Assembly: GCA_033764315.1 (NCBI GenBank)
Contig: JANRJA010000191.1
Location: 21,249 to 85,248, forward strand
Source of the DNA: Oculatellaceae cyanobacterium bins.114
GTDB taxonomy: Bacteria; Cyanobacteriota; Cyanobacteriia; Elainellales; Elainellaceae
Direction: 5' to 3'
Length of the DNA stretch: 64,000 nucleotides
Within the stretch, counting starts at the first letter, position 1; every line of letters starts with the position of its first letter. This document shows, piece by piece, positions 1-64,000 of the stretch. Position numbers and translations under genes: made by a program. The notes beneath the pieces were generated by a model that was given only the letters and a program-made list of their open reading frames with translations, made no database searches and was not told the DNA's origin.

Positions 1-468
1 GGCGAACAGCAAATTTCAGAGAGCGAGCAAAGCGGTAGTGGACTGGCAATTGCCATTGGTGCTTTGTTAGATGGTATTCCCGAATCGATCGTGATTGGAG
101 TCAGTCTGATCAGTGGGGGAGCCGTGAGTTGGGTTACAGTTGCTGCCGTCTTTTTGTCTAATATCCCAGAGGGGTTATCTAGTGCAGCAGGGATGAAGCA
201 AGCCAAGCGTTCTTTGAGATATATCTTTGGGGTGTGGGGAGCGATCGCCCTTTCATCAGGGGTTGCCGCTCTAGTTGGATACACCATCTTTAGTCACTTT
301 TCTAATGAAGTGATTGCGGCGACAACAGCCGTTGCAGCCGGTGCAATTTTAGCAATGTTAACAGACACCATGATTCCAGAGGCGTTTGAGCGAGCACACA
401 ATTTTGCTGGGTTAATTACCGTCTTCGGTTTTCTGGTGGCTTTTTGCTTGACCAAACTCAGCGGATGA
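1..468 (+). CDS. ZIP family metal transporter, C-terminal part (gene begins upstream of the window)
   Basis: Frame is open from base 1. Motifs LLDGIPES..IG and VFLSNIPEGLSS, multiple TM helices and AGAILAML..TMIPEA are typical of ZIP/ZupT-like proteins. Confidence 0.85.
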   Translation, partial: GEQQISESEQSGSGLAIAIGALLDGIPESIVIGVSLISGGAVSWVTVAAVFLSNIPEGLSSAAGMKQAKRSLRYIFGVWGAIALSSGVAALVGYTIFSHFSNEVIAATTAVAAGAILAMLTDTMIPEAFERAHNFAGLITVFGFLVAFCLTKLSG

Positions 469-506
469 GGGTTAGTACCTGATCAGATTAGTGTCTAAAC
501 CATTGT

Positions 507-1988
507 CTAACTCTTTGTCAACAACCAAGCGATCGCCCATCCCAGACTAAAGGCCATCCCCGTTAGCCCTATCTCTCGATATCCCATGTTTAGCTGCGAT
601 CGTTGCCAGATTGGCAGGGCTTGCTGACTCTGCTCTGCCTCCTTTAGTGCCTGTTTAAGCAATTGATTTTCTCGCTGTAAACTCGCTGCAAAAAATTGAT
701 AGTCTTGCGTGCTCAAATTCTTACCTTCCGCCCATACCTGTGCTTCTTGCAATGCCTGTCCTTTTAACAACTGAGACTCATCCTCACCGTTGGAGGCTCC
801 CCAAGCACTCAGCAAATCAGCATAGGGTCGCAATGTCATCAGTTGTCGCTCGACCCACTCTGGGTTAAATACTGCCTCATAAATGCGGTTATAGACCTGC
901 AAAAACCCCGATCGTTTTACCACCAACCCCGACAGCAACAACTCTCGCTGTTCAGGGGAGTCATCGACCGCAACTTTGCCCTTGCGCAAAATCTGTTGAT
1001 AGAGGCTGAGCAAGCGACTAGCACGTTGTTCGTTCACTAAAAGGCGATCGCGAATTGTCCGTAAATGAGGGGGTTCATCTTGAGACACCCAGTTCTCAAT
1101 TAAACAAGACTCAATGATCTCGGCCACCTGTTCGGCGATCGCCTTTGGCTCTGACAACAACTTTCGCATCAACGTCTGCATCTGAAAATCAAACTCAGAG
1201 GCGGTGACAGAAGACTCAAAGCTACAATTCTGATTTTGCTCAATGAATTGACAAATCTTTTGCGTTAAAAAAGGCTGTCCTTCAGTCCATGCCAAGATCT
1301 CTTTGAGCACAGTAGCTGGATCATCCACTTTGCCCACCAATCCCCGTTCTAGGGGTTGCACCTCAGTCAAACAAAAGCCATTCAGCTGAATTGCATGACC
1401 AATATTAAAGGGCGTGCGGGTTTTGTCAGCAATCAAATCAGTCGGAGTGGCCACCCCCAACAGCGCAAAGGTAAGGCGGTGCTGTTCATGGCAAGAGCGA
1501 ATTAGAGCAAAAAAATCGTCGGTATCAAACGGCAAATTGAGCGTGCTATCAATTTCGTCAAAAAAGATCACAATTGGTTTTGCTACCAAATCTGGCAATA
1601 CATCGGTCAAAAATTCGCCCAGTCGCCCCACCGCAGAAAAGTCTTGCCGTTCTGCTAGCCATAGCCGCAAGTTGAACTGGTTAGAGATCTGAAAACTGCG
1701 AACCAACCGCATCATGATGTCGGCATACCACTGATCGACCGTGCTCTCTCGATTGCCAATCCCTGATAAGTCCACCGTGGCACACCCGATGCCCTCCATC
1801 TCCAGTCGTTTTGACACCTGAACCCGCAAGCTCGATTTACCCATTTGGCGGCAATTCAACACATAGCAAAATTTCCCCGCTTTGAGAGATGCATAGAGTT
1901 CATTATCCGCTTGCCTTTCCACATAACTAGGGGCATCAACAGGCAACCGACCCCCGACTTGATATTGGTAGGTTGAGCTTGATGACAT
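507..1988 (-). CDS. AAA-like (AAA_35) STAND-type NTPase with a C-terminal hydrophobic tail
   Basis: [17 protein letters not shown], Walker A RQMGKSSL, Walker B IFFDEID, RTPFNIG and [11 protein letters not shown] are hallmark cyanobacterial AAA_35 motifs. Confidence 0.85.
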
Positions 1989-2062
1989 AACTCCTATCCA
2001 TCCGTGCTGTATGCTGTGAAAAGCTGACCCATATAAATCGTTAACGACTTAAGTTAAGACTC

Positions 2063-3460
2063 ATGCCAGAGAAGGATAGCGATCGCCCCATATCCTTTGA
2101 AGTTGCTCTCAAGGTGGCTGATGCAGCCGTGTTTGCCAAGACCTCCAGGCATCTTAAAACCATTGAAGTAACTGTCTTACAAGGAGTGTGGCTGGGATAT
2201 AAGTACGATCAGATCGCCGAAGAAAATGGGTATACACCCGAATATATTAAACACGATGTCGGCCCTACATTATGGCAGTTACTTTCCTCTAGCCTGGGGG
2301 AAAAAGTCAGTAAGACTAATCTAATCGCTGTTTTGGTTCGTAAGGCAACTACAGAGGATGACAAACAGGCTGAGCCGCCGTCGAGCAGCATCCGATTGGC
2401 AGAGTTAGAGTCGCCCGTGGGATTGGTTCCCCTGGACTCAAAGTTTTACATCGATCGCCCTCCCATTGAAACCCATTGTTACGAAGAAATTACCCATCCT
2501 GGTGCTCTCATTCGCATCAAAGCACCTAGTCAAATGGGCAAAACCTCACTCATGGTGCGCATTCTGGCTCACGCCAGACAACAGCCTTTTGCCTCAGACC
2601 CAACAAAAGCTGTCTCAACCGTTGTCCTCAGTTTACAGCAGGCAGATAGTGCCGTATTTGCAGACATTGATCGGTTTTTGCGGTGGTTTTGTGCCGCTAT
2701 TACCCGCAAGCTACAAATTTCGCATCGAGTTGATGATTTTTGGAGTGCTACCTTTGGCAGCAAGAGCAACTGCACTGCCTACTTTGAAGACTGTGTACTG
2801 TCTGTCATCAACGGCCCGTTGATCATTGCACTCGATCAAGTGGATGAGATGTTTTCCCATCCTGAAATTGCAGATGACTTTTTTGCGCTGCTCCGGTCTT
2901 GGTATGAAGAATCGGCCTATGGAGACAGTGGCAATTTGCTGTGGCAACATCTCCGGTTGGTGATTGTGCACTCAACCGAGGTTTATCTGCCACTGGATAT
3001 TAATAAATCTCCATTTAATGTGGGAGTGGCGATCGAACTCAAAGAATTTACCGCAGAACAAGTGTCTGATCTAGCCCAACGCCACGGTCTGACACTGTCT
3101 CAGCCTGATCTAACGGCGTTAATGCAACTCATCTCCGGGCATCCCTTTTTGCTACGACGAGCGTTTTATCACCTGGCCCAACAAGAGCTAACCCTGAGTC
3201 AGCTTTTAGAAACGGCTGCCACTCATGCTGGTATTTATCGAGATCATTTACATCGACATCTGCGAAATCTGCAAGAACATCCGCCTTTAGCAACTGCATT
3301 TGAAAAAGTAATTCAAACCTCAGAGCCAGTTGAGTTAGAGCAAATCCTGGCATTTAAGTTACACAGCATGGGGTTAGTTTCGTTACGGGGTAACCATGTC
3401 GTGCCCAGTTGCGAACTATATCGACATTATTTTAGAGTGCATTTAGCGATCGCCCCTTAA
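2063..3460 (+). CDS. N-terminal HTH plus AAA_35 domain protein, putative regulator
   Basis: N-terminal L..IEVTVLQGVWLG.KYDQIAE...Y..EYIK.DVGP.LW.LLS..LGEKVSK is HTH-like. Also IKAPSQMGKTSL Walker A, IIALDQVD Walker B, SPFNVG and GHPFLLR. Confidence 0.85.
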   Translation: MPEKDSDRPISFEVALKVADAAVFAKTSRHLKTIEVTVLQGVWLGYKYDQIAEENGYTPEYIKHDVGPTLWQLLSSSLGEKVSKTNLIAVLVRKATTEDDKQAEPPSSSIRLAELESPVGLVPLDSKFYIDRPPIETHCYEEITHPGALIRIKAPSQMGKTSLMVRILAHARQQPFASDPTKAVSTVVLSLQQADSAVFADIDRFLRWFCAAITRKLQISHRVDDFWSATFGSKSNCTAYFEDCVLSVINGPLIIALDQVDEMFSHPEIADDFFALLRSWYEESAYGDSGNLLWQHLRLVIVHSTEVYLPLDINKSPFNVGVAIELKEFTAEQVSDLAQRHGLTLSQPDLTALMQLISGHPFLLRRAFYHLAQQELTLSQLLETAATHAGIYRDHLHRHLRNLQEHPPLATAFEKVIQTSEPVELEQILAFKLHSMGLVSLRGNHVVPSCELYRHYFRVHLAIAP

Positions 3461-3495
3461 GCAGTAATGATTTGAGCTGCAATGATGTGATCAGC

Positions 3496-3548
3496 AAAAA
3501 AAATGGTGTCTTGAAGCCTGTACTTCTCAGGGAGTTCAAAACACCATT
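3496..3548 (-). terminator. Probable intrinsic terminator for the DUF4278 cluster, possibly bidirectional
   Basis: Imperfect inverted repeat AATGGTGTCTTGAA...TTCAAAACACCATT preceded by an A-run on the + strand, i.e. a U-tract after the hairpin on the - strand. It lies between convergent genes. Confidence 0.5.
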
Positions 3549-3698
3549 CCATTGCCGTCGCCACAACGGTTCTTTTGCAGTCCTAAATCCTGGATTAGAT
3601 GTAGTGATGTCCTATTCATTAGAACTGTCATTAAGAGTGAAATATTTGCATTGAAGTCTCTACTTAAACTCTCTACAAATACTTCAGTCTTACTCAAT

Positions 3699-3902
3699 TT
3701 AGTCAAATGCTGGAGTCAACGTTTTTCGATAAAAAACACCTCGGTAACACAGAGAAGTTACACCAGAAACGGTGGTTTTAGGTGCGACAAAAGCAACACT
3801 CATTTTGATGCCACGGTAGATGCACAAAGGCTGAAGGTTAGACACCTGAGTTGGCTCAGAGTCAGGATAGTTATACGTTTGACCACGATAGGTGAGTTGC
3901 AT
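3699..3902 (-). CDS. DUF4278 family small protein
   Basis: MQLTYRGQTY start with repeated YRG motifs; AGGAG RBS upstream. Confidence 0.8.
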   Translation of the reverse strand: MQLTYRGQTYNYPDSEPTQVSNLQPLCIYRGIKMSVAFVAPKTTVSGVTSLCYRGVFYRKTLTPAFD

Positions 3903-4066
3903 GTTGAATGACTCCTGATGTCGATGTGAGGGTGAGTGAGATTAGAATACGTCCCGGTTTTTGTAGAAGTGAGGCATTTACACAATCGCTGTAGATTGTC
4001 TGCACGATATGTCTGCACAATCAATTGTTAAACACCACAGGTTGCACATGAACTGTAAAGCGGCTT

Positions 4067-4252
4067 TTACGATGCCTGAAAACGCCAATTAATGGCACGA
4101 GGAGCAACATAGGGTTGCTCAACTCTGGGCTGATCATTGTTGTAGGTTACTCCTGGAGCTTGAAAACGCCAGTGAATGGCACGAGGAGCAACATAGGGCA
4201 ATACAGGAGAGTCAGTAGATTCAATGATTTGAGCGCGATAAATGAGTTGCAT
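4067..4252 (-). CDS. DUF4278-like small protein with an internal PYVAPRAI.WRFQA repeat
   Basis: MQLIYRA start, GAGGA RBS and an internal duplicated 14-aa motif. Confidence 0.7.
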   Translation of the reverse strand: MQLIYRAQIIESTDSPVLPYVAPRAIHWRFQAPGVTYNNDQPRVEQPYVAPRAINWRFQAS

Positions 4253-4306
4253 GATTCAAAATCCTCTTGAAGTGACAATTGATTGAAATGATGAGGTGAA
4301 TAATTT

Positions 4307-4510
4307 TTAGTTAAACAGTGGAGTCAGTGTTCTCAGGTAAGAGATACCGCGATAGCTCAGAGATGCCACACTGGGAATAGTGGTCTTGGGCGCAGCAGGG
4401 GCAACACTAGTTTTGACACCACGATAGATCCGCAAAGGTTGAAGGGTAGAAACTTGAACTGGTTCAGAGTAAGGATAGCTGTAGGTCTGACCACGATAGA
4501 TAAGTTGCAT
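4307..4510 (-). CDS. DUF4278 family small protein, paralogue of 3699-3902
   Basis: MQLIYRGQTY start; colinear 67-aa paralogue; AGGAG RBS. Confidence 0.8.
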   Translation of the reverse strand: MQLIYRGQTYSYPYSEPVQVSTLQPLRIYRGVKTSVAPAAPKTTIPSVASLSYRGISYLRTLTPLFN

Positions 4511-4584
4511 CTTGAATTACTCCTGATATAAGTGTGAGGACGTTAGTCTGAGTAGCGTAGCCGAGGAGAAAAAGAGAAAAGAAT

Positions 4585-4860
4585 TCATGGATTAGAGTGC
4601 ATTGCCCCTTGCGCCGCAATTTGGGTGAGTTGGGCAACACTTTGTGAGAGTTTGACCGTTCCCCAGGTCACTGTGAACAGGCTAAAGATCAGTAACATCG
4701 CGATGACACTGCTACTGACCAAAGCTAATCCTTTTCCTGCGGTGCTAGAGGATGAAGCAATTGCTTCTGTTGGCTCTAACGTTTCTTCTCGGATGATGGT
4801 TGTCCACTCAGAAGAGTTAGTAGGCCAGCAATTGAGAGAGGAGTCGGAGTAGCGTTCCAT
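4585..4860 (-). CDS. Small hypothetical single-pass membrane protein
   Basis: ATG-started 91-aa ORF with one hydrophobic segment (LALVSSSVIAMLLIFSLFTVTWG), co-oriented with the DUF4278 genes. Confidence 0.55.
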   Translation of the reverse strand: MERYSDSSLNCWPTNSSEWTTIIREETLEPTEAIASSSSTAGKGLALVSSSVIAMLLIFSLFTVTWGTVKLSQSVAQLTQIAAQGAMHSNP

Positions 4861-5240
4861 AGCGGGTTGGGGTGGTTGACTTCGATACTCTATTTATAAG
4901 AGTTGCCTCTCTTCTTTTCGATATGGAAAAGTTAAGGACTTTCACCCCAAAAAGTTAAGTCGAGAGTCGCAGAGCCTTCCTAACTTTTTTCAATGGACTC
5001 CTGCAATTAGCCCAAAAATACAGCGGTTGCGACTTGTATAAGCCACACATGCTCATCCACTCATCCACACTGCATATTTTGGGTTTACTCATCCAAAAAT
5101 CGCTGTAACTTTCGGGGCAAGTGAGCAACGAAGCAATCAACCTTTCAGAACTTTTGTCAGTCAAGCAGGCCAAATCTCTAATCTATCCCCTGAACACATC
5201 ACCCCTCAAGTGGTTAGCTTGACGAGTGCTATAGATGGCT

Positions 5241-6212
5241 TTAGAAAGTTGGTGCAAATCCGGTGAGGGGTTGTTGAGCAAAGTCCCAGAACACAGAAGA
5301 TTCAGAGGGCGATCGCAGCACGAGTTGATGGGTGGGTTCCACGGTGCCAATCACCTCGCACACCAAGTCTCGCTGACGAAAGTGGGCTTGCACTTCACTC
5401 ACGCGATCGCCCCGAACACTCAACAAAAATCCGTAGCTAGGAAAGCTAACCAACCAGCGATCGAGGGCTAACCCTGCCGGACAAGGCACTTGATCCACAT
5501 TCAGCACTGCGCCACAGTTGGAGGTTTCTAACAACATCAGCAACGTCCCGACAATACCACCCATACTGATGTCTTTTCCCGCATTACACAAACCAGATTC
5601 AGCCAAGTCTGGCAACAGAGCAAGGTCAGCCCGCAGTTGTGTGGGTTCGGCTCTCGTAGCAGCATCCCAGAAGGGATATTTGGGGTGAGGTTTACCGCGA
5701 AAGTCGATCGCCACCATCAAGGCATCACCGGGTTGGGCGTTGAAGCTGGTGATCAATTGCTTGGCTCGTCCTAAAATTGCCACCGACAGGGCAGTATAAG
5801 GGCTATGGCAATTGGTATGTCCCCCGACGATGGGCACGTTATAGGTTTGTGCTGCCGCTATCATGCCCTGCCAGATCGGTTTTGTTGCCTCAGCAGAAGT
5901 GCTCCAAAGGGCATCAACAACCGCGATCGGGCGACCTCCCATCGCGTAAATGTCGCTGATGTTGACTAGCACTCCACACCATCCAGCAAACCAGGGTTCT
6001 GACTCCACCAACAACGGCAGCATACCCTCCGCTGCAAATAAGAGATAGCCATCCCCATCAGGAATTGCAGCACAGTCATCCCCCAGTTGAATGGCATCTG
6101 TCCCAATCTTTAAACGATTTAAATTCAAACTATGTGATGCCGTTTGAATGTCTTGTTTGTGGAGGATGCCGAGAGATTGTCGCAACTGCTTAGTCAGAGC
6201 TGATAGCGTCAT
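5241..6212 (-). CDS. nitF: Sll0787 family AIR-synthase-like protein (Nit1C cluster)
   Basis: LGDDCAAI, WFAGWCGVLVNISDIYAMGGRP, VGGHTN and KDISMGG motifs; position in the Nit1C operon. Confidence 0.88.
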   Translation of the reverse strand: MTLSALTKQLRQSLGILHKQDIQTASHSLNLNRLKIGTDAIQLGDDCAAIPDGDGYLLFAAEGMLPLLVESEPWFAGWCGVLVNISDIYAMGGRPIAVVDALWSTSAEATKPIWQGMIAAAQTYNVPIVGGHTNCHSPYTALSVAILGRAKQLITSFNAQPGDALMVAIDFRGKPHPKYPFWDAATRAEPTQLRADLALLPDLAESGLCNAGKDISMGGIVGTLLMLLETSNCGAVLNVDQVPCPAGLALDRWLVSFPSYGFLLSVRGDRVSEVQAHFRQRDLVCEVIGTVEPTHQLVLRSPSESSVFWDFAQQPLTGFAPTF

Positions 6213-6277
6213 AGTTTTCGCTGTTCTAAATCTCGCTATTCTAAATAATCTCGCTATTCTAAATAAATAGGTGGTTT

Positions 6278-6344
6278 AGATCCCCAGTTTTTTGTTGGAG
6301 CCAGATTAAAGGGGTCTGCTTGCATCACCCAAAACCGGGGATCT
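6278..6344. repeat. 67-bp element with AGATCCCCAGTTT/AAACCGGGGATCT terminal inverted repeats (REP/MITE-like)
   Basis: Same ends and same length at 34466-34532; variant at 8266-8333. Confidence 0.7.
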
Positions 6345-6618
6345 GGAATCGTTACATATGGGGTAGTTGTTGCTTTGTCTGTTGAGCAAAAACCGGACTT
6401 GGGGGAATCATCCCCCAAACCCCCAACTGAGAGACAAAATTTGTCCCTCAGACTCCCTCGATACGAGATGGTAAAGAGGCAGTATGGCGCGCTTCGCATC
6501 TATAGCCAGTTCGGGTGCTTGCTTCGCTCTATCTTGCCCCTTGCCCGCTGTCTCTCCCTTGACTTTCATCCTTCAGTACAAACACGATTAATCGCGTCTC
6601 TGCCTGCCCCTTGCTCCT

Positions 6619-7137
6619 TTAAGAGGCTTCTTTGGCAGAGAAAGGCAGTATGGGGCGTGGTTCAGCAGTAGGTGGATAATACTCTAAATCAGCTTCCATC
6701 AGGTGATGGGGGCGATCGCACACGCTGATTTCGTCAAGCGATCGCCAATGCCACCGTTGAAAAAAGCGAACATTTTGTAGTTGCACCGTTGCCAAAAATT
6801 GATGACACCCCCAAGTGTTAGCCGTGGTGACAGCTTTATAAATTAACCCTTTACCAATTTGTCCGACCCGGCGATAGTCAGGGTGAACCCCCAACCGTCC
6901 ACCATACCAAAGCCCTGGTTCTGGTTCATAAATTCGCACGACCCCCACAACCATAGTAGTAAAGGGTGTGTCATGGGCGATCGCCACAATGGGATAGGCA
7001 TACTGGTCAATTTCGTCCATGTCGCTGTCGCCAAACAATCCCTGCTCTTGGCAAAAAATTGATCGGCGCAAAGCGAAGTAGGCATGGATATCACTGGGAG
7101 AAACGGCGAGCTTAAACGTGTAACGCTGCGAGATCAT
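6619..7137 (-). CDS. nitE: MSMEG_0567/Sll0786 family GNAT N-acetyltransferase (Nit1C cluster)
   Basis: Likely ATG at 7137 (MISQRYTFK). LRRSIFCQEQGLF, WYGGRLGVHPDYRR and FLATVQLQNV motifs. Confidence 0.85.
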   Translation of the reverse strand: MISQRYTFKLAVSPSDIHAYFALRRSIFCQEQGLFGDSDMDEIDQYAYPIVAIAHDTPFTTMVVGVVRIYEPEPGLWYGGRLGVHPDYRRVGQIGKGLIYKAVTTANTWGCHQFLATVQLQNVRFFQRWHWRSLDEISVCDRPHHLMEADLEYYPPTAEPRPILPFSAKEAS

Positions 7138-8236
7138 GGCTAGTTTTTGAGGAATTGGACTCAAAAGTGGACAAAGCAGAACAAGCACCACACTTTGCAC
7201 AACCCGCTTTGATATCAGCAGACGCCATGCCTGAGTGACGGAGGCGATCGCCGACGTGTTGATACAAAGCAAACATAAAATCACTGGTGGGAGCAGGATG
7301 TTGCGCCAGTGGAGTGTTAGTAATCGGCACAAAGGGCACCACAAAGGGATAAACACCCAATTCAATCAGGCGATCGCACATCTCCGTCAACGTTTCGAGT
7401 GAGTCCCCTAACCCTGCCAACAAATAAGTGCTAACCTGCCCCCACCCAAATACCTCAACAGCCGCCTCAAATGCCTGCAAATAGGTGTCTACAGACACCG
7501 TCGCTTTCCCTGGCATAATGCGGGCACGTACTGCTGGATCAACCGCTTCCAGGTGCATGCCTAAACTGTCAATCCCAGCCGCTTTCATTCGGGCAAACCA
7601 GGCAAAATCATCAGGGGGTTCACATTGCGCCTGTATCGGCAAATTCACCCGCGCTTTGATGGCTTTGGCACATTCTGTCAAATACGCCGCTCCGCGATCG
7701 CTCGTATTGGGGGTGCCTGTCGTCATAATCATATGTTTCACCCCATCCAACCGCACCGCAGCCTCTGCCACTTCTGCCAGTTGTGCTGGAGTCTTGCGGG
7801 CGATCGTCCGATCGGCATCCAGTGACTTCTCAATGGCACAAAACTGACAGGCCGTTGCCGCATCCCGGTACCGCATACAGGTTTGCAACACCGTTGTTGC
7901 CAACACATCGTGACTATGCAACAGGGCAATCTTCCAGTAGGGAATGCCATCAGCGGTCGTCAGGTTATAAAACTGCGGTTGCTGCGGAAACTGAATCGGT
8001 GCGATCGCCTCTCCTGCCCGTTCAAGCATCACCTGATCCGTCGTCGAAAGCATCGCGGTATAAGGCGATTGAGCCGCTGTATCCGTAAAGACAGGCACCA
8101 TCACCGTTGTTCCATCCACTGTCACCGCTTTATGATCCGATGGGCCTGCGCCACCTCGCCGACCAGATGCGCCCACCTCTTCCACTAATCGGAGTCCGTG
8201 CGATTGTAATTCTGTGATGATGCGTTGTTTGTCCAT
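7112..8236 (-). CDS. nitD: MSMEG_0568 family radical SAM protein (Nit1C cluster)
   Basis: RRGGAGPSDHKA, Cx9Cx2C (CMRYRDAATACQFC) and C-terminal CAKCGAC. Confidence 0.9.
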   Translation of the reverse strand: MDKQRIITELQSHGLRLVEEVGASGRRGGAGPSDHKAVTVDGTTVMVPVFTDTAAQSPYTAMLSTTDQVMLERAGEAIAPIQFPQQPQFYNLTTADGIPYWKIALLHSHDVLATTVLQTCMRYRDAATACQFCAIEKSLDADRTIARKTPAQLAEVAEAAVRLDGVKHMIMTTGTPNTSDRGAAYLTECAKAIKARVNLPIQAQCEPPDDFAWFARMKAAGIDSLGMHLEAVDPAVRARIMPGKATVSVDTYLQAFEAAVEVFGWGQVSTYLLAGLGDSLETLTEMCDRLIELGVYPFVVPFVPITNTPLAQHPAPTSDFMFALYQHVGDRLRHSGMASADIKAGCAKCGACSALSTFESNSSKTSHDLAALHV

Positions 8237-8265
8237 GTGAATTGTTAGGAATGTGAGATATCGCT

Positions 8266-8333
8266 CGATCTCCGACTTCTATGATGAAAACTTGAATGGG
8301 TTTAGCTAAAACGAATTCAGAAGTCGGAGATCT
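8266..8333. repeat. Inverted-repeat element GATCTCCGACTTCT...AGAAGTCGGAGATC
   Basis: 14-bp perfect inverted repeat, about 68 bp long; related to 6278-6344 and 34466-34532. Confidence 0.7.
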
Positions 8334-8349
8334 GGTCTAGGTGATCGAA

Positions 8350-9378
8350 CTACAGATTGTGGGTCGGGGAGGGAGATGGCATCTGCCCTTCAGGGTTTAA
8401 CTGATATTCAACTGATGCAACCATTCCGTTTTGTGGAGCGTCACCACCCGTGTTAATCAGGTGCGATCGCGCCTCCATATTCAGGTGCAGTTGCAGCAAA
8501 TCGGGTCGTGCATAGTGCCCCACCGAATCCATCATGCGTTTGCGTTTGGTAATCAGTGAAAAGTCGAGATCAGCGATCGCCATACCTTCACCGTCAGTAA
8601 TTGCAGCACAGAGATGATTGCCTTCTGGGCCAATAATGGCAGTGTTACACCCACCTGTTAGCACCCGTTGCAATTTCTCATCTGGGGTAATTTGCTGTAC
8701 CTGTTCTGGAGACAGCCACGCAGTAGCATTGACCACAAAACACCCTGCTTCCAGGGCATGATGGCGAATGGTCACTTCAATCTGATCGGCAAAAATTTGC
8801 CCCACCATCGAACCCGGAAATTGAGAACAGTGGATCTGCTCGTGTTGCGCCATGAGAGTAAATCGGGCCAGCGGGTTGTAATGTTCCCAACAAGCCAGTG
8901 CACCCAACTTGCCCACAGCGGTATCAAGCACCTTCAACCCCGATCCGTCTCCCTGTCCCCAGACCATCCGTTCGTGATAGGTTGGTGTAATCTTGCGGCG
9001 ACGCATCAACAATGTGCCATCCGCGTCAAACACGAGTTGAGTATTGTAGAGCGACCCGTTATCTCGCTCATTCACCCCCAACACAACAACCACTCCATAC
9101 GAGCGGGCCGCTCGACCCACCGCATCTGTGACTGGCCCTGGAACCGTCACCGCTTCTTCATATAGCCGCATGTGCTCTTTCCCCATCAGCACTGGAGGCT
9201 GCACAAACGAAAAATAGGGGTAATAAGGTACTACAGTTTCAGGAAAAACCACCAACTGTGCCCCTGCCTGTGCAGCTTGGGCGATCGCCTGCAACACTTT
9301 TTCCACCGTGCCATCTCGGCTAAACAATACCGGACTCAACTGCACTGCTGCTGCCCGAACCGTACGTGCGTAATCCAT
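8350..9378 (-). CDS. nitC: Nit6803 (Sll0784)-type nitrilase
   Basis: Glu-Lys-Cys triad motifs [25 protein letters not shown] and [15 protein letters not shown]. Confidence 0.93.
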
Positions 9379-9551
9379 AAGAGGAAAAAAGAAGAGAGAA
9401 AAAAGAAGAAAGAAAGAGAGAGAAAAGAAGAAAGAAAAAAGAAGGAACAGAACTTAGAGAATACAGAAAACAAAGAAAGGCATGATGTGTTGAATCACTC
9501 ACAGGAAGCTCAGTTTATTCTTCTTTTTTCCTTCTTCTCTCTTCATTCTTT
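9379..9551. repeat. Polypurine tract followed by a complementary polypyrimidine tract (low-complexity inverted repeat)
   Basis: About 68 bases of only A/G from 9379, then a T/C-rich tract at about 9513-9551. Confidence 0.8.
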
Positions 9552-10033
9552 TAGACCGTCCAGGTGTCCAAAATAAAAGCGTTATCTTTGCGATGCATTA
9601 AAATCACATCCAACACATCTAACGGGCTGATGGGGCGAATTCCAGGGATTAAGGATGGTTCACCATGACCATACAATGCTTGCAGTGCAAAGCGGCAGGC
9701 ATACACTTTGCCACCTTCAGCCATAAACTTGCTGAGTTGATTGTTGAAGTTTTGGTGTCCTGGAAAAGCTTCATCGCCAATCTTAGGAAAGCCACGTTGT
9801 ACACCCAAAGTGACACCGGGTCCATACAGCAACACAGATGTCTCAAACCCTTTACGCAGAAGGCGTAAAGCTTGCAATAAGTTAACCAGACCAATCGAGC
9901 CTTCAAAGGCAACGGTGTGGAAGGTTACGAGTGCTTTTTCCCCCGGATCAGCTTTGACATCGGGGAAGACTTTTTCTTCATAATCTACAAAAAAGTCACC
10001 AACTTGGTGAGCGGGGGTAGTTACTTCGGGCAT
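9551..10033 (-). CDS. nitB: MSMEG_0572/Sll0783 family nitrogen-starvation protein (DsrE-like)
   Basis: [32 protein letters not shown] and [12 protein letters not shown]; first gene of the operon. Confidence 0.92.
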
Positions 10034-10117
10034 GAATATCTTCCTTAGTAATAAAAAATGAGAACTGACAACTCTAGAGCAAGGTTAACCCGGTGTCATT
10101 TCATGGAGTTATTGAGC

Positions 10118-10159
10118 AGGTTAAGAGGTGCTCTCAGCGGTTTTTGTATCTGTCATTAC
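10118..10159 (-). promoter_or_regulatory. Canonical NtcA-activated promoter for the Nit1C operon
   Basis: On the - strand: GTA-ATGACAGA-TAC (10159-10146), exactly 22 nt, then TAACCT (TAN3T -10 box, 10123-10118). Confidence 0.85.
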
Positions 10160-10261
10160 GAAAGGCATAAGTCTGTCACTATGGCTAGTCAGTCAAGCCC
10201 TTATATTCCTAGGGGCATCCATTTCTTCAGATCACCTATCGATTTAAACAGGTTAATTCTC

Positions 10262-10332
10262 TATGGCAGTCCTAAATCATTTGTGAGATGGGCAGGTTGT
10301 GAGCCTCTCATAACCCATTTGGGATTGCTATA
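10262..10332. mobile_element. MITE-like element, TAT(A/G)GCARTCCTAAAT...ATTTGGGATTGCTATA family
   Basis: Near-identical ends at 32736-32804 and 59807-59884; TA-flanked terminal inverted repeats. Confidence 0.75.
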
Positions 10333-10672
10333 GTTGACCGCTAAGAGCTACTGGTTTTCTCACGCTTACAACAACCCTGCACTTAATTTGGGAAGAAACA
10401 GAGATCTGTGTACACAGTAGCCTCAAACAGTAGGGAGCTAAACCGTTCAAAATCCCTTTTTTAAGATTGCTCTAAGTCTATTGCTACTCGTTCTACCAGT
10501 AGTCCTACTTGACGACTAGGAACGTTCTTAAACGTTAGAAATTTTTAGCTAAAACTCATCTTCAAATATTCTAGCTTGGTTAAAATCATCCTAAACTTCT
10601 CATCTAGTAGTTAGACCCAGAAACGTAGATTGTATATAAAGTTATGTTGGCAAACACTACAAAGCGAACACG

Positions 10673-11224
10673 ATGAACAACAGATATTCATATATTGGTG
10701 GCAAGCAAGGCTCTTGGCGAGTAGTAGATATCCGGAGTATTTTTGGGGCAAATTTAGATTGGGTTGAAAGAGTCGATGTGGTAAATGAAGCTGTCCCAGA
10801 ACCGCCATTTGATAGTTCTTGGGTTCTCCAAAGTTTTACCAGCAATGTTCGCTATGCCATGCGTCATGAAGTCAACACGCTTAAAACAGTGCAACCTGGG
10901 TTAAATCGCTCAGAAGCAGTTTCAGGCGTGCTGATTCCGATTAAAAAATCTGCTCAGTGGTGGGATATGGCACAAGACGAGCGACGAGCCATTTTTGAGG
11001 AAGAATCTCACCACACCGCGGTTGGTTTAGAATATCTTCCAGAAGTGGCGCGTCGGCTAATGCACTGTCGCGATCTAGGAGAACCATTTGATTTTCTCAC
11101 CTGGTTTGAATTTGCCCCAGAACACACTAAAGCTTTTGACGAATTGCTTGTGCGGATGCGAGCCAGCAAAGAATGGAACTATGTAGAGCGTGAGGTTGAG
11201 GTTCGTTTAGAGCGAGATGTATAG
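10673..11224 (+). CDS. cld: Chlorite dismutase family protein (short, clade-2-like Cld)
   Basis: 183 aa with LIPIKKSAQWW, DERRAIFEEESHH (proximal His), VARRL (distal Arg position) and HCRDLGEPFDFLTWFE. Confidence 0.85.
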   Translation: MNNRYSYIGGKQGSWRVVDIRSIFGANLDWVERVDVVNEAVPEPPFDSSWVLQSFTSNVRYAMRHEVNTLKTVQPGLNRSEAVSGVLIPIKKSAQWWDMAQDERRAIFEEESHHTAVGLEYLPEVARRLMHCRDLGEPFDFLTWFEFAPEHTKAFDELLVRMRASKEWNYVEREVEVRLERDV

Positions 11225-11409
11225 ATGCTCATTGTCTGGGTGTGGTTGACTGGCAACACCATGATGGAAACCTCTCTTGGCATCTTTAAAGGAGTGGTAG
11301 ATGCGATCGCCAATCAACTTATCCAACTAAAGATCCATAAGACTTGTACAATTTTTTTATTTCTATATTTTTTTACTGGGTTCTTTCCCCAACACTGGAG
11401 CTTACCATC

Positions 11410-12051
11410 ATGGTTCAAGAACTGCCCCCATCCGCCTTGGCAAGAGTTCAGCAACTAAAACTTGACGCAGACCTTGCAAATGAGCATGCCCAAGTGATTC
11501 TCAAGTTGATGGAACAGGTTTTGGAAGTCACCCCAGATGAACCCTTTGACAACATGGGTAGTGCTTTTGAATCTGGAGATTATGGTTATTTCAAATTAGC
11601 GTTTAGAAAAGATCAAGGAGACTCTGATGCAGAAAATGCTCTATGGATCGAGTACATTCGAGTCCGCCATGATCCAGCCTTTAGACCCCAACTAAAAACT
11701 GTTTTAGAACGGGTGGGTGCCCCACTCAAGGTTCAGGAAGCAGCCTCATCCAATATCGAAAAAATTCAACAGTTGAAACTTGACTCAGAGTTTGCCAACG
11801 AGCATGCCCAAGTGATTCTCAAGTTAATGGAACAGGTTTTAGAAGTCACCCCAGATGAACCATTCGATAAAATAGGGGCTGCCTTTCAATCTGGAGATCA
11901 TGGCTATTTCAAACTGGCGTTTAGAAAAGATCAAGGAGACTCTGACGCAGAAAATGCTCTGTGGGTCGAATACGTTCGAGTTCGCCATGATCCAGCCTTT
12001 AAACCCCAACTAAAGACTATTTTGGAGCATGTCGGTGGCTTAACCGCTTAA
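11410..12051 (+). CDS. Hypothetical protein made of two near-identical domains at 106-aa spacing
   Basis: Likely ATG at 11410; DNA repeat period of 318 bp (11452 vs 11770). Confidence 0.8.
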   Translation: MVQELPPSALARVQQLKLDADLANEHAQVILKLMEQVLEVTPDEPFDNMGSAFESGDYGYFKLAFRKDQGDSDAENALWIEYIRVRHDPAFRPQLKTVLERVGAPLKVQEAASSNIEKIQQLKLDSEFANEHAQVILKLMEQVLEVTPDEPFDKIGAAFQSGDHGYFKLAFRKDQGDSDAENALWVEYVRVRHDPAFKPQLKTILEHVGGLTA

Positions 12052-12097
12052 AGTTCAGAGGCTTCTGAGAACAAGCCAGAGATCAGTAAACCCAGTA

Positions 12098-12889
12098 CTA
12101 CCGGCGATAGGACGGATCATCTCGGTCGAGCAACCGGATCAATGCAGGCCACTCTAGTTGCCCTAAATCCTCAATATCTTGCTGCACAGCTGCATGTTCA
12201 CACACCTCATCGCTTAGAGTAATGAGCGGGGTTCCTGTGGATTGTGCAGTAATTTGCACTTCGCAGGCACGATTGAGATAGAACATGAGGATAAACGCTT
12301 CTGGAACGGTGCGCCCAGCCGTTAACAGCCCATGATTTCTAAGAATCATCACTTTCCTGTCTCCCAAATCGGAGACTAGCCGCTCTCGTTCATCTAGATC
12401 CAGGGCAACTCCTTCATAATCGTGATATGCCACTCGGTTATGGAACTGCAATGCAAATTGGGAAATGGGCAATAAACCACACTCCAATGCCGATACGGCC
12501 ATTCCATATTTTGTATGGGTATGTAGCACACAGTGCAGGTCTTCGCGGGCAGCATGAATGGCACTGTGAATCACAAAGCCAGCCGGATTAACCGCCCACT
12601 CACTCTCACCCACAATATTTCCGTAGAGATCAATCTTCACCAAACTTGAGGCTGTGATTTCGTGAAACATCATGCCATAGGGATTGATCAAGAAGTGATG
12701 GTCTGGCCCAGGAATGCGGACTGAAATATGGGTATAAATTAAATCTGACATTTGAAACTTATCGATTAAACGATAGGCGGCTGCCAGTTGAATGCGCAAC
12801 TCTCGCTCACTCAGATTTAGATCCGCTTTGGGAGCATAGGATTGCAGGTCAAAATCAATTTTTTGCACCATCGGTTTCAATGCCTTCAC
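12098..12889 (-). CDS. Class II aldolase/adducin family protein
   Basis: DLIYTHISVR, FLINPYGM.FHEITASSLVKID, AGFVIHSAIH, HTHT and LRNHGLL. Confidence 0.9.
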   Translation of the reverse strand: MKALKPMVQKIDFDLQSYAPKADLNLSERELRIQLAAAYRLIDKFQMSDLIYTHISVRIPGPDHHFLINPYGMMFHEITASSLVKIDLYGNIVGESEWAVNPAGFVIHSAIHAAREDLHCVLHTHTKYGMAVSALECGLLPISQFALQFHNRVAYHDYEGVALDLDERERLVSDLGDRKVMILRNHGLLTAGRTVPEAFILMFYLNRACEVQITAQSTGTPLITLSDEVCEHAAVQQDIEDLGQLEWPALIRLLDRDDPSYRR

Positions 12890-12940
12890 AACATTAAAGA
12901 TTACGGTATGGCGTTGCTTAATTCAACAATGTTCCAACAA

Positions 12941-12958
12941 TTAACTGTCAACAGTTAA
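12941..12958. promoter_or_regulatory. Palindromic operator TTAACTGT-CA-ACAGTTAA (putative GntR/FadR site)
   Basis: Perfect 8-2-8 inverted repeat between divergent genes; a copy with one mismatch lies at 15944-15961 upstream of the GntR gene. Confidence 0.75.
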
Positions 12959-13052
12959 CAGTTCTGTGTTTGGAAACACAGTTCTTGATCTGAAATCCCT
13001 GGTAAGACTACTAACGAGAATGGTCATACCATTTATTTATAGGGTGCCTATT

Positions 13053-14090
13053 ATGACAGCCGCATTAAACCAATCATTGAGTGATCTAAATATTTATAGT
13101 CGTCGAGACAAGCCGTCGTGGAATGCGATCGCCCTAATCTACATCATTGGCGGTTATGGCAGCGGTCTTGCCTTAATTCTGCTTCCTTCAGGGTGGTTGA
13201 ATGGATTGGGAGTATTGTTGCTCTCTCATACGCTGTTTTTGTCGGCTGTAATGACTCACGAGTTCATGCACAGCACCATCTTTGCTCAGCAAAAGTGGAA
13301 CGAACTGGGCGGCAATGTGATGATCTGGATGAATGGGGGGTGTTATGCCCGGTTTCGAGATTTAACCCGTTGGCACATCGCCCACCATATTGAGCGGGCT
13401 GACTTTCCGCCTGTTAACTTGGCTGAGTTTTTGCAAACGTTTCCAGCGGTGATTTGTAGGATCATTTATGGGCTGGAGTGGCTCTACTTTCCAGCGATCG
13501 CCTTTTTGATGCAGTGGCGTGCCTTAACCCGTCCTTTTTGGAGTGGCAAACGACAGGACGAACGATGGCGCACTAGTATGGTTTTGCTGATTCGGGGAAG
13601 TTTGTTTGCGCTATTGGCATGGGTGTCTCTCAAGGCATTGTTGCTCTACTTCTTGTCGTATATCGGCATGCATTTTTTAATGCAAATCATGAATGCCTTT
13701 TTCCATACCTACGAGCCGTTTAGTGCAAATATGACGATCACTCAGCGTGATTGGATCTATGAGCAAGCCAATTCGTTTTCTTGTCTAGTCTCCCAAAATT
13801 ATGGGTGGCTTAATCTGTTAGTGCTCAACTTTGGCTATCACAACGCCCACCACGCGGTGATGCGGTGTCCGTGGCACAGTTTGCCAGAACTCGATCAAGA
13901 CTTAATTCCTCATCAACCCAATGCCCCATCTCATCGATTTTCAGTGTGGCAAATGTTAGGCAACTATCACACCTATCGACTGGCTCGACTACAAGGAGGT
14001 CATGGTCAGGTGATCGATGAGGCAGGAAACTACAATCTTGCCAATTTTCGGGGTGATGTCGGGGTGGGGTTTATGGTTTTACCCGTTTAG
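13053..14090 (+). CDS. Membrane fatty-acid desaturase superfamily protein
   Basis: Three His boxes HEFMH, HIAHH and HNAHH plus TM segments; likely ATG at 13053. Confidence 0.85.
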   Translation: MTAALNQSLSDLNIYSRRDKPSWNAIALIYIIGGYGSGLALILLPSGWLNGLGVLLLSHTLFLSAVMTHEFMHSTIFAQQKWNELGGNVMIWMNGGCYARFRDLTRWHIAHHIERADFPPVNLAEFLQTFPAVICRIIYGLEWLYFPAIAFLMQWRALTRPFWSGKRQDERWRTSMVLLIRGSLFALLAWVSLKALLLYFLSYIGMHFLMQIMNAFFHTYEPFSANMTITQRDWIYEQANSFSCLVSQNYGWLNLLVLNFGYHNAHHAVMRCPWHSLPELDQDLIPHQPNAPSHRFSVWQMLGNYHTYRLARLQGGHGQVIDEAGNYNLANFRGDVGVGFMVLPV

Positions 14091-14150
14091 AGGAGATTCC
14101 TCAATTCCCCTGCAACAAAGAGACTTCCCTTACTCATTGCTAATTTTTTT

Positions 14151-14774
14151 ATGCTAGATACAACGATTTCAACGGATACAACTGCGGTCACAATTCCAGC
14201 TCGCAGAGGCAAGGCAACCGCTCTCAAGCAGGGGCAAGTGATCCGAGTGGTCAATACTTACGGGCAACAGGTAGTCGATACCTGGGCATTTAACGCCGAT
14301 GATCTGAGCGAGTTTATGTCAATGGAGCACACGCGTACCTTTTTAGGACGCATTATTCCCAGAGTGGGCGATCGCTTTGTCACCAATCATCGGCGTCCAA
14401 TTTTGACCGTGGTTGAAGACACCTCACCCGGCATTCATGACACACTACTAGCTGCATGCGATCGCTATCGCTATGAGCTGTTAGGATTTCCCAATCACGA
14501 TAACTGCACCGACAATTTAGCCGCTGCACTGGCAGAGTTGGGGTTAACGTCTGCCCACACCCCCAGCCCGCTGAACTTATTTATGAACATTCCAGTATCA
14601 CAAACTTACGAAATTTCCTTTTTGCCCCCCGTCAGCAAAGCCGGAGATGCGATCGCACTCCGGGCAGAGATGGATTGCATTGTGGCATTTTCATCTTGTC
14701 CTCAAGATGTGGTGCCGATCAATGGCGTTGATTGTAAACCTACAGACGCTCACTTTATTGTTTCCGATTCATAA
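14151..14774 (+). CDS. DUF1989 / urea carboxylase-associated family protein
   Basis: GQQVVDTWAF, HDTLLAACD, NCTDNL, PLNLFMNIPV and SSCPQD. Confidence 0.88.
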   Translation: MLDTTISTDTTAVTIPARRGKATALKQGQVIRVVNTYGQQVVDTWAFNADDLSEFMSMEHTRTFLGRIIPRVGDRFVTNHRRPILTVVEDTSPGIHDTLLAACDRYRYELLGFPNHDNCTDNLAAALAELGLTSAHTPSPLNLFMNIPVSQTYEISFLPPVSKAGDAIALRAEMDCIVAFSSCPQDVVPINGVDCKPTDAHFIVSDS

Positions 14775-14814
14775 CCTTTGTACACACGCTGTGGAAACAT
14801 CTTGAATGGGCACC

Positions 14815-15105
14815 CTAAATGGGCAAACAGCAAGGAATAATGATACATCCACCCTCGGCTCGTTGTGCCTTCAACGTTTGTGCAGCGGCTTTGCAGGCTT
14901 TAAACCGCTGAGGAGCCAGTCGCAGGGCAGTGCTTAAATTGTGATCTGTCAAAATACGCTTTATATAATCTGAGCAAGATTCGTCTCCGTGCAACACTCC
15001 GTGAGGGCAAGAAAACCCTTTCCGAGGTGAAATATGAGTTCGGTAGACATTGAGAGAGGCGATCGCGGCTTGGGTAGCAAACGATTCAAATGTATTGGCA
15101 GTCAT
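14815..15105 (-). CDS. YidD-like (membrane protein insertion efficiency factor / haemolytic domain) protein
   Basis: YRTHISPRKGFSC.H..LHGDESCSDY and RFKAC pattern. Confidence 0.7.
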   Translation of the reverse strand: MTANTFESFATQAAIASLNVYRTHISPRKGFSCPHGVLHGDESCSDYIKRILTDHNLSTALRLAPQRFKACKAAAQTLKAQRAEGGCIIIPCCLPI

Positions 15106-15196
15106 GAGTTAAAGCAGGGGTAGAAACCACACCTCAACTTGTATCTCAAACCACACCTGAAGGACTCTATCAAGAGGTTTAATTAAAGGGAATGGC

Positions 15197-15919
15197 TCAT
15201 TCATTGCTCATCATTTGTAGATGACGGGTAAATACCTTGCCATCGGCGTTGTGCTGCCGTGCCGTTTGTTCCGCTAAGGAACCATCCCCCGAACAGATCG
15301 ACTCAACCAACTGCTCGTGCTCTGCCGTAATGACAGATAAGTCAGGAAACAGGGTATCGGTGTAGGCAATACAAAGGTGAATTTGTTGCTCAATTAATTT
15401 GTATTGAGCTTGTAATCGACTGTGATCCGATAACTGCACAATCGTCTTATGGAGTTGAAAATCTGCATCCGTAATCTTCTTTAAATCTCCACCCTGTACG
15501 GCTTGGGTCAAGGCAGCTAATGCATGTTTCAGCATCTCGATCTTTTCATCTGTCAATGTCTCCGCAACTAAGCGAGATGCAAGACTCTCTAACGCCGTTC
15601 GTAGTGTATGCAATTCCCAAATGTCATTCAAACTTAGGGTTGTAACTGTCCACCCTTTATGCAGGACTTGTGTGATCAACCCTTCATAAGTCAGTTGTTG
15701 CAATGCCGATCGAATCGTGCCTCGGCTTAATTTAAATTGATCGGCTAAGTTGGTTTCTTTAAGGCGAAAGCCAGGTGGATAATGTCCTTTGAGAATTTGC
15801 TCGCGCAGCACATCAGCAACCTGACAATCTAAGCTTTGCGGAACGATGCTTTGCGGAACAATGCTTGGTGGAACGATACCTGGTGAAACGGTATTTAAGC
15901 TTGGTTTTTGATCTTTCAT
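15197..15919 (-). CDS. GntR family (FadR/FCD) transcriptional regulator
   Basis: Winged HTH LREQIL.G.YPPGFRLKE..LA..F.LSRGTIRSALQQL..EGL; FCD motifs DFQLH and EHEQL. Confidence 0.92.
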   Translation of the reverse strand: MKDQKPSLNTVSPGIVPPSIVPQSIVPQSLDCQVADVLREQILKGHYPPGFRLKETNLADQFKLSRGTIRSALQQLTYEGLITQVLHKGWTVTTLSLNDIWELHTLRTALESLASRLVAETLTDEKIEMLKHALAALTQAVQGGDLKKITDADFQLHKTIVQLSDHSRLQAQYKLIEQQIHLCIAYTDTLFPDLSVITAEHEQLVESICSGDGSLAEQTARQHNADGKVFTRHLQMMSNE

Positions 15920-15943
15920 AAATTTACAATATTCAGTTAACCG

Positions 15944-15961
15944 TTAACTGTCAACAGTTTA
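15944..15961. promoter_or_regulatory. Palindromic operator TTAACTGTCAACAGTTTA (putative GntR site)
   Basis: Lies between the divergent gntR and dehydrogenase genes; matches 12941-12958 at 17 of 18 positions. Confidence 0.75.
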
Positions 15962-16038
15962 CATTTTTGTGCTCATTAACACAGTTATTCAAATAACCCC
16001 CTTGTTAAATAAATGAAAAATTGGATGTAGGGTGACCT

Positions 16039-16983
16039 GTGAATAAGCCTGCGATTCACGTTGTTGTCGATGAGCCAGATATGTATGACTACAAAGCTCT
16101 TCTGGCTGAACTTGCACCGGAGGTAACACTGACCCTGTGTGAAGACCCAGCGGCTCCTCCTGCGGCGATCGCAGATGCCGAAATCTTGCTGACTTGGCGA
16201 CCACATCCCCATGTGTTGCAAGGAATGCCCAAACTAAAGTGGATTCATTCCACGGGTGCCGGAGTAGAAGCCATTTTGCAATCAGACTATTTTTCCCCCA
16301 CGGTGACATTAACCCGCACCGGAAAAATGGCAGGTCGTTTGATGGCGGAATATGTGCTCGGTTTCATTTTAGCAACCACCTTTCGCCTGCCATTTGTGGC
16401 AGCTAATCAGCAACACCATCGGTGGCAACCATTTAAGATTCATCCAGTACAAGGCAAATCTTGCACCATTTTGGGAATGGGAGAAATTGGGCAGGAAATC
16501 GCTGCCCTGTGTCAGGCGATCGCCCTCAATGTAACGGGTATCAATCGCACTGGAAGCTCAACTATAGAGAGCATTCCCACCTATTCTATAGAATTCCTCG
16601 ATCAGGTATTACCTGTCACTGACATTTTAGTGGTGGTGGTTCCCCTGACTCCTGAAACTGAGGGAATGCTGGATGCCCGTCGATTAAACTTGCTGCCCGA
16701 TCAAGCACTAATTATCAACGTCAGTCGTGGGCCTGTCATCGTAGAAGCCGATTTAATTCAAGTCCTGAAAGAGCGATCGCTCACGGCGGTGTTGGATGTG
16801 TTTAATCAAGAACCACTTCCCCCTGATTCTCCTTTTTGGGACATGGACAACGTAATTGTTACACCGCATATTGCGGGTCCCTATGATCCAGAGTTTTGTA
16901 CACAAGTATTTCTCGACAATTTGGAACGCTATCGGTTAGGACAAAAGATGAATTACGTCGTTGATTATGCCAAAGGCTATTGA
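16039..16983 (+). CDS. D-2-hydroxyacid dehydrogenase family protein
   Basis: GMGEIG Rossmann motif, PLTPET, INVSRG, LDVFNQEPLP and TPHIAG. Confidence 0.9.
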   Translation: MNKPAIHVVVDEPDMYDYKALLAELAPEVTLTLCEDPAAPPAAIADAEILLTWRPHPHVLQGMPKLKWIHSTGAGVEAILQSDYFSPTVTLTRTGKMAGRLMAEYVLGFILATTFRLPFVAANQQHHRWQPFKIHPVQGKSCTILGMGEIGQEIAALCQAIALNVTGINRTGSSTIESIPTYSIEFLDQVLPVTDILVVVVPLTPETEGMLDARRLNLLPDQALIINVSRGPVIVEADLIQVLKERSLTAVLDVFNQEPLPPDSPFWDMDNVIVTPHIAGPYDPEFCTQVFLDNLERYRLGQKMNYVVDYAKGY

Positions 16984-17025
16984 GTTTTGATTGGCTAAGA
17001 CCCACTCTCTACAGGTAAATCTGCT

Positions 17026-18174
17026 ATGTTGACGCAAGAGAAAATACAACCCTCGGGTACAACTGTCGAAGCGTTTTTACAGAACTGGCGGCCTCAACGC
17101 ATTGAAACAGCTTCTTCGTTTCCAGCACAGATGTATACGTCAGAATATGTGTATCAACTGGAACAAGAACGAGTGTTTGGTAAACGCTGGCTTTATGTTG
17201 GAGATATTAGTCAACTTCCAGAGCCAGGTTCCTATTTCACCCTTGAGATTGCTCAACAACCCCTCTTGATCGTTAAAAATTTAGATGGACAACTGCGGGG
17301 ATTTTTTAATGTCTGCCCCCACCGGGCAGGTCCTATTGCCCTTGATGCAGGTCAGTGTCATCGGTTTACGTGCCTCTATCACGCCTGGACATTTGACCTA
17401 AACGGTGAGTTAAAAGCCATGCCCCACATGGCCGATGCAGAAGCCCTCAACCCCGGCGAGTTTGGGCTTAAACCCATTCAAGTAGATACATGGGGTCCGT
17501 TTATTTTTATCAATCTTGACCCCCATGCAGAACCGCTAACTGAACAGTTGAGTCACTTAATTGAGCACTTTGATCGCTTTAATTTTTCTAAGCTTGCAAA
17601 GGTTAAAAGAATTGATTACGAAGCTAATGCAAACTGGAAATTGTACGTTGAGAATAGCTCTGAGAGTTATCACGTTGCAATGGTTCACCCCTCTCTGGAT
17701 TTGTTTAAAGCACTCGATCGCTTTGAAGCAGATGTTCAACAACACTACTACACCGAGTATTTTCCCTTCTTAGAAAACAGTGATGAGTTGCAAAAAGGAT
17801 TTGCTCCGGGCCTATATATTGACGGGCTAAATGAGTGGGAAATGCAAGGAACTTCAGTGACTGTGTTGTATCCCAATTTGATCCTGGTTACGTCTCCTAA
17901 CTTTGTGCTGGCACGGATGGTAAATCCTCAAGGATTATCTAAAACCCATGTGCGGTTTGAGTGGTTTGTACCAAACACAGACGTAGCAAAATCTGATGCT
18001 AATGTCGCAGCAGTTGTCCAAATTTATGATCAGGTCGTTCGTGAGGATTTAGTCATGCTCGATCACGTTCAACAACGGGTGCGATCGCTCAGTTATACCC
18101 CCGGTCGGCTTTCTCCAGAGCTAGAAGTAGGCGTACATCGCTTTCAACATGCTTTGATGGAGTACATTCGCTAA
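17026..18174 (+). CDS. Rieske non-heme iron oxygenase alpha subunit (choline monooxygenase/CntA-like)
   Basis: Rieske motif NVCPHR...CLYHAW; mononuclear site NWKLYVENSSESYHVAMVH and C-terminal ED; FPAQMYTS. Confidence 0.88.
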   Translation: MLTQEKIQPSGTTVEAFLQNWRPQRIETASSFPAQMYTSEYVYQLEQERVFGKRWLYVGDISQLPEPGSYFTLEIAQQPLLIVKNLDGQLRGFFNVCPHRAGPIALDAGQCHRFTCLYHAWTFDLNGELKAMPHMADAEALNPGEFGLKPIQVDTWGPFIFINLDPHAEPLTEQLSHLIEHFDRFNFSKLAKVKRIDYEANANWKLYVENSSESYHVAMVHPSLDLFKALDRFEADVQQHYYTEYFPFLENSDELQKGFAPGLYIDGLNEWEMQGTSVTVLYPNLILVTSPNFVLARMVNPQGLSKTHVRFEWFVPNTDVAKSDANVAAVVQIYDQVVREDLVMLDHVQQRVRSLSYTPGRLSPELEVGVHRFQHALMEYIR

Positions 18175-18390
18175 GCGAGCAAGACGGTTTGTATCAATAA
18201 ACACCGAACTAAGATAGTATTCCTGATTTAAGTATCTTCATTACTCACATTCAAATTTGCTTCTCTGTCTAAGTTTCAGGATACTAAGTGTTGAATAACT
18301 TGGATCGGCGATCGCCAACACCCTGTATCCAATAACACGCTACTTGAATAAGTACCCATATTCATCTGTATCTCAAGGAGTCTTACCCTA

Positions 18391-19263
18391 ATGATTAGTC
18401 GTCTGCGAGGAATGCGCTGGCTTCCTAAAACCCTCAGTCTTGTTTTTCTGATGCTGTTGACGTGCTTTGTTGCCGTCGCTTGTAGTTCTTCTTCCACTTC
18501 AGATAGCGGATTTCCAGCGGAACTCACCTTTGCCACTGAAGATGATTACCCACCCTTTGACTTCCAACAAGATGGCAAGCACGTAGGGTACAACCAGGAC
18601 ATGCTTGATCTCGTTGCTGCTAATGCACCCTTCACCATCAAACAGGAAATTATTCCCTGGCAGGGCGTTTTAGCAGGTATTGCTTCTGGCAAATATGCCG
18701 CCAGTAATGCAGTGGCATCCGTGTTAGAAGAGCGTCTGGATGCGGTCAATTTCACTATGCCCACCACCGAATTAACCAACTATTTCTTGAAGCGTAAAGG
18801 CGATGACTCGATTAAAGCGATCGCCGACTTTGCAGGTAAGAACATCGGTGTACAGCAAGGTGGAGCAACAGCCGTCATGGTGGATGAAATCATTCGCCCT
18901 GAGTTGGCAAAAACTGGGCAAGACGTGGGCAATGTCGCAGAATATGGAGCGTTTGCAGAAGCCTATCAAGATCTAGAAAACAAACGGATTGATATTGTGA
19001 TCAACAACGTTGTAGCGTTGTCACAACTCGTTAAAGAGAAAGGCGATATTTACGAAATTGGGACTCAGATTGGTCCAACCATTTACGCTGGATGGACTGT
19101 TAGTAAGAACAATCCGCAATTGCTGGAGTTTCTTAATACAGAACTCGGTAAGCTCAAAGCCAGCGGCAAGATGAAGGAACTACAAGAGAAATGGTTAGGT
19201 ATTGCATTTGACCTCCCCGATGAACCTCAACTGCCTGGAGGCGTACCCATTCCCGCATCATAA
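18391..19263 (+). CDS. Polar amino acid ABC transporter substrate-binding lipoprotein
   Basis: Lipobox (VAVAC), ATEDDYPPF and ELQEKWLG, family-3 SBP pattern. Confidence 0.88.
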   Translation: MISRLRGMRWLPKTLSLVFLMLLTCFVAVACSSSSTSDSGFPAELTFATEDDYPPFDFQQDGKHVGYNQDMLDLVAANAPFTIKQEIIPWQGVLAGIASGKYAASNAVASVLEERLDAVNFTMPTTELTNYFLKRKGDDSIKAIADFAGKNIGVQQGGATAVMVDEIIRPELAKTGQDVGNVAEYGAFAEAYQDLENKRIDIVINNVVALSQLVKEKGDIYEIGTQIGPTIYAGWTVSKNNPQLLEFLNTELGKLKASGKMKELQEKWLGIAFDLPDEPQLPGGVPIPAS

Positions 19264-19339
19264 CTTGTCCTATTGCCTCCCCTTCTCCTCAATCAGGAGG
19301 AGGGGTTGGGTCATCAGGAGATTTTTTTCCTAATCAGGT

Positions 19340-19993
19340 TTGGAGATTAACGTGACAGAACTGCTTCTGTTTCTGCAAAGTGCCCTTATTACCCTGTTGG
19401 TTTCTGTAGCAGGATGTTTAATTGGAATTCCACTAGGGTTGGCGATCGCCGTTGGCCGGGTGAGAAAAATTCTCGTCCTAACACCGTTTTTGGCAGTCTA
19501 TGTCAGTTTTATTCGCAGTTTGCCACTAGTGCTGTTTGTTATGTTGTTTTATTTTGGTTTACCGATTCTCGGTGTTAACCTCAACCCCTATGTCGCTGGT
19601 GTTTTGGCTCTGGCATTGAACAATGCTGCTTTCTCTAGCGAGATTTGGCGAGGGGCGATCGTTGACTTTTCGGTAGAGCAGGTAGATGCGGCTAGAGCCT
19701 TTGGCATGACCCAACAGCAGACTTTTTGGCGCGTTATGTTGCCACAAGTCTGGCGAGCCAGCATTCCCCCTATCACAAGCGAAGTCACCTTACTGCTTAA
19801 AGCCAGTCCTGCTGTTGGCATTATCGGCATTAATGAGCTGACTCGCCGTGCCAGTGCTTTAGCTGCCAGCAATTATGAACCCTTGAGAATGTTGCTCACA
19901 GCCACTCTCTTATACATGATTGTGATTCTGGCAATCACTCAAGTCGGTCGTCGTGTCGAACACCACTTCCATAGCCAATACGAACTTGTATAG
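19340..19993 (+). CDS. Polar amino acid ABC transporter permease
   Basis: YVSFIRSLPLV, AFSSEIWRGAI and EAA-like loop QVDAARAFGM. Confidence 0.88.
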   Translation: MEINVTELLLFLQSALITLLVSVAGCLIGIPLGLAIAVGRVRKILVLTPFLAVYVSFIRSLPLVLFVMLFYFGLPILGVNLNPYVAGVLALALNNAAFSSEIWRGAIVDFSVEQVDAARAFGMTQQQTFWRVMLPQVWRASIPPITSEVTLLLKASPAVGIIGINELTRRASALAASNYEPLRMLLTATLLYMIVILAITQVGRRVEHHFHSQYELV

Positions 19994-19995
19994 CC

Positions 19996-20658
19996 ATGAA
20001 TTTCCGGTTTGAAGTCATTTGGGAACAACTCCCTGCCTTTGGAGAAGGACTCTGGAACACAATCTGGATTTGTGTATTGGGAATGATCCTATCCATGATC
20101 ACAGGAATTCTATTCCTGCTACCACTACTATCGCGCCGTGCCATTTTGCGAGTTCCTGCAAAGATCTTTGTAGAGGCAGGACGGGCTATCCCAATTCTGA
20201 TGCTGATCTACCTGGTGTTTTATGGGCTGCCTGTGTTTGGGATTACCCTCACTAGTTGGACAACGGCAATTTTGTCTCTAGTGCTATACAACACGGCTTA
20301 CATTGCAGAAATCTTGCATTCTGCCTGGGTCAATCTTCCCAATGGACAAATTGAAGCAGGTCGCGCCTTTGGATATAACGGATTCAAGTTATTACGTCGA
20401 ATTGTATTACCGCAAATTTTAATCTCTGCATCTCCTGTATTAGGTAATCAATTTATTCAAGTCATTAAAGACTCTGCATTCCTTGCTGTGATTACAGTTC
20501 CAGAGTTAACTCAAGCAGCTAGACGAGTTCAGGCAGATTATTTTGTACCCTTTGAGTCTTTTATTTTCGCGGCATTGTTGTATTGGGTGTTATGTCTAGT
20601 GGTTGAAGCTGGTGTTAAGCAAGTTGAACAGATGAGGGCTGTATATGCTAGAGCTTGA
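19996..20658 (+). CDS. Polar amino acid ABC transporter permease
   Basis: AYIAEIL, GQIEAGRAFG and IKDSA motifs. Confidence 0.88.
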   Translation: MNFRFEVIWEQLPAFGEGLWNTIWICVLGMILSMITGILFLLPLLSRRAILRVPAKIFVEAGRAIPILMLIYLVFYGLPVFGITLTSWTTAILSLVLYNTAYIAEILHSAWVNLPNGQIEAGRAFGYNGFKLLRRIVLPQILISASPVLGNQFIQVIKDSAFLAVITVPELTQAARRVQADYFVPFESFIFAALLYWVLCLVVEAGVKQVEQMRAVYARA

Positions 20659-21436
20659 GCGAAATACAGAGACAGTACCGGCTGTCCGACTAATGCAGTT
20701 GTCTAAGAAATATGGCAAGCATGAAGTGCTAAAAGAGATTGATCTAACCGTTGTTTCAGGAGAAACAGTCTGTCTTTTGGGACCAAGTGGATCAGGTAAA
20801 TCAACTCTGTTACGCTGCATCAACTTTCTAGAAACAACTGATTTCGGTGAAATTCATCTACACGGCACCTATGTCGCTTGTGGACGCATGGCAGGGCGAT
20901 CGGCGTTGCCAGAGGCAGAACTGGCAAAGTTACGCACCCGTGTCAGCATGGTGTTTCAACACTTCAATCTATGGCCTCATATGACGGTCTTAGGAAACAT
21001 TATCGAAGCTCCAATTCATGTACAAAAACGTCCTCGAGCTGAGGTGATTACAGAGGCAGAAGCTCTGCTCGATAAAGTTGGCTTGCTCAATAAACGAGAT
21101 GTTTATCCCTCTCGCTTATCCGGTGGACAAAAGCAACGGGTGGGCATCGCCCGTGCCTTGGCAATGAAGTCAGAGGTGATTTTATTAGATGAACCCACCA
21201 GTTCCCTTGATCCAGAATTAGTGGGAGAAGTGTTATCGGTCATTCAACAACTGGCTCAAGAAGGGATGACCATGATTATTGCCACCCACGAAATGGACTT
21301 TGCTCATGAGGTTGCTAATCGGATCGTCTTCTTAGATGGTGGACGTATTATCGAAGAAGCCGATCCAAAAACCTTCTTTAAACATCCTTCGACAGAACGT
21401 GCAAAACAATTTTTAGAGCGATACGTAAGACATTGA
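20645..21436 (+). CDS. Polar amino acid ABC transporter ATP-binding protein (GlnQ-like)
   Basis: [26 protein letters not shown] and LDEPTSSLDPELVGEVL. Confidence 0.92.
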   Translation: MLELERNTETVPAVRLMQLSKKYGKHEVLKEIDLTVVSGETVCLLGPSGSGKSTLLRCINFLETTDFGEIHLHGTYVACGRMAGRSALPEAELAKLRTRVSMVFQHFNLWPHMTVLGNIIEAPIHVQKRPRAEVITEAEALLDKVGLLNKRDVYPSRLSGGQKQRVGIARALAMKSEVILLDEPTSSLDPELVGEVLSVIQQLAQEGMTMIIATHEMDFAHEVANRIVFLDGGRIIEEADPKTFFKHPSTERAKQFLERYVRH

Positions 21437-21643
21437 GTATCACCTTAGTTTCAAAATTTAAATCTAGTCCTTCTTAAGAGGGTATTGCTGAATACAGGTA
21501 TGATTCACGGACGTTGATCTTGACAGCAGAGGCGTTTCACAAAACATCCTGACGAAATTCATACATTCGATCAATAACCTCTAAAAGAGCGACAGATCTA
21601 GTTTAGAAATTTGCTTAGTTTTACAGTGTTAGGAGTTAGGGTT

Positions 21644-22276
21644 ATGAGTGAAACACTGAGCGTGCCTCAGATTGAAGGAACTGTTCTTTTAGATGAAATT
21701 GTGCAACCAGGAGAACCTTGGGGAAAAGTTATTAGTAAAGGGCAGATCCTCAGAATCATTGATTTAGAAGGGTGTCAGGCTGTCGATTTTCTCTGTTACA
21801 ATGCTGCCAATTCAGCTGAACGGTATAACGCAGCTGACACCATGAAGATTCAGGGAAATATTTGTCTGCACAAAGGCACAAAGTTATATTCTGGTTTGGG
21901 GAACGTGTTGTTCACCGTTTTAGAAGACACCTGCGGTAACCATGACACGATCGCCGGATGTTGTAGTGCCGAGAGTAACTTTGTGCGTTATGGCAAATTA
22001 AATACTCCCAACTGTCGCGATAACTTTCTCAAAATTTTGGGAGAGTTTGGTTTGGGAATGAAAGATATTGTCTCAAATGTCAACTTTTTTATGAATGTGC
22101 CAGTTCTATCAGACGGCAGTATGGCCGTGTCTGATGGAGTGTCAAGCCCCGGTGATTATGTTGATCTGCTAGCAGAAATGGATGTGTTAGCGGTTATCTC
22201 CAACTGCCCTCAGATTTACAACCCCGCGAATGGATTTAACCCAACTCCTATTCGTGTCATCATTTGGCAACCTTAA
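21644..22276 (+). CDS. DUF1989 / urea carboxylase-associated family protein (second paralogue)
   Basis: IIDLEGCQAVD.LCYNA, HDTIAGCCS.ESN..RYG, NCRDNF, NFFMNVPV and SNCPQ..NP.NGFNPTP; ATG at 21644 with AGGAG RBS. Confidence 0.88.
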   Translation: MSETLSVPQIEGTVLLDEIVQPGEPWGKVISKGQILRIIDLEGCQAVDFLCYNAANSAERYNAADTMKIQGNICLHKGTKLYSGLGNVLFTVLEDTCGNHDTIAGCCSAESNFVRYGKLNTPNCRDNFLKILGEFGLGMKDIVSNVNFFMNVPVLSDGSMAVSDGVSSPGDYVDLLAEMDVLAVISNCPQIYNPANGFNPTPIRVIIWQP

Positions 22277-22290
22277 CACCTACCTGTTAC

Positions 22291-22346
22291 AGACGCGATG
22301 AATCGCGTCTCTTCTACACCCTACACAGACGTGATGAATCGCGTCT
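22291..22346. repeat. Two tandem REP-like palindromes AGACG(C/T)GATGAATCGCGTCT
   Basis: Copies start at 22291 and 22327; a degenerate copy lies near 6582-6601. Confidence 0.7.
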
Positions 22347-22364
22347 CTGCCACCCCTCTTAATT

Positions 22365-22922
22365 ATGAAAACTGTTAACTTCACTCGCATGGATCAAGGG
22401 ACTGCTGCCGATTGGCAATTGTTAGATCAAGCCGACCATGCTCTGATGCCAATGATTGTTGAAAATGTGTTGGGTTTGTTGAAAAACTTACAAGGATTTG
22501 AAACCGCCTTTCAAATCGATCGCTTTCAACATTCACTGCAAACGGCAACTCGTGCTTATCGGGATGGGGCAGATGAAGAAGCGGTTGTAGTGGCATTATT
22601 ACATGACATAGGCGACACCCTCGCCATTGACAATCACTCTGAATTGGCCGCTGCTATTCTGCGCCCTTACGTATCTGAAAACCATTATTGGCTGGTCAAA
22701 CATCACGGTTTATTCCAGGGTTATTATTACTTCCAGTTTTATGGGCGCGATCGCAACGAGCGAGATCGATTTCGAGCTCATCCAGCCTACCAAATGACTG
22801 TTGATTTCTGTGAGAACTGGGATCAGCGATCGTTTGATCCAGACTACGATACACTGCCTCTTGAGTTCTTTGAACCGATGGTGCGTCGTATTTTTGCCCA
22901 TCCATCTCAGCGAGCGGTTTAG
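22365..22922 (+). CDS. HD-domain metalloprotein (COG4341-like, distantly PhnZ-related)
   Basis: QHSLQTATRA..DGADEE..V.ALLHDIGD, NHSE, KHHG and WDQ.SFD. Confidence 0.8.
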   Translation: MKTVNFTRMDQGTAADWQLLDQADHALMPMIVENVLGLLKNLQGFETAFQIDRFQHSLQTATRAYRDGADEEAVVVALLHDIGDTLAIDNHSELAAAILRPYVSENHYWLVKHHGLFQGYYYFQFYGRDRNERDRFRAHPAYQMTVDFCENWDQRSFDPDYDTLPLEFFEPMVRRIFAHPSQRAV

Positions 22923-22927
22923 AATAT

Positions 22928-23338
22928 CTAGTTGCCACAATAGACAATTAAATCAATCTCAAGAGCGCATTGATCCGCTAACCCTGTGACCCCCACTGTC
23001 GTACGGCAAGGCAGGCGATCGCGCGTCAAATAAGACGTATAAACAGCATTAACCGCCTCGTAATCTCGAAAGTCTATCAAAAAAATCCGCGCCATCACGA
23101 CTCGATCAAATCCTGTACCTGCCTCAGTCAAAATCGTCTTCAAATTTTCCATCACACTTTTTGTCTGCTCTGCAATGGACAAACGATTGTTTCCACTCCA
23201 TGAAATATCTTCAGCAGGATAGAGACAATCACTAGCCACTTGCCCACTCACAAATAAAAAGTCACCTGCTCGAACTGCATGAGAGAACGGTAAATTAACA
23301 GAATCTAGATCATGGCGTAGCGAAATATGTTGAAACAT
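22928..23338 (-). CDS. RidA/YjgF family protein
   Basis: PFSHAVRAGDFLFVSGQ, VNAVY..Y, PCRTTVGV..L and LEID. Confidence 0.9.
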   Translation of the reverse strand: MFQHISLRHDLDSVNLPFSHAVRAGDFLFVSGQVASDCLYPAEDISWSGNNRLSIAEQTKSVMENLKTILTEAGTGFDRVVMARIFLIDFRDYEAVNAVYTSYLTRDRLPCRTTVGVTGLADQCALEIDLIVYCGN

Positions 23339-23462
23339 AGAGAGATACTATAGTAGTCCTAAATAGTAGTCTTAAAGCAGTTGTGAGATGGGTGGGGTGT
23401 GAGAGTAGTCCTAATTATTTTCAACAGTCTTATGAATTCAGGTTTATTATCTTGGTACAAGT

Positions 23463-24176
23463 GTGGATGAACTAATAATTAGTTCTATTGTGATGCTGGC
23501 AGCGATCGCTCAAAGTTTTACAGGATTTGGCTTTTCTTTAGTAGCAATAGCCTTATTACCCAGTGTCATCAGCATCAAACTTGCAGTCCCATTTGTAGCA
23601 TTATTTTCAGCTATCAGCAATGGTACGTTGTGGTTCTATCATCGACATCATTTTGATCACATTGTTGTTCTTCAATTATCTATCGCGGCTATTATGGCAA
23701 TGCCACTTGGCATTGTCGTATTACACTATATTTCTGACAAAACAGCCCTTCAGAGCTTAGGAATTTTACTGATTAGTTATGTTATTTACAACTACTTCCA
23801 CTTCAAATTACCCAATCTAAAATCTCCTCAATGGGTCTATATTTTTGGTGGTTTATCAGGTTTTTTAACGGGAGCCTATAACACAGGAGGACCACCCGCT
23901 GTCATTTATGGAACTTGCAAACACTGGACTCCAGAAGAGTTTAAGGGGAACTTGCCCTGCTTTTTCTTGATCAGCTCTACGGTTGCGATCGCGGGTCATG
24001 CATTTCAAGGCAATTTAAGCGTCACTATTTGGACGCTGGCTCTCGTTTCAATCCCTGGATTTTTGCTTGGCTTGGCGATCGGAACTCTGATATCCAATCA
24101 CCTAAAACCATCTCTATTTAAACATGTTGTTTTAGGGCTATTACTACTCATGGGTCTCCGTTTAATCAGCCGATAG
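23463..24176 (+). CDS. Sulfite exporter TauE/SafE family membrane protein
   Basis: TGFGFSLVA and GGLSGFLTGAYNTGGPP; multiple TM helices. Confidence 0.85.
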   Translation: MDELIISSIVMLAAIAQSFTGFGFSLVAIALLPSVISIKLAVPFVALFSAISNGTLWFYHRHHFDHIVVLQLSIAAIMAMPLGIVVLHYISDKTALQSLGILLISYVIYNYFHFKLPNLKSPQWVYIFGGLSGFLTGAYNTGGPPAVIYGTCKHWTPEEFKGNLPCFFLISSTVAIAGHAFQGNLSVTIWTLALVSIPGFLLGLAIGTLISNHLKPSLFKHVVLGLLLLMGLRLISR

Positions 24177-24256
24177 AGTTTTCTCAAACCCTAACAAAAC
24201 CATCTCGATCGAGGCAAGATGTACCCATGAGTAGTGACCCATCACCAGTACCAAAC

Positions 24257-25054
24257 TCAAACCACTTTTGTCACATCTGGAAATTCTGTTCTGACTGCTT
24301 TTGCAATTAGCGTCGTGAAGTCATTTAACATCAGTTCACCCTTTTCTGAATTTGCTTTTTTGGCAGACGACAACACTCCACTAGAAGGAACCCAGTGGGT
24401 GTGGGTCGGGAAGTGGTCATAGCAAGGAAAATCAGCCGGAGGTTCGTCAGGAATGAGCTGAGGTTTTACTTTATCAGGATGCATCGCCATCATGCAGGAG
24501 GTTTCCATAATGGCGGCGTGTTCCAGTGCCCAACTGGTAAAGTCTTTACCAAAGACAGTATCTACCGTTTCTGGATCAATGAAATCCCAATAATCTAAGC
24601 GCATGATGCGCGTATTGGCGTCGCCCCGTTCTCGCATGAATAGTTCAATGCCTTCTGTCAAAAACCAGGTATTTTCAAAATGCCCATTAAGCACCACAAT
24701 ATGCCGCGCTCCGTGACGGTTGAATTCGCGCAACAGATCACACATCATTAGGCTGAGGGTATGCCCATCCAGGCTGGTGGTTCCTGGAAAGTGATTGCCC
24801 CCACCCGATCGCGGCATAGACTTGTAGCCATAACTAATCGGATGCGCCACCATCGCGCCCAACTTACGGGCAGCCAACGCGCTCACCCCTTGTGACATAT
24901 ACATATCTGTGCCTAGAGGCAAATGGGGACCATGTTGTTCAATAGAGCCAACCGGGATAAAGATGACATTGCCCTGCTGAACGCGATCGCGATACTCCAT
25001 CCACGACAAACATTCCATCAACACATCGGCATGATTATCAACAAAGTGATCCAT
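24257..25054 (-). CDS. crnA: Creatininase (creatinine amidohydrolase) family protein
   Basis: PVGSIEQHGPHLPLGTD, GYKSMPRSGGGNHFPGTTSLDG, NGHFEN and EHAAIMETS. Confidence 0.85.
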   Translation of the reverse strand: MDHFVDNHADVLMECLSWMEYRDRVQQGNVIFIPVGSIEQHGPHLPLGTDMYMSQGVSALAARKLGAMVAHPISYGYKSMPRSGGGNHFPGTTSLDGHTLSLMMCDLLREFNRHGARHIVVLNGHFENTWFLTEGIELFMRERGDANTRIMRLDYWDFIDPETVDTVFGKDFTSWALEHAAIMETSCMMAMHPDKVKPQLIPDEPPADFPCYDHFPTHTHWVPSSGVLSSAKKANSEKGELMLNDFTTLIAKAVRTEFPDVTKVV

Positions 25055-25065
25055 GATGTACCTAA

Positions 25066-25887
25066 TTACCTTTTTTGATTGAGCAGCAGTGGAATCAGTA
25101 AAAACTCCACGCCAATTAACAACAACGCAGAAATCGCAAACACAATAGTTCCGATCGCATTTAAAGATGGACTCAGGTTTGCACCGAGAAATGTGTAAAT
25201 TGCAACGGGTAAAGTTTGTTCAAAACCAGAGACAAACCAGGCAATCACAAACTCATCAAACGAAAAAGTGAACGCCAGCAGCCACGCTCCAGCAATACCT
25301 GGAATTGCCCAGGGTAAGACAATGCGATATAACGCCTGCCATTCTGTTGCCCCTAGATTCCAAGCTGCTGCTTCCAGATCACGGGGCATCTGCGCCAATC
25401 GTAAAGTAATCAGGGCGATCGCCGTTGGAATCAGAATCACCACATGGGTAATCAAAACGCTGTATAACTGTCCTTGCAGATTGACGCGAGATAACAAACC
25501 GAGAAAAGCAACTCCCAGAATTAAAGGCGGTACCAGAATCGGAATCAGAAATAATAGCGAAAGCAAACTCTTGCCAGGAAAGGTAAAGCGATTCAGCACA
25601 TAGGCCGCAAAAAAGCCCATCACGGTGGCGATCGTTGCTGCTAGAGGAGACACGATCAAGCTATTTTTTAGCGACAGCAGCAAGCGTCCATCGCTAAATA
25701 ACTCTTGATACCAACTCCAGGTCCAACCTGTCCAGGGAATGGTGGCGAAGCGAGAATTTTCAAAGGAAAAGGCAATCAGAGTGAAGATGGGCAGCAATAG
25801 AAATACAAACACCAACCCCAGATAAATCCAGCTTGCGATCGCCAATCCATAGTCAGCGGGTTGTTTTGCCTGAGTCGTCATGGTCAC
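25066..25887 (-). CDS. PotC-type ABC transporter permease
   Basis: LEAAAWNLGA EAA loop, FTFSFDEF and TLPVAIY. Confidence 0.88.
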   Translation of the reverse strand: MTMTTQAKQPADYGLAIASWIYLGLVFVFLLLPIFTLIAFSFENSRFATIPWTGWTWSWYQELFSDGRLLLSLKNSLIVSPLAATIATVMGFFAAYVLNRFTFPGKSLLSLLFLIPILVPPLILGVAFLGLLSRVNLQGQLYSVLITHVVILIPTAIALITLRLAQMPRDLEAAAWNLGATEWQALYRIVLPWAIPGIAGAWLLAFTFSFDEFVIAWFVSGFEQTLPVAIYTFLGANLSPSLNAIGTIVFAISALLLIGVEFLLIPLLLNQKR

Positions 25888-26804
25888 TGCTCCGATTCTG
25901 ACAGTTTAAATCCGGCAATCAAAATTATCATCATAATCAAAATCAAAATCGTTGCCAGTGCAGACGTGCGGGGCAGGTTGGTGGATGCCGCATATTCATT
26001 CAGAATCATGCTGGAAAAGAGGGGGAATTTTCCCAGGATAGATTGCCCCGTCCCTCCTCCCAAAATAATGCCTGATAACACATCTCCTAAACTGATAATC
26101 AAACCAAAGATGGCACTGTAGATGATCCCCAATCGACTGAGCGGCAGAATCACTCGACAAAAAGTTTGCCATCGGGTTGCCCCCAAATTACGAGCAGCTT
26201 CGATCAAACTGCGATCGCTATTTCGCAACACCAAATACAGGATCAAGATCATAATTGGCGCGAGATAGTGCAGCAGTCCTAAGCGAGTGCCCCATTGTGT
26301 AAAAATAATCTGCAAGGGCGTATCGATCCAGTGCAGTTTTAAGAGCAATGTGTTCAGCAATCCATTCGTGTTAATGATCGTTTGCCATGCGTAGAGTCGT
26401 AGAATATAACTCGTCCAAAAAGGGGCGATCGCTAACACCAAAAAAAATCGTTGATAGCGTTCTGGAACAACAAACGCCAACACCATCGCGAATGGATAAC
26501 AGACTAAAATTCCCAGTGCTGTTGTTGTCACTGCGACCCAAAAGGATTGCAGAATGGCAAAGGCATAGCGCGATCGCGTCAAGAACTGACTAAAGATATC
26601 ACTATAGTTTTCAAGGGAGAAGCCGGGGACAGCGCGATAATTTTCCGTTGTCCAAAAGCCAATCCAGATCAGGAACAACAACGGCAACAAAAAAAATACC
26701 GCATCGTAAATCACTGCCGGAGCCAGACCAATATATTTCAACAGGCTGGCTTGACTAGGCAGCTTCAGGGGTGGCGATCGCGTTTCAGAAATTGGGTTGG
26801 TCAT
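25884..26804 (-). CDS. PotB-type ABC transporter permease
   Basis: PFWTSYILRLYAW, NGLLNTLL and LIEAARNLGA; 4-bp overlaps with both neighbours. Confidence 0.88.
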   Translation of the reverse strand: MTNPISETRSPPLKLPSQASLLKYIGLAPAVIYDAVFFLLPLLFLIWIGFWTTENYRAVPGFSLENYSDIFSQFLTRSRYAFAILQSFWVAVTTTALGILVCYPFAMVLAFVVPERYQRFFLVLAIAPFWTSYILRLYAWQTIINTNGLLNTLLLKLHWIDTPLQIIFTQWGTRLGLLHYLAPIMILILYLVLRNSDRSLIEAARNLGATRWQTFCRVILPLSRLGIIYSAIFGLIISLGDVLSGIILGGGTGQSILGKFPLFSSMILNEYAASTNLPRTSALATILILIMMIILIAGFKLSESEQ

Positions 26805-27994
26805 GACAGTTGCCCACTCATCCGTTCACCCAACAATCCGCTATCCTCCGTCCTCCAGGACAAATTCACCTGACTGTTAATCGGAATTTGCAAACTGTGA
26901 TCAAAGGATTCCTGTCGAATCACTTTAATTTCATACCCCGTCTCGGTTTCCAGGACATAGATCACCTGAGAACCCATAAACTCCCGTCCTCGCAAGGTGG
27001 CTTTAAGGCTGTTTTCTGTAGTTGATGGAGACTGAGTCAGGGCAATTCGATCGGCAGGGATAATCACTGTGACGCGATCGCCCACTTGATGAGATAACTC
27101 CTGTATAGGGGTTTCAAAAATTCCTTGCGGGCAACGAACCGTCACCGTCTGGGAACTGACTCGCATCACATCCCCATCTAACAAATTGTTGTTGCCCACA
27201 AATTCTGCAACAAAATGAGTTGCCGGACGGGTATAAATGTCGGCGGGAGACCCCACCTGCTCAATCTTGCCCCGATTCATCACCACCACCCGATCCGCCA
27301 TCGAAAACGCTTCATTTTGGTTATGGGTGACGTAAATGAACGAGATGCCCAATGCCTGCTGCAAACGTTTTAATTCCCCTTGCATCCTCACCCGTAGATG
27401 CGGATCGAGGGCACTCATCGGCTCATCCAGCAGCAGAATTTTGGGTTCCGTGATCAGAGCGCGGGCGATCGCCACCCGCTGTTTTTGCCCACCGCTGATT
27501 TGGCTGATCCGCCGATCAAGCAACCCATCCAGATGCAAAAGGGAGGCGATCGCCTGAATCCGTTGCTGCACCTCAGCTTTGCGGTGAGGCACCAGCGTTA
27601 AGCCAAAGGCAATATTCTGGCGCACGTTCAGGTGGGGAAATAGGGCAAAACTTTGCCACACCATTGGCGTATTGCGTTGATGCACCGGCAAATGGGTAAT
27701 ATCCTTACCCCGCAAACGAATTTCCCCAGTCGTAGTGCCTTCCAACCCTGCCATGACCCGTAGCAGCGTGGTTTTGCCACAGCCACTGGGGCCCATAATG
27801 GCGACAAATTCTCCGGCGGTGACACTGAGATTAATCTCATGCAACACCGACAGCGCACCATATTGCTTAGAAATATGGCGCAATTCTAGATCATGTGCAG
27901 GCAGGGCTGAAGCAGGAGATGGCAGGGGCTGCTCTATAGCCGCGATCGCCTGACCAGCCCCCGCCTGTTGTGGGTGAGAGTCAAAGAGCGGCAT
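26801..27994 (-). CDS. PotA-type ABC transporter ATP-binding protein
   Basis: [37 protein letters not shown] and a C-terminal TOBE-like region. Confidence 0.9.
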
Positions 27995-29205
27995 CAGCTT
28001 GTCTTAAATTCGTTATAAAGGTCTTGCCAAACTTTTTCGGGTTGATTGACAGGCAATTGACGGGCACGACTGCGCTCAATCTGAACTTCAACCACGAGTT
28101 TGTCAGGAGTGTCGGGATCAGGCACATAGCCCAATAGTTGCTTCTCTGCATCGCTCATGAAATCTACCGCTTTCAAGTTGGGCGCAATGCCTTTATAGGC
28201 TTTTGCATTGGCTAGACGGGCTTGCGTTTCGGGCAGAGACATATACTTGACCCATTCCAACGCCAATGCTTTGTTCTGGCTAGCCGAACAGACGGTAGCC
28301 CCCTCACTCCAACGAATTGAGCCTTCTTTAGGCACCACTGCGGCAAAGTTGTCATGTCCATCGGCGATCGCATTTTGAATCAACCAGTCACCCACTGGCC
28401 CCGCAATGATACTTTCGTTGATAAAGGCGTTCGTGATGTCTTGAATATTGGGAGTAATTAACGCTACGTTAGGCTTTACCTTAATCAGCCAATCCTTCAC
28501 CTGCTGCAACTGGTCGTCGGTCAGTTCGTAGGGATTGGGATTATCCGGGAACAGAGCAAGGCTGGCGTTACCCATGTTGGGCAGATACCAGTCAAAAAAT
28601 GCCACCTTGCCTTTCAAGTCTTCCCGCGTCAAAAACTCCCAACTGGTGACTTCTTCTGGCTTAATATACTTGGTGTTGAAAGCAATGCCATAGTTGCCGT
28701 AGCGCGTGCCCACCGCCATGACGTTGCCGTCTTGAATGAAGCCGGGAAAGTCTTGATAAGCGGGAATGAAGTTTTTAATTTCGGGGAAGTCGTCGGCGTT
28801 GAGAGCCTCAACTGCCCCCAGTTCCACCAGTTTCTTCACGTATTCGCCATCAGAAATAATGCCGTCAAATGTACCGGGGGGCGATTGGTTGAAGAATTGC
28901 AGCATTTGTTCGCCGCCCACGTAGGTCTTGAACTCGACCTTGGCTCCTGTCTGCTCCTGAAACTTGCCGATCACCTCTGGTTCGTCATAGCCCGACCAGG
29001 AGAGAATCCGTAATGTCCCGCCACTCGCCGTAGGGCTAGCAGGAGCCTCTGCCGCAGGACTGCTCTCGGCGGGCGTCGGTTGAGAGGTGCATCCAATCAA
29101 GCGGGTGGTCGCTGCTGCCAGAGATGCGGTTGAGGCAAACTGAATAAATTTGCGTCGGCTAAGAGAACTGATAAATTTTGTCCGTCGTTGATTCATAAGA
29201 CTCAC
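27994..29205 (-). CDS. PotD-type ABC substrate-binding protein (Tat-type lipoprotein)
   Basis: SRRKFI twin-arginine motif, LIGC lipobox-like site, LSWSGY and PKEGSIRW. Confidence 0.88.
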   Translation of the reverse strand: MSLMNQRRTKFISSLSRRKFIQFASTASLAAATTRLIGCTSQPTPAESSPAAEAPASPTASGGTLRILSWSGYDEPEVIGKFQEQTGAKVEFKTYVGGEQMLQFFNQSPPGTFDGIISDGEYVKKLVELGAVEALNADDFPEIKNFIPAYQDFPGFIQDGNVMAVGTRYGNYGIAFNTKYIKPEEVTSWEFLTREDLKGKVAFFDWYLPNMGNASLALFPDNPNPYELTDDQLQQVKDWLIKVKPNVALITPNIQDITNAFINESIIAGPVGDWLIQNAIADGHDNFAAVVPKEGSIRWSEGATVCSASQNKALALEWVKYMSLPETQARLANAKAYKGIAPNLKAVDFMSDAEKQLLGYVPDPDTPDKLVVEVQIERSRARQLPVNQPEKVWQDLYNEFKTS

Positions 29206-29223
29206 TCAATCACTCAATAAACA

Positions 29224-29291
29224 GTAGGTGGGCAATGCCCACAATAGATTCAATCCTTAACTTGTGAATTGGGTGGGCAATACCCACCTAC
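29224..29291. repeat. Inverted pair of GTAG-type REP elements
   Basis: GTAGGTGGGCAATGCCCAC ... GTGGGCAATACCCACCTAC. Confidence 0.7.
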
Positions 29292-29315
29292 AAGACTCTA
29301 CGAAATTTTATCGGG

Positions 29316-30842
29316 CTATAGGGAACCGCTAAAGCGATTGATTGCCAAAGGCTGAGCCATTGCGGTTTGATACATTTTTTCCATTGCTGGACGTAATTTT
29401 TCGGCGTATTGAGTAATCTCGGCAAAACGCGATCGATACTCTGGCAAATACTCCTTGAGTTCAGCTAATACTTCGTGTTCGTTGATAGTTAGAATCTGTG
29501 CATCTTTTACCACCTGTTGACCGTTAATAAACACACTGCGAATCGACTGCCCATGTTCTGCATAAACGAGATGGATTGGCAATCGATTACGAGGCGTGAA
29601 GCTAAGCGAGTTCAAATCGTAGAGAACAAAATCAGCTTTCATGCCAGGGGCGATCGCCCCAATTTCTTGTTCTAACATTGCAGATTTAGCACCGCCATAA
29701 GTTGCCCATTTCAGCACATCCGCCGCTCTGGGATAGTGCTCATAGCGATGATCTGTGACGGAATGCAACATACCTGCTGTCTTAATCACATCAAACATGT
29801 TGAAAGAGTCATTAGAACTCATCCCATCAGACCCCAGTGCAATATTTACCCCTGCTGCCTTCAGTTCCCGAATAGGGGCAATGCCACTACACAGCCTGAA
29901 ATTGCTAACTACGTTATGAATCACAGTTGCGCCTGCTTCGGCAATCAGGTCAATGTCTCCAGGCGTTAACCAAACCCCGTGGGCGATCGCCGTGCGGTGG
30001 GTGAGAATGCCATGCCGTTTAGCGTAGCTCACCACGGTTTCACCATACAACTCTGGTCCAGTTACTGCCTGAGTTTTGGTTTCCACTAAGTGGGTGTGAA
30101 TGGGTATGTTGTATTCCTCAGATAATGCGCTAATGCGGTGCATTAGCTCAGGGGTGACCCGTTGTGAGGCAGAAGGAGCCAACACCAAGGTGACTAATCC
30201 CTCTCGTCCGTGCCATTTGCTGTGCAATCGGCGGAACAAATCGACCCAATCATCATCAGACATCCCTTGCGCTGACTCAAATTCTTGCTTCACGTCATTG
30301 GGCAAGATCTCATCTAGATAGGGAATGGTGTGATGCAGCGGTTTATTAATGCAATGGAGCGATAAGCTCACTCGCAACCCCAGATCGACGTAGGCTTGAG
30401 CCACCGCATCAAAAATTTCTGGTGTGGTGTAAGGCAATTCCAGTAAGTCATCCTGGATCGTAGTGGCTCCAGACTTGACCATCTCCATTGCCCCAATCAG
30501 GGTTCTCAGATAACACAAACGGGGACTCAGATGCTTTGTCACTCTTGGAGAGTAACTGTATAACATCCACAGTTCCAAAGGCAGTGCCTCATAGCTGCCC
30601 TTGTCCAAAATTTCCATTGAGTGGGCATGGGCATTGACAAATCCTGGAATGAGTAATTGATCGGTTGCATCAATCACTAACATCCCAGATTCAACTAAGT
30701 CGATTTCAGGGGCAACCTGAGTGATGCGATCGCCCTCAACCAACACATCCGCACAACAGGGTTCCAGATCAAGAGAGCGATCGGAATTGAGAGTAAAGGG
30801 CAAAATCGTTGCGTTCTTAATCAGAAGACTGACGTGAGACAT
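29316..30842 (-). CDS. Amidohydrolase family protein (MTA/SAH deaminase, AtzA/TrzA-like)
   Basis: PGFVNAHAH, HTHLVET, AHGVW, LGSDG and GAIAPGMKAD. Confidence 0.88.
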   Translation of the reverse strand: MSHVSLLIKNATILPFTLNSDRSLDLEPCCADVLVEGDRITQVAPEIDLVESGMLVIDATDQLLIPGFVNAHAHSMEILDKGSYEALPLELWMLYSYSPRVTKHLSPRLCYLRTLIGAMEMVKSGATTIQDDLLELPYTTPEIFDAVAQAYVDLGLRVSLSLHCINKPLHHTIPYLDEILPNDVKQEFESAQGMSDDDWVDLFRRLHSKWHGREGLVTLVLAPSASQRVTPELMHRISALSEEYNIPIHTHLVETKTQAVTGPELYGETVVSYAKRHGILTHRTAIAHGVWLTPGDIDLIAEAGATVIHNVVSNFRLCSGIAPIRELKAAGVNIALGSDGMSSNDSFNMFDVIKTAGMLHSVTDHRYEHYPRAADVLKWATYGGAKSAMLEQEIGAIAPGMKADFVLYDLNSLSFTPRNRLPIHLVYAEHGQSIRSVFINGQQVVKDAQILTINEHEVLAELKEYLPEYRSRFAEITQYAEKLRPAMEKMYQTAMAQPLAINRFSGSL

Positions 30843-31395
30843 AGATGTTGTCTCAATTGATGATTCAAAAGGTTGGATTAAGCATAAATTCAGTCATTCT
30901 TAGAAAATGTCATACAAGATACATATCGATTTTTTCTCTGCTATATCCACAAACACATCTTAAATCAATTGCTTAATTGACAAGTCAGATTCGATTTAAT
31001 TTACGGTTTGCTTCATTTTTTGCTACATTATTGTTTTAATCACAATCCAAGCAATTCACTGTAACCGATTCATTAAGTGCTTTGCTAGTACATATCTTTT
31101 ACATACTTAACGAACATCAAATCAAGTTTAGATGAACGTATATTGATACTCGACTTTCAATAACTTCAGTACGACCAGAGCTGCATCACTGCTTAGGCCA
31201 GGAATAGGGAACGATCGTTCAAAAAAAATAAGAAGTTCATCATGAGTACCAAAGCAAACATCAACCACAATTAATATCTCGTTCTAAAGCATGTTGAAGA
31301 ATTAGCTTGAATCACACCCATAATTTTACTGAAAGATGAGTTGAAATAGACTTGAATCTGCGAATATCGTAATCTCAAAGAAAGGAATTGCGATT

Positions 31396-31409
31396 GTATT
31401 AAAGATTAC
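31396..31409. promoter_or_regulatory. NtcA-type site GTA-TTAAAGAT-TAC
   Basis: Consensus GTAN8TAC preceded by T, in the long divergent intergenic region. No -10 box at the canonical 22-nt spacing. Confidence 0.45.
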
Positions 31410-31709
31410 TTTTTCTTCCAATTAAATTCTGGTAATCCTATTTGAGACAAGAATAGAACTTAAAAAGTAATATACAGCAACAGTCAAAACAGTTGATTCA
31501 AGAAGGGGGGCTTTGCTCAAGCCAAAGGGTGTAAAACCCTTGCACCCCTCCTAATCAATGCTTCAGTTGCCATAGCTTGTTGCTTTTCTACGGAGTGGTT
31601 GAGAGAGTGTGACGTGAGTGTTTTTTGCACTCCAATTTGCCGTTCTTGCCCTTTCTAGTAACACCTCTATTCTTGAATAGACCTTCTTAATAAGACAGAG
31701 ATATTTATT

Positions 31710-32681
31710 GTGCAAGATCCAGTTCTTCTAAATGACTGGCACATTGTTGCTAGAGCCGAGGATGTTCCTCCAATGCACCTTTTGCAGGTTTATCTTCTAG
31801 GTCATCGATTGGTGTTATGGCGATGTGAGGATCAAATCAAGGTATGGCAAGATCAGTGCCCCCATCGGGGTATTCCCCTTTCATCAGGGTGGGTTCAAGA
31901 TCAAAACACATTGGTCTGTCCTTATCACGGCATGGTATTTGATGGAGAAGGGCATTGTCTTCATGTTCCCGCTAGTCCGGCGATCGCTACTTTCCCCAAA
32001 ACTTCTCAGGTTCGTTCCTTTTTAGCCAAAGAACAATATGGGTATATCTGGGTGACTTTGGGAAAACCAGTACACGATATTCCCTACTTTGCAGAATGGG
32101 ATCAACCGGGTTTCTTTCACTTCTTATGCGGTGCTTATACCATCAACACGAGTGCCCCGCGAGTTATTGAAAACTTTACTGATGTCGCTCACCTTCCCTT
32201 TGTGCATGAAGGGTTGTTGGGCGATCGCGCTCATCCTGAAATTTCTGAATATCAATTAACGACAGATCACAATGGACTGACAGCACACAATATTGAGTTT
32301 TATCAACCTGATCCAGAAGGAACAGGCGAAGCAAAGTCAGTGTCCTATATCTACAAAATTTTGCGTCCGTTAATTGCTTATTTCTGCAAAGGATCGGATG
32401 AATTTCAGTTCTCCATTTTTCTAGCTGTCACACCCGTTGAAGAACTAAAAAGTATTGCCTGGTTGGGTGTTTCTAGAAACTATGCTCCCGATGCTAAAGC
32501 AGAAGATTTACGAGCGTTTCAAGATCATTTAATGTCGCAAGATATTCCCATGTTAGAGTCTCAGCATCCACAACGATTGCCACTTGATCTGCAAGCAGAA
32601 TTTCACTTTCCTGCTGACCAGTTGGCGATCGCTTATCGTAAATGGTTAAAACAACTGGGATTAGTATTTGGGACTTGCTAG
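31710..32681 (+). CDS. Rieske oxygenase, VanA/NdmA-type demethylase-like
   Basis: DQCPHRG...CPYHG, ENFTDVAHLPFVH, QD...LESQ.P and YRKWL; GTG start. Confidence 0.85.
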   Translation: MQDPVLLNDWHIVARAEDVPPMHLLQVYLLGHRLVLWRCEDQIKVWQDQCPHRGIPLSSGWVQDQNTLVCPYHGMVFDGEGHCLHVPASPAIATFPKTSQVRSFLAKEQYGYIWVTLGKPVHDIPYFAEWDQPGFFHFLCGAYTINTSAPRVIENFTDVAHLPFVHEGLLGDRAHPEISEYQLTTDHNGLTAHNIEFYQPDPEGTGEAKSVSYIYKILRPLIAYFCKGSDEFQFSIFLAVTPVEELKSIAWLGVSRNYAPDAKAEDLRAFQDHLMSQDIPMLESQHPQRLPLDLQAEFHFPADQLAIAYRKWLKQLGLVFGTC

Positions 32682-32735
32682 TTTACATCCAGCATTGGGC
32701 CTATCTAATCAAACCAGTAGTGGCATGTAACCCGC

Positions 32736-32804
32736 TATAGCAATCCTAAATCATTTGTGAGATTAGGAGGTTGTGAGAGTCGCAACCCATTTGGGATTGC
32801 TATA
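32736..32804. mobile_element. MITE-like element (same family as 10262-10332)
   Basis: TATAGCAATCCTAAAT...ATTTGGGATTGCTATA. Confidence 0.75.
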
Positions 32805-32826
32805 TAAACGCGATCAAACAAAACCA

Positions 32827-34254
32827 TCACGCCAACCAACCCTGGGCGATCGCTTGATAGAGTGCCTGATAGCGAGTACGAGCTTTGAGCTTGGTCAACA
32901 CGTTGTTAATGTGAAATTTCACTGTACTCTCACTAATCAAAATCGTATTCGCAATATCGCGATCGCGCAGTCCCTGAGCCAACAAGGATAAAATCTCTTG
33001 TTCTCGATCTGACAAGATGGGCACCTCCGGCATGGTTGGTTCAATTCCCCAACGTTTGCCTTGCAACACACTGGCTAACGCCTCACGCAATTGAGCCGGA
33101 GTCAGATTTAAGTTGAGACTGGCATGAACTCCCTTGGGTAACGCCTGATGAAGCGTATTAACCCACAACACCAATTGAGCCGTAGATAGCAACTCAATAT
33201 TTTCTGTCAAGAGAGGAATTTTTGTATCTGGGGTGCTATAAACCGTCAAGCCTGCTAAATAGGCAAGATGAGTAAACGCCAGTTGCAAAACAGGCGATCG
33301 GCATTGCACCCGAATGCCCATACCAACCGGGCAACTACCATATGGCAATTTCAGCAGAACTTGAATTACTTTTTGATGGGTTCCTTGTTGGGTTTGCAAC
33401 ACTCCCCCCAGACAAGAGGCTGCAAAGATAAGTTCGCCAAAGGCAGAGTGAAGCCAATCATGCGTTGGCATAGATTCTTCTGGTGCAGAAATAATGGCTT
33501 CCATTGCCACTGCATCAGCACTATAAGTGAGCCGACAGTAAATGCAATTTAACTGCTGCAACACCTCTGCCGCCCGCAAAAAGACATGGCTGACCGAGAT
33601 GGGCAAGGCTTGCTCTGTGCCAACTAATGTGAGTCGCACAGCCCGCAACACTGTTGCAATTTGATCTGACAAAGAAGGATTGGGATTGGATAAAACTGGA
33701 GTCGCCTGCCAAGATTGCTTTTCTTGTTGATAACGCAAGGCAATATCAAGTGCGACTGAAACCGTGGTACAGAGACTCCGTAACACCTCTAAAAATTCTG
33801 GAGCCATCGAATTTTGGCTAAACAAAGCCAACACCCCAACCACCCGATCGTCAATCTCTAAGGGATATCCGGCAAAGCCCCGAATATGGTTAGCGATCGC
33901 CCACTCTCGGTCTTTGACCCACGACTCTTCAGGCAAGTTGTTGCTGAGAAACGACACCCGATTTTGGGCAATCTTGCCAACTTTAAATGCCCCCATTGGC
34001 ACTTTACCAAAAAAGCCATCCGTGTGGGTATACATCCCCGATGAGGCAACCAGACGCAATGCAGTGCGATCAGGTTCGACCAGCCAGATGCGGGCAAAAG
34101 CACAGTCAAATTGAGCCACTAGCCCTTCGGTGACATGACGAGCGATCGCCTCTGGGTCTAAACAGCCACCCAAACGCTGAGCAATTTCATTTCCCCGTTG
34201 CAGATCAAATAGAAGTCGCGTTGAATCCAGTAGTTCAAGAATCGGTTCAGCCAC
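32827..34254 (-). CDS. GAF domain plus C-terminal LuxR-type HTH transcriptional regulator
   Basis: N-terminal GAF-like region (ARIWL, LRLVASSG, FAGYPL...VGVLALF); C-terminal LSDREQEIL.LLAQGL.D.DIA..I.ISESTVKFHINN. Confidence 0.88.
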   Translation of the reverse strand: MAEPILELLDSTRLLFDLQRGNEIAQRLGGCLDPEAIARHVTEGLVAQFDCAFARIWLVEPDRTALRLVASSGMYTHTDGFFGKVPMGAFKVGKIAQNRVSFLSNNLPEESWVKDREWAIANHIRGFAGYPLEIDDRVVGVLALFSQNSMAPEFLEVLRSLCTTVSVALDIALRYQQEKQSWQATPVLSNPNPSLSDQIATVLRAVRLTLVGTEQALPISVSHVFLRAAEVLQQLNCIYCRLTYSADAVAMEAIISAPEESMPTHDWLHSAFGELIFAASCLGGVLQTQQGTHQKVIQVLLKLPYGSCPVGMGIRVQCRSPVLQLAFTHLAYLAGLTVYSTPDTKIPLLTENIELLSTAQLVLWVNTLHQALPKGVHASLNLNLTPAQLREALASVLQGKRWGIEPTMPEVPILSDREQEILSLLAQGLRDRDIANTILISESTVKFHINNVLTKLKARTRYQALYQAIAQGWLA

Positions 34255-34465
34255 GCCAGAATTACCAGAGCCTTTCGTTATTCAGACGCAGATACCCAAT
34301 TTGCTCTGTATCTAGGACTACATTTCCGTTGAGTTATCAGGAGATAAAAGCTTATACCATCCCTAGAAATGGGGACGACCCATCAATCTCTTGGTCAAAG
34401 CATCTGTCAGAGCATTTCGCAAAACGCCCTTGCCGCTCAAAGGTCTAATAACCCTCGACTATTCC

Positions 34466-34532
34466 AGATCCCCAGTTTCAAGGGATGGAACTAAGCACCT
34501 TTCAGGCAGCTTCAATAAGAAACCGGGGATCT
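34466..34532. repeat. 67-bp AGATCCCCAGTTT...AAACCGGGGATCT element
   Basis: Same terminal repeats and length as 6278-6344. Confidence 0.7.
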
Positions 34533-34743
34533 AAACCCCTATCAGGTCGGGTTAAGGTCAAGAAACCTAACGGAGCAACTGGCGTTGGGTTTCACCTCGT
34601 TCAACCCAACCTGTTAACTGTGCATTTTCAAAAAGAATCAGTCTAAAGCTAGAAACTGTCAAAAAATAAAGCCAACACAAACAGTTTTAAACTGCGTTGT
34701 ATCGGCTTATCTAAAAGTTGTAATTAATTTTTGGAAAACAAAA

Positions 34744-35145
34744 TCAGGTAGACGGTTTTACTTGTTTTGCCATATCCATAAACCGATTTAAGCTTGGCCC
34801 CGGACGACGACGACTGTTGCCCGATGTAGTCGTCAAAAAGTTGGGGGCAAAAGTCGGAGGAGCCGCAGGAGCCGAAGCTGCTGGAGCTTTACCATTTGAA
34901 GACTCAGTCTTAACAGGTTCAGCCACAACGGGTTGTGGAGTTGCTACTGCTTTCACAGGTTCTGCTTTGACAGGCTCTGGCTTAGCCGCAGGAGCAGATG
35001 CTTTTATCTCTGGCTTAGGACTTGAATCTTCTAATTCAAGAAAATATTCAGACTTTTTACCAATTCCAACTAACCCCAACACACCTTTTATGAATCCACC
35101 TAAAAATGCAAAAATGCCACCGATTAATTTTTGGATAACGCCCAT
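34744..35145 (-). CDS. Hypothetical protein with an N-terminal amphipathic/hydrophobic segment and a Pro/Ala-rich linker
   Basis: ATG start, EYFLEL motif and C-terminal RRRPGPSLNRFMDMA, as seen in cyanobacterial conserved hypotheticals. Confidence 0.7.
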   Translation of the reverse strand: MGVIQKLIGGIFAFLGGFIKGVLGLVGIGKKSEYFLELEDSSPKPEIKASAPAAKPEPVKAEPVKAVATPQPVVAEPVKTESSNGKAPAASAPAAPPTFAPNFLTTTSGNSRRRPGPSLNRFMDMAKQVKPST

Positions 35146-35523
35146 TGTTGCGATCGCTCCTAACTGTTCTCAAATATCAGTTTAAACGCCTTTAACCCTA
35201 TGGTAGAGACGAAATTTAGCCCCAAATCAACATCCTCGATTGACGCACCAATTATGAGATTTCCTAAGAGCACTCACAAGATTAGTTCAAGTTATTTTAC
35301 AAAAGTTTATGAGAAGAACTAAATAAGTACAATTACTCATTTTCGGAGTTAGTCAGCCCCATAACAACTTTAATAAAAAGGTAAAGAACCCGCCTCAAAT
35401 AAGTTGAAGTGCCTTTGATCAAATCAACCAAAGAATTGGCACAAACCGTTGCTCTGTTTTACATGAGTTGACGCTTACTTTAATACTACTTCGTTGTTGA
35501 AAGTCTGGAGCAAGATGACATCG

Positions 35524-36339
35524 CTACCGAGGTTGCATGAGTGCTTGAAATTCAGGATTTTGACGAATTCCATCAAAGCAGATGTCGGTCTGTGCCATCA
35601 CGCGATAAAGATTAGGACTCAACACCAGTGCCCGATGCAGGTTTTTAAGGGCTAGCTCAGATTCACCTTGCACTGCAAACGAGCAGGCTTTGCCATACCA
35701 AGCATTGGCATTATCGGGTTGATATTTCAAAGATTTCTCAAAACTCATGATTGCCTCTGAATGGCGATCGAGCTTTGATAACACCATGCCCCGATAGCTC
35801 CAGGCATAGTGGCAACTGGGTTTAATAGCTAAAGCTGTATCGAGGCTGGTGAGGGCATCGTTATAGCGACGGCTCGATGACAGTGCCACTCCTCGGCTAT
35901 ACCACACTCGGTAGTTATTGGGCTTTAGCTCTACAGCCTGATCAAAGCTGGCGATCGCCTCTGCATAGCGATATAGACAGCTATAGGCATGTCCCAGGTT
36001 ATACCAGGCTTTTGAGTCGGTTGAGTCAAGTTTTAAAGCTCTGTTAAAACTGGCAACCGCTTCTTCATAGCGACCTAACTTGGCCTGAGCAATCCCTTTT
36101 CCATGCCATGCCAGGGCGTACTTGGTGTTAATTCTAATGGCTCGATCAAAACTGGCGATCGCTTCCTCATGAAACCCCAACTCATAGAGAGAAAAACCTC
36201 TCTGGGCCCAAGCTTCGTAGTGTTCAGGCTGGTCTTTAAGAAACTTGTCAAAGCGTGAGATCGCTCCTTCAAAGCGTCCCACTCCATACAAGGCATTTCC
36301 CTGGCTAAACCAGGTCTGACTGTCATAATTTTGACTCAT
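35524..36339 (-). CDS. Tetratricopeptide repeat protein
   Basis: About seven 34-aa repeats (AW..RG..L..LGR..EAIASFD.A). Confidence 0.92.
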   Translation of the reverse strand: MSQNYDSQTWFSQGNALYGVGRFEGAISRFDKFLKDQPEHYEAWAQRGFSLYELGFHEEAIASFDRAIRINTKYALAWHGKGIAQAKLGRYEEAVASFNRALKLDSTDSKAWYNLGHAYSCLYRYAEAIASFDQAVELKPNNYRVWYSRGVALSSSRRYNDALTSLDTALAIKPSCHYAWSYRGMVLSKLDRHSEAIMSFEKSLKYQPDNANAWYGKACSFAVQGESELALKNLHRALVLSPNLYRVMAQTDICFDGIRQNPEFQALMQPR

Positions 36340-36705
36340 GGCACCTGTGAGTCTAAAGGTAGATCCTGAAATAAATAATGAGACAACAGGCTTAATGAAA
36401 GCGATGCGATGGTTAGGCCCCAGTGATAGACCCTATCAACGATCGACTGTCATTACGCCACACTCCCTCAAGAGATAGTCATAAAAAATAATCTATGTAG
36501 GAGTGCTTAGAGATACATTGTAGTCTTCTCTCGACCCGTAGTGCCACCCTTGTCAAACCCATAAATCTATGATAGCAGAAAAAGAATAAACCTCTCATCT
36601 GCATTTAATCAATCTGTATTCAAATATTCTGCCCAACCCTATAGTTTGAAAAGATATCACAGTGGAAAATAGATCAGAACTGTCTCTTGTTTTAATTATT
36701 ACTCA

Positions 36706-38115
36706 ATGATTAATGATCAATCTACCCATCGCATTGAGCGCGACTCTATGGGAGAACGCCAGATTCCTTCAACGGTTTACTATGGCATTCAAACTTTGCG
36801 CGCGATCGAAAATTTTCCCATTAGCGGGCTAAAGCCGTTACCGATGTATGTTGATGCGGGGATTTTGATTAAAAAGGCAACCGCGATCGCCAATGGTGAA
36901 TTGGGTTGCATTCCTCCAGAGATTAGTCAGGCAATCGTGCAGGCGGCCGATGAGATATTGCGGGGCAACCTGCGCGATCAGTTTGTGGTAGATGTCTATC
37001 AAGCTGGAGCAGGCACCTCTCACCACATGAACTTGAATGAAGTGTTGGCAAACCGTGCTCTAGAGATCTTGGGAGATGAAAAAGGCAACTATCAGCGCGT
37101 CAGCCCCAATGACCATGTCAACTATGGGCAATCGACCAATGATGTGATTCCTACGGCAATCCGGATTGGCGGCTTGTTGGCGTTAGAGCACAGCTTGTAT
37201 CCTGCTTTGTCAGAGGCGATCGCGGCACTTGACACCAAAGCGGAGGAATACCAGGATGTCGTCCGGTCGGGTAGAACGCATCTGCAAGATGCAGTTCCCG
37301 TGCGGATGGGTGAAACCTTTCGGGCTTGGGCGCAGATTTTGACCGACCACCTGAGCCGCCTGGAAACCGCTGCTGAAGATCTGACCGTGTTGGGGTTGGG
37401 GGGCAGTGCCGCAGGCACCGGGTTAAACACCCACCCTAACTATCGCTATCGGGTGGCGGAGTTGTTGTCTGAGTTAATTGACCAACCCCTCAAACCTGCA
37501 CCACACCTGATGGCCGCAATGCAAAGCATGGCTCCCTTTGTCAATGTCTCAGGGGGACTCCGCAATCTTGCGCAAGATTTGGTGAAGATGTCTCATGACT
37601 TGCGGTTAATGGATTCAGGGCCAATGACCGGGTTAAAGGAAATTCAATTGCCCCCCGTGCAACCCGGTTCCTCGATCATGCCTGGAAAGTACAATCCCGT
37701 GATTGCTGAGATGACCTCGATGGTGTGTTTTCAGGTGATGGGCTATGACACGGCGATCGCCCTGGCGGCTCAAGCAGGACAGTTAGAACTGAATGTGATG
37801 ATGCCGCTGATTGCCTATAACCTGATTCAAAGCATCACCATTTTGGGGAACACCGTCGGTACGTTAGCAGAGAAGTGTTTAAAGGGGATCACCGTCAGGC
37901 GCGATCGCTGCCTGGAATACGCCGAAAAGAGCCTCTCTCTGGTAACGGCACTGAATACTCACATCGGTTACTTAAATGCCGCTACAGTCGCCAAGGAATC
38001 GCTGGAAACCGGAAAATCGTTGCGGCAGATTGTCTTAGAAAAAGGGTTAATGACCGAAGCTGAGTTGTCGCAGGTGCTTGACCTGGAAAGCATGAGTGCA
38101 ATGCCTGAGAATTAA
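36706..38115 (+). CDS. aspA: Aspartate ammonia-lyase (fumarase/aspartase superfamily)
   Basis: RIERDSMGE, YYGIQTLRAIENF, QAGAGTSHHMN, GRTHLQDA and signature GSSIMPGKYNP. Confidence 0.88.
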   Translation: MINDQSTHRIERDSMGERQIPSTVYYGIQTLRAIENFPISGLKPLPMYVDAGILIKKATAIANGELGCIPPEISQAIVQAADEILRGNLRDQFVVDVYQAGAGTSHHMNLNEVLANRALEILGDEKGNYQRVSPNDHVNYGQSTNDVIPTAIRIGGLLALEHSLYPALSEAIAALDTKAEEYQDVVRSGRTHLQDAVPVRMGETFRAWAQILTDHLSRLETAAEDLTVLGLGGSAAGTGLNTHPNYRYRVAELLSELIDQPLKPAPHLMAAMQSMAPFVNVSGGLRNLAQDLVKMSHDLRLMDSGPMTGLKEIQLPPVQPGSSIMPGKYNPVIAEMTSMVCFQVMGYDTAIALAAQAGQLELNVMMPLIAYNLIQSITILGNTVGTLAEKCLKGITVRRDRCLEYAEKSLSLVTALNTHIGYLNAATVAKESLETGKSLRQIVLEKGLMTEAELSQVLDLESMSAMPEN

Positions 38116-38351
38116 GATCAATTTGATTTGAAAGCAGTGAAAATGCTACCCCTCCCAACCTCCCCTTGGCAAGGGGAGGTGCCGTAGGCGGTGGGGTCAA
38201 GTGCAAGGTTCACGGTTTAGACTGGTATGGGACAGAGGACAGGAGGCAAAGCCACCGAATCTACGTTTCCAGGCGGAACTTGAGAAGGCGAGCTTTGCTC
38301 TGGTAGCCGCGAATTGATTCGCTGGGCTGCTTAAACCGAACTGACGTTAAC

Positions 38352-41300
38352 TTAAGGGGCGATCGCTACATTCGCTGGGCTAGCGAAGTCAGCGACCATC
38401 GACGGCTCAAGAAAATAGTGAGCAACAGCAAGAAGTTCAGGAGGGTTAGAGGACTCAGACTGGCTATCTTTAGAGGTCGCCAGCAGACCAAGAGTAAACA
38501 TGTAACGCCCTGATTGAGACCCTTCATTTTGCCAGGAAAGAATTTGTGCCTGTATTTTCGGTAATTCGGCAATCAACTTAAGGGTGTTCAACGATGGCGT
38601 TAGGGGTTGCTCATGAGCAACGACGGTTTGAATCTTACCTGCTTTCTCTGGGGTGACATGTTGAACAATGAACTGTAGGGTGTAGGCTTTGTCCGATAGA
38701 ACGGTTTGCAGGAAAAGCTGCCAATCAGGCAACTGACGAACCTGATCCAGCACGTTTTCGAGATGGGCCGCCAGGATACGAGAAACGGGGATATTGTCGG
38801 ACGTTTTGAGGGTAGCAATATTCTGGTTGGGCTTGAGATATTCAAAAATGTCGGTTAGTGCCAGAGAGAGGTGTTCAATCTTGAGCAGAGGCAGGTTGAG
38901 GTTATCGGTCGTGCTTAATGCATCGGCGGTTTGGGGTTGGGCAGCAAAGATGCTAAGGCTGAAAATATAACGCCCCTTGGCTTTGAGGGGTTTTTTGTCG
39001 CTGTGCCAGTTGAGAATTTCATTGGTGATGTTGTCTTGAAGTGAGTCAGTACGCTGAGACATGGTTTGCTGCGAATTGGACTCGCCCGACGCAGCGGGGA
39101 TGGCAAAGCGGGGGCTGAGGAAAACGGGCAGGGAGGAAAGCAGATCATCCTCCAGACCTGGATCGCCTAAGACCAGAGCAAAGGCATACTGGCAGGAAAT
39201 ACGGATGTCGTAGGGGCGATCGCTCTGCTCAGGTAAGAGGGTGTTGAATAGCAACTCAATGTGGCGGCGCAAAGGACGAATCAGGGGCAGGTTTGAGGCA
39301 GGTTCAGATGGGGTTCGGAGGGTGGCGATGTTCCAGCGATGGGGATTGGTCAACAGTGGAGAGAGGCGATCGCCAAACCGAACTTCTGGAGTTTGGAAGA
39401 CAAAGGCAGGATTTGTCATCATCCCAGGCACCAACCCTTTATTGCGGGTGAGCCAGATCGACCCCCAGGCATTTTGCTGATTGATAATGTCTAAGCTAGG
39501 CAAGATCAGCTTGCGATCGGGAATATCTGATTCACCAAACTTTTGCACCAGGCTTGTGTCAGCCAGAGGCGTGAACTCGTAGAGTTGGGAGGTGATGGGC
39601 GTACTGGAGGTACGACGGGCTTGTTCGCCTTCTGGGGAAATGGTCTCCTGGTACTCCGGCAGTTGAATTTGCGGGAAGCGGTTAGTGGCGATCGGAGTTA
39701 CACCCTGTTGGTCAACCTGCACCAGTTGAGATTGGCTATCCGCTTCGGACAGCGGTTGAGCGGTCAGGGTCGGCAGAGCACGGATCGTCACCTGTCGCTC
39801 AGACGTGTCAGGATTTTGCATCTCCACAATCTTTTCTTCGATGCTGTAATCGGCTGAGCGAGATTCATGCAACCGTACAATTTCCAACCAAGCAGACCAT
39901 TGAGTTGCTACCTGGTTTACCAATTTCACCAAGGCTTCCACCGCTTTTCTGACTTTGTTAGCAGTGTCCTGATTCGTCAATTCTTCAGTTGTCAGTTGTT
40001 GCAAGTCAGGGAGTAATTGCGGGTACACCACACTAAAGCGCACCAAAGCGTCAAATAGCGTTTCTTGCTGCGAATCCTCCACAGTGCCACGGATTACCTG
40101 AGCCTCTGCCTCGGCTTCTGACACGTTGTAAAGGATGCGAGTTTCGATGGCATCTTGAGCGATATCAGGATGCTCATAAACCAGTTCATATTGCCATTCC
40201 CGCACTTGCTCTAACCGAGCCACACTATCCGGATCGGCATTAGCCTGCTGCAAAATGAGGGAGGGTGACAGAGGAAAAGTCCGCAGCGGAACCGGAATCC
40301 GAACCCGACCTAAGTAATTGGGAATGCTGGTGTTGGCATGGGTGAGAATGACTCCCTGATGAGCGTTTAGAGTTTGCTCACCCAGTTGGGTTTTAAGATC
40401 GGTTAGGAACTCAGACTGGACGACCCACTGTTGACCCACCAGGGGTTGCAGGGCTTCCAGAATAGAATCGGACAAACCTGCCGTTCGTAGGGCTTCTATA
40501 ACCCCAGTTGTCATCTGGTAGTCATCCTGCCCATCGTTCTCTTCGAGGGGCAACACAAACCGCAGCCAGGATGATACTTGATGGGCTTCGTCGATGTTGT
40601 ACTCCAGTTCGTTTGCCTGATACATCAGCGGCAGTTCAAAACCTTCTTCAAACCGTTCTGGAGTTTTGGTGTTAAAGAAGAAGGTGAGGTGAGCCGGATA
40701 GTCAGCACGGGGATCGAGCGGAATCTTGGCAGGAGACAAGGTAAAGTCGGGGGTGGAGGGGGAAGCAGAGGAGTTAGCAGGGGTAATGACAATCGGTTTC
40801 CCAGCTAGACGGGGCACTACAGATTGGGGTACCTGCCGCCGCCAGGGTTGCTGATTAGCAACTGCCACCTCCACGTTGTATTGAATGATGGTTTCAATGT
40901 CATAGGCTTCTGCTAGATTGACCCGCAGTTCTCGCAAGAGAGTATCTGCCGCTGCCTGCAACCGCTTAAATTTGGTGGTGTCCGCTGCACCTGAAGGTGT
41001 GAGAGAGAGGATGTTTGTGACCTGTTGACTGATGGCGATCGCCAATGTCTCTTTCTGATCCAGAATGGCTTTAACCGAATCATTCAGATTCAGGCGAGAC
41101 AGGGCAGGAATAACACTTTCGGGACGCAAAAAGGCTTCCACAGCCGCCAAAAAATCGCGTGCCAGACGATTCAAATCCACTGTGTCAAATCGTTGTTCTG
41201 TGGTGGACTCCTTCGACTCATTCAACCCACTGCCTGAATCATAGGCGGGAATTTTCACGTTGCCAGCCATCAGCGTATTCGCCAGCGGAGCCGCTGTAAA

Positions 41301-44300
41301 GAAGAAGGGTACGGCCTCTTTGATGTCGTAACGCAAACCCATTTCTCCCACATGCACTGCCCAGAGACTTTGAGTGCTCTGATCAACCGACTCTGTAGCC
41401 GTGGCACTAGAGGGGCGATCGCCACTGGTCGCCAATCGCAAACCCGGAAAAGCAGATTGGAAGCGGGTCGCAAAGGCTTCTAAAGAAGTCGTGCGATCGT
41501 GTTCTGAGGCACTAGTCGCCGCCATTCGGGGCTTAAACAAAGCAGTTGAAGTTTGCACCGTGAGCATCGATTGCACCGTTGGGTGAATCAACTCAGCTTG
41601 GCGGCGAATGTCTACCTGAACCGTAACTGGGGTAATTAATTCCTTGGCATAGCGCAGCTTGTTGTTGCTATCGGTGAGGGGCAAGGTCAGAGTGTAGTGA
41701 GCCTGCTGAGGAGGAGGGATCAGGCGTTGGTTGGGATTGAGTAGCCCTTCAATGAAGGCGATCGCCTCTGCTACTTGAACGAAGGTAAACCGTTGTCCCA
41801 AGTGTGAGTCGATCCAATCCAGCGATTGCCGCAGCAGACGCACTTCGACCTGCATCCGCTGATTCAGGGTCAGGGCTAGATTACGGTTACTCCCCGACCT
41901 CTGGTTCAGAAGAAAGGTGTGCAGTTGGGTGGCTGCCTCCGGATCAAACTGATTCTGAATAGCCTCCACCGTCCGTAGGCGAGCCAGCAGCGAATTTTCA
42001 AGGGAAGCTAGATTGGTCTCAGCTGCATTAATCTCGACCTCCTGGCTCTTAAGCCAGCGACGACCTGCATCCACCATCAGAGAGAGCACCCTAAACACCT
42101 GTTCCATCCGCACCTTGAGACTGTATAAGGTTTCGTGGGGGCGGGTTTTGGGATTCGTGAGGAAGCCTTGAACCGCCTCAAGGAGAGGCTTAAGGCTTGT
42201 GCGGGTCGATGCATCCCAAATAGAACCAAAGTGGAGTTTATCGGTAGTCGCTTCGGAGATGAGCAGGGATGCCAGAGAGAACAGCGGGCTAGAGTCAGAA
42301 AGCAGGTTGACATCAGCGTTCAACAGACCATCAACCTGTTGATTGGCGATCGCCACATCCACAGCGGTCAATGGCACCCCTATCTCAAAACTGAGAGCAG
42401 CAGTGGCTCCAACTAGAGAGCCATTGGAATTAGTGATGGCGTTGCTCTGAGTAAAACGTACCCGCTGGGGAATCTCCAGGGTTTGCGCGGAAGTGAGTTT
42501 TTTAGTTTGATTTTGCAGGGCGATCGCCACCACTGTCAGTTGATCGGCTTCTAGAGTGATGTAGGGAGAGATGGAAGGATTTTCGCTCAAAGCCTTGATC
42601 TTTTGCTGCACTCCCTCTAGGCTGTCCTTCGCTCGCCAGGGATAGTCTACTCCAATTGCAAGCCGCACATTCGCCAAAAGCAGCCCCTCTTCGGTTGCCA
42701 GTTGGGCGATCGTGCGTCCTGTTTTGGCGGGCAAAGTGATTAATCCTAATGTATCAGTGGCTGTCACAGCATAACCATTGATGATTTTTTTGGTGTTCAA
42801 CAGGTTAGGCACATCCTTAAATTCCTCCCACAACTGTTGAATCTTGGCATCTACCTCAACCATTTTTGGGGTTTTCAAATTACTGCTAGATAGAGCCGCC
42901 ATGCCTCTAGCGGTAGCAACATCTTCTAGAAGGGTTTCTGCTCGCACAAGGGCGATCGCCAGGGTAGACAGGCTGTGAGTTGAGAGAACCTCCCACTCTA
43001 CCGGAATCACAATCTCTGTACCAGCGGGCCAGAGGGGAGCAACGGTGCGATTGGTCTGAGCCAGATCGACAACCGTGGTGTTATAGAGGGTCGCAACACC
43101 TGCCAGGGTTTCCTGTGAGGTAACGGGGTGAGTGACTGGCTTTACTTCATCTAGAGCAGACAGGTAAGCCTGAGCGCGATCAACAAATTGAGTAAAGAAA
43201 GCAGTCCATGTGGTAGTTGAACTGGTTGGCTCGGATGGGAAGCGGTAGGGAATATACAGCTCTGCTGGAGTAGCCCCCGAATTCAGATGCAAGTCTCGAT
43301 TGCGCTGAACCAACCCTTCCAGGCTGAGGGCATCGGCAGAGAGTCGCACCTGCTCTGTATGGAAGGGGAGGTGTTGAGCCACCAACTGCACTTTTTGGAG
43401 GATGATATCGAGGCGATCGCCCTTCTGCCAGGTGTAATTGAACGTCAACGGCCACGCTACATCCGTTACCCACAGCGATGACTGGTCAAGCAGCCTAGTC
43501 ATCACCTGGTCTGGGGTGAGGTTAGCCACCTGAGCCAGATCAGCCAGGGTATCGCCAAATCGGATGGAGTAAGCTAGCGAATTGGTGAGGGAAACGACTC
43601 GTCCAGTCTGCAACAGGTGAGGATAATTGCCAATAGCCCGCAACAACCGCTCCCTAAAGTTCGTTCGTTTTGTATTAGCGTCTGCACCAGACAACGGAGG
43701 TAGACTGCGCATTTCTTCGAGAGCTTCCGCAAGTGGATTGTTAGGAACAGCGTGATTCAAGACCGCCTCCAGTCGTGCCCCCAAATCGATTACCTCGTTT
43801 AGACTGAGAGGCTGCTTTAGGGTGAGCGTCAGGGGAATGTGGAGTACATCTCCGGGGGCAAACAGATTGACAAGCCCCTGGTTAGGCGAACCTAGCGTTT
43901 CTACGGGGACGTTATAGGTCTGAGCTAAAGCCGTCAGGGTGTCGTTTTGACGGAGGGTGTGGAACGTCCACAGCAACGAAGTTTGAACGGCGAAAGTAAC
44001 ATCGGATTGATGCAGCTGATAGGAAACTTTTTCAAAGGTGGTGCGATCGCCCCGAATCTTTTGACGCACCTCTTCTGGATCGGCTCCCTCTGCTACCTGA
44101 TAGGGGGTCTGATCCAACACCAACTCCAGTTCCAGGTCAACCGTGTTCGCTACCGATCCGGGTTTAAAGCTATAGCTTTCCGACACCGATGGCCACTGGT
44201 TGATGCCCACTACTTCATCGAAATAGCGAACCTCTAACGTGTCTGGCAGAACGGGCTTATCCGTCAGCCGATTGCCAAACAAATCTTGCCAGTAAAATTC

Positions 44301-47300
44301 CACACTGACCGCTGCATCTGCTGCAATGCCTCGATAGGGATTCAGGGCACCCTGTTGAGCAGCAACGGGATTCGCCAGAGAGGATACCGGAATCACCCGC
44401 TCATAAATCCACCAATTATCATCCTTTGTGGTGGTGGGGTCATCGGCGATCGGGCCGAGGGGCAACCCCTCAGGGCTGGTGGCAAACCGGGAGTTGTTAC
44501 TCGGCTTCGCGGCATCCTTCACCTGATAGCCCAGCAATTGGTACAGGTTTGCCAGATCATCCTCTCCCGATTTATCTTTGGGGTCAAACGGAATTCTCTC
44601 TCGCTCCACGCGAAACCCGATATTTCCGGCTGGAATGTTCAAAACGTTGACCCGCTGGGGACTCTCGATATAAAAATCCACCTCATCGTCGTTGCCGATG
44701 TTCCCTGGCAAGGCGTCTGGTTTAACCGCCACACAATTTTGGAATGGATAGACTTGCTGCCCATCTCCTGCTTGAATCAGGAGCACCAGACTTGCCTCCG
44801 AGCCGTTTTTAAATAACGCCTCTGACAATTCTGCTGATGCACTATTAACGTTGAGGTAAAAGCCTCCATCCTGGAGGGCTGTACTTTCCAAAATCATTTG
44901 CAGGAAGCGATTCACTTTATCCGCCTGCAAGGATGCAACATAGCCCGAATTGGTTTTATTCAACGCCAGGTTGGTCTTCAGCAGCAACACCTGAGACGCC
45001 GACAAACTGGTTAATACGCTGTCTACAGAGGCTCCGTTGGGCAGGCTGTTTCCACTCCCGGTGTATTGAGTGGCATAGAGCAGATGCAAGGTGGGAGTAG
45101 CATCCGATTCTAAAATGGCGTCGAGCAGCCGCTTGCCCGGTTCATCCGTGCCCACCATCAGGTAGGTATGGGGGAGGGGCACTCCCGTATCCGGCTGACG
45201 GATCTGGCGGATGGTTAAGGGCACACGGGTCATCCACTGACCTGCCACCACTGGGTCTTGGGCGATCGCCACTGGTTTTCCAGCCTGGGAGGTGGTGTTC
45301 GCTCGGAGGCTCAAGTTCATGCCATTAGGAAAGCTTTGCAGGGCAGCCTGCAAATCGGTGGGAAGCTCCAACAGATAGTCACCTTTTCCAGAGGTGCCAG
45401 GGGACCAGATGCTCTGATTGCGAACCGAGTAGCGAGGCGGAACGGCGTTGTAGAAAGGGATCAGGGCGGCTCGTCGCACCTGTTGGGTAATTCGAGTTGA
45501 CTTCGCTTGCTGAAGCAAATTCAAGGTTGTGGAAGCATTCGCATCTGTGTAGCGGAGTGAGGCACTGGGTTGACTGATGTTGGTGCCATCGTAATCCGTG
45601 AACTGCACCCAGGTGAGGTCATCAGGCTTTTGAAACACCAACGTCTCCAACTGGCTGGCCTGAGTTACAGAGAACTGTTGACCCGTAGCCACATACAGAC
45701 CTTGGGTCAGCAAACTAGCTGGATTGCTGGTGCTGTTCGTTTCGGTGGGGGTGGGAGTGGGAGTGGGAGTGGGAGTGGGAATCCGTAACCCATGCAGCAA
45801 GAAGCGAGAGATCGTCCCTGCCATGTGGTTAAAGGAGGGCGTGGTATTTAACCCATTCAGCAGATCTATTAAAGATGTGGTGTAACCCAGGCGAGAAGTT
45901 GTCTGAGTCTCAATTTCAGCCTCCACATAGTCGATCGCACTTTGTAGACCCAAGCGGATCAGCAACAGGAAGTAGTCTGCAAAAATCAACTCAGCAATGG
46001 AGAGTGACGCACTAATCGTATTCTCAGTAGATGAAATAGCCCGTGGCTCGGCACTATTGCCATGACCCGCCAGAAAATAGCGCGTGTAATTACGAATCTG
46101 CTGGAGGTAGGTTGGTTTGTGTTTGGGTTGGTCAAATCGGGTGGTGCTTTCAGCCGTACCACTTCCCAATTTCATGATCAATTGCGGCAGCATGGGGAAG
46201 AGAGAACCACTCAGCATCTCTTGGCCGATGAGGCGATCGCTGATGTCAAAGACAAAATTGTCCTTCAAGAAAGTTCCTAGATCGGTCAAGAAGGAGGGAA
46301 TGTTGGCTTGGGACTCAAAGTGGTCGATGAATGACTGATAGAGATCCTCCAGGCTATCCAGAGACAATCGTGCCGTTTCTGGGTTAAATCGGGTCTGGTT
46401 GGGGGTATAGGCGTGGATCGCCCAAATCAGTAACGCCTTGGCCAACACATCAAAGTCAGTGTCGATGTCATGAGGGGCATTGGCAATGGCTTCGGGCTGA
46501 TCTTCGCCTTTAGGGATAAAGTTTTCGATAAACAGCAGAGCAATACCATAGCTTTCATACTTTATTGGGTCTGTTGTTGCTGCGCCTGCCGTTGTTGTGC
46601 TGGTTGCCGTGGCATTGGTCGTCGCATTGAGGTTTTCTCTGCGGGTTAGAGCCACTTGCAGGTACAGGTTGATGATGGGTTTTGTGGGGGTGCCACCCGA
46701 TTCAGGCTTCGGTTCAGACGATTGGGATTGTTTAGCCCATTTCGTCATGTCCAGGGTGAGGGATGCCCAGGAGAGCGATCGCACCCCTTCCTCAATCAGT
46801 CCTACCAAATTAGTAACGCGGATGGGCGGTGAGGCAACTGGAGCAATTGGGGTAGTGAGGGGGTGGGTAGGAGTTGCAGCAGTTGCCCTAGCAGGAACAG
46901 TCACCGTTCCCCGTTGCAGAGGCATCGCCACCTGGGGTTGGCGAGAGCGATCGAGGGCAGGCATGGCTCCTGCGGCAGCGACCTGCTTTAAACGCCAGGG
47001 GGTTGGGCTGGCGGAACCCAAAATGAACTCCTGCCGAATCTTCAGGCTGAAGCTGAAATGGATCCGAATAAAGACAATCTTGATCGAAGCTCGCACGGAT
47101 ACTTCTGCTTCCAGGGCTAACAGAATGGGCTGGTAGCATTCCACCACAAACAGGATCGCCACCCGCACAATCACCTCTACCTCTACCGTGATGACGGAGA
47201 AATCGACAATGCCGTAGAGCCGACCAACGATCGCCACTCCCCCCTGAATCTTGTAGTAGACATCTTTGGCAACGGTGGGATCGGAGGGTTTGAACCAGGC

Positions 47301-49940
47301 AATCACTCCCTGCAAAATGCCGTGTACTGAAATGCTGAGTTCTGCCCGCAATACCCCTTTGTTAAAGGTGCGTCCCAACCCCACCCTGAGTCCCAAGCCA
47401 AACTCCAGCACCGGGTCAAAACTGCCATTTGTGATTTGGGGAACGCTGGTGGCAGTTGCCGCACTGAGTTTGTAGAAGTAGAACCCACCTGCTCCAGTAA
47501 AGACCAGTGCCTCGATCGCAAAGGAACGCTCAAAATTGCCCTGCCAGGGAAAGCCAAAATCAACCCCAAAATCACCATTGGTGTAGATGTCCACTACTAC
47601 CGCTGGCAAGGTGACAGAAACGGCTCCAAACTGCAACTGGCGCATGGCACTAGGCAACACCAGTTCGACATGGTAGACCCCAATAGTGTCGCTGATCCGA
47701 CGATAGAGAATCTCAAAAATCAGCCCTGCAAAAATCTGTGCCTGCGGCCCAGATAAGCCAATCCGTACCCCATAGATCAGCGGGTCGTTGAAGATGAAGC
47801 TCATGTCGAGAAAGCCCATCACCGAGAACTGCGCCCCGATCAGGATGCCGCTCTCAGCATTGAAAATGATGGTTTCTCCGGTATAGGTCAGGGGTCGAGT
47901 TGGATCAACGCTGACGGGTGCTGGAGGTAGAGCTGCCTGCAACGCTGTGATGGGGTTTTGTCGTCGCTGAGCCGGGGGCAGAGGCAACAGGGATTGTCGC
48001 ATCACATTCATCACCTGGGTGATGGTGCGTGCTTGAGCCACCACCTCTGGAGCAAAGGAAACCCGCTGCCCGATCGCCAAAAACTGCAAATCAAAAATGG
48101 GGGGAGCTGTACCGGGAACCGCTGGGGGACTCTCGTTAACGGGGTCCCAGGAGGATTGTTGGGCAGGTTGCCCCGGAATGACTAAGTCGAGGGTAAGTCG
48201 AACTCCAGCGCGGGCAGTCGTCCCCCCTGCGTAGGTCAAACCGAGGTTTGAGATTTTGAAGAGGGGGGAAAAGTCTATTGTTTCGGCATAGCCCACCGAA
48301 AAGGTCTTCTGAGTAAAGTTAATTTCAAACTTAAACTTGTTTAAGAAGAGTGCTCTATTGCCTAAAACATCCCACGGGGGATCTAACTGAAAATCGGTAA
48401 AGTTGGGGTCAAACAGGCTAATCACACTCGCCAAAATCTCCCCAAATGTGATTTGTGAGTCGGCACCACTCAAAGCCAAATCAATACTTGGTTCTTGCCC
48501 CTCAGGAATCACACCTGCTGTCAGCGTTAGGATGCGATCGCCCACTTTCTGCGGCAACGTGCTTCCCGGTTTGGGAGTAGTGGTTGACGTGGAGTTATAT
48601 TGTCCACGCAGATAAAAGCGACCCAACATCAAAACAAAATCGACAGCATCCGTTCCTTGTCGAGTCGCCCCTGACGAACTCGAACTAAATTGGTAGCACA
48701 CTCCCAGTTGCAAGCTCTCAAACAGAGGGATCGGAACCGATACAACACCCGTAACCCGCCCAACCAGAGTAGATGTCGCTGTCGTGGTGCTACTCTTGTC
48801 ACCTATGCTACCTGCGCCAACCGTGCTACCTGCGCCAACCGTGCTACCTGTGCCAGCACTCGCCAGGAACTTTTGGTTAGCAATTTCCACCGAGGCTTGC
48901 ACTTTCAGGGTTTCTCCGGCTCCCAACGGAAAATCCCAGGTCAGGGCACCTGCAAAGCGATATTGGGTCTCGGTTTGGACCTTACCAGGTCGATTTTGAC
49001 GAGTCTGAGTATAGGAAAACTCCATTGCGAGGGTTAACGCGCCTAGTCCAATGCTGGCAAGCTGCTCAGGAGAAAACCCAAAGTCTTCAAGCATCCGCTC
49101 TAGGTTGATGTTGCTGGCACTGGCAGTAAACGTCCAGAAGCTCCACATCTCTGCTGGGCGGGTGAGAGCCGTGCTAGAGCGGGTGGGATTGGGGCGAGTC
49201 GCGGGCAGACTTCGAGTTGTCGAGGGGTTACGCGCTGCATTCACCTGAGCCAGACTCAACTGGGAGAAGCGATGCTCTACCGTTACCGAAAATTCACCCC
49301 CAAACAGGCTAAACAGCCCTCTAAAGGCAAAGTAGTTTTGCTGAGACAGGGCTAGGGCTGACTTTTGGGCTGGGTTTTGTCCCTGCGCTGAGTTTGATCT
49401 TTGGGGTGAGGAATTCGGGCGACCATTGTTGTTTGCAGGAACTTCCTGCTTAATCGTCTCCATCACCAACTCAAGCTGACGGATGGCAAAGGTGGGAGGT
49501 CCCTCATCATCATCATCATCCTTCAGCTTTAGGGTCAACACATTGGAGACAGTGCACTCAAACCGATAGCTGCCATAATCTGGGCGAAGTTGCAACCGCA
49601 ATTTGTCGATGCTCAGGTCTGCAATCATGGCAGGGGCTTCCAGGTCGGGGATGTATTCCCGCAAGAGAGAAACCACCCGCAAGCGATCGCCCGGTTTCAT
49701 ATATCCAGAGATGATCGTAACGCCGCGATCGCTCCTTCTGGGTCCTCCTCCCGGTGTCGTCGTTGGCTGACTCCTTTGCCCCTGGCGCGCAGGACGGGTC
49801 GTCGATGTTGTGCCCCTGGGGGTTTGGCTGGAGGTGTGGTTAATGTCTAAAAACAGGGTGACGACTTCATCAGCGGCACGCATTTCCGTAATGACACCAA
49901 ACGTAACTGTCGTTTTGGGTGGGTTTGAGGAGGGGGGCAT
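38352..49940 (-). CDS. Giant 3862-aa protein with a beta-rich N-terminal region and a central array of LysM-like motifs; function unknown
   Basis: Uninterrupted 11.6-kb ORF. LysM-like segments include HTLRQNDTLTALAQTYNV...N.....APGDVLHIP and HPVTSQETLAGVATLYNT...N......PAGTEIVIP. No signal peptide seen. Confidence 0.85.
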   Translation of the reverse strand: MPPSSNPPKTTVTFGVITEMRAADEVVTLFLDINHTSSQTPRGTTSTTRPARQGQRSQPTTTPGGGPRRSDRGVTIISGYMKPGDRLRVVSLLREYIPDLEAPAMIADLSIDKLRLQLRPDYGSYRFECTVSNVLTLKLKDDDDDEGPPTFAIRQLELVMETIKQEVPANNNGRPNSSPQRSNSAQGQNPAQKSALALSQQNYFAFRGLFSLFGGEFSVTVEHRFSQLSLAQVNAARNPSTTRSLPATRPNPTRSSTALTRPAEMWSFWTFTASASNINLERMLEDFGFSPEQLASIGLGALTLAMEFSYTQTRQNRPGKVQTETQYRFAGALTWDFPLGAGETLKVQASVEIANQKFLASAGTGSTVGAGSTVGAGSIGDKSSTTTATSTLVGRVTGVVSVPIPLFESLQLGVCYQFSSSSSGATRQGTDAVDFVLMLGRFYLRGQYNSTSTTTPKPGSTLPQKVGDRILTLTAGVIPEGQEPSIDLALSGADSQITFGEILASVISLFDPNFTDFQLDPPWDVLGNRALFLNKFKFEINFTQKTFSVGYAETIDFSPLFKISNLGLTYAGGTTARAGVRLTLDLVIPGQPAQQSSWDPVNESPPAVPGTAPPIFDLQFLAIGQRVSFAPEVVAQARTITQVMNVMRQSLLPLPPAQRRQNPITALQAALPPAPVSVDPTRPLTYTGETIIFNAESGILIGAQFSVMGFLDMSFIFNDPLIYGVRIGLSGPQAQIFAGLIFEILYRRISDTIGVYHVELVLPSAMRQLQFGAVSVTLPAVVVDIYTNGDFGVDFGFPWQGNFERSFAIEALVFTGAGGFYFYKLSAATATSVPQITNGSFDPVLEFGLGLRVGLGRTFNKGVLRAELSISVHGILQGVIAWFKPSDPTVAKDVYYKIQGGVAIVGRLYGIVDFSVITVEVEVIVRVAILFVVECYQPILLALEAEVSVRASIKIVFIRIHFSFSLKIRQEFILGSASPTPWRLKQVAAAGAMPALDRSRQPQVAMPLQRGTVTVPARATAATPTHPLTTPIAPVASPPIRVTNLVGLIEEGVRSLSWASLTLDMTKWAKQSQSSEPKPESGGTPTKPIINLYLQVALTRRENLNATTNATATSTTTAGAATTDPIKYESYGIALLFIENFIPKGEDQPEAIANAPHDIDTDFDVLAKALLIWAIHAYTPNQTRFNPETARLSLDSLEDLYQSFIDHFESQANIPSFLTDLGTFLKDNFVFDISDRLIGQEMLSGSLFPMLPQLIMKLGSGTAESTTRFDQPKHKPTYLQQIRNYTRYFLAGHGNSAEPRAISSTENTISASLSIAELIFADYFLLLIRLGLQSAIDYVEAEIETQTTSRLGYTTSLIDLLNGLNTTPSFNHMAGTISRFLLHGLRIPTPTPTPTPTPTETNSTSNPASLLTQGLYVATGQQFSVTQASQLETLVFQKPDDLTWVQFTDYDGTNISQPSASLRYTDANASTTLNLLQQAKSTRITQQVRRAALIPFYNAVPPRYSVRNQSIWSPGTSGKGDYLLELPTDLQAALQSFPNGMNLSLRANTTSQAGKPVAIAQDPVVAGQWMTRVPLTIRQIRQPDTGVPLPHTYLMVGTDEPGKRLLDAILESDATPTLHLLYATQYTGSGNSLPNGASVDSVLTSLSASQVLLLKTNLALNKTNSGYVASLQADKVNRFLQMILESTALQDGGFYLNVNSASAELSEALFKNGSEASLVLLIQAGDGQQVYPFQNCVAVKPDALPGNIGNDDEVDFYIESPQRVNVLNIPAGNIGFRVERERIPFDPKDKSGEDDLANLYQLLGYQVKDAAKPSNNSRFATSPEGLPLGPIADDPTTTKDDNWWIYERVIPVSSLANPVAAQQGALNPYRGIAADAAVSVEFYWQDLFGNRLTDKPVLPDTLEVRYFDEVVGINQWPSVSESYSFKPGSVANTVDLELELVLDQTPYQVAEGADPEEVRQKIRGDRTTFEKVSYQLHQSDVTFAVQTSLLWTFHTLRQNDTLTALAQTYNVPVETLGSPNQGLVNLFAPGDVLHIPLTLTLKQPLSLNEVIDLGARLEAVLNHAVPNNPLAEALEEMRSLPPLSGADANTKRTNFRERLLRAIGNYPHLLQTGRVVSLTNSLAYSIRFGDTLADLAQVANLTPDQVMTRLLDQSSLWVTDVAWPLTFNYTWQKGDRLDIILQKVQLVAQHLPFHTEQVRLSADALSLEGLVQRNRDLHLNSGATPAELYIPYRFPSEPTSSTTTWTAFFTQFVDRAQAYLSALDEVKPVTHPVTSQETLAGVATLYNTTVVDLAQTNRTVAPLWPAGTEIVIPVEWEVLSTHSLSTLAIALVRAETLLEDVATARGMAALSSSNLKTPKMVEVDAKIQQLWEEFKDVPNLLNTKKIINGYAVTATDTLGLITLPAKTGRTIAQLATEEGLLLANVRLAIGVDYPWRAKDSLEGVQQKIKALSENPSISPYITLEADQLTVVAIALQNQTKKLTSAQTLEIPQRVRFTQSNAITNSNGSLVGATAALSFEIGVPLTAVDVAIANQQVDGLLNADVNLLSDSSPLFSLASLLISEATTDKLHFGSIWDASTRTSLKPLLEAVQGFLTNPKTRPHETLYSLKVRMEQVFRVLSLMVDAGRRWLKSQEVEINAAETNLASLENSLLARLRTVEAIQNQFDPEAATQLHTFLLNQRSGSNRNLALTLNQRMQVEVRLLRQSLDWIDSHLGQRFTFVQVAEAIAFIEGLLNPNQRLIPPPQQAHYTLTLPLTDSNNKLRYAKELITPVTVQVDIRRQAELIHPTVQSMLTVQTSTALFKPRMAATSASEHDRTTSLEAFATRFQSAFPGLRLATSGDRPSSATATESVDQSTQSLWAVHVGEMGLRYDIKEAVPFFFTAAPLANTLMAGNVKIPAYDSGSGLNESKESTTEQRFDTVDLNRLARDFLAAVEAFLRPESVIPALSRLNLNDSVKAILDQKETLAIAISQQVTNILSLTPSGAADTTKFKRLQAAADTLLRELRVNLAEAYDIETIIQYNVEVAVANQQPWRRQVPQSVVPRLAGKPIVITPANSSASPSTPDFTLSPAKIPLDPRADYPAHLTFFFNTKTPERFEEGFELPLMYQANELEYNIDEAHQVSSWLRFVLPLEENDGQDDYQMTTGVIEALRTAGLSDSILEALQPLVGQQWVVQSEFLTDLKTQLGEQTLNAHQGVILTHANTSIPNYLGRVRIPVPLRTFPLSPSLILQQANADPDSVARLEQVREWQYELVYEHPDIAQDAIETRILYNVSEAEAEAQVIRGTVEDSQQETLFDALVRFSVVYPQLLPDLQQLTTEELTNQDTANKVRKAVEALVKLVNQVATQWSAWLEIVRLHESRSADYSIEEKIVEMQNPDTSERQVTIRALPTLTAQPLSEADSQSQLVQVDQQGVTPIATNRFPQIQLPEYQETISPEGEQARRTSSTPITSQLYEFTPLADTSLVQKFGESDIPDRKLILPSLDIINQQNAWGSIWLTRNKGLVPGMMTNPAFVFQTPEVRFGDRLSPLLTNPHRWNIATLRTPSEPASNLPLIRPLRRHIELLFNTLLPEQSDRPYDIRISCQYAFALVLGDPGLEDDLLSSLPVFLSPRFAIPAASGESNSQQTMSQRTDSLQDNITNEILNWHSDKKPLKAKGRYIFSLSIFAAQPQTADALSTTDNLNLPLLKIEHLSLALTDIFEYLKPNQNIATLKTSDNIPVSRILAAHLENVLDQVRQLPDWQLFLQTVLSDKAYTLQFIVQHVTPEKAGKIQTVVAHEQPLTPSLNTLKLIAELPKIQAQILSWQNEGSQSGRYMFTLGLLATSKDSQSESSNPPELLAVAHYFLEPSMVADFASPANVAIAP

Positions 49941-50029
49941 AGAACAACCTGAATGCAGCAGCGGAAAAGAGAGGTGGGGGCGATCGCTAGGAACCTGGAT
50001 GGCTCAACAATTAACGCCGAAGAGTAACG

Positions 50030-50698
50030 CTAAGGAGTCTTGTTGGTTTCTGCATCCGTTTTTGCGTCAGTTTCCCCAGGCAGCTGCTTCTCATCCGAGG
50101 TTATCTTTTTCGCTTTCTCTAAGTTACTCACCTTCACATACAGCCCTTTTAGAGACAGGTTGCCAAAGAGTTTTCCTTCACCCGCATCGGTATCCCATGC
50201 AGCAGAAATGCCCACACTGTAAAGTGTGTCTGGTGGAGCCGCTGAACCTGGAGATGGAGATGGATTTGGAGATGGAGACGGAGTTATAGCTGAAGTCGGT
50301 TTTGGAGGAATCTTCAGGTAAAATTCTTCGATCGTGATATCGGCATCTAAAATCAGGGCAATGACAGGACCAATAACGGGGAGTTCTTTCAACTCTGCTT
50401 TGACATTACCTTCGTTATCAAACAAAACACTTGGATCAGCTCCCAGTTCTTCCAGAATCAGCTTTATATTTTGCCCAAGTTCACCCAACGGAACGGGTCC
50501 CGGCAACTCACATTCCAGCCCATATTCAGCAATTTTGTTAATGGGTGTTGTTGGCTGCAAGCCAATCTCGGTCTTCGTTAATTCAGAGGTCTTTAGCTCA
50601 AACACCACACCCAAATAAATGTCGGGTGTTATGGCGGTGGCTTTTGGAGTAGTAGCTGGAGGACTATTAGGTTTATTGCCAACTATCTGACCAGTCAT
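50030..50698 (-). CDS. Hypothetical protein (about 222 aa) with a Pro/Ser linker
   Basis: Likely ATG at 50698 with AAGGAG RBS; co-oriented inside the giant-protein locus. Confidence 0.75.
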   Translation of the reverse strand: MTGQIVGNKPNSPPATTPKATAITPDIYLGVVFELKTSELTKTEIGLQPTTPINKIAEYGLECELPGPVPLGELGQNIKLILEELGADPSVLFDNEGNVKAELKELPVIGPVIALILDADITIEEFYLKIPPKPTSAITPSPSPNPSPSPGSAAPPDTLYSVGISAAWDTDAGEGKLFGNLSLKGLYVKVSNLEKAKKITSDEKQLPGETDAKTDAETNKTP

Positions 50699-50898
50699 TG
50701 TAAAACGCTCCTTAAGAAATAAGAAATGAGAATTGGGCAGTGAAAATGTGAAATCTAATACCAATCAAATATGAGGATGCGCTAAATTAAGCACCCCCCT
50801 GTAGTCCCCCTTGGTAAGGGCGACAGCCGGGGGTCCAATAAGACACATCTTCAGATAAAAAGTTGATCTAGGTTTCATTGGGGTCTTTGTTGTCTGAG

Positions 50899-51255
50899 TT
50901 ATCCTGAGTCGGGTCGATTCCATACAACCAGTTGAATGCGTAGCGGGGACTGAGATGGCAGCAAATTCACCTCCCCTTCAGCGACGTAGCCATCCTCATC
51001 CCTTGTGACTTCCACAGGTAAGTTCTCCAGGGTTCCAGGAGCACTGGTTGAGTCAAATTCAATAGGCAAATTGAGGGCATAAAGCTGGTTCAATGCAGCA
51101 ATGAATTCGCGGATGGTTTGAGTTGTAGACAACCCTTCTTCGTCGGTCATGGCGATCGCCCATTCAATCGGAAAATTGAGGGCATAAAGCTGGTTCAATG
51201 CAGCCATAAATTCGCGGATGCTTTGGGCTATAGCAAGCTTCTCTTCGTCAGTCAT
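50899..51255 (-). CDS. Small hypothetical protein with a 35-aa N-terminal tandem duplication
   Basis: MTDEEKLAIAQSIREFMAALNQLYALNFPIEW repeated as MTDEEGLSTTQTIREFIAALNQLYALNLPIEF. Confidence 0.7.
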   Translation of the reverse strand: MTDEEKLAIAQSIREFMAALNQLYALNFPIEWAIAMTDEEGLSTTQTIREFIAALNQLYALNLPIEFDSTSAPGTLENLPVEVTRDEDGYVAEGEVNLLPSQSPLRIQLVVWNRPDSG

Positions 51256-51330
51256 GGCGATCGCCCCCTTTTGAAATACAGTTTCATCATTGATTTGCCT
51301 TTTATCGTCATTCCTGTGTCATTACTGGCT

Positions 51331-54300
51331 TTAACGGGTTGTCCGTGTGGCGGGTTGTTGGGTTGCATCCGGGGGTGGCGGATCTTTGGCATAGGCGGCA
51401 TACCAGCCGATCGCCTCTGATTTGCCGCGTAAGCTGGGGTCACTGCTCAACTTGGGATTACCAAAGAGAATCAGTTCCGTTTGCCCAGTAGGAGGCAGCG
51501 ACAAAACCAATATTTTCAACGCCAGATTTCGCATTTTGAGCAAATAGCCGCGAATCGTATCTTTAGAGGGGCGATCGACGACAAATTCCAAACTCTTAAA
51601 CGACAGCTTCAACACACTCTGAATCGGGAAACCCAACACATCGCCGCCAATTCCCGGCAACTGTAACCCCACAAACACCTGAGGATTGGTCTGCTGACCA
51701 TCGGTATTAGGAGTCCAGGCAACCAACACCTTGACCTGCAACTGCGCCGACCCTGACAACGCTCCCAAACTGCCCAGATTCAAGTCATAGATAAATCCAT
51801 AGCCTGCCGTCGGCATGCCACCCGTCAGGGGATTTTTCACGGCCATAAACCCCTTAGGCTGGGTATCAGGGCCAATTTGCACAAAGCTTGCTAACTGCAG
51901 GGGGAACATGGCATAGAGGCTGTTAGGTCGAGGTTTTGCCTGTTTCAAGTCATAAATCAACTGCCCCGCATCAAAGGTAAAGTTAGGGTTGGGTGGAACC
52001 TCTTCCGCTTCCGCCGGATCGGTCGTCTTAGCCTCTTCTGAGGTTGTTTCAGGGGGATTGGTCGTCTCAGAATCTGCCTTCTTAGGGTCGGGTGAGTCTT
52101 GCAAAAAGGTCATCGTGATCTGGACATTGGAAAAAGGCAGCACCTGTTGATTGTCCTGGAGATTGTTTAGTTCCGTTTCCATCACTTGCAGGGTTTTTTC
52201 CAGTTCCTCTTGTCGTTTCTCGCGTTGCGCTTCCGGTTGAAACAGATCGTTAGCAACAGTGTCTCGCTGATCAGAGTTGCTTAACAACGCTGCTCGGTTG
52301 AGCGCGATACTAGAGCCAAATCCGATCGCATCAAATTTGTCTAAAAATCGGAAGTTAAACTGTCCCCATAGGGTAAATCGTCCAGTAATTGTTTTGGGGT
52401 CAGTTTCTTTGGGAGGATCAGTCTTTTTGGAGGGGTCAGTTTCTTTGGGAGGGTCAGTCTTTTTGGGAGGATCAGTCGAAAAGTTGGCTTTGACAATGTT
52501 GATGCTGTCGAGTACGTGGCTATCAAGCGTCGCAAAGTAACTCTCGCCACTGAAACTGAAGGTGTACTTGGGTTTGCCATCCTGGTTTTCGGCAGTGCCC
52601 TTAAAAGTCAGCAGATTGCGTCCGGTACGACTGTTGAGCAAGCGCGTTCCCTCGTTAAACAGTTGGTCTACGGTCAGACTCACTTCACTCGAAAACGCCT
52701 TTAAATAGGAGTTTTGGAACAGCACCCGCAGCATCGACACTTGAAAGGCATAGCCCGATGGCCCAACCGCAGGAATGGCATCATCTCGATAGTCGATCAG
52801 GGCAAACAGCGATGATTTCTCTGCTTTTAGGACATTTCTGGGTTTCTGTCCTTCTGCGGTGATCGTTTCAGATAAAACCTGGGTCGTTTCGATCACGACA
52901 TATTGGGCAAAGAAATCCTCTTCTTTGATCCCGACTGCCAGTGCCCGCAACTCCTCTGGGATTTCACTGGGGGGAACTTTCACATTCAGGGCAATGATGC
53001 CCGACCAGGCTCCCAATCTAGTTGCCTGTGCCAAATACTCATAGTTTTCGCGATCGCGGGGTGTGGCATCCTTAGAGCCTCGCTGTTGCACCTCCTCAAA
53101 CAACTCTATGAGATCAGCCCCAATGGCTGGATTGCTGTTGAAGTGCTCCTTAAATGACCAGGTGGTTTCATCTGCTAACAATTCGAGCAGCGGTTTTTCA
53201 AAAAACTTGAAAATTAAAACCGTATCCTCACGCCATTGACTTGGGTTGAAATCAAATGTCCAATCCTGAATAACAAGCTGATTATCGGTCAGGTATTTGG
53301 TCAGAGTATTGTAATCAGAAATCACCAGAAACATCTGATTTGATTGAAACGCATCTCTCAGGGGCAATCGCTGCGGCAAATTGGTCAGCCGAACATCCTT
53401 GCCTGCCGTATCTTTCGCCAGCAGCAAGCTTTCCAACATTTCGTAATCGCTGGAATAGGTCGTCAAAAACCCCTGAGGTGTAACTCCTATCACGTCTGAT
53501 ACACCCGTCGGACCCAATAGCGTGTCATCCTGTTGGCTGAGGTCAATAATGCGCGATCGCCGCTCTGGGTTAATGTATTGCTGCTCCAGTTGTTGATAAG
53601 GTCTGACAGGATTGGGCAACCGTTGGTCTTTCCAGAGTTGACGATAGTAATCCTCGGTCTGGATACCACCGTAGGGCAACAGCGGAAACCCCCACGGCTG
53701 ACCACTCTCTTGATTAAACGGTTCAATGTCGGGCAACCCTGTCACAGGCACTTCCAAAAAACTCAAAAGGTTATCGGTAGAATCCTGGTTTTGATCGGTG
53801 ACCGTAGAGGCTCCATACAACAATGACAGGTCTGGCTGAGCGTAGTAAATGGCAGGCTTGAACGAGGATTCTCCAGCTTGGCTCACCGTTTTTTGACGCA
53901 CAAAGGCCCAGGCTGTCCGGGCTTCGTCTGTAAATCGGGATGAGGCTTTGGTCTGGTTGAATGAACTGTTTGTTGAAGAATCGGTTTTTGGAGAAAAGTT
54001 AAATACAAAGGCAGGTTGCTTGGGTCTAAAGCAGAGCAGATTCACAGAGGGAGGATCAAGCTTGATGAATTCTACTCCTGATAAACCACAAAGCAGATTA
54101 TCCAGATCTGTGATCGGATAGGGTGGAAGTGTTTTAGCACTGGTTGATTTAGGATTTTCTGTTTTGGAATCTGTTGTTTCAGAATCTGTTGTTTTGGAAT
54201 CTTTTGTTTCAGAATCTGTTGTTCCAGCACTGGTTGTTTCAGTGCTTTTTGTCTCAGGATTTTCTACTTCAGTGCTGATTGATTTAACACTTGTTGTTTC

Positions 54301-55725
54301 AATGCCTGTTGTTTTAGTATCTGTAGTTTCAGCACTTCCTTCTTCAGCATTCGTTATTTCAGGACTGATAACTTCAGGATTTTCTGCTTCAACATTTTCT
54401 GCTTCAGGATTTGTTGTTTCAGTACTTGTTGATTCAGTTATTACAGCTTCAGGATTTACGGCTTTAGCTTTTGTTACTTCTGTTACTTCAGTATTAGTTG
54501 CTTCAGTACTTGTTAATTTAGCGTTGTCCTCAGTCTTCTCAGAGTCATATCGGGGCACCGACATGGCAAATTCACCAGAGGGCACCAAATAGAAGGAATT
54601 ACTGGAGGAAGAGGGTTGGGCGATCGCCCGTTCTTCAAACACCAAGCGGGTTCCATCTTGCGGAGTGAGGTGAATGGAATACCCTAGATTGGTGCGATAG
54701 TTAGATGGAAAATCCGTTGGGGTGACCTGGTCTGCTGGAGGACGGAATGCAAAATAAGTTCGGCTCTCTTGCAATGGATAGAGAGGATCAAGGGTGACAT
54801 CAAAGGTCAGATCTGTGGTGTAATGCGACAGAGCTTCAGCGTCTTCTCCCATCAGGGGATAGCGGTGCGAGGTGATGGAAAACCGCTCCTGGTCGTTGAA
54901 ATCTGCTAGGGGTGGGGCAGGGTCTAGAAAGAAGATCCGCAACGCCACATCCAGACATTTCAACTCCTCATAGGTTTGTTGTTCCTCAGGTTGTGGGCGT
55001 TTTAAAGTCAGGCCAAATTGCAAGCATCCCGCCTGATCTCCAATGAAGGGTAGGGCGATCGCCCGCTTTGGCTCTTCCGTGGAGGATGGAGCGATCGCTT
55101 CACCTTCTTTTACCTCACCCTCTTTTACCCCAACCTCTTTTAAGCGATGGGTTCCATAGTCCGTCAACAATACAAATGGCTGTGAGGAGAATTCCGCTTC
55201 ATCTTCATGAGCCTGGAATAAAAATCCTGTCTCTGTCAACAGCACCTCAACCCCACGAGCGATCGCCAACCCATAGTTACGCCAGTCTAAAACGCTGTAT
55301 TGGTCGATAGTAGGAGGGTCTGGTTTGGGGGCAACGGACAGATACACAAATCGCCAACTGGACAACGCTTCTCCTGGATTCTCAACCCATAAAAACCGGG
55401 TTTGCGAAAAGGTGGGTTCCGCCAACAATTTATAGACCCGATTTGCCAATGCCTGATCCAGTGAAACCTCACTTCCGCCTAACATCAGGTAAAGCCCCTC
55501 ATGATTTTCCCAAGATTCCTTTAAGGATAAGGTTTCAGCAATAGCTAGAGCTGCGGCTGTGAGCGGCTTGTAGTGTAGAAAAGCAATCTGAACCAGCTTC
55601 GTATCCCAGGTGGGCTGATCCAGCTTATAAAAGTGGCTGTTGACAGGACGAGTCAATTGAAGGGGTGAGTCTGGTGAAGTTGTCATGGTGGTGAGCACTG
55701 CGGGGGGAAACAGAGTCGAACTCAA
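51331..55725 (-). CDS. Large hypothetical protein (1464 aa) with a Thr/Glu-rich repeat insert and a beta-rich C-terminus (GWYAAY)
   Basis: 4.4-kb ORF. The start could be TTG 55725 or ATG 55686. Confidence 0.85.
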   Translation of the reverse strand: MSSTLFPPAVLTTMTTSPDSPLQLTRPVNSHFYKLDQPTWDTKLVQIAFLHYKPLTAAALAIAETLSLKESWENHEGLYLMLGGSEVSLDQALANRVYKLLAEPTFSQTRFLWVENPGEALSSWRFVYLSVAPKPDPPTIDQYSVLDWRNYGLAIARGVEVLLTETGFLFQAHEDEAEFSSQPFVLLTDYGTHRLKEVGVKEGEVKEGEAIAPSSTEEPKRAIALPFIGDQAGCLQFGLTLKRPQPEEQQTYEELKCLDVALRIFFLDPAPPLADFNDQERFSITSHRYPLMGEDAEALSHYTTDLTFDVTLDPLYPLQESRTYFAFRPPADQVTPTDFPSNYRTNLGYSIHLTPQDGTRLVFEERAIAQPSSSSNSFYLVPSGEFAMSVPRYDSEKTEDNAKLTSTEATNTEVTEVTKAKAVNPEAVITESTSTETTNPEAENVEAENPEVISPEITNAEEGSAETTDTKTTGIETTSVKSISTEVENPETKSTETTSAGTTDSETKDSKTTDSETTDSKTENPKSTSAKTLPPYPITDLDNLLCGLSGVEFIKLDPPSVNLLCFRPKQPAFVFNFSPKTDSSTNSSFNQTKASSRFTDEARTAWAFVRQKTVSQAGESSFKPAIYYAQPDLSLLYGASTVTDQNQDSTDNLLSFLEVPVTGLPDIEPFNQESGQPWGFPLLPYGGIQTEDYYRQLWKDQRLPNPVRPYQQLEQQYINPERRSRIIDLSQQDDTLLGPTGVSDVIGVTPQGFLTTYSSDYEMLESLLLAKDTAGKDVRLTNLPQRLPLRDAFQSNQMFLVISDYNTLTKYLTDNQLVIQDWTFDFNPSQWREDTVLIFKFFEKPLLELLADETTWSFKEHFNSNPAIGADLIELFEEVQQRGSKDATPRDRENYEYLAQATRLGAWSGIIALNVKVPPSEIPEELRALAVGIKEEDFFAQYVVIETTQVLSETITAEGQKPRNVLKAEKSSLFALIDYRDDAIPAVGPSGYAFQVSMLRVLFQNSYLKAFSSEVSLTVDQLFNEGTRLLNSRTGRNLLTFKGTAENQDGKPKYTFSFSGESYFATLDSHVLDSINIVKANFSTDPPKKTDPPKETDPSKKTDPPKETDPKTITGRFTLWGQFNFRFLDKFDAIGFGSSIALNRAALLSNSDQRDTVANDLFQPEAQREKRQEELEKTLQVMETELNNLQDNQQVLPFSNVQITMTFLQDSPDPKKADSETTNPPETTSEEAKTTDPAEAEEVPPNPNFTFDAGQLIYDLKQAKPRPNSLYAMFPLQLASFVQIGPDTQPKGFMAVKNPLTGGMPTAGYGFIYDLNLGSLGALSGSAQLQVKVLVAWTPNTDGQQTNPQVFVGLQLPGIGGDVLGFPIQSVLKLSFKSLEFVVDRPSKDTIRGYLLKMRNLALKILVLSLPPTGQTELILFGNPKLSSDPSLRGKSEAIGWYAAYAKDPPPPDATQQPATRTTR

Positions 55726-55754
55726 GGCAATGAAACGATCTCCTCAAACCAGGT

Positions 55755-58700
55755 TTAGAGGAAGATGCGATCGCCCTTCACCACAGGCAAGTCATAAGGA
55801 TCCCACCCAATGGCGGTAGCCTGGGCATTGCTCAAATTGACAAATCGATAACTCGGGGCATCGTCAATCCCCTCATGGATCAGGCGACTGATGCGGGGTG
55901 TTCCCATTTGCAAGGTCAGGGTTTGACCCGGTAGCCCCATAGGGACGCTGGCATAGCGTTCCAGCACTTGCCGCAGAGTTGTTCCAACGGGCACATACTC
56001 CGGCTGTCCCTGCACAAACACCGCAATTTCTGGAATCACCGTCGCCCGTCCCCGAAAGAACACGCTCAGGTAGTCGTTTGTACTCTCCAACCGACCAGTA
56101 CTCAGCAAGCGTTGGGTTGCCTGGTTTAAGTCAACCAGGCTTTTAGCTCCAATCAGAGCCGTCGTCCGTTCGCCATTGGGCAATCCCTCATTCCCAGCGA
56201 CCTGGCGAGGATACACCAATCGTCCGTAAGGCATTCGGTATCCCACCCGGAACAGGTCGATGCCACCCCCAAAGCCTAACTCCTGGTTGGGCTGTGTTGT
56301 CAAAGACAGTGCCGAAAGGAAGGCATCCAATCCCAGGAAAGGAATGGGCCCATTCCTTCGATAACTGTTGAGGTGGTAGTAGGTGGTGCCACTACCGACA
56401 AAACCACTGCTGGCACTGGGACTGGCGGGATGGACAAACTGATAAGTCTGGTAATCGACCCGCAGGCGCATTCCCCCATGCAGGTCGATGATATTCTTAT
56501 CTGGCTCAAAGCCGTAGTAGTAATACAGCAGTTGATCTAGCGGGAGGGGCAACCGTTCGGCAATCCGGGCTTTCACCAGGGTGAGGGCACCGGGGTAGAG
56601 CGATCGCTCCTCTACCTTTTCCAAAAACGTTTGGTAGTTTGCCTTCAGTTCCCCTGGGGATAAACTGCCGGGGTTCAGCGTCAGGATATAGCTTTCAGTG
56701 TCGGAATCGTGTTTTAGGGAAAACGTACCGAATGAAATGTCTTCAGGGGAGCTAAACAGGTTGGGAAGGGTCGTTGTCTGTGAGGAGCTAGAAGGGGAAG
56801 AGTTACCCCCCAGGTAGAGCAAGGGGCGATCGCCAACCACCGTAAAAAAGTAATCTTCAGGATGGCGAAAGGTACTCGCAAAAATGGTTCCAGCCTCTGC
56901 CTTCAGTTTGTCTAACAGCAGATCTAGAATCTGATTAGGGGTAAAGGGTGGCTTCACCACGGGGAAGGGTGGAATGGTGAACGTCAGGGACGGCTTTACC
57001 GCAGACCAGGAAAAGGAGCCGGAAATATAGGCTAAAAAGCCCAGGCTGGTAAGCTCCAGAGCCACTGTTGCGGTCAACTCGCTGTCTAACGTCACCGAGT
57101 TGATCAAAGGTGCCCCGGTTTCAGGATCGCGGATGAGACCCAGAGGGAGTCGGAAAGGAAGTTGGAAGGCGATCGCATCGTGCAACACCATTCCCCGTCT
57201 CGGATCCTGGTTATAGAGAGCTAGAGGTTGATCCAGCCATCTGCCATTCAGCACGACCCGCTGTTTATCATCTATTAGCTTAAACCCAAGCACTGGGGGC
57301 GTTAAGCGCAACTTAAAGTCTGTATTGAAATCAAAAGGCCGCCCATCGCGTAGACGAGGCAGCATCACCTCTGTCATATCGGTTGTGGAATTAAGCTGCC
57401 AGATAGAACCCTCTAGAGTGCGCTGGCTCTGCAATTCTATCTGCGAGAACACCAGCGTATTCAGCCCCTCTAATCTGAGGTTGACCTCTGTGGAACCGCT
57501 AGCTGGAGTCACCAACGACAAATTTACGCCATTCCCATTCACACTTCCATACATGCCAAAGGTCAGCGCATTCCCCCAAAGCAACCCTTCCACCGAACCC
57601 GAAGCCAGCACCCAATCGATAGGGGGATCAATCGAATTTGGTAATGGTCTTCGCAACACCATTTGAATAGCCGTGAACTGTAACTGATCTGCCACTGACC
57701 AGTTCCCAGCATCCCTCAGGCTTAATTCCAGGTGATTGCTTCCCACCTGCTCCATTTTCAACGTTGCCAAAAAGGGCAGGTTTAGGGGAGCGGGGGCATT
57801 TTTTAGCCGAAATTGCCCTTTAATTTCCAGGATGGGGTAATACTGCTGATAGATTTCCTCAGGGGGCAAGGCTCGACTAAAAATCGCAACCCGATACAGG
57901 TCACCCTGCCAAGGACGATTGTGTTTATCATTAGCTCTGCTTTCCGGTGAGTAAGATACCTCGTTCCCTAAGCCCAGAGCATAGGCAGCGTCATTCTGAG
58001 GCCAGTCAAGATTACCCCCAACGGCACGATCCTCCTTCAGGAAACCATTCACATAAAATTTTGCATTCTGTTCGCGGTTGTTCTCTTTCTGCGGCTCAAA
58101 GGTATAGGTTAGACAGACCAGATTGTTGGATACAAGACTCGGCTCAGTTTCCAGGGAAGGCTCTCCGTTAGCATTCGTTTCCTGGGTGCGAAAGCGGACA
58201 ATGTAGCGATCGCGCCTAGTCGTTGGATTTCCATTTCCCTTATCCAGTGACAGGGCAAAACAGCGATTTGAAATATCTTTGGAAAGGGTGACAATTCGAG
58301 CGGGTGCATCAGGGAACGTCATCTGCTTAGACCGTAGCCAGGCAACGATGCTGACTTTCTGACTGGTTCGGCAGGCATCAATGACTCGTTTTGCGGAGCT
58401 GACGGCTGCCACTGCCCCAGCACTGGGACTTCTAGCCGCGATGCCACTTGAAACCAGGGCATTTTCATTGAAGGAAAGATATCCTGTGTCCCATCTCACC
58501 GTTGTTGGAGCCGTTTGTACCCGCAAATCAATGGGCTGCTCTGCCCCTGAGCAGTCATAGACGACCGATCCCTGGCCTTCATCAAAACTATAGAGAGCTT
58601 GTAAGCCTTCAGTACTGGTTGTTGAAGGCTTAAGCCGTAAGGAGGTTACATCCAGGAAGCCCCAATTGCCAATGGCGATCGCTGGCAGAGCTGGGGGTGC

Positions 58701-59219
58701 AATGCTAAACGCTAAACGACCATCCTCTCCCAACCCCACAGTTAAGGGAATCTCAGCATCTAGTACGACGGCTGTTACACTCCCTTGAACCCGAAGGCTA
58801 TTCTCACCAATTCCTTGGGTAAACGTTAGAGCCAAGTCTTTAAAGTAAGAAAAATTTTCAGCGTGAAGGTCAAGCGCAGAGTAAGGGCTACAGGCAAATT
58901 TTTCAGGGGCGAGGATGGTAATCGAAAGTTGATTAGCTTGATAGGTTAGGGTAGCGTTTTGAAAAGCATCGGCGGGGGATGCAGGCAAATCACACAAAAC
59001 CAGGCTACCGATATATTGCTTTGGCCTTACAGGATTCACAGGCTCCTGATCTAGGCTTTGCAAGGTTCTGATAACTGACTCTAAGGGTTGACTTGTAAAA
59101 CGTGCATCGGAATTAAGAAAAAAGAATCGAATCCCAGTGGTGGTTAACTCATATCTGATAAAACTAGCCGATCTTGCGGGGTCTGAAGATACGAGAGTAA
59201 TGCGACCATAACCGAGCAT
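55755..59219 (-). CDS. Large hypothetical protein (1154 aa) with a LamG/concanavalin-A-like domain
   Basis: GLQALYSFDEGQGSVVYD.SG ... VSIVAWLR ... FYVNG ... LGNE ... WQGDLYRVAIFSRAL..EEI is a LamG-like jelly-roll pattern. Confidence 0.85.
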   Translation of the reverse strand: MLGYGRITLVSSDPARSASFIRYELTTTGIRFFFLNSDARFTSQPLESVIRTLQSLDQEPVNPVRPKQYIGSLVLCDLPASPADAFQNATLTYQANQLSITILAPEKFACSPYSALDLHAENFSYFKDLALTFTQGIGENSLRVQGSVTAVVLDAEIPLTVGLGEDGRLAFSIAPPALPAIAIGNWGFLDVTSLRLKPSTTSTEGLQALYSFDEGQGSVVYDCSGAEQPIDLRVQTAPTTVRWDTGYLSFNENALVSSGIAARSPSAGAVAAVSSAKRVIDACRTSQKVSIVAWLRSKQMTFPDAPARIVTLSKDISNRCFALSLDKGNGNPTTRRDRYIVRFRTQETNANGEPSLETEPSLVSNNLVCLTYTFEPQKENNREQNAKFYVNGFLKEDRAVGGNLDWPQNDAAYALGLGNEVSYSPESRANDKHNRPWQGDLYRVAIFSRALPPEEIYQQYYPILEIKGQFRLKNAPAPLNLPFLATLKMEQVGSNHLELSLRDAGNWSVADQLQFTAIQMVLRRPLPNSIDPPIDWVLASGSVEGLLWGNALTFGMYGSVNGNGVNLSLVTPASGSTEVNLRLEGLNTLVFSQIELQSQRTLEGSIWQLNSTTDMTEVMLPRLRDGRPFDFNTDFKLRLTPPVLGFKLIDDKQRVVLNGRWLDQPLALYNQDPRRGMVLHDAIAFQLPFRLPLGLIRDPETGAPLINSVTLDSELTATVALELTSLGFLAYISGSFSWSAVKPSLTFTIPPFPVVKPPFTPNQILDLLLDKLKAEAGTIFASTFRHPEDYFFTVVGDRPLLYLGGNSSPSSSSQTTTLPNLFSSPEDISFGTFSLKHDSDTESYILTLNPGSLSPGELKANYQTFLEKVEERSLYPGALTLVKARIAERLPLPLDQLLYYYYGFEPDKNIIDLHGGMRLRVDYQTYQFVHPASPSASSGFVGSGTTYYHLNSYRRNGPIPFLGLDAFLSALSLTTQPNQELGFGGGIDLFRVGYRMPYGRLVYPRQVAGNEGLPNGERTTALIGAKSLVDLNQATQRLLSTGRLESTNDYLSVFFRGRATVIPEIAVFVQGQPEYVPVGTTLRQVLERYASVPMGLPGQTLTLQMGTPRISRLIHEGIDDAPSYRFVNLSNAQATAIGWDPYDLPVVKGDRIFL

Positions 59220-59806
59220 AAAACTTAAGGGGGGCTAAAGGAAATTGTTTCAGATCAAGCTCGAACTATTTATTAGCAAATCGTTAATCTCATTAAGGCA
59301 AAAAAATAATTCACAACCTTCTACAAGTCTGCCGATTTATTATATTTACTTGATAAATAAAGATTTACTCTTAATAGATTGAGATTAAAACAAAGCTGGA
59401 AATCAGAGAAAACAAAGAAACTATTAATAAAGAATGAAAGGTTTTCTTTTTGAAATTTAGCCTGGATGAATCTTGATGTATTTAAAGTAATGTATTTAAA
59501 ATCCACCCACATAATAATAGAAACTGGGTCAGGAGCATGTCAAGTAAAAAAAAATATTTTTATTCAAATAAATGTAAATTAATAGGGGAAAATATCTAAA
59601 CAGAATTGATTTTTTTGCATAAAAGGTGTACTTTTCACTTGTTCCTCAACTGCATATTTCCTTTTTCCTGTCAATAAAGTAAGATGACTCCCAACCAATC
59701 CCCAGTTAAATCAGACAGGGTAAGGACAGAGTGCTTTAAGGAGAAGCATTTCACACTCTTTACCAGTCAATAGGTAAAAAGCTAGGATTACCTCCAATTA
59801 ATGTCA

Positions 59807-59884
59807 TATAGCAGTCCTAAATCAGTTGTGAGATGAGCTGGTTATGAGGAGTACGCCTCTCACAACCCATTTGGGATTGCTATA
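59807..59884. mobile_element. MITE-like element (same family as 10262-10332)
   Basis: TATAGCAGTCCTAAAT...ATTTGGGATTGCTATA. Confidence 0.75.
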
Positions 59885-60042
59885 TTTATCTTGAGTATTT
59901 ATCCTGAACATGATTTGAATCAGCATCAGATTTAAGTCGATATCAGATCAACTTTATTGAGTTAAATAGTTGCAATCCTGCCTACTCCTCCTGCCTCAAA
60001 AATCAGCATCGACTATTGACCAATGACCTGTAACTAAAAGCC

Positions 60043-60891
60043 ATGCTAGCCTCTGACAAAATCACGATTTTTGATACAACTCTCCGCGATGGCGAGTTAG
60101 CACCTGGTGTCAGTATGACCTTAGAGCAAAAATCAGCGATCGCTGAGGTACTAGATGGAATGGGAGTGGATGTGATTGAAGTGGGATATCCAGGTCACTT
60201 CGAGAAAGATTTTGAGGAGATGATACATCTTTCTAAAGTGATCCAACATGCCCAAATTTGTGGATTGGCTGGTTCAAAAACAGATGAAATTATGAGAGTC
60301 TTTGAAGCACTTCAATTGGCTCAAAATCCTCGAATTCATATTTACACCCCAGTCAACTTAAAGGGACAATCTCACGTTACTGAAGAGCAAGTTTTAGAGG
60401 CGATCGCTCAAAGCGTTTCTCTAGCTCGCAACCACTGTGATGATGTCGAGTGGGGAGCTTTTGATGCCCCTCGCAGTGATATTAACTTCCTCTGTCGCGC
60501 CGTTGAGACGGCCATTCAACAGGGGGCAACTACTATCAATATTCCTGACTCAATGGGGTTGCTTTCACCCCACAGTTTTTCTGAATTACTGACGACCATC
60601 TTTAACCAAGTTCCTAACATTGATCAATCCATTGTAGCTGTACATTGTCATGACGATTTAGGAAAAGCCGTTGATAACTCAATAGCAGCATTAGAGTGTG
60701 GTGCTCGCCAAATTGAATGCTCGATTAATGGACTGGGAGCACGGCACGGAAATGCAGATTTAGCCGTGGTGATCACTCGTATCCTAAATCACACTGACTT
60801 TACGGTTCAGACTAATCCAGCCCGGTTGCAAGAAGCCTCTGCTCTAGTGTCGGCTATTACTAAAATTGATAAAGAAAAACCAAAATCGTGA
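60043..60891 (+). CDS. 2-isopropylmalate synthase-like DRE-TIM protein, catalytic barrel only
   Basis: IFDTTLRDGE, GVDVIEVGYP, GATTINIPD, VHCHDDLG and INGLGARHGNA. Only 282 aa, with no LeuA regulatory domain. Confidence 0.8.
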   Translation: MLASDKITIFDTTLRDGELAPGVSMTLEQKSAIAEVLDGMGVDVIEVGYPGHFEKDFEEMIHLSKVIQHAQICGLAGSKTDEIMRVFEALQLAQNPRIHIYTPVNLKGQSHVTEEQVLEAIAQSVSLARNHCDDVEWGAFDAPRSDINFLCRAVETAIQQGATTINIPDSMGLLSPHSFSELLTTIFNQVPNIDQSIVAVHCHDDLGKAVDNSIAALECGARQIECSINGLGARHGNADLAVVITRILNHTDFTVQTNPARLQEASALVSAITKIDKEKPKS

Positions 60892-60969
60892 ACTTCTGGA
60901 GTAATTCGCACCAATATTAGAGTGTTCTTCCATGATTGAAGTATTCTTTTACGAAACAAGAGGCGCACT

Positions 60970-61269
60970 ATGTATAGTCAAGATGGCACCTACTCACAAC
61001 TGACTTTTTACTATGTTGATGGTCAGACCGAATCGTTTAATGTCTACACCCCCATTGAAGAAGACGGCACGCAGCAGACGACTCAGTTAGAGTTTCGGCA
61101 TTTGCTGAGAAAAGATTGGTGGATTGTGCATTTGCCAGAACAGACTGTCTTTATTAATGTGGATAAAGTGGTCAAGGTAGAAATGAAACCCCCCATTCCT
61201 GAACTGCGGGGTGAAGATGTGTTCTCTAATGCTGAGCGGGTTACAGCCTTAAACCGAGCACGAGGTTAA
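60970..61269 (+). CDS. Hypothetical protein
   Basis: ATG with GAGG RBS, 99 aa, co-oriented with its neighbours. Confidence 0.7.
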   Translation: MYSQDGTYSQLTFYYVDGQTESFNVYTPIEEDGTQQTTQLEFRHLLRKDWWIVHLPEQTVFINVDKVVKVEMKPPIPELRGEDVFSNAERVTALNRARG

Positions 61270-61283
61270 TCAAACAAGAGGAA

Positions 61284-62249
61284 TTGATAATGATGCCAAC
61301 TGTCAGTCTAATTCGGGCAGAGTCTTACGAGCGCACCCAACTACGAGCCTCACTCGAAACCTTGTTAGAGCCGATGGGTGGCATCGGAGCTTTGGTAAAA
61401 CCGGGCGATCGCGTCTTGTTGAAACCCAACCTGTTGACTGGGTCACGCCCCACTAAAGAGTGCACCACTCGTCCAGAGTTGGTCTATTGCGTCGCGCAAC
61501 TGGTGCAATCGGTGGGCGGCAAACCGTTTTTGTCTGATAGCCCTGCCTTTGGCAGCGCACGAGGGGTGGCGATCGCCAACGGTTATCTACCCATGCTTGA
61601 GGAGTTGGGGGTTCCCATTGTGGAGCCAAGCGGCAAACGCTACCAGACCGTTAGCGAGGAATTTAATCACCTGTTGCTGTCAAAAGAGGCGATCGAAGCC
61701 GATGTGGTAATTAACTTGCCTAAGGTCAAATCGCATCTGCAATTGACTCTGACTCTTGGAGTTAAAAACTTGTTTGGTTGCGTTCCTGGCAAGATGAAAG
61801 CCTGGTGGCACATGGAAGCAGGCAAAGATAGTGCCCGTTTTGGCACAATGTTGGTGGAAACGGCACGGGCGATCGCCCCTGACTTGACCATCATGGATGG
61901 CATTATCGGGCACGAAGGCAATGGCCCTAGTGGCGGCGAACCTCGTTTCTTAGGCGTTTTAGGAGCCTCTACCGATGTGTTTGCCCTCGATCGCGCCTTT
62001 GTTGACATTCTCCAGGCTGACCCGACGGCCATCCCGACGATTGCTGCTTCTCAACGGTTGGGGTTGTGTCCAGCGATCGCGGATATCCACTTTCCCCACA
62101 GCTCCCCAAGTGAGCTCGCCATCTCTGATTGGAAACTCCCCGAAAAGCTCGTGCCCATCGACTTTGGCTTACCTCGTGTACTTAAATCTACCTTCCGACA
62201 CCTCTACATTCGGTTTATCAAAGAACCGAGAGCACTCTACGGCAGGTAG
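61284..62249 (+). CDS. DUF362 domain protein
   Basis: VKPGDRVLLKPNLL, INLPKVKSH, TLGVKNLFG, DGIIGHEGNGP.GG.P. The true start is probably ATG 61290 or 61293. Confidence 0.88.
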   Translation: MIMMPTVSLIRAESYERTQLRASLETLLEPMGGIGALVKPGDRVLLKPNLLTGSRPTKECTTRPELVYCVAQLVQSVGGKPFLSDSPAFGSARGVAIANGYLPMLEELGVPIVEPSGKRYQTVSEEFNHLLLSKEAIEADVVINLPKVKSHLQLTLTLGVKNLFGCVPGKMKAWWHMEAGKDSARFGTMLVETARAIAPDLTIMDGIIGHEGNGPSGGEPRFLGVLGASTDVFALDRAFVDILQADPTAIPTIAASQRLGLCPAIADIHFPHSSPSELAISDWKLPEKLVPIDFGLPRVLKSTFRHLYIRFIKEPRALYGR

Positions 62250-62268
62250 TTTTATGGTTCGCCGTTTA

Positions 62269-62760
62269 CTATGGTTCGCCAGCAAGGCGCAAAATCTCAG
62301 CATAAAGCTGTGAACTGATTCTAAACCGTGCCTGAATCATTAAAGCATCTACTGTTGGCTTGATTTTTGAGACGAAACCTTTATTTTTTGCCTCTAGAAG
62401 GACACCCACTAAACCAGTAATATTTAATCCTTCATTAACTGCGATCTTCCTACCTAATTGCTCATCAATTAGCAGCAGTTCTGCTCCTACCTCAAGTGCC
62501 AAAGCAATTGCTTCAGATTCTCCTGCATCAAGCTTTTCGCCTCGAAGCCTTTCTACAGTTGTCGTATCGTTAACTACTTGAATCGTGATCCACGGTTGAT
62601 TGGATACAGATGCCGCTTGGGTATAAATTGTTGCAACTTTTGCAATCTCATCAGCAACAGCTTGAGGGATTGCAATGCTTTCATAGACCTGCTGTAACAG
62701 TGCTAATTGACCAATAGCAGCCAAATTACTGATGGGTGATGTATTACTAACAACAGTCAT
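62269..62760 (-). CDS. DUF3368 family PIN-like protein (putative toxin)
   Basis: VVSNTSPISNL, IPQAVADE, LDAGESEAIALA, LLIDEQLGR and GLVGVLLEAK. Confidence 0.88.
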   Translation of the reverse strand: MTVVSNTSPISNLAAIGQLALLQQVYESIAIPQAVADEIAKVATIYTQAASVSNQPWITIQVVNDTTTVERLRGEKLDAGESEAIALALEVGAELLLIDEQLGRKIAVNEGLNITGLVGVLLEAKNKGFVSKIKPTVDALMIQARFRISSQLYAEILRLAGEP

Positions 62761-63002
62761 AACCGACCCAGACGTTGAAGGGTTGCGACATCATCCCTCA
62801 GGTCATCCAAATCATAATGAACACAGATATTGCGACTGTCGATCAAGTGTTGAAATTGGATCAAGTTCATGTCTAGAAGATGACTGGCTGTCCCAATGCT
62901 GATTTTCTTCTGCTGAAATAGCATCAGCACAACTTCCTGCAAGAATTCCTCCTCTGATAGTCCAGAGGCTTCAAGAATTTTGTCTGGAATAACAACACTC
63001 AT
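62757..63002 (-). CDS. UPF0175 family protein (putative antitoxin)
   Basis: LFQQKKISIGTA..L.DM....FQ..I..RNI..HY...DL..D; ATGA overlap with the PIN gene. Confidence 0.85.
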   Translation of the reverse strand: MSVVIPDKILEASGLSEEEFLQEVVLMLFQQKKISIGTASHLLDMNLIQFQHLIDSRNICVHYDLDDLRDDVATLQRLGRL

Positions 63003-63037
63003 AAAAGTTTTACTTGAAGCAGATTTGATGTCTATGA

Positions 63038-64000
63038 CTACAGGATAAACGATCTCACTATGTCAGTTAATCGTTGAATGCGATCGCGATCGCTCAAGAC
63101 TAACAATTCTTGTTGAACATTTAATGGTAGAACCATTGCATTCGCAACTTGCCAACTGAGCGATCGAGAGTTGCTTAAAGAAGCAACTTGTTCTGCATAA
63201 AAGCTAGGATATGCAACTCGCTGCTGATATTGCGCGTTACGTTCTGCATAGTCAGCGAATAGCAACTTCAATTGCTCAATTTGTTCGGTACTAACGGCTT
63301 CAGTTGGTGGCTCATAACGCTCAACCTCAGCCCACTGAATGCCGTCATTATCAAAAATTCGGAGTATTTTGATTAATCCTTCACCTGCTGCGTTAAGACG
63401 ATAAGTCCAACGGTTATCAGATGAGTTGCCCCCATCGTCAGTCAATCCAGCAACATGGATTAAGGTCGCAATAGACTGAGGAGTCGAATTGCTACTTACC
63501 GCGATCGCCCAATCAGCTTGCTCCCATACCTCTGGAGCAATTCTGCGATACTGTTGATACTGACGCTGGGTTAATGGCAGACTAATATCTATAATTGGAA
63601 AGACGACTTCAGCGCATGGCAACAGGGGTATCACACCTCGTTCAAACCCATCAAGCGTTAGATATGCATTAGTTGTCAACCCCTCCCCTTCTAACAACAC
63701 TGGAGCAGTTGTGGGGTAAGGGATATCATCTAAACTCGTAACAGGTTGAAACTCAAAAGTGTAGGCAGGCAGGTCAGAATTCGTTTCAGTGGCATCACCC
63801 CAATCGAATGTGGAGACAATAACTCGATAGTTACCATTGGGCAATTCAATCCACTGAGCTGCAGCAATTCTCATTATGGCGAAGAGCTGTTCAATCTTCT
63901 GAAATGTCGGTATTGTAAGGACATCTAAATCACCCAAGAGAGCCAGAACCGTTGAAAAAACGGGGATTATTTGACACGATAGTGGGTTCTTTTCGCCAAG
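63038..64000 (-). CDS. Protein with a C-terminal Lon N-terminal (substrate-binding)-like domain; starts beyond the window
   Basis: The frame stays open to base 64000. IPLLP...VVFP...LPL and LSWQVANAMVLPLNVQQELL.L....RIQRL resemble LON_substr_bdg. Confidence 0.65.
   Translation of the reverse strand, partial: LGEKNPLSCQIIPVFSTVLALLGDLDVLTIPTFQKIEQLFAIMRIAAAQWIELPNGNYRVIVSTFDWGDATETNSDLPAYTFEFQPVTSLDDIPYPTTAPVLLEGEGLTTNAYLTLDGFERGVIPLLPCAEVVFPIIDISLPLTQRQYQQYRRIAPEVWEQADWAIAVSSNSTPQSIATLIHVAGLTDDGGNSSDNRWTYRLNAAGEGLIKILRIFDNDGIQWAEVERYEPPTEAVSTEQIEQLKLLFADYAERNAQYQQRVAYPSFYAEQVASLSNSRSLSWQVANAMVLPLNVQQELLVLSDRDRIQRLTDIVRSFIL

Follow-up and report, generated by a model that had tools for sequence, protein, structure and literature searches.

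What do five neighboring genes encode when three of their products belong to giant orphan families, and do these products form one system? The locus lies in a 64,000-nucleotide stretch of DNA from Oculatellaceae cyanobacterium bins.114 (contig JANRJA010000191.1, positions 21,249 to 85,248), analyzed as a whole and called the window here. An initial annotation, made from the letters alone, had proposed that the products assemble into one large complex.

Organization and setting of the locus

The genes and their surroundings are as follows, the slot being the position between W2 and W5.

36706–38115, plus strand: fumC, left flank of the island (Pfam)
38116–60042, no strand: indel island of ~22 kb between fumC and an HMGL-like gene
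38352–49940, minus strand: W5, giant protein of 3862 aa (ORF list, length-wise conservation profile)
50030–50764, minus strand: W4, second slot protein, 244 aa from TTG (ORF list)
50899–51255, minus strand: W3, first slot protein, 118 aa (ORF list)
51331–55725, minus strand: W2, 1464 aa (ORF list, homologue alignments)
55755–59219, minus strand: W1, 1154 aa, lectin-type and variable in its front half, conserved in its C-terminal domain
59220–60042, no strand: AT-rich upstream spacer, 823 bp (GC 0.349 for 59000–59999)
59514–59543, minus strand: candidate sigma-70-like −35/−10 pair, 11/12 matches (promoter scan)
60043–60891, plus strand: HMGL-like gene, right flank of the island (Pfam)

The five co-oriented minus-strand ORFs encode 1154, 1464, 118, 244 (or 222) and 3862 residues and are separated, from W1 to W5, by gaps of 29, 75, 134 (or 200) and 89 bp, so that the ORF coordinates and sizes first listed, with gaps of 29–200 bp, were reproduced. 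The start of W4 is probably the ATG at 50698 (222 aa), where the Atlas record begins. The AT-rich upstream region, noted earlier as 820 bp long, measures 823 bp. A promoter scan returned 4 sites against 3.8 expected, which is no enrichment, and the pair at 59514–59543 is a candidate only.

The locus is an indel island whose site is empty in a genome of the same genus. In that genome (G001) a single contig carries the orthologues of the two flanking genes (94% and 80% identity) with 273 bp between them, against 21.9 kb here. HIP1 (GCGATCGC) occurs at 106 sites in the whole window versus 0.43 expected, with 32 sites within 38352–59219 (1.53 per kb) and 74 outside (1.72 per kb), in line with the earlier remark that HIP1 sites are abundant throughout the locus. 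Since this density is the same as in the flanks, the island is ameliorated. The long residence in cyanobacteria that had been read from these sites holds in part: the flank-like density speaks for it, but the locus is absent from the same-genus genome, and the W5 core turned up in a single one of 401 genomes sampled from the phylum, its own. W2 matches were found in 4 of 41 relatives, one of the four being a spurious low-complexity match.

Domain composition of the large proteins

Two regions of W1 can be delimited.

57852–58367, minus strand: LamG/concanavalin-like jelly roll, W1 aa 285–456 (Pfam PF13385, E 2.1e-8)
55758–56672, minus strand: conserved C-terminal domain, W1 aa about 850–1154 (tblastn, column conservation)

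The PF13385 match scored 34.9 bits versus a cut-off of 27.6, which places this region among the LamG/concanavalin A-like lectins. The jelly-roll fold spans about residues 200–462 and was superimposed by VIA-align on lectin-like jelly rolls with a Z of 18 and an rmsd of 2.7–3.0 Å over ~200 residues. Full-length relatives of W1 retain aligned residues from M1 onward, and among 28 relatives LamG is present in 14, fn3 in 4 and LysM in 1. The C-terminal domain is the sole part of W1 kept across phyla: with W1 as the tblastn query, loci from Chloroflexota, Actinomycetota and Pseudomonadota match only residues about 830–1154, and the invariant or near-invariant columns fall at residues 833–1150. This domain matches no Pfam family, and in the region where a beta-grasp had been proposed the model is of low confidence, with pLDDT below 50 at the C-terminus.

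W2 contains no known domain in Pfam and related searches, and is composed of conserved blocks at about residues 60–400, 544–1146 and 1241–1460 with low-complexity linkers between them. The giant W5 can be divided into the following regions.

46986–48458, minus strand: conserved core, W5 aa about 495–985 (cross-phylum identity, structure model)
43827–43976, minus strand: LysM copy 1, W5 aa 1989–2038 (Pfam PF01476 and iterated LysM profile)
43467–43571, minus strand: degenerate LysM-like copy, W5 aa 2124–2158 (iterated profile, domain E 0.0047)
42999–43133, minus strand: LysM copy 2, W5 aa 2270–2314 (iterated profile, domain E 6e-13; weak PF23577 match)
38841–41792, minus strand: conserved C-terminal region, W5 aa about 2717–3700 (homologue coverage, alignment to the G012 giant)
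38355–38840, minus strand: C-terminal extension of about 160 aa, W5 aa 3701–3862 (homologue coverage)

The core is 33–62% identical across phyla, and its homologues fall into 1388 representative clusters, whose names say no more than "LysM" or "hypothetical". Its AlphaFold model (aa 480–1010, pLDDT 78) is a large antiparallel beta-meander. The top matches by VIA-align are outer-membrane barrels, with a Z of about 12 and a loose rmsd of 6–8 Å, and Foldseek found nothing for this model at E ≤ 0.001. Judged by this one model and its loose matches, the core may resemble a porin barrel; W5 has no signal peptide, and Bacillota and Actinomycetota also have members of the family. The long beta-rich stretches first described for three of the proteins are seen in the models of W1 and of the W5 core, and the beta-groove (lipid-transfer) scaffold suggested for them found no confident structural match. 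DUF6603 (PF20248, gathering score 27 bits) matched 3 of 30 W5 cores at E ≤ 1, the best at 0.005; aligning A3 to a true DUF6603 ORF with hhalign gave a probability of 17%, and the family has no match in the genome of origin.

PF01476 matched W5 at residues 1994–2035 with an E of 5.6e-8 and 33.1 bits versus a cut-off of 20.9, which identifies a LysM domain. With the iterated LysM profile, the description of W5 as a multi-LysM protein holds for 2–3 copies, two clear and one degenerate; LysM is also present in the Pseudomonas putida homologue. The conserved C-terminal region is covered by 65–187 of 206 large homologues per 100-aa bin, residues 3300–3700 being kept in 118–153 of the 206 per bin. 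The C-terminal extension is covered by only one of the 206, and the rest stop at the equivalent of about residue 3700. Calx-beta is listed for W5 homologues in the precomputed Pfam column and in source names, and one plasmid copy is annotated as "Ig-like domain-containing".

A hydropathy scan of W1–W3 revealed neither an N-terminal hydrophobic segment nor a segment resembling a transmembrane helix, while the hydrophobic stretches of W4 and W5 are charged runs resembling beta-strands. By hydropathy and Pfam none of the five proteins has a signal peptide or transmembrane helix, and the absence of a Sec/Tat signal reported at the outset agrees with the lack of a hydrophobic N-terminus in W1–W5. 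Only LamG in W1 and LysM in W5 match curated families; no enzyme, transporter, phage-tail or secretion component had been recognized from the letters either.

Conservation of the module and its variable cassette

W2-related loci were found 125 times in genome contigs. Among 80 loci from this search, each of the 64 with at least 4 kb downstream of W2 has a W5-family ORF after it (64/64), and 39 of the 64 with at least 1.5 kb upstream have a W1-family ORF before it; in RefSeq copies the genes overlap or abut. The three large genes are kept together across phyla and behave as one conserved functional unit, which supports this part of the earlier proposal.

The new result, drawn from gene content, is a variable cassette at the position between W2 and W5. 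Among 66 loci with W2 and W5 the slot holds no gene in 19, an EEP-class gene in 17, the unknown family f4 in 10, a W4-like gene in 9, an MBL-class gene in 7, and a PLD, a deaminase, a PF03497 protein and an unknown protein once each, several of the EEP- and MBL-class calls having been made by family clustering (L067, L083, L088, L089 and L090 have no Pfam match of their own). Seven of the 47 slot ORFs match Exo_endo_phos (best E 3.6e-9) and five match Lactamase_B in Pfam, with single matches to PLDc_2 (E 5.1e-10), a Bd3614/MafB19-type deaminase (E 1.8e-10) and Anthrax_toxA, PF03497 (E 1.2e-12). Whenever the gene is present (47/66 loci) it is flanked by W2 and W5 and shares their strand, and its content varies. 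At least 14 changes of slot state are required on the 59-row W2 tree, which within the cyanobacterial clade groups PLD and EEP as sisters, and within Lewinellaceae the deaminase and PF03497. The columns N27, E79, H269, D305, N307, D399 and H489, which we take to be the EEP catalytic motifs, are kept in 18 of 18 EEP cassette sequences, and by these columns the cassettes look catalytically intact. No small ORF of immunity type (at least 70 aa) was seen beside the deaminase, PLD or PF03497 cassettes.

In the cyanobacterial locus itself the slot is occupied by W3 and W4, neither of which has a recognizable enzyme domain. W3 contains an internal tandem duplication, residues 1–32 resembling residues 33–65, and its relatives are found only in loci that also carry a W4-like gene. 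W4 matches no Pfam family; the nine loci with W4-like ORFs include one Bacteroidota MAG.

If the large proteins had only a structural part, in the envelope, in adhesion or in a sheath, and no effector role, the neighboring enzymes would be incidental passengers. The proteins are indeed giant, beta-rich and LysM-bearing, and the present locus has no enzyme, nor do the 19 loci with an empty slot. The constant strand and position of the slot gene despite its changing content, together with the conserved EEP catalytic columns, argue against this reading, and we regard it as distinctly improbable.

EEP, MBL and PLD proteins also serve as ordinary metabolic or scavenging phosphoesterases. All three are phosphoesterase folds and together fill 25 of the 66 slots, which would suit a wall-anchored giant complex displaying exchangeable hydrolases for nutrient acquisition or matrix remodeling, in the manner of a cellulosome; the LysM anchor, the lectin-type modules and the absence of visible immunity genes fit as well. 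At odds with this are the toxin-type deaminase (Bd3614/MafB19) and PF03497 cassettes and the pretoxin-HINT protein that accompanies some copies; the scaffold proteins have no signal peptides, and extreme rarity within the phylum is unusual for a nutritional trait. Such a scavenging role seems quite unlikely.

Distribution and mobility

By record titles the W2 loci are distributed over at least 10 phyla in a widespread but patchy manner, and nine records with the module are plasmids. Carriers include cyanobacteria, Bacteroidota, Pseudomonas, rhizobia, actinomycetes, Bacillota and a fungal endosymbiont; culturable ones, again by record title, are P. putida NBRC 14671, Flavobacterium frigoris DSM 15719, Lewinella cohaerens DSM 23179 and Nostoc carneum NIES-2107. 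Public annotations of the module read only "hypothetical" or "LysM domain-containing", and we found no literature on it. A Lysinibacillus plasmid copy lies beside an integrase, with HNH endonuclease, vWA, DUF2075, nucleotidyltransferase and E2/UBC annotations nearby. A HINT/PT-HINT protein is encoded upstream in copies from Pseudomonas, Chlorobiales, Oceaniradius and Tistrella; pretoxin-HINT, LysM and Laminin-G are described by Zhang et al. (2012, PMC3482391) as processing and adhesion modules of polymorphic toxins.

This patchy, mobile distribution would also be expected of an anti-phage abortive-infection system, in which the giant LysM/barrel proteins would sense envelope or wall damage, and killing or arrest of the infected cell would fall to the slot enzyme, a nuclease, phospholipase or deaminase. 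The variable effectors belong to classes common in defense systems, the neighbors of the Lysinibacillus plasmid copy point the same way, and a self-directed effector would fit the lack of visible immunity genes. PADLOC-DB 2.0, however, gave no match to a known anti-phage system beyond Drt4 at E 0.002–0.015 over ~70 residues of W5, which we regard as noise; domains of an NTPase or a nucleic-acid sensor were not found, the modules seen (LamG, fn3, Calx-beta and LysM) are of the extracellular adhesion type, and 19 of the 66 loci are missing the slot gene. We consider defense unlikely.

Comparison with known systems

Searches of Pfam, NCBIfam, PADLOC and solved structures matched W1–W5 to no characterized system, as had been anticipated; against solved structures there was no sequence match with single sequences or profiles. 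The nearest parallels are of architecture. The Tc (ABC) toxins of Photorhabdus and Yersinia (TcA, TcB, TcC) consist of very large subunits that are co-transcribed and lack signal peptides, carry a hypervariable enzymatic payload, and are patchy and often borne on plasmids or islands. The locus shares the giant subunits without signal peptides, the variable enzyme and the patchy plasmid or island spread, but its payload is a separate ORF, whereas the Tc payload is the C-terminal tip of a subunit; the C-terminus of W5 is conserved rather than polymorphic, and its LysM repeats and barrel-like core have no Tc counterpart. None of the RHS/YD, SpvB or Mid domains that characterize the Tc cocoon was detected in W1, W2 and W5 (Pfam/NCBIfam, E ≤ 0.1) or in the P. 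putida copy. A TcA-type channel had no sequence match among solved structures, the modeled part of W5 being residues 480–1010 only.

Intimin combines LysM, a beta-barrel and lectin/Ig-type modules, and W5 recalls the inverse autotransporters (intimin/invasin) in having LysM, a barrel-like domain and lectin- or Ig-type modules. Its order is reversed, however, with the barrel-like core about 1000 residues before LysM, it is 5–8 times larger, and its family also occurs in monoderm phyla. The signal peptide, N-terminal LysM and 12-strand barrel of an inverse autotransporter were not found, there being no hydrophobic N-terminus and no Pfam barrel match. With eCIS and T6SS carrying cargo the locus has in common a self-contained island, variable effector genes and LysM-bearing structural proteins. 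Pfam detected no sheath, tube, baseplate or ATPase gene in or adjoining the locus, and of 5 carrier genomes 2 contain sheath PF04984 (in G000 on contigs other than that of the locus), none contains T6SS TssC PF05943, and 3 have neither. The dependence on an injection system that had been entertained is therefore not supported. A divergent member of a characterized toxin machine (Tc, eCIS/T6SS, or a two-partner or inverse-autotransporter adhesin) would explain the large conserved subunits with a variable enzyme, and the intimin-like set of modules. Yet Pfam and NCBIfam revealed no RHS/YD, SpvB, TcA, sheath, tube, baseplate, TPS or inverse-autotransporter barrel in W1–W5 or the P. putida copy, and with neither structural matches, signal peptides nor consistent sheath genes this explanation is very improbable.

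The polymorphic toxin systems (Zhang et al. 2012, PMC3482391) share exchangeable deaminase, nuclease/phosphoesterase and PLD domains, pretoxin-HINT, and LysM and Laminin-G adhesion modules with our loci. Variable toxin domains in a conserved delivery context are present, the slot holding EEP, MBL, PLD, deaminase or PF03497 domains and switching at least 14 times on the W2 tree. The locus differs in that its toxin is not fused to the C-terminus of a delivery protein and no adjacent immunity gene is seen: the ORFs are separate, the W5 C-terminus is conserved, and behind the deaminase, PLD and PF03497 genes there is no small ORF of at least 70 aa. Pfam recognized no T5SS, T6SS or T7SS trafficking markers in the locus or the P. 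putida copy.

Proposed function

The reading that we tentatively favor, as plausible though short of an even chance, is a conflict machine, gained horizontally as an island and composed of a giant scaffold and an exchangeable effector. From gene content, synteny, cassette variability, island status and domains we infer its assembly, localization, payload delivery and target. Three conserved scaffold proteins (W1 through its C-terminal domain, W2 and the giant W5), with the cassette between W2 and W5, would form a complex that is either released or associated with the envelope. Through its LysM region W5 would grip peptidoglycan or a chitin-type glycan, a surface would be recognized by the front of W1, which is lectin-type and variable (LamG here), and the barrel-like core of W5 might be a membrane-facing or conduit element. 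The cassette product would be the active payload: presumably the W3 and W4 pair here, and elsewhere a phosphoesterase, lipase/nuclease, deaminase or similar enzyme.

Counting for a conflict machine are the conserved unit, the variable slot with swapping among close scaffolds, the kept EEP columns, the HINT/PT-HINT neighbors, the mobile patchy spread and the extracellular-type modules (LysM, Calx-beta, Ig-like, LamG, fn3). Against it stand the lack of a recognizable enzyme in W3/W4, the empty slot in 19 of 66 loci, the absence of immunity-type ORFs by the deaminase, PLD and PF03497 cassettes, unlike in classical interbacterial toxins, the ordinary roles of EEP, MBL and PLD phosphoesterases, and a barrel-like fold from one AlphaFold model; W1–W5 also have no signal peptide or transmembrane helix, and Pfam finds no secretion ATPase or lysis gene in the operon. 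Of the earlier suggestions of a toxin/adhesin particle, injection cargo or a beta-groove scaffold, the toxin-type reading gains support because of the variable enzyme slot, and the other two do not.

It is possible, and we put it forward with more reserve, that W1/W2/W5 represent a new class of effector-delivery machine: non-contractile, unrelated to Tc toxins and ATPase-free, built on a protein of ~4000 residues with a porin-like barrel and LysM anchor, loading an exchangeable enzyme or small-protein payload from a fixed cassette, and spread horizontally across at least 10 phyla. If true, the large machines of inter-organism conflict would gain a new family, comprising more than 1000 sequence clusters, and a delivery principle would be added beside T6SS, eCIS, Tc and CDI. 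The fixed cassette position would point to f4 and W3/W4 as new effector families, and the large modular scaffold would be of possible engineering interest. Even with another function, such as defense or surface display, the strict linkage of three giant orphan families poses a problem that is well defined and can be tested.

Organisation of the locus

The locus of interest (38352-59219) comprises five ORFs, designated W1 to W5 in transcription order, which are all co-oriented on the minus strand as the initial annotation had described.

55755-59219, minus strand: W1, ORF of 1154 aa
51331-55725, minus strand: W2, ORF of 1464 aa
50899-51255, minus strand: W3, ORF of 118 aa
50030-50764, minus strand: W4, 244 aa from a TTG start, or 222 aa from the ATG at 50698 (the start in the Atlas record)
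38352-49940, minus strand: W5, ORF of 3862 aa
38355-38840, minus strand: C-terminal extension of W5, about 160 aa (aa 3701-3862), absent in 205/206 large homologues

The gaps between successive ORFs measured 29, 75, 134-200 and 89 bp, within the 29-200 bp originally reported, and the AT-rich upstream region of about 820 bp corresponds to a spacer of 823 bp with 35% GC. Promoter-like sites upstream of the locus showed no enrichment over shuffles, and there were no terminator-like sites at either locus end. The LamG domain of W1 and the LysM domains of W5, both already noted from the sequence, were the sole domains recognised by curated libraries; an iterated LysM profile found three copies in W5, two of them clear and one degenerate. 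Comparison of W1-W5 with NCBIfam, PADLOC and PHROGs gave no match above noise. The reported lack of a Sec/Tat signal agrees with a hydropathy scan, in which W1-W3 contained no signal-peptide-like or TM-helix-like segment and the hydrophobic runs of W4 and W5 were broken by charged residues in the manner of β-strands. The N-terminus of W3 carries a tandem duplication of a helix-like motif of about 32 residues, with nearly identical copies at aa 1-32 and aa 33-65; W3 relatives have one or two copies of the motif. Elsewhere in the window, at 62269-63002 on the minus strand, an 81-aa ORF stands directly ahead of a DUF3368 (PIN-like) ORF of 163 aa and overlaps it by 4 bp, a layout that resembles a toxin-antitoxin pair.

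Two housekeeping-type genes, fumarase C and an HMGL-like gene, flank the locus and lie 21.9 kb apart in the window. Their orthologues in a genome of the same genus (G001; 94% and 80% identity) are separated by 273 bp on a single contig. Shared ends were visible when the window junctions were aligned with this empty site, and no obvious att-type direct repeat was found there. The G001 spacer (L099 2908-3180) is full of tandem heptamer-like repeats of the TTGACCA/TTAACCC type, and only a short remnant of these is present in the window, beside the HMGL-like gene. W2 was present in 4/41 relatives, the window's own genome (G000) included; one of the four, genome G030, was discounted because its match covered only the low-complexity linker. 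A profile of the W5 core (aa ~495-985) matched one of 401 genomes in an evenly drawn sample of the phylum (E <= 1e-10), namely G000, and the core was not found in the other genomes searched. The empty site in G001 and the sparse spread within the phylum therefore identify the island as an accessory element. HIP1 sites, of which 106 were observed in the window versus 0.43 expected, are abundant throughout the locus as first remarked (32 sites, 1.53 per kb, versus 74 sites or 1.72 per kb elsewhere); the island has acquired a host-like HIP1 density although it is accessory.

A module conserved across phyla

ORFs were called and clustered in 80 of the 125 related loci that a pattern scan seeded with W2 yielded. 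According to their record titles, these loci come from Cyanobacteria, Bacteroidota (Saprospiraceae/Lewinellaceae, Flavobacterium, Mucilaginibacter), Chloroflexota, Planctomycetota, Actinomycetota, Bacillota, Acidobacteriota, Pseudomonadota (Pseudomonas, Leclercia, Rhizobium, Vreelandella, Caulobacter) and others. The question raised at the outset, whether the large genes remain syntenic across phyla, is answered for W2 and W5: a W5-family ORF lies downstream of W2 in 64/64 loci whose downstream sequence extends for 4 kb or more, and a W1-family ORF lies upstream in 39 of the 64 whose upstream sequence extends for 1.5 kb or more. Beyond cyanobacteria and Saprospiraceae, W1 is often reduced to its C-terminal ~300 aa, and the front of the protein is variable, with LamG in 14/28 relatives, fn3 in 4/28 and LysM in 1/28. 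The flanks outside the module showed no conservation across loci.

The best-conserved piece of the module is the W5 core, with 33-62% identity between phyla. Its profile matched 1388 representative clusters at E <= 0.001 and 1067 at E <= 1e-30. Most of these proteins are 3000-4500 aa long and carry the core near residues 500-1200; the source names are 'LysM...', 'Calx-beta domain-containing' or 'hypothetical' and nothing else. Among 206 large homologues, conservation is high at aa 500-1000 (205-206 sequences), 1800-2000 (200-204) and 2800-3000 (183-187), and low at aa 0-400 (25-53) and in the LysM region at aa 2000-2700 (4-39). The N-terminal ~390 aa are conserved only within the subtype that has W4-like proteins between W2 and W5, and the window's W2 clusters with the W2 of other such loci. 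The homologues stop at the equivalent of about aa 3700, and the last ~160 aa of W5 are common to one close relative only. By eye, the motif of the terminal module before it recurs in this extension, a pattern suggesting that the last module was recently duplicated in tandem.

The W5 core was also found on nine plasmid records, examples being Nostoc carneum, Tistrella mobilis, Burkholderia sp. FERM BP-3421, Azospirillum, Paenibacillus, Lysinibacillus and Mycetohabitans rhizoxinica pBRH02; in the phage collection it had no match. In RefSeq the plasmid copies are labelled hypothetical, LysM or Hint-domain proteins, and their genes overlap or abut. The version on a Lysinibacillus fusiformis plasmid (L094, NZ_CP118715.1) is compact, with three genes of 284, 1100 and 2102 aa, and adjoins a tyrosine recombinase; nearby annotations include HNH endonuclease, vWA, DUF2075, nucleotidyltransferase and E2/UBC, so that by annotation the neighbourhood appears defence-island-like.

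Lineages differ in their accessory genes. In Pseudomonas, Oceaniradius, Tistrella and a Chlorobiales MAG, the region upstream of W1 encodes a HINT/pretoxin-HINT protein, Saprospiraceae have an extra gene downstream of a split W5, and in Flavobacteriia two small ORFs take the place of W1 upstream of W2. One of the two, of family f3 (~150 aa; L060 8376-8846 and relatives), starts with a hydrophobic leader that resembles a Sec signal, and the f3 protein is the sole module component with an apparent export signal.

A variable cassette between W2 and W5

The key new result is that the position between W2 and W5 (the slot) holds a variable cassette, with different genes in different bacteria. It was surveyed in the 66 loci having both W2 and W5.

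Content of the slot in 66 loci
19/66: no gene (3 of these with unsettled gaps of 1.4-2.1 kb)
17/66: EEP (endonuclease/exonuclease/phosphatase) class; families f5, f11 and f28 were labelled through jackhmmer links, and f11 member L090 had no Pfam match of its own
10/66: family f4, ~500 aa, no known family, Flavobacteriia type
9/66: small W4-like proteins (accompanied by a W3-like one in 6 loci)
7/66: metallo-beta-lactamase-fold (MBL) class; all of family f8 was labelled by BLAST clustering, and members L067, L083, L088 and L089 had no Pfam match of their own
1/66: PLD-like protein
1/66: Bd3614/MafB19-type deaminase
1/66: PF03497 (Anthrax_toxA) protein
1/66: 510-aa protein without known family

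A Pfam scan of 47 slot ORFs detected Exo_endo_phos in seven and Lactamase_B in five, together with PLDc_2 in an Elainellales MAG (G012; E 5.1e-10), the deaminase in Lewinella cohaerens (E 1.8e-10) and PF03497 in a Lewinellaceae MAG (E 1.2e-12). Columns N27, E79, H269, D305, N307, D399 and H489, which we take to be the EEP catalytic motifs, are kept in 18/18 EEP-class sequences, and for this reason these cassettes appear to encode active enzymes. The slot state switches at least 14 times on a FastTree phylogeny of 59 W2 sequences, built after excluding rows in which W2 was split or short or a gap was unresolved. Swaps occur among close relatives: the PLD locus is sister to an EEP locus within a cyanobacterial clade, and in Lewinellaceae the deaminase is sister to PF03497 while the remaining members have no slot gene. 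A predicted complex of W5 aa 1-390 with W4 scored 0.27 against a mark of 0.32, which counts for neither side.

Structural models and remote homology

The long β-strand stretches proposed initially are present in the models of W1, which is β-rich up to about aa 760 (mean pLDDT 65), and of the W5 core; the model of the W1 C-terminal domain, where the putative β-grasp would lie, is of poor quality. Only the LamG jelly roll of W1 (aa ~200-462) had PDB partners, with Z 18, the top ones being clostridial neurotoxin lectin-like binding subdomains, arabinanase and sialidase CBMs, and pentraxins. The partners span many sorts of lectin-like domain; the match was read as a generic jelly-roll fold and kinship to clostridial neurotoxins was rejected. 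The regions on either side, aa 1-200 and aa 462-760, matched each other in hhalign (89%) and appear to be duplicates flanking a LamG insert. The other hhalign matches were repeats inside the W5 LysM region, and no cross-protein homology was found among domain slices of W1-W5 or between these and families f3, f6, f10 and f12.

The W5 core, modelled from a 30-sequence alignment (pLDDT 78), is predicted to form a long antiparallel β-meander with strands growing to about 20 residues. Foldseek returned nothing at E <= 0.001 from PDB and BFVD, and an exhaustive aligner placed outer-membrane barrels on top (Occ/OprD porins, maltoporin, BamA/TamA) with Z about 12 but rmsd 6-8 Å over 225-255 residues. 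The model points to a large sheet, curved or barrel-like in shape, with no membership of a barrel family established; the W5 family occurs in monoderm phyla too and has no signal peptide.

Searches of PDB sequences with phmmer (W1, W2, W5) and with profiles A1, A2 and A3 gave no meaningful match, the sole result being a CBM40-type sialidase lectin for the LamG part (E 0.0017). In the ESM Atlas the nearest clusters to W2 and W4 were all 'hypothetical', and DUF6603 at 0.76-0.79 is at the level of a lead only. Genuine DUF6603 (PF20248) proteins, ~900 aa long, are found in Lewinella cohaerens (L097, G436:C14:77000-96999) and Streptosporangium (L098, G434:C47), and neither locus has BLAST similarity to W1-W5. 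The Lewinella ORF is part of another, distinct cluster of large co-oriented ORFs (1400, 1138, 893 and 686 aa), which may be an analogous uncharacterised system.

Relation to known systems and proposed function

The logic of the module, which consists of the W1 C-terminal domain, W2, the giant W5 and an exchangeable slot gene, is most like that of Tc toxins or of polymorphic-toxin and eCIS cargo systems. It differs from Tc toxins in having no RHS cocoon, from eCIS in having no sheath or tube, and from polymorphic toxins in having neither a C-terminal toxin tip nor the immunity gene that follows it. Its overall logic would suit a known machine in divergent form, a reading that these differences oppose and that we regard as most improbable. 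A sheath was present in 2/5 carrier genomes and TssC in 0/5, so the module is independent of contractile systems and the earlier suggestion of an injection-system-associated cargo is not supported. Two phage-sheath-like (PF04984) genes on other contigs of G000 (C150:38803-39312 and C72:3166-3543) suggest a prophage, tailocin or eCIS elsewhere in that genome, unlinked to the island. A full-text literature search (DUF6603, giant LysM proteins, toxin delivery, pBRH02), with subscription journals outside its scope, found no paper on the module. In the passages of PMC3482391 that were covered, LysM and Laminin-G are adhesion modules and HINT a processing module of polymorphic toxins, and the module is not mentioned.

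Several lines of evidence point to a conflict system built of a scaffold and an exchangeable effector. Three giant orphan families are strictly linked and are mobile on an island and on plasmids; a fixed slot holds interchangeable nucleic-acid-, lipid- or nucleotide-directed enzymes, two toxin-typed domains included; and pretoxin-HINT accessory proteins occur together with adhesion-type modules (LysM, LamG, fn3, Calx-beta). Against this stand several observations. EEP, MBL and PLD proteins are not necessarily toxins, and a surface scaffold displaying enzymes would accommodate them, as it would the adhesion-type modules; given the two toxin-typed domains we consider this quite unlikely. The slot is empty in 19/66 loci, as might be expected of a purely structural component, a role that the predicted slot enzymes speak against and that we judge very unlikely. 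The module has no export signal, lysis gene or ATPase, and no immunity-type ORF of at least 70 aa adjoins the toxin-type cassettes. The lack of an immunity gene would fit an anti-phage defence in which an envelope sensor governs a self-directed effector; with PADLOC giving nothing above noise for W1-W5, such a defence seems to us fairly unlikely.

In the conflict system that we favour, the W1 front would recognise a surface, the W5 LysM domains would bind glycan, the barrel-like W5 core would face a membrane and the cassette product would be the payload. This position would be filled in the window by W3 and W4, which may be a non-enzymatic effector or adaptor pair. Tentatively, and at a little less than an even chance, the module would form an envelope-associated or released complex that presents or delivers an effector.
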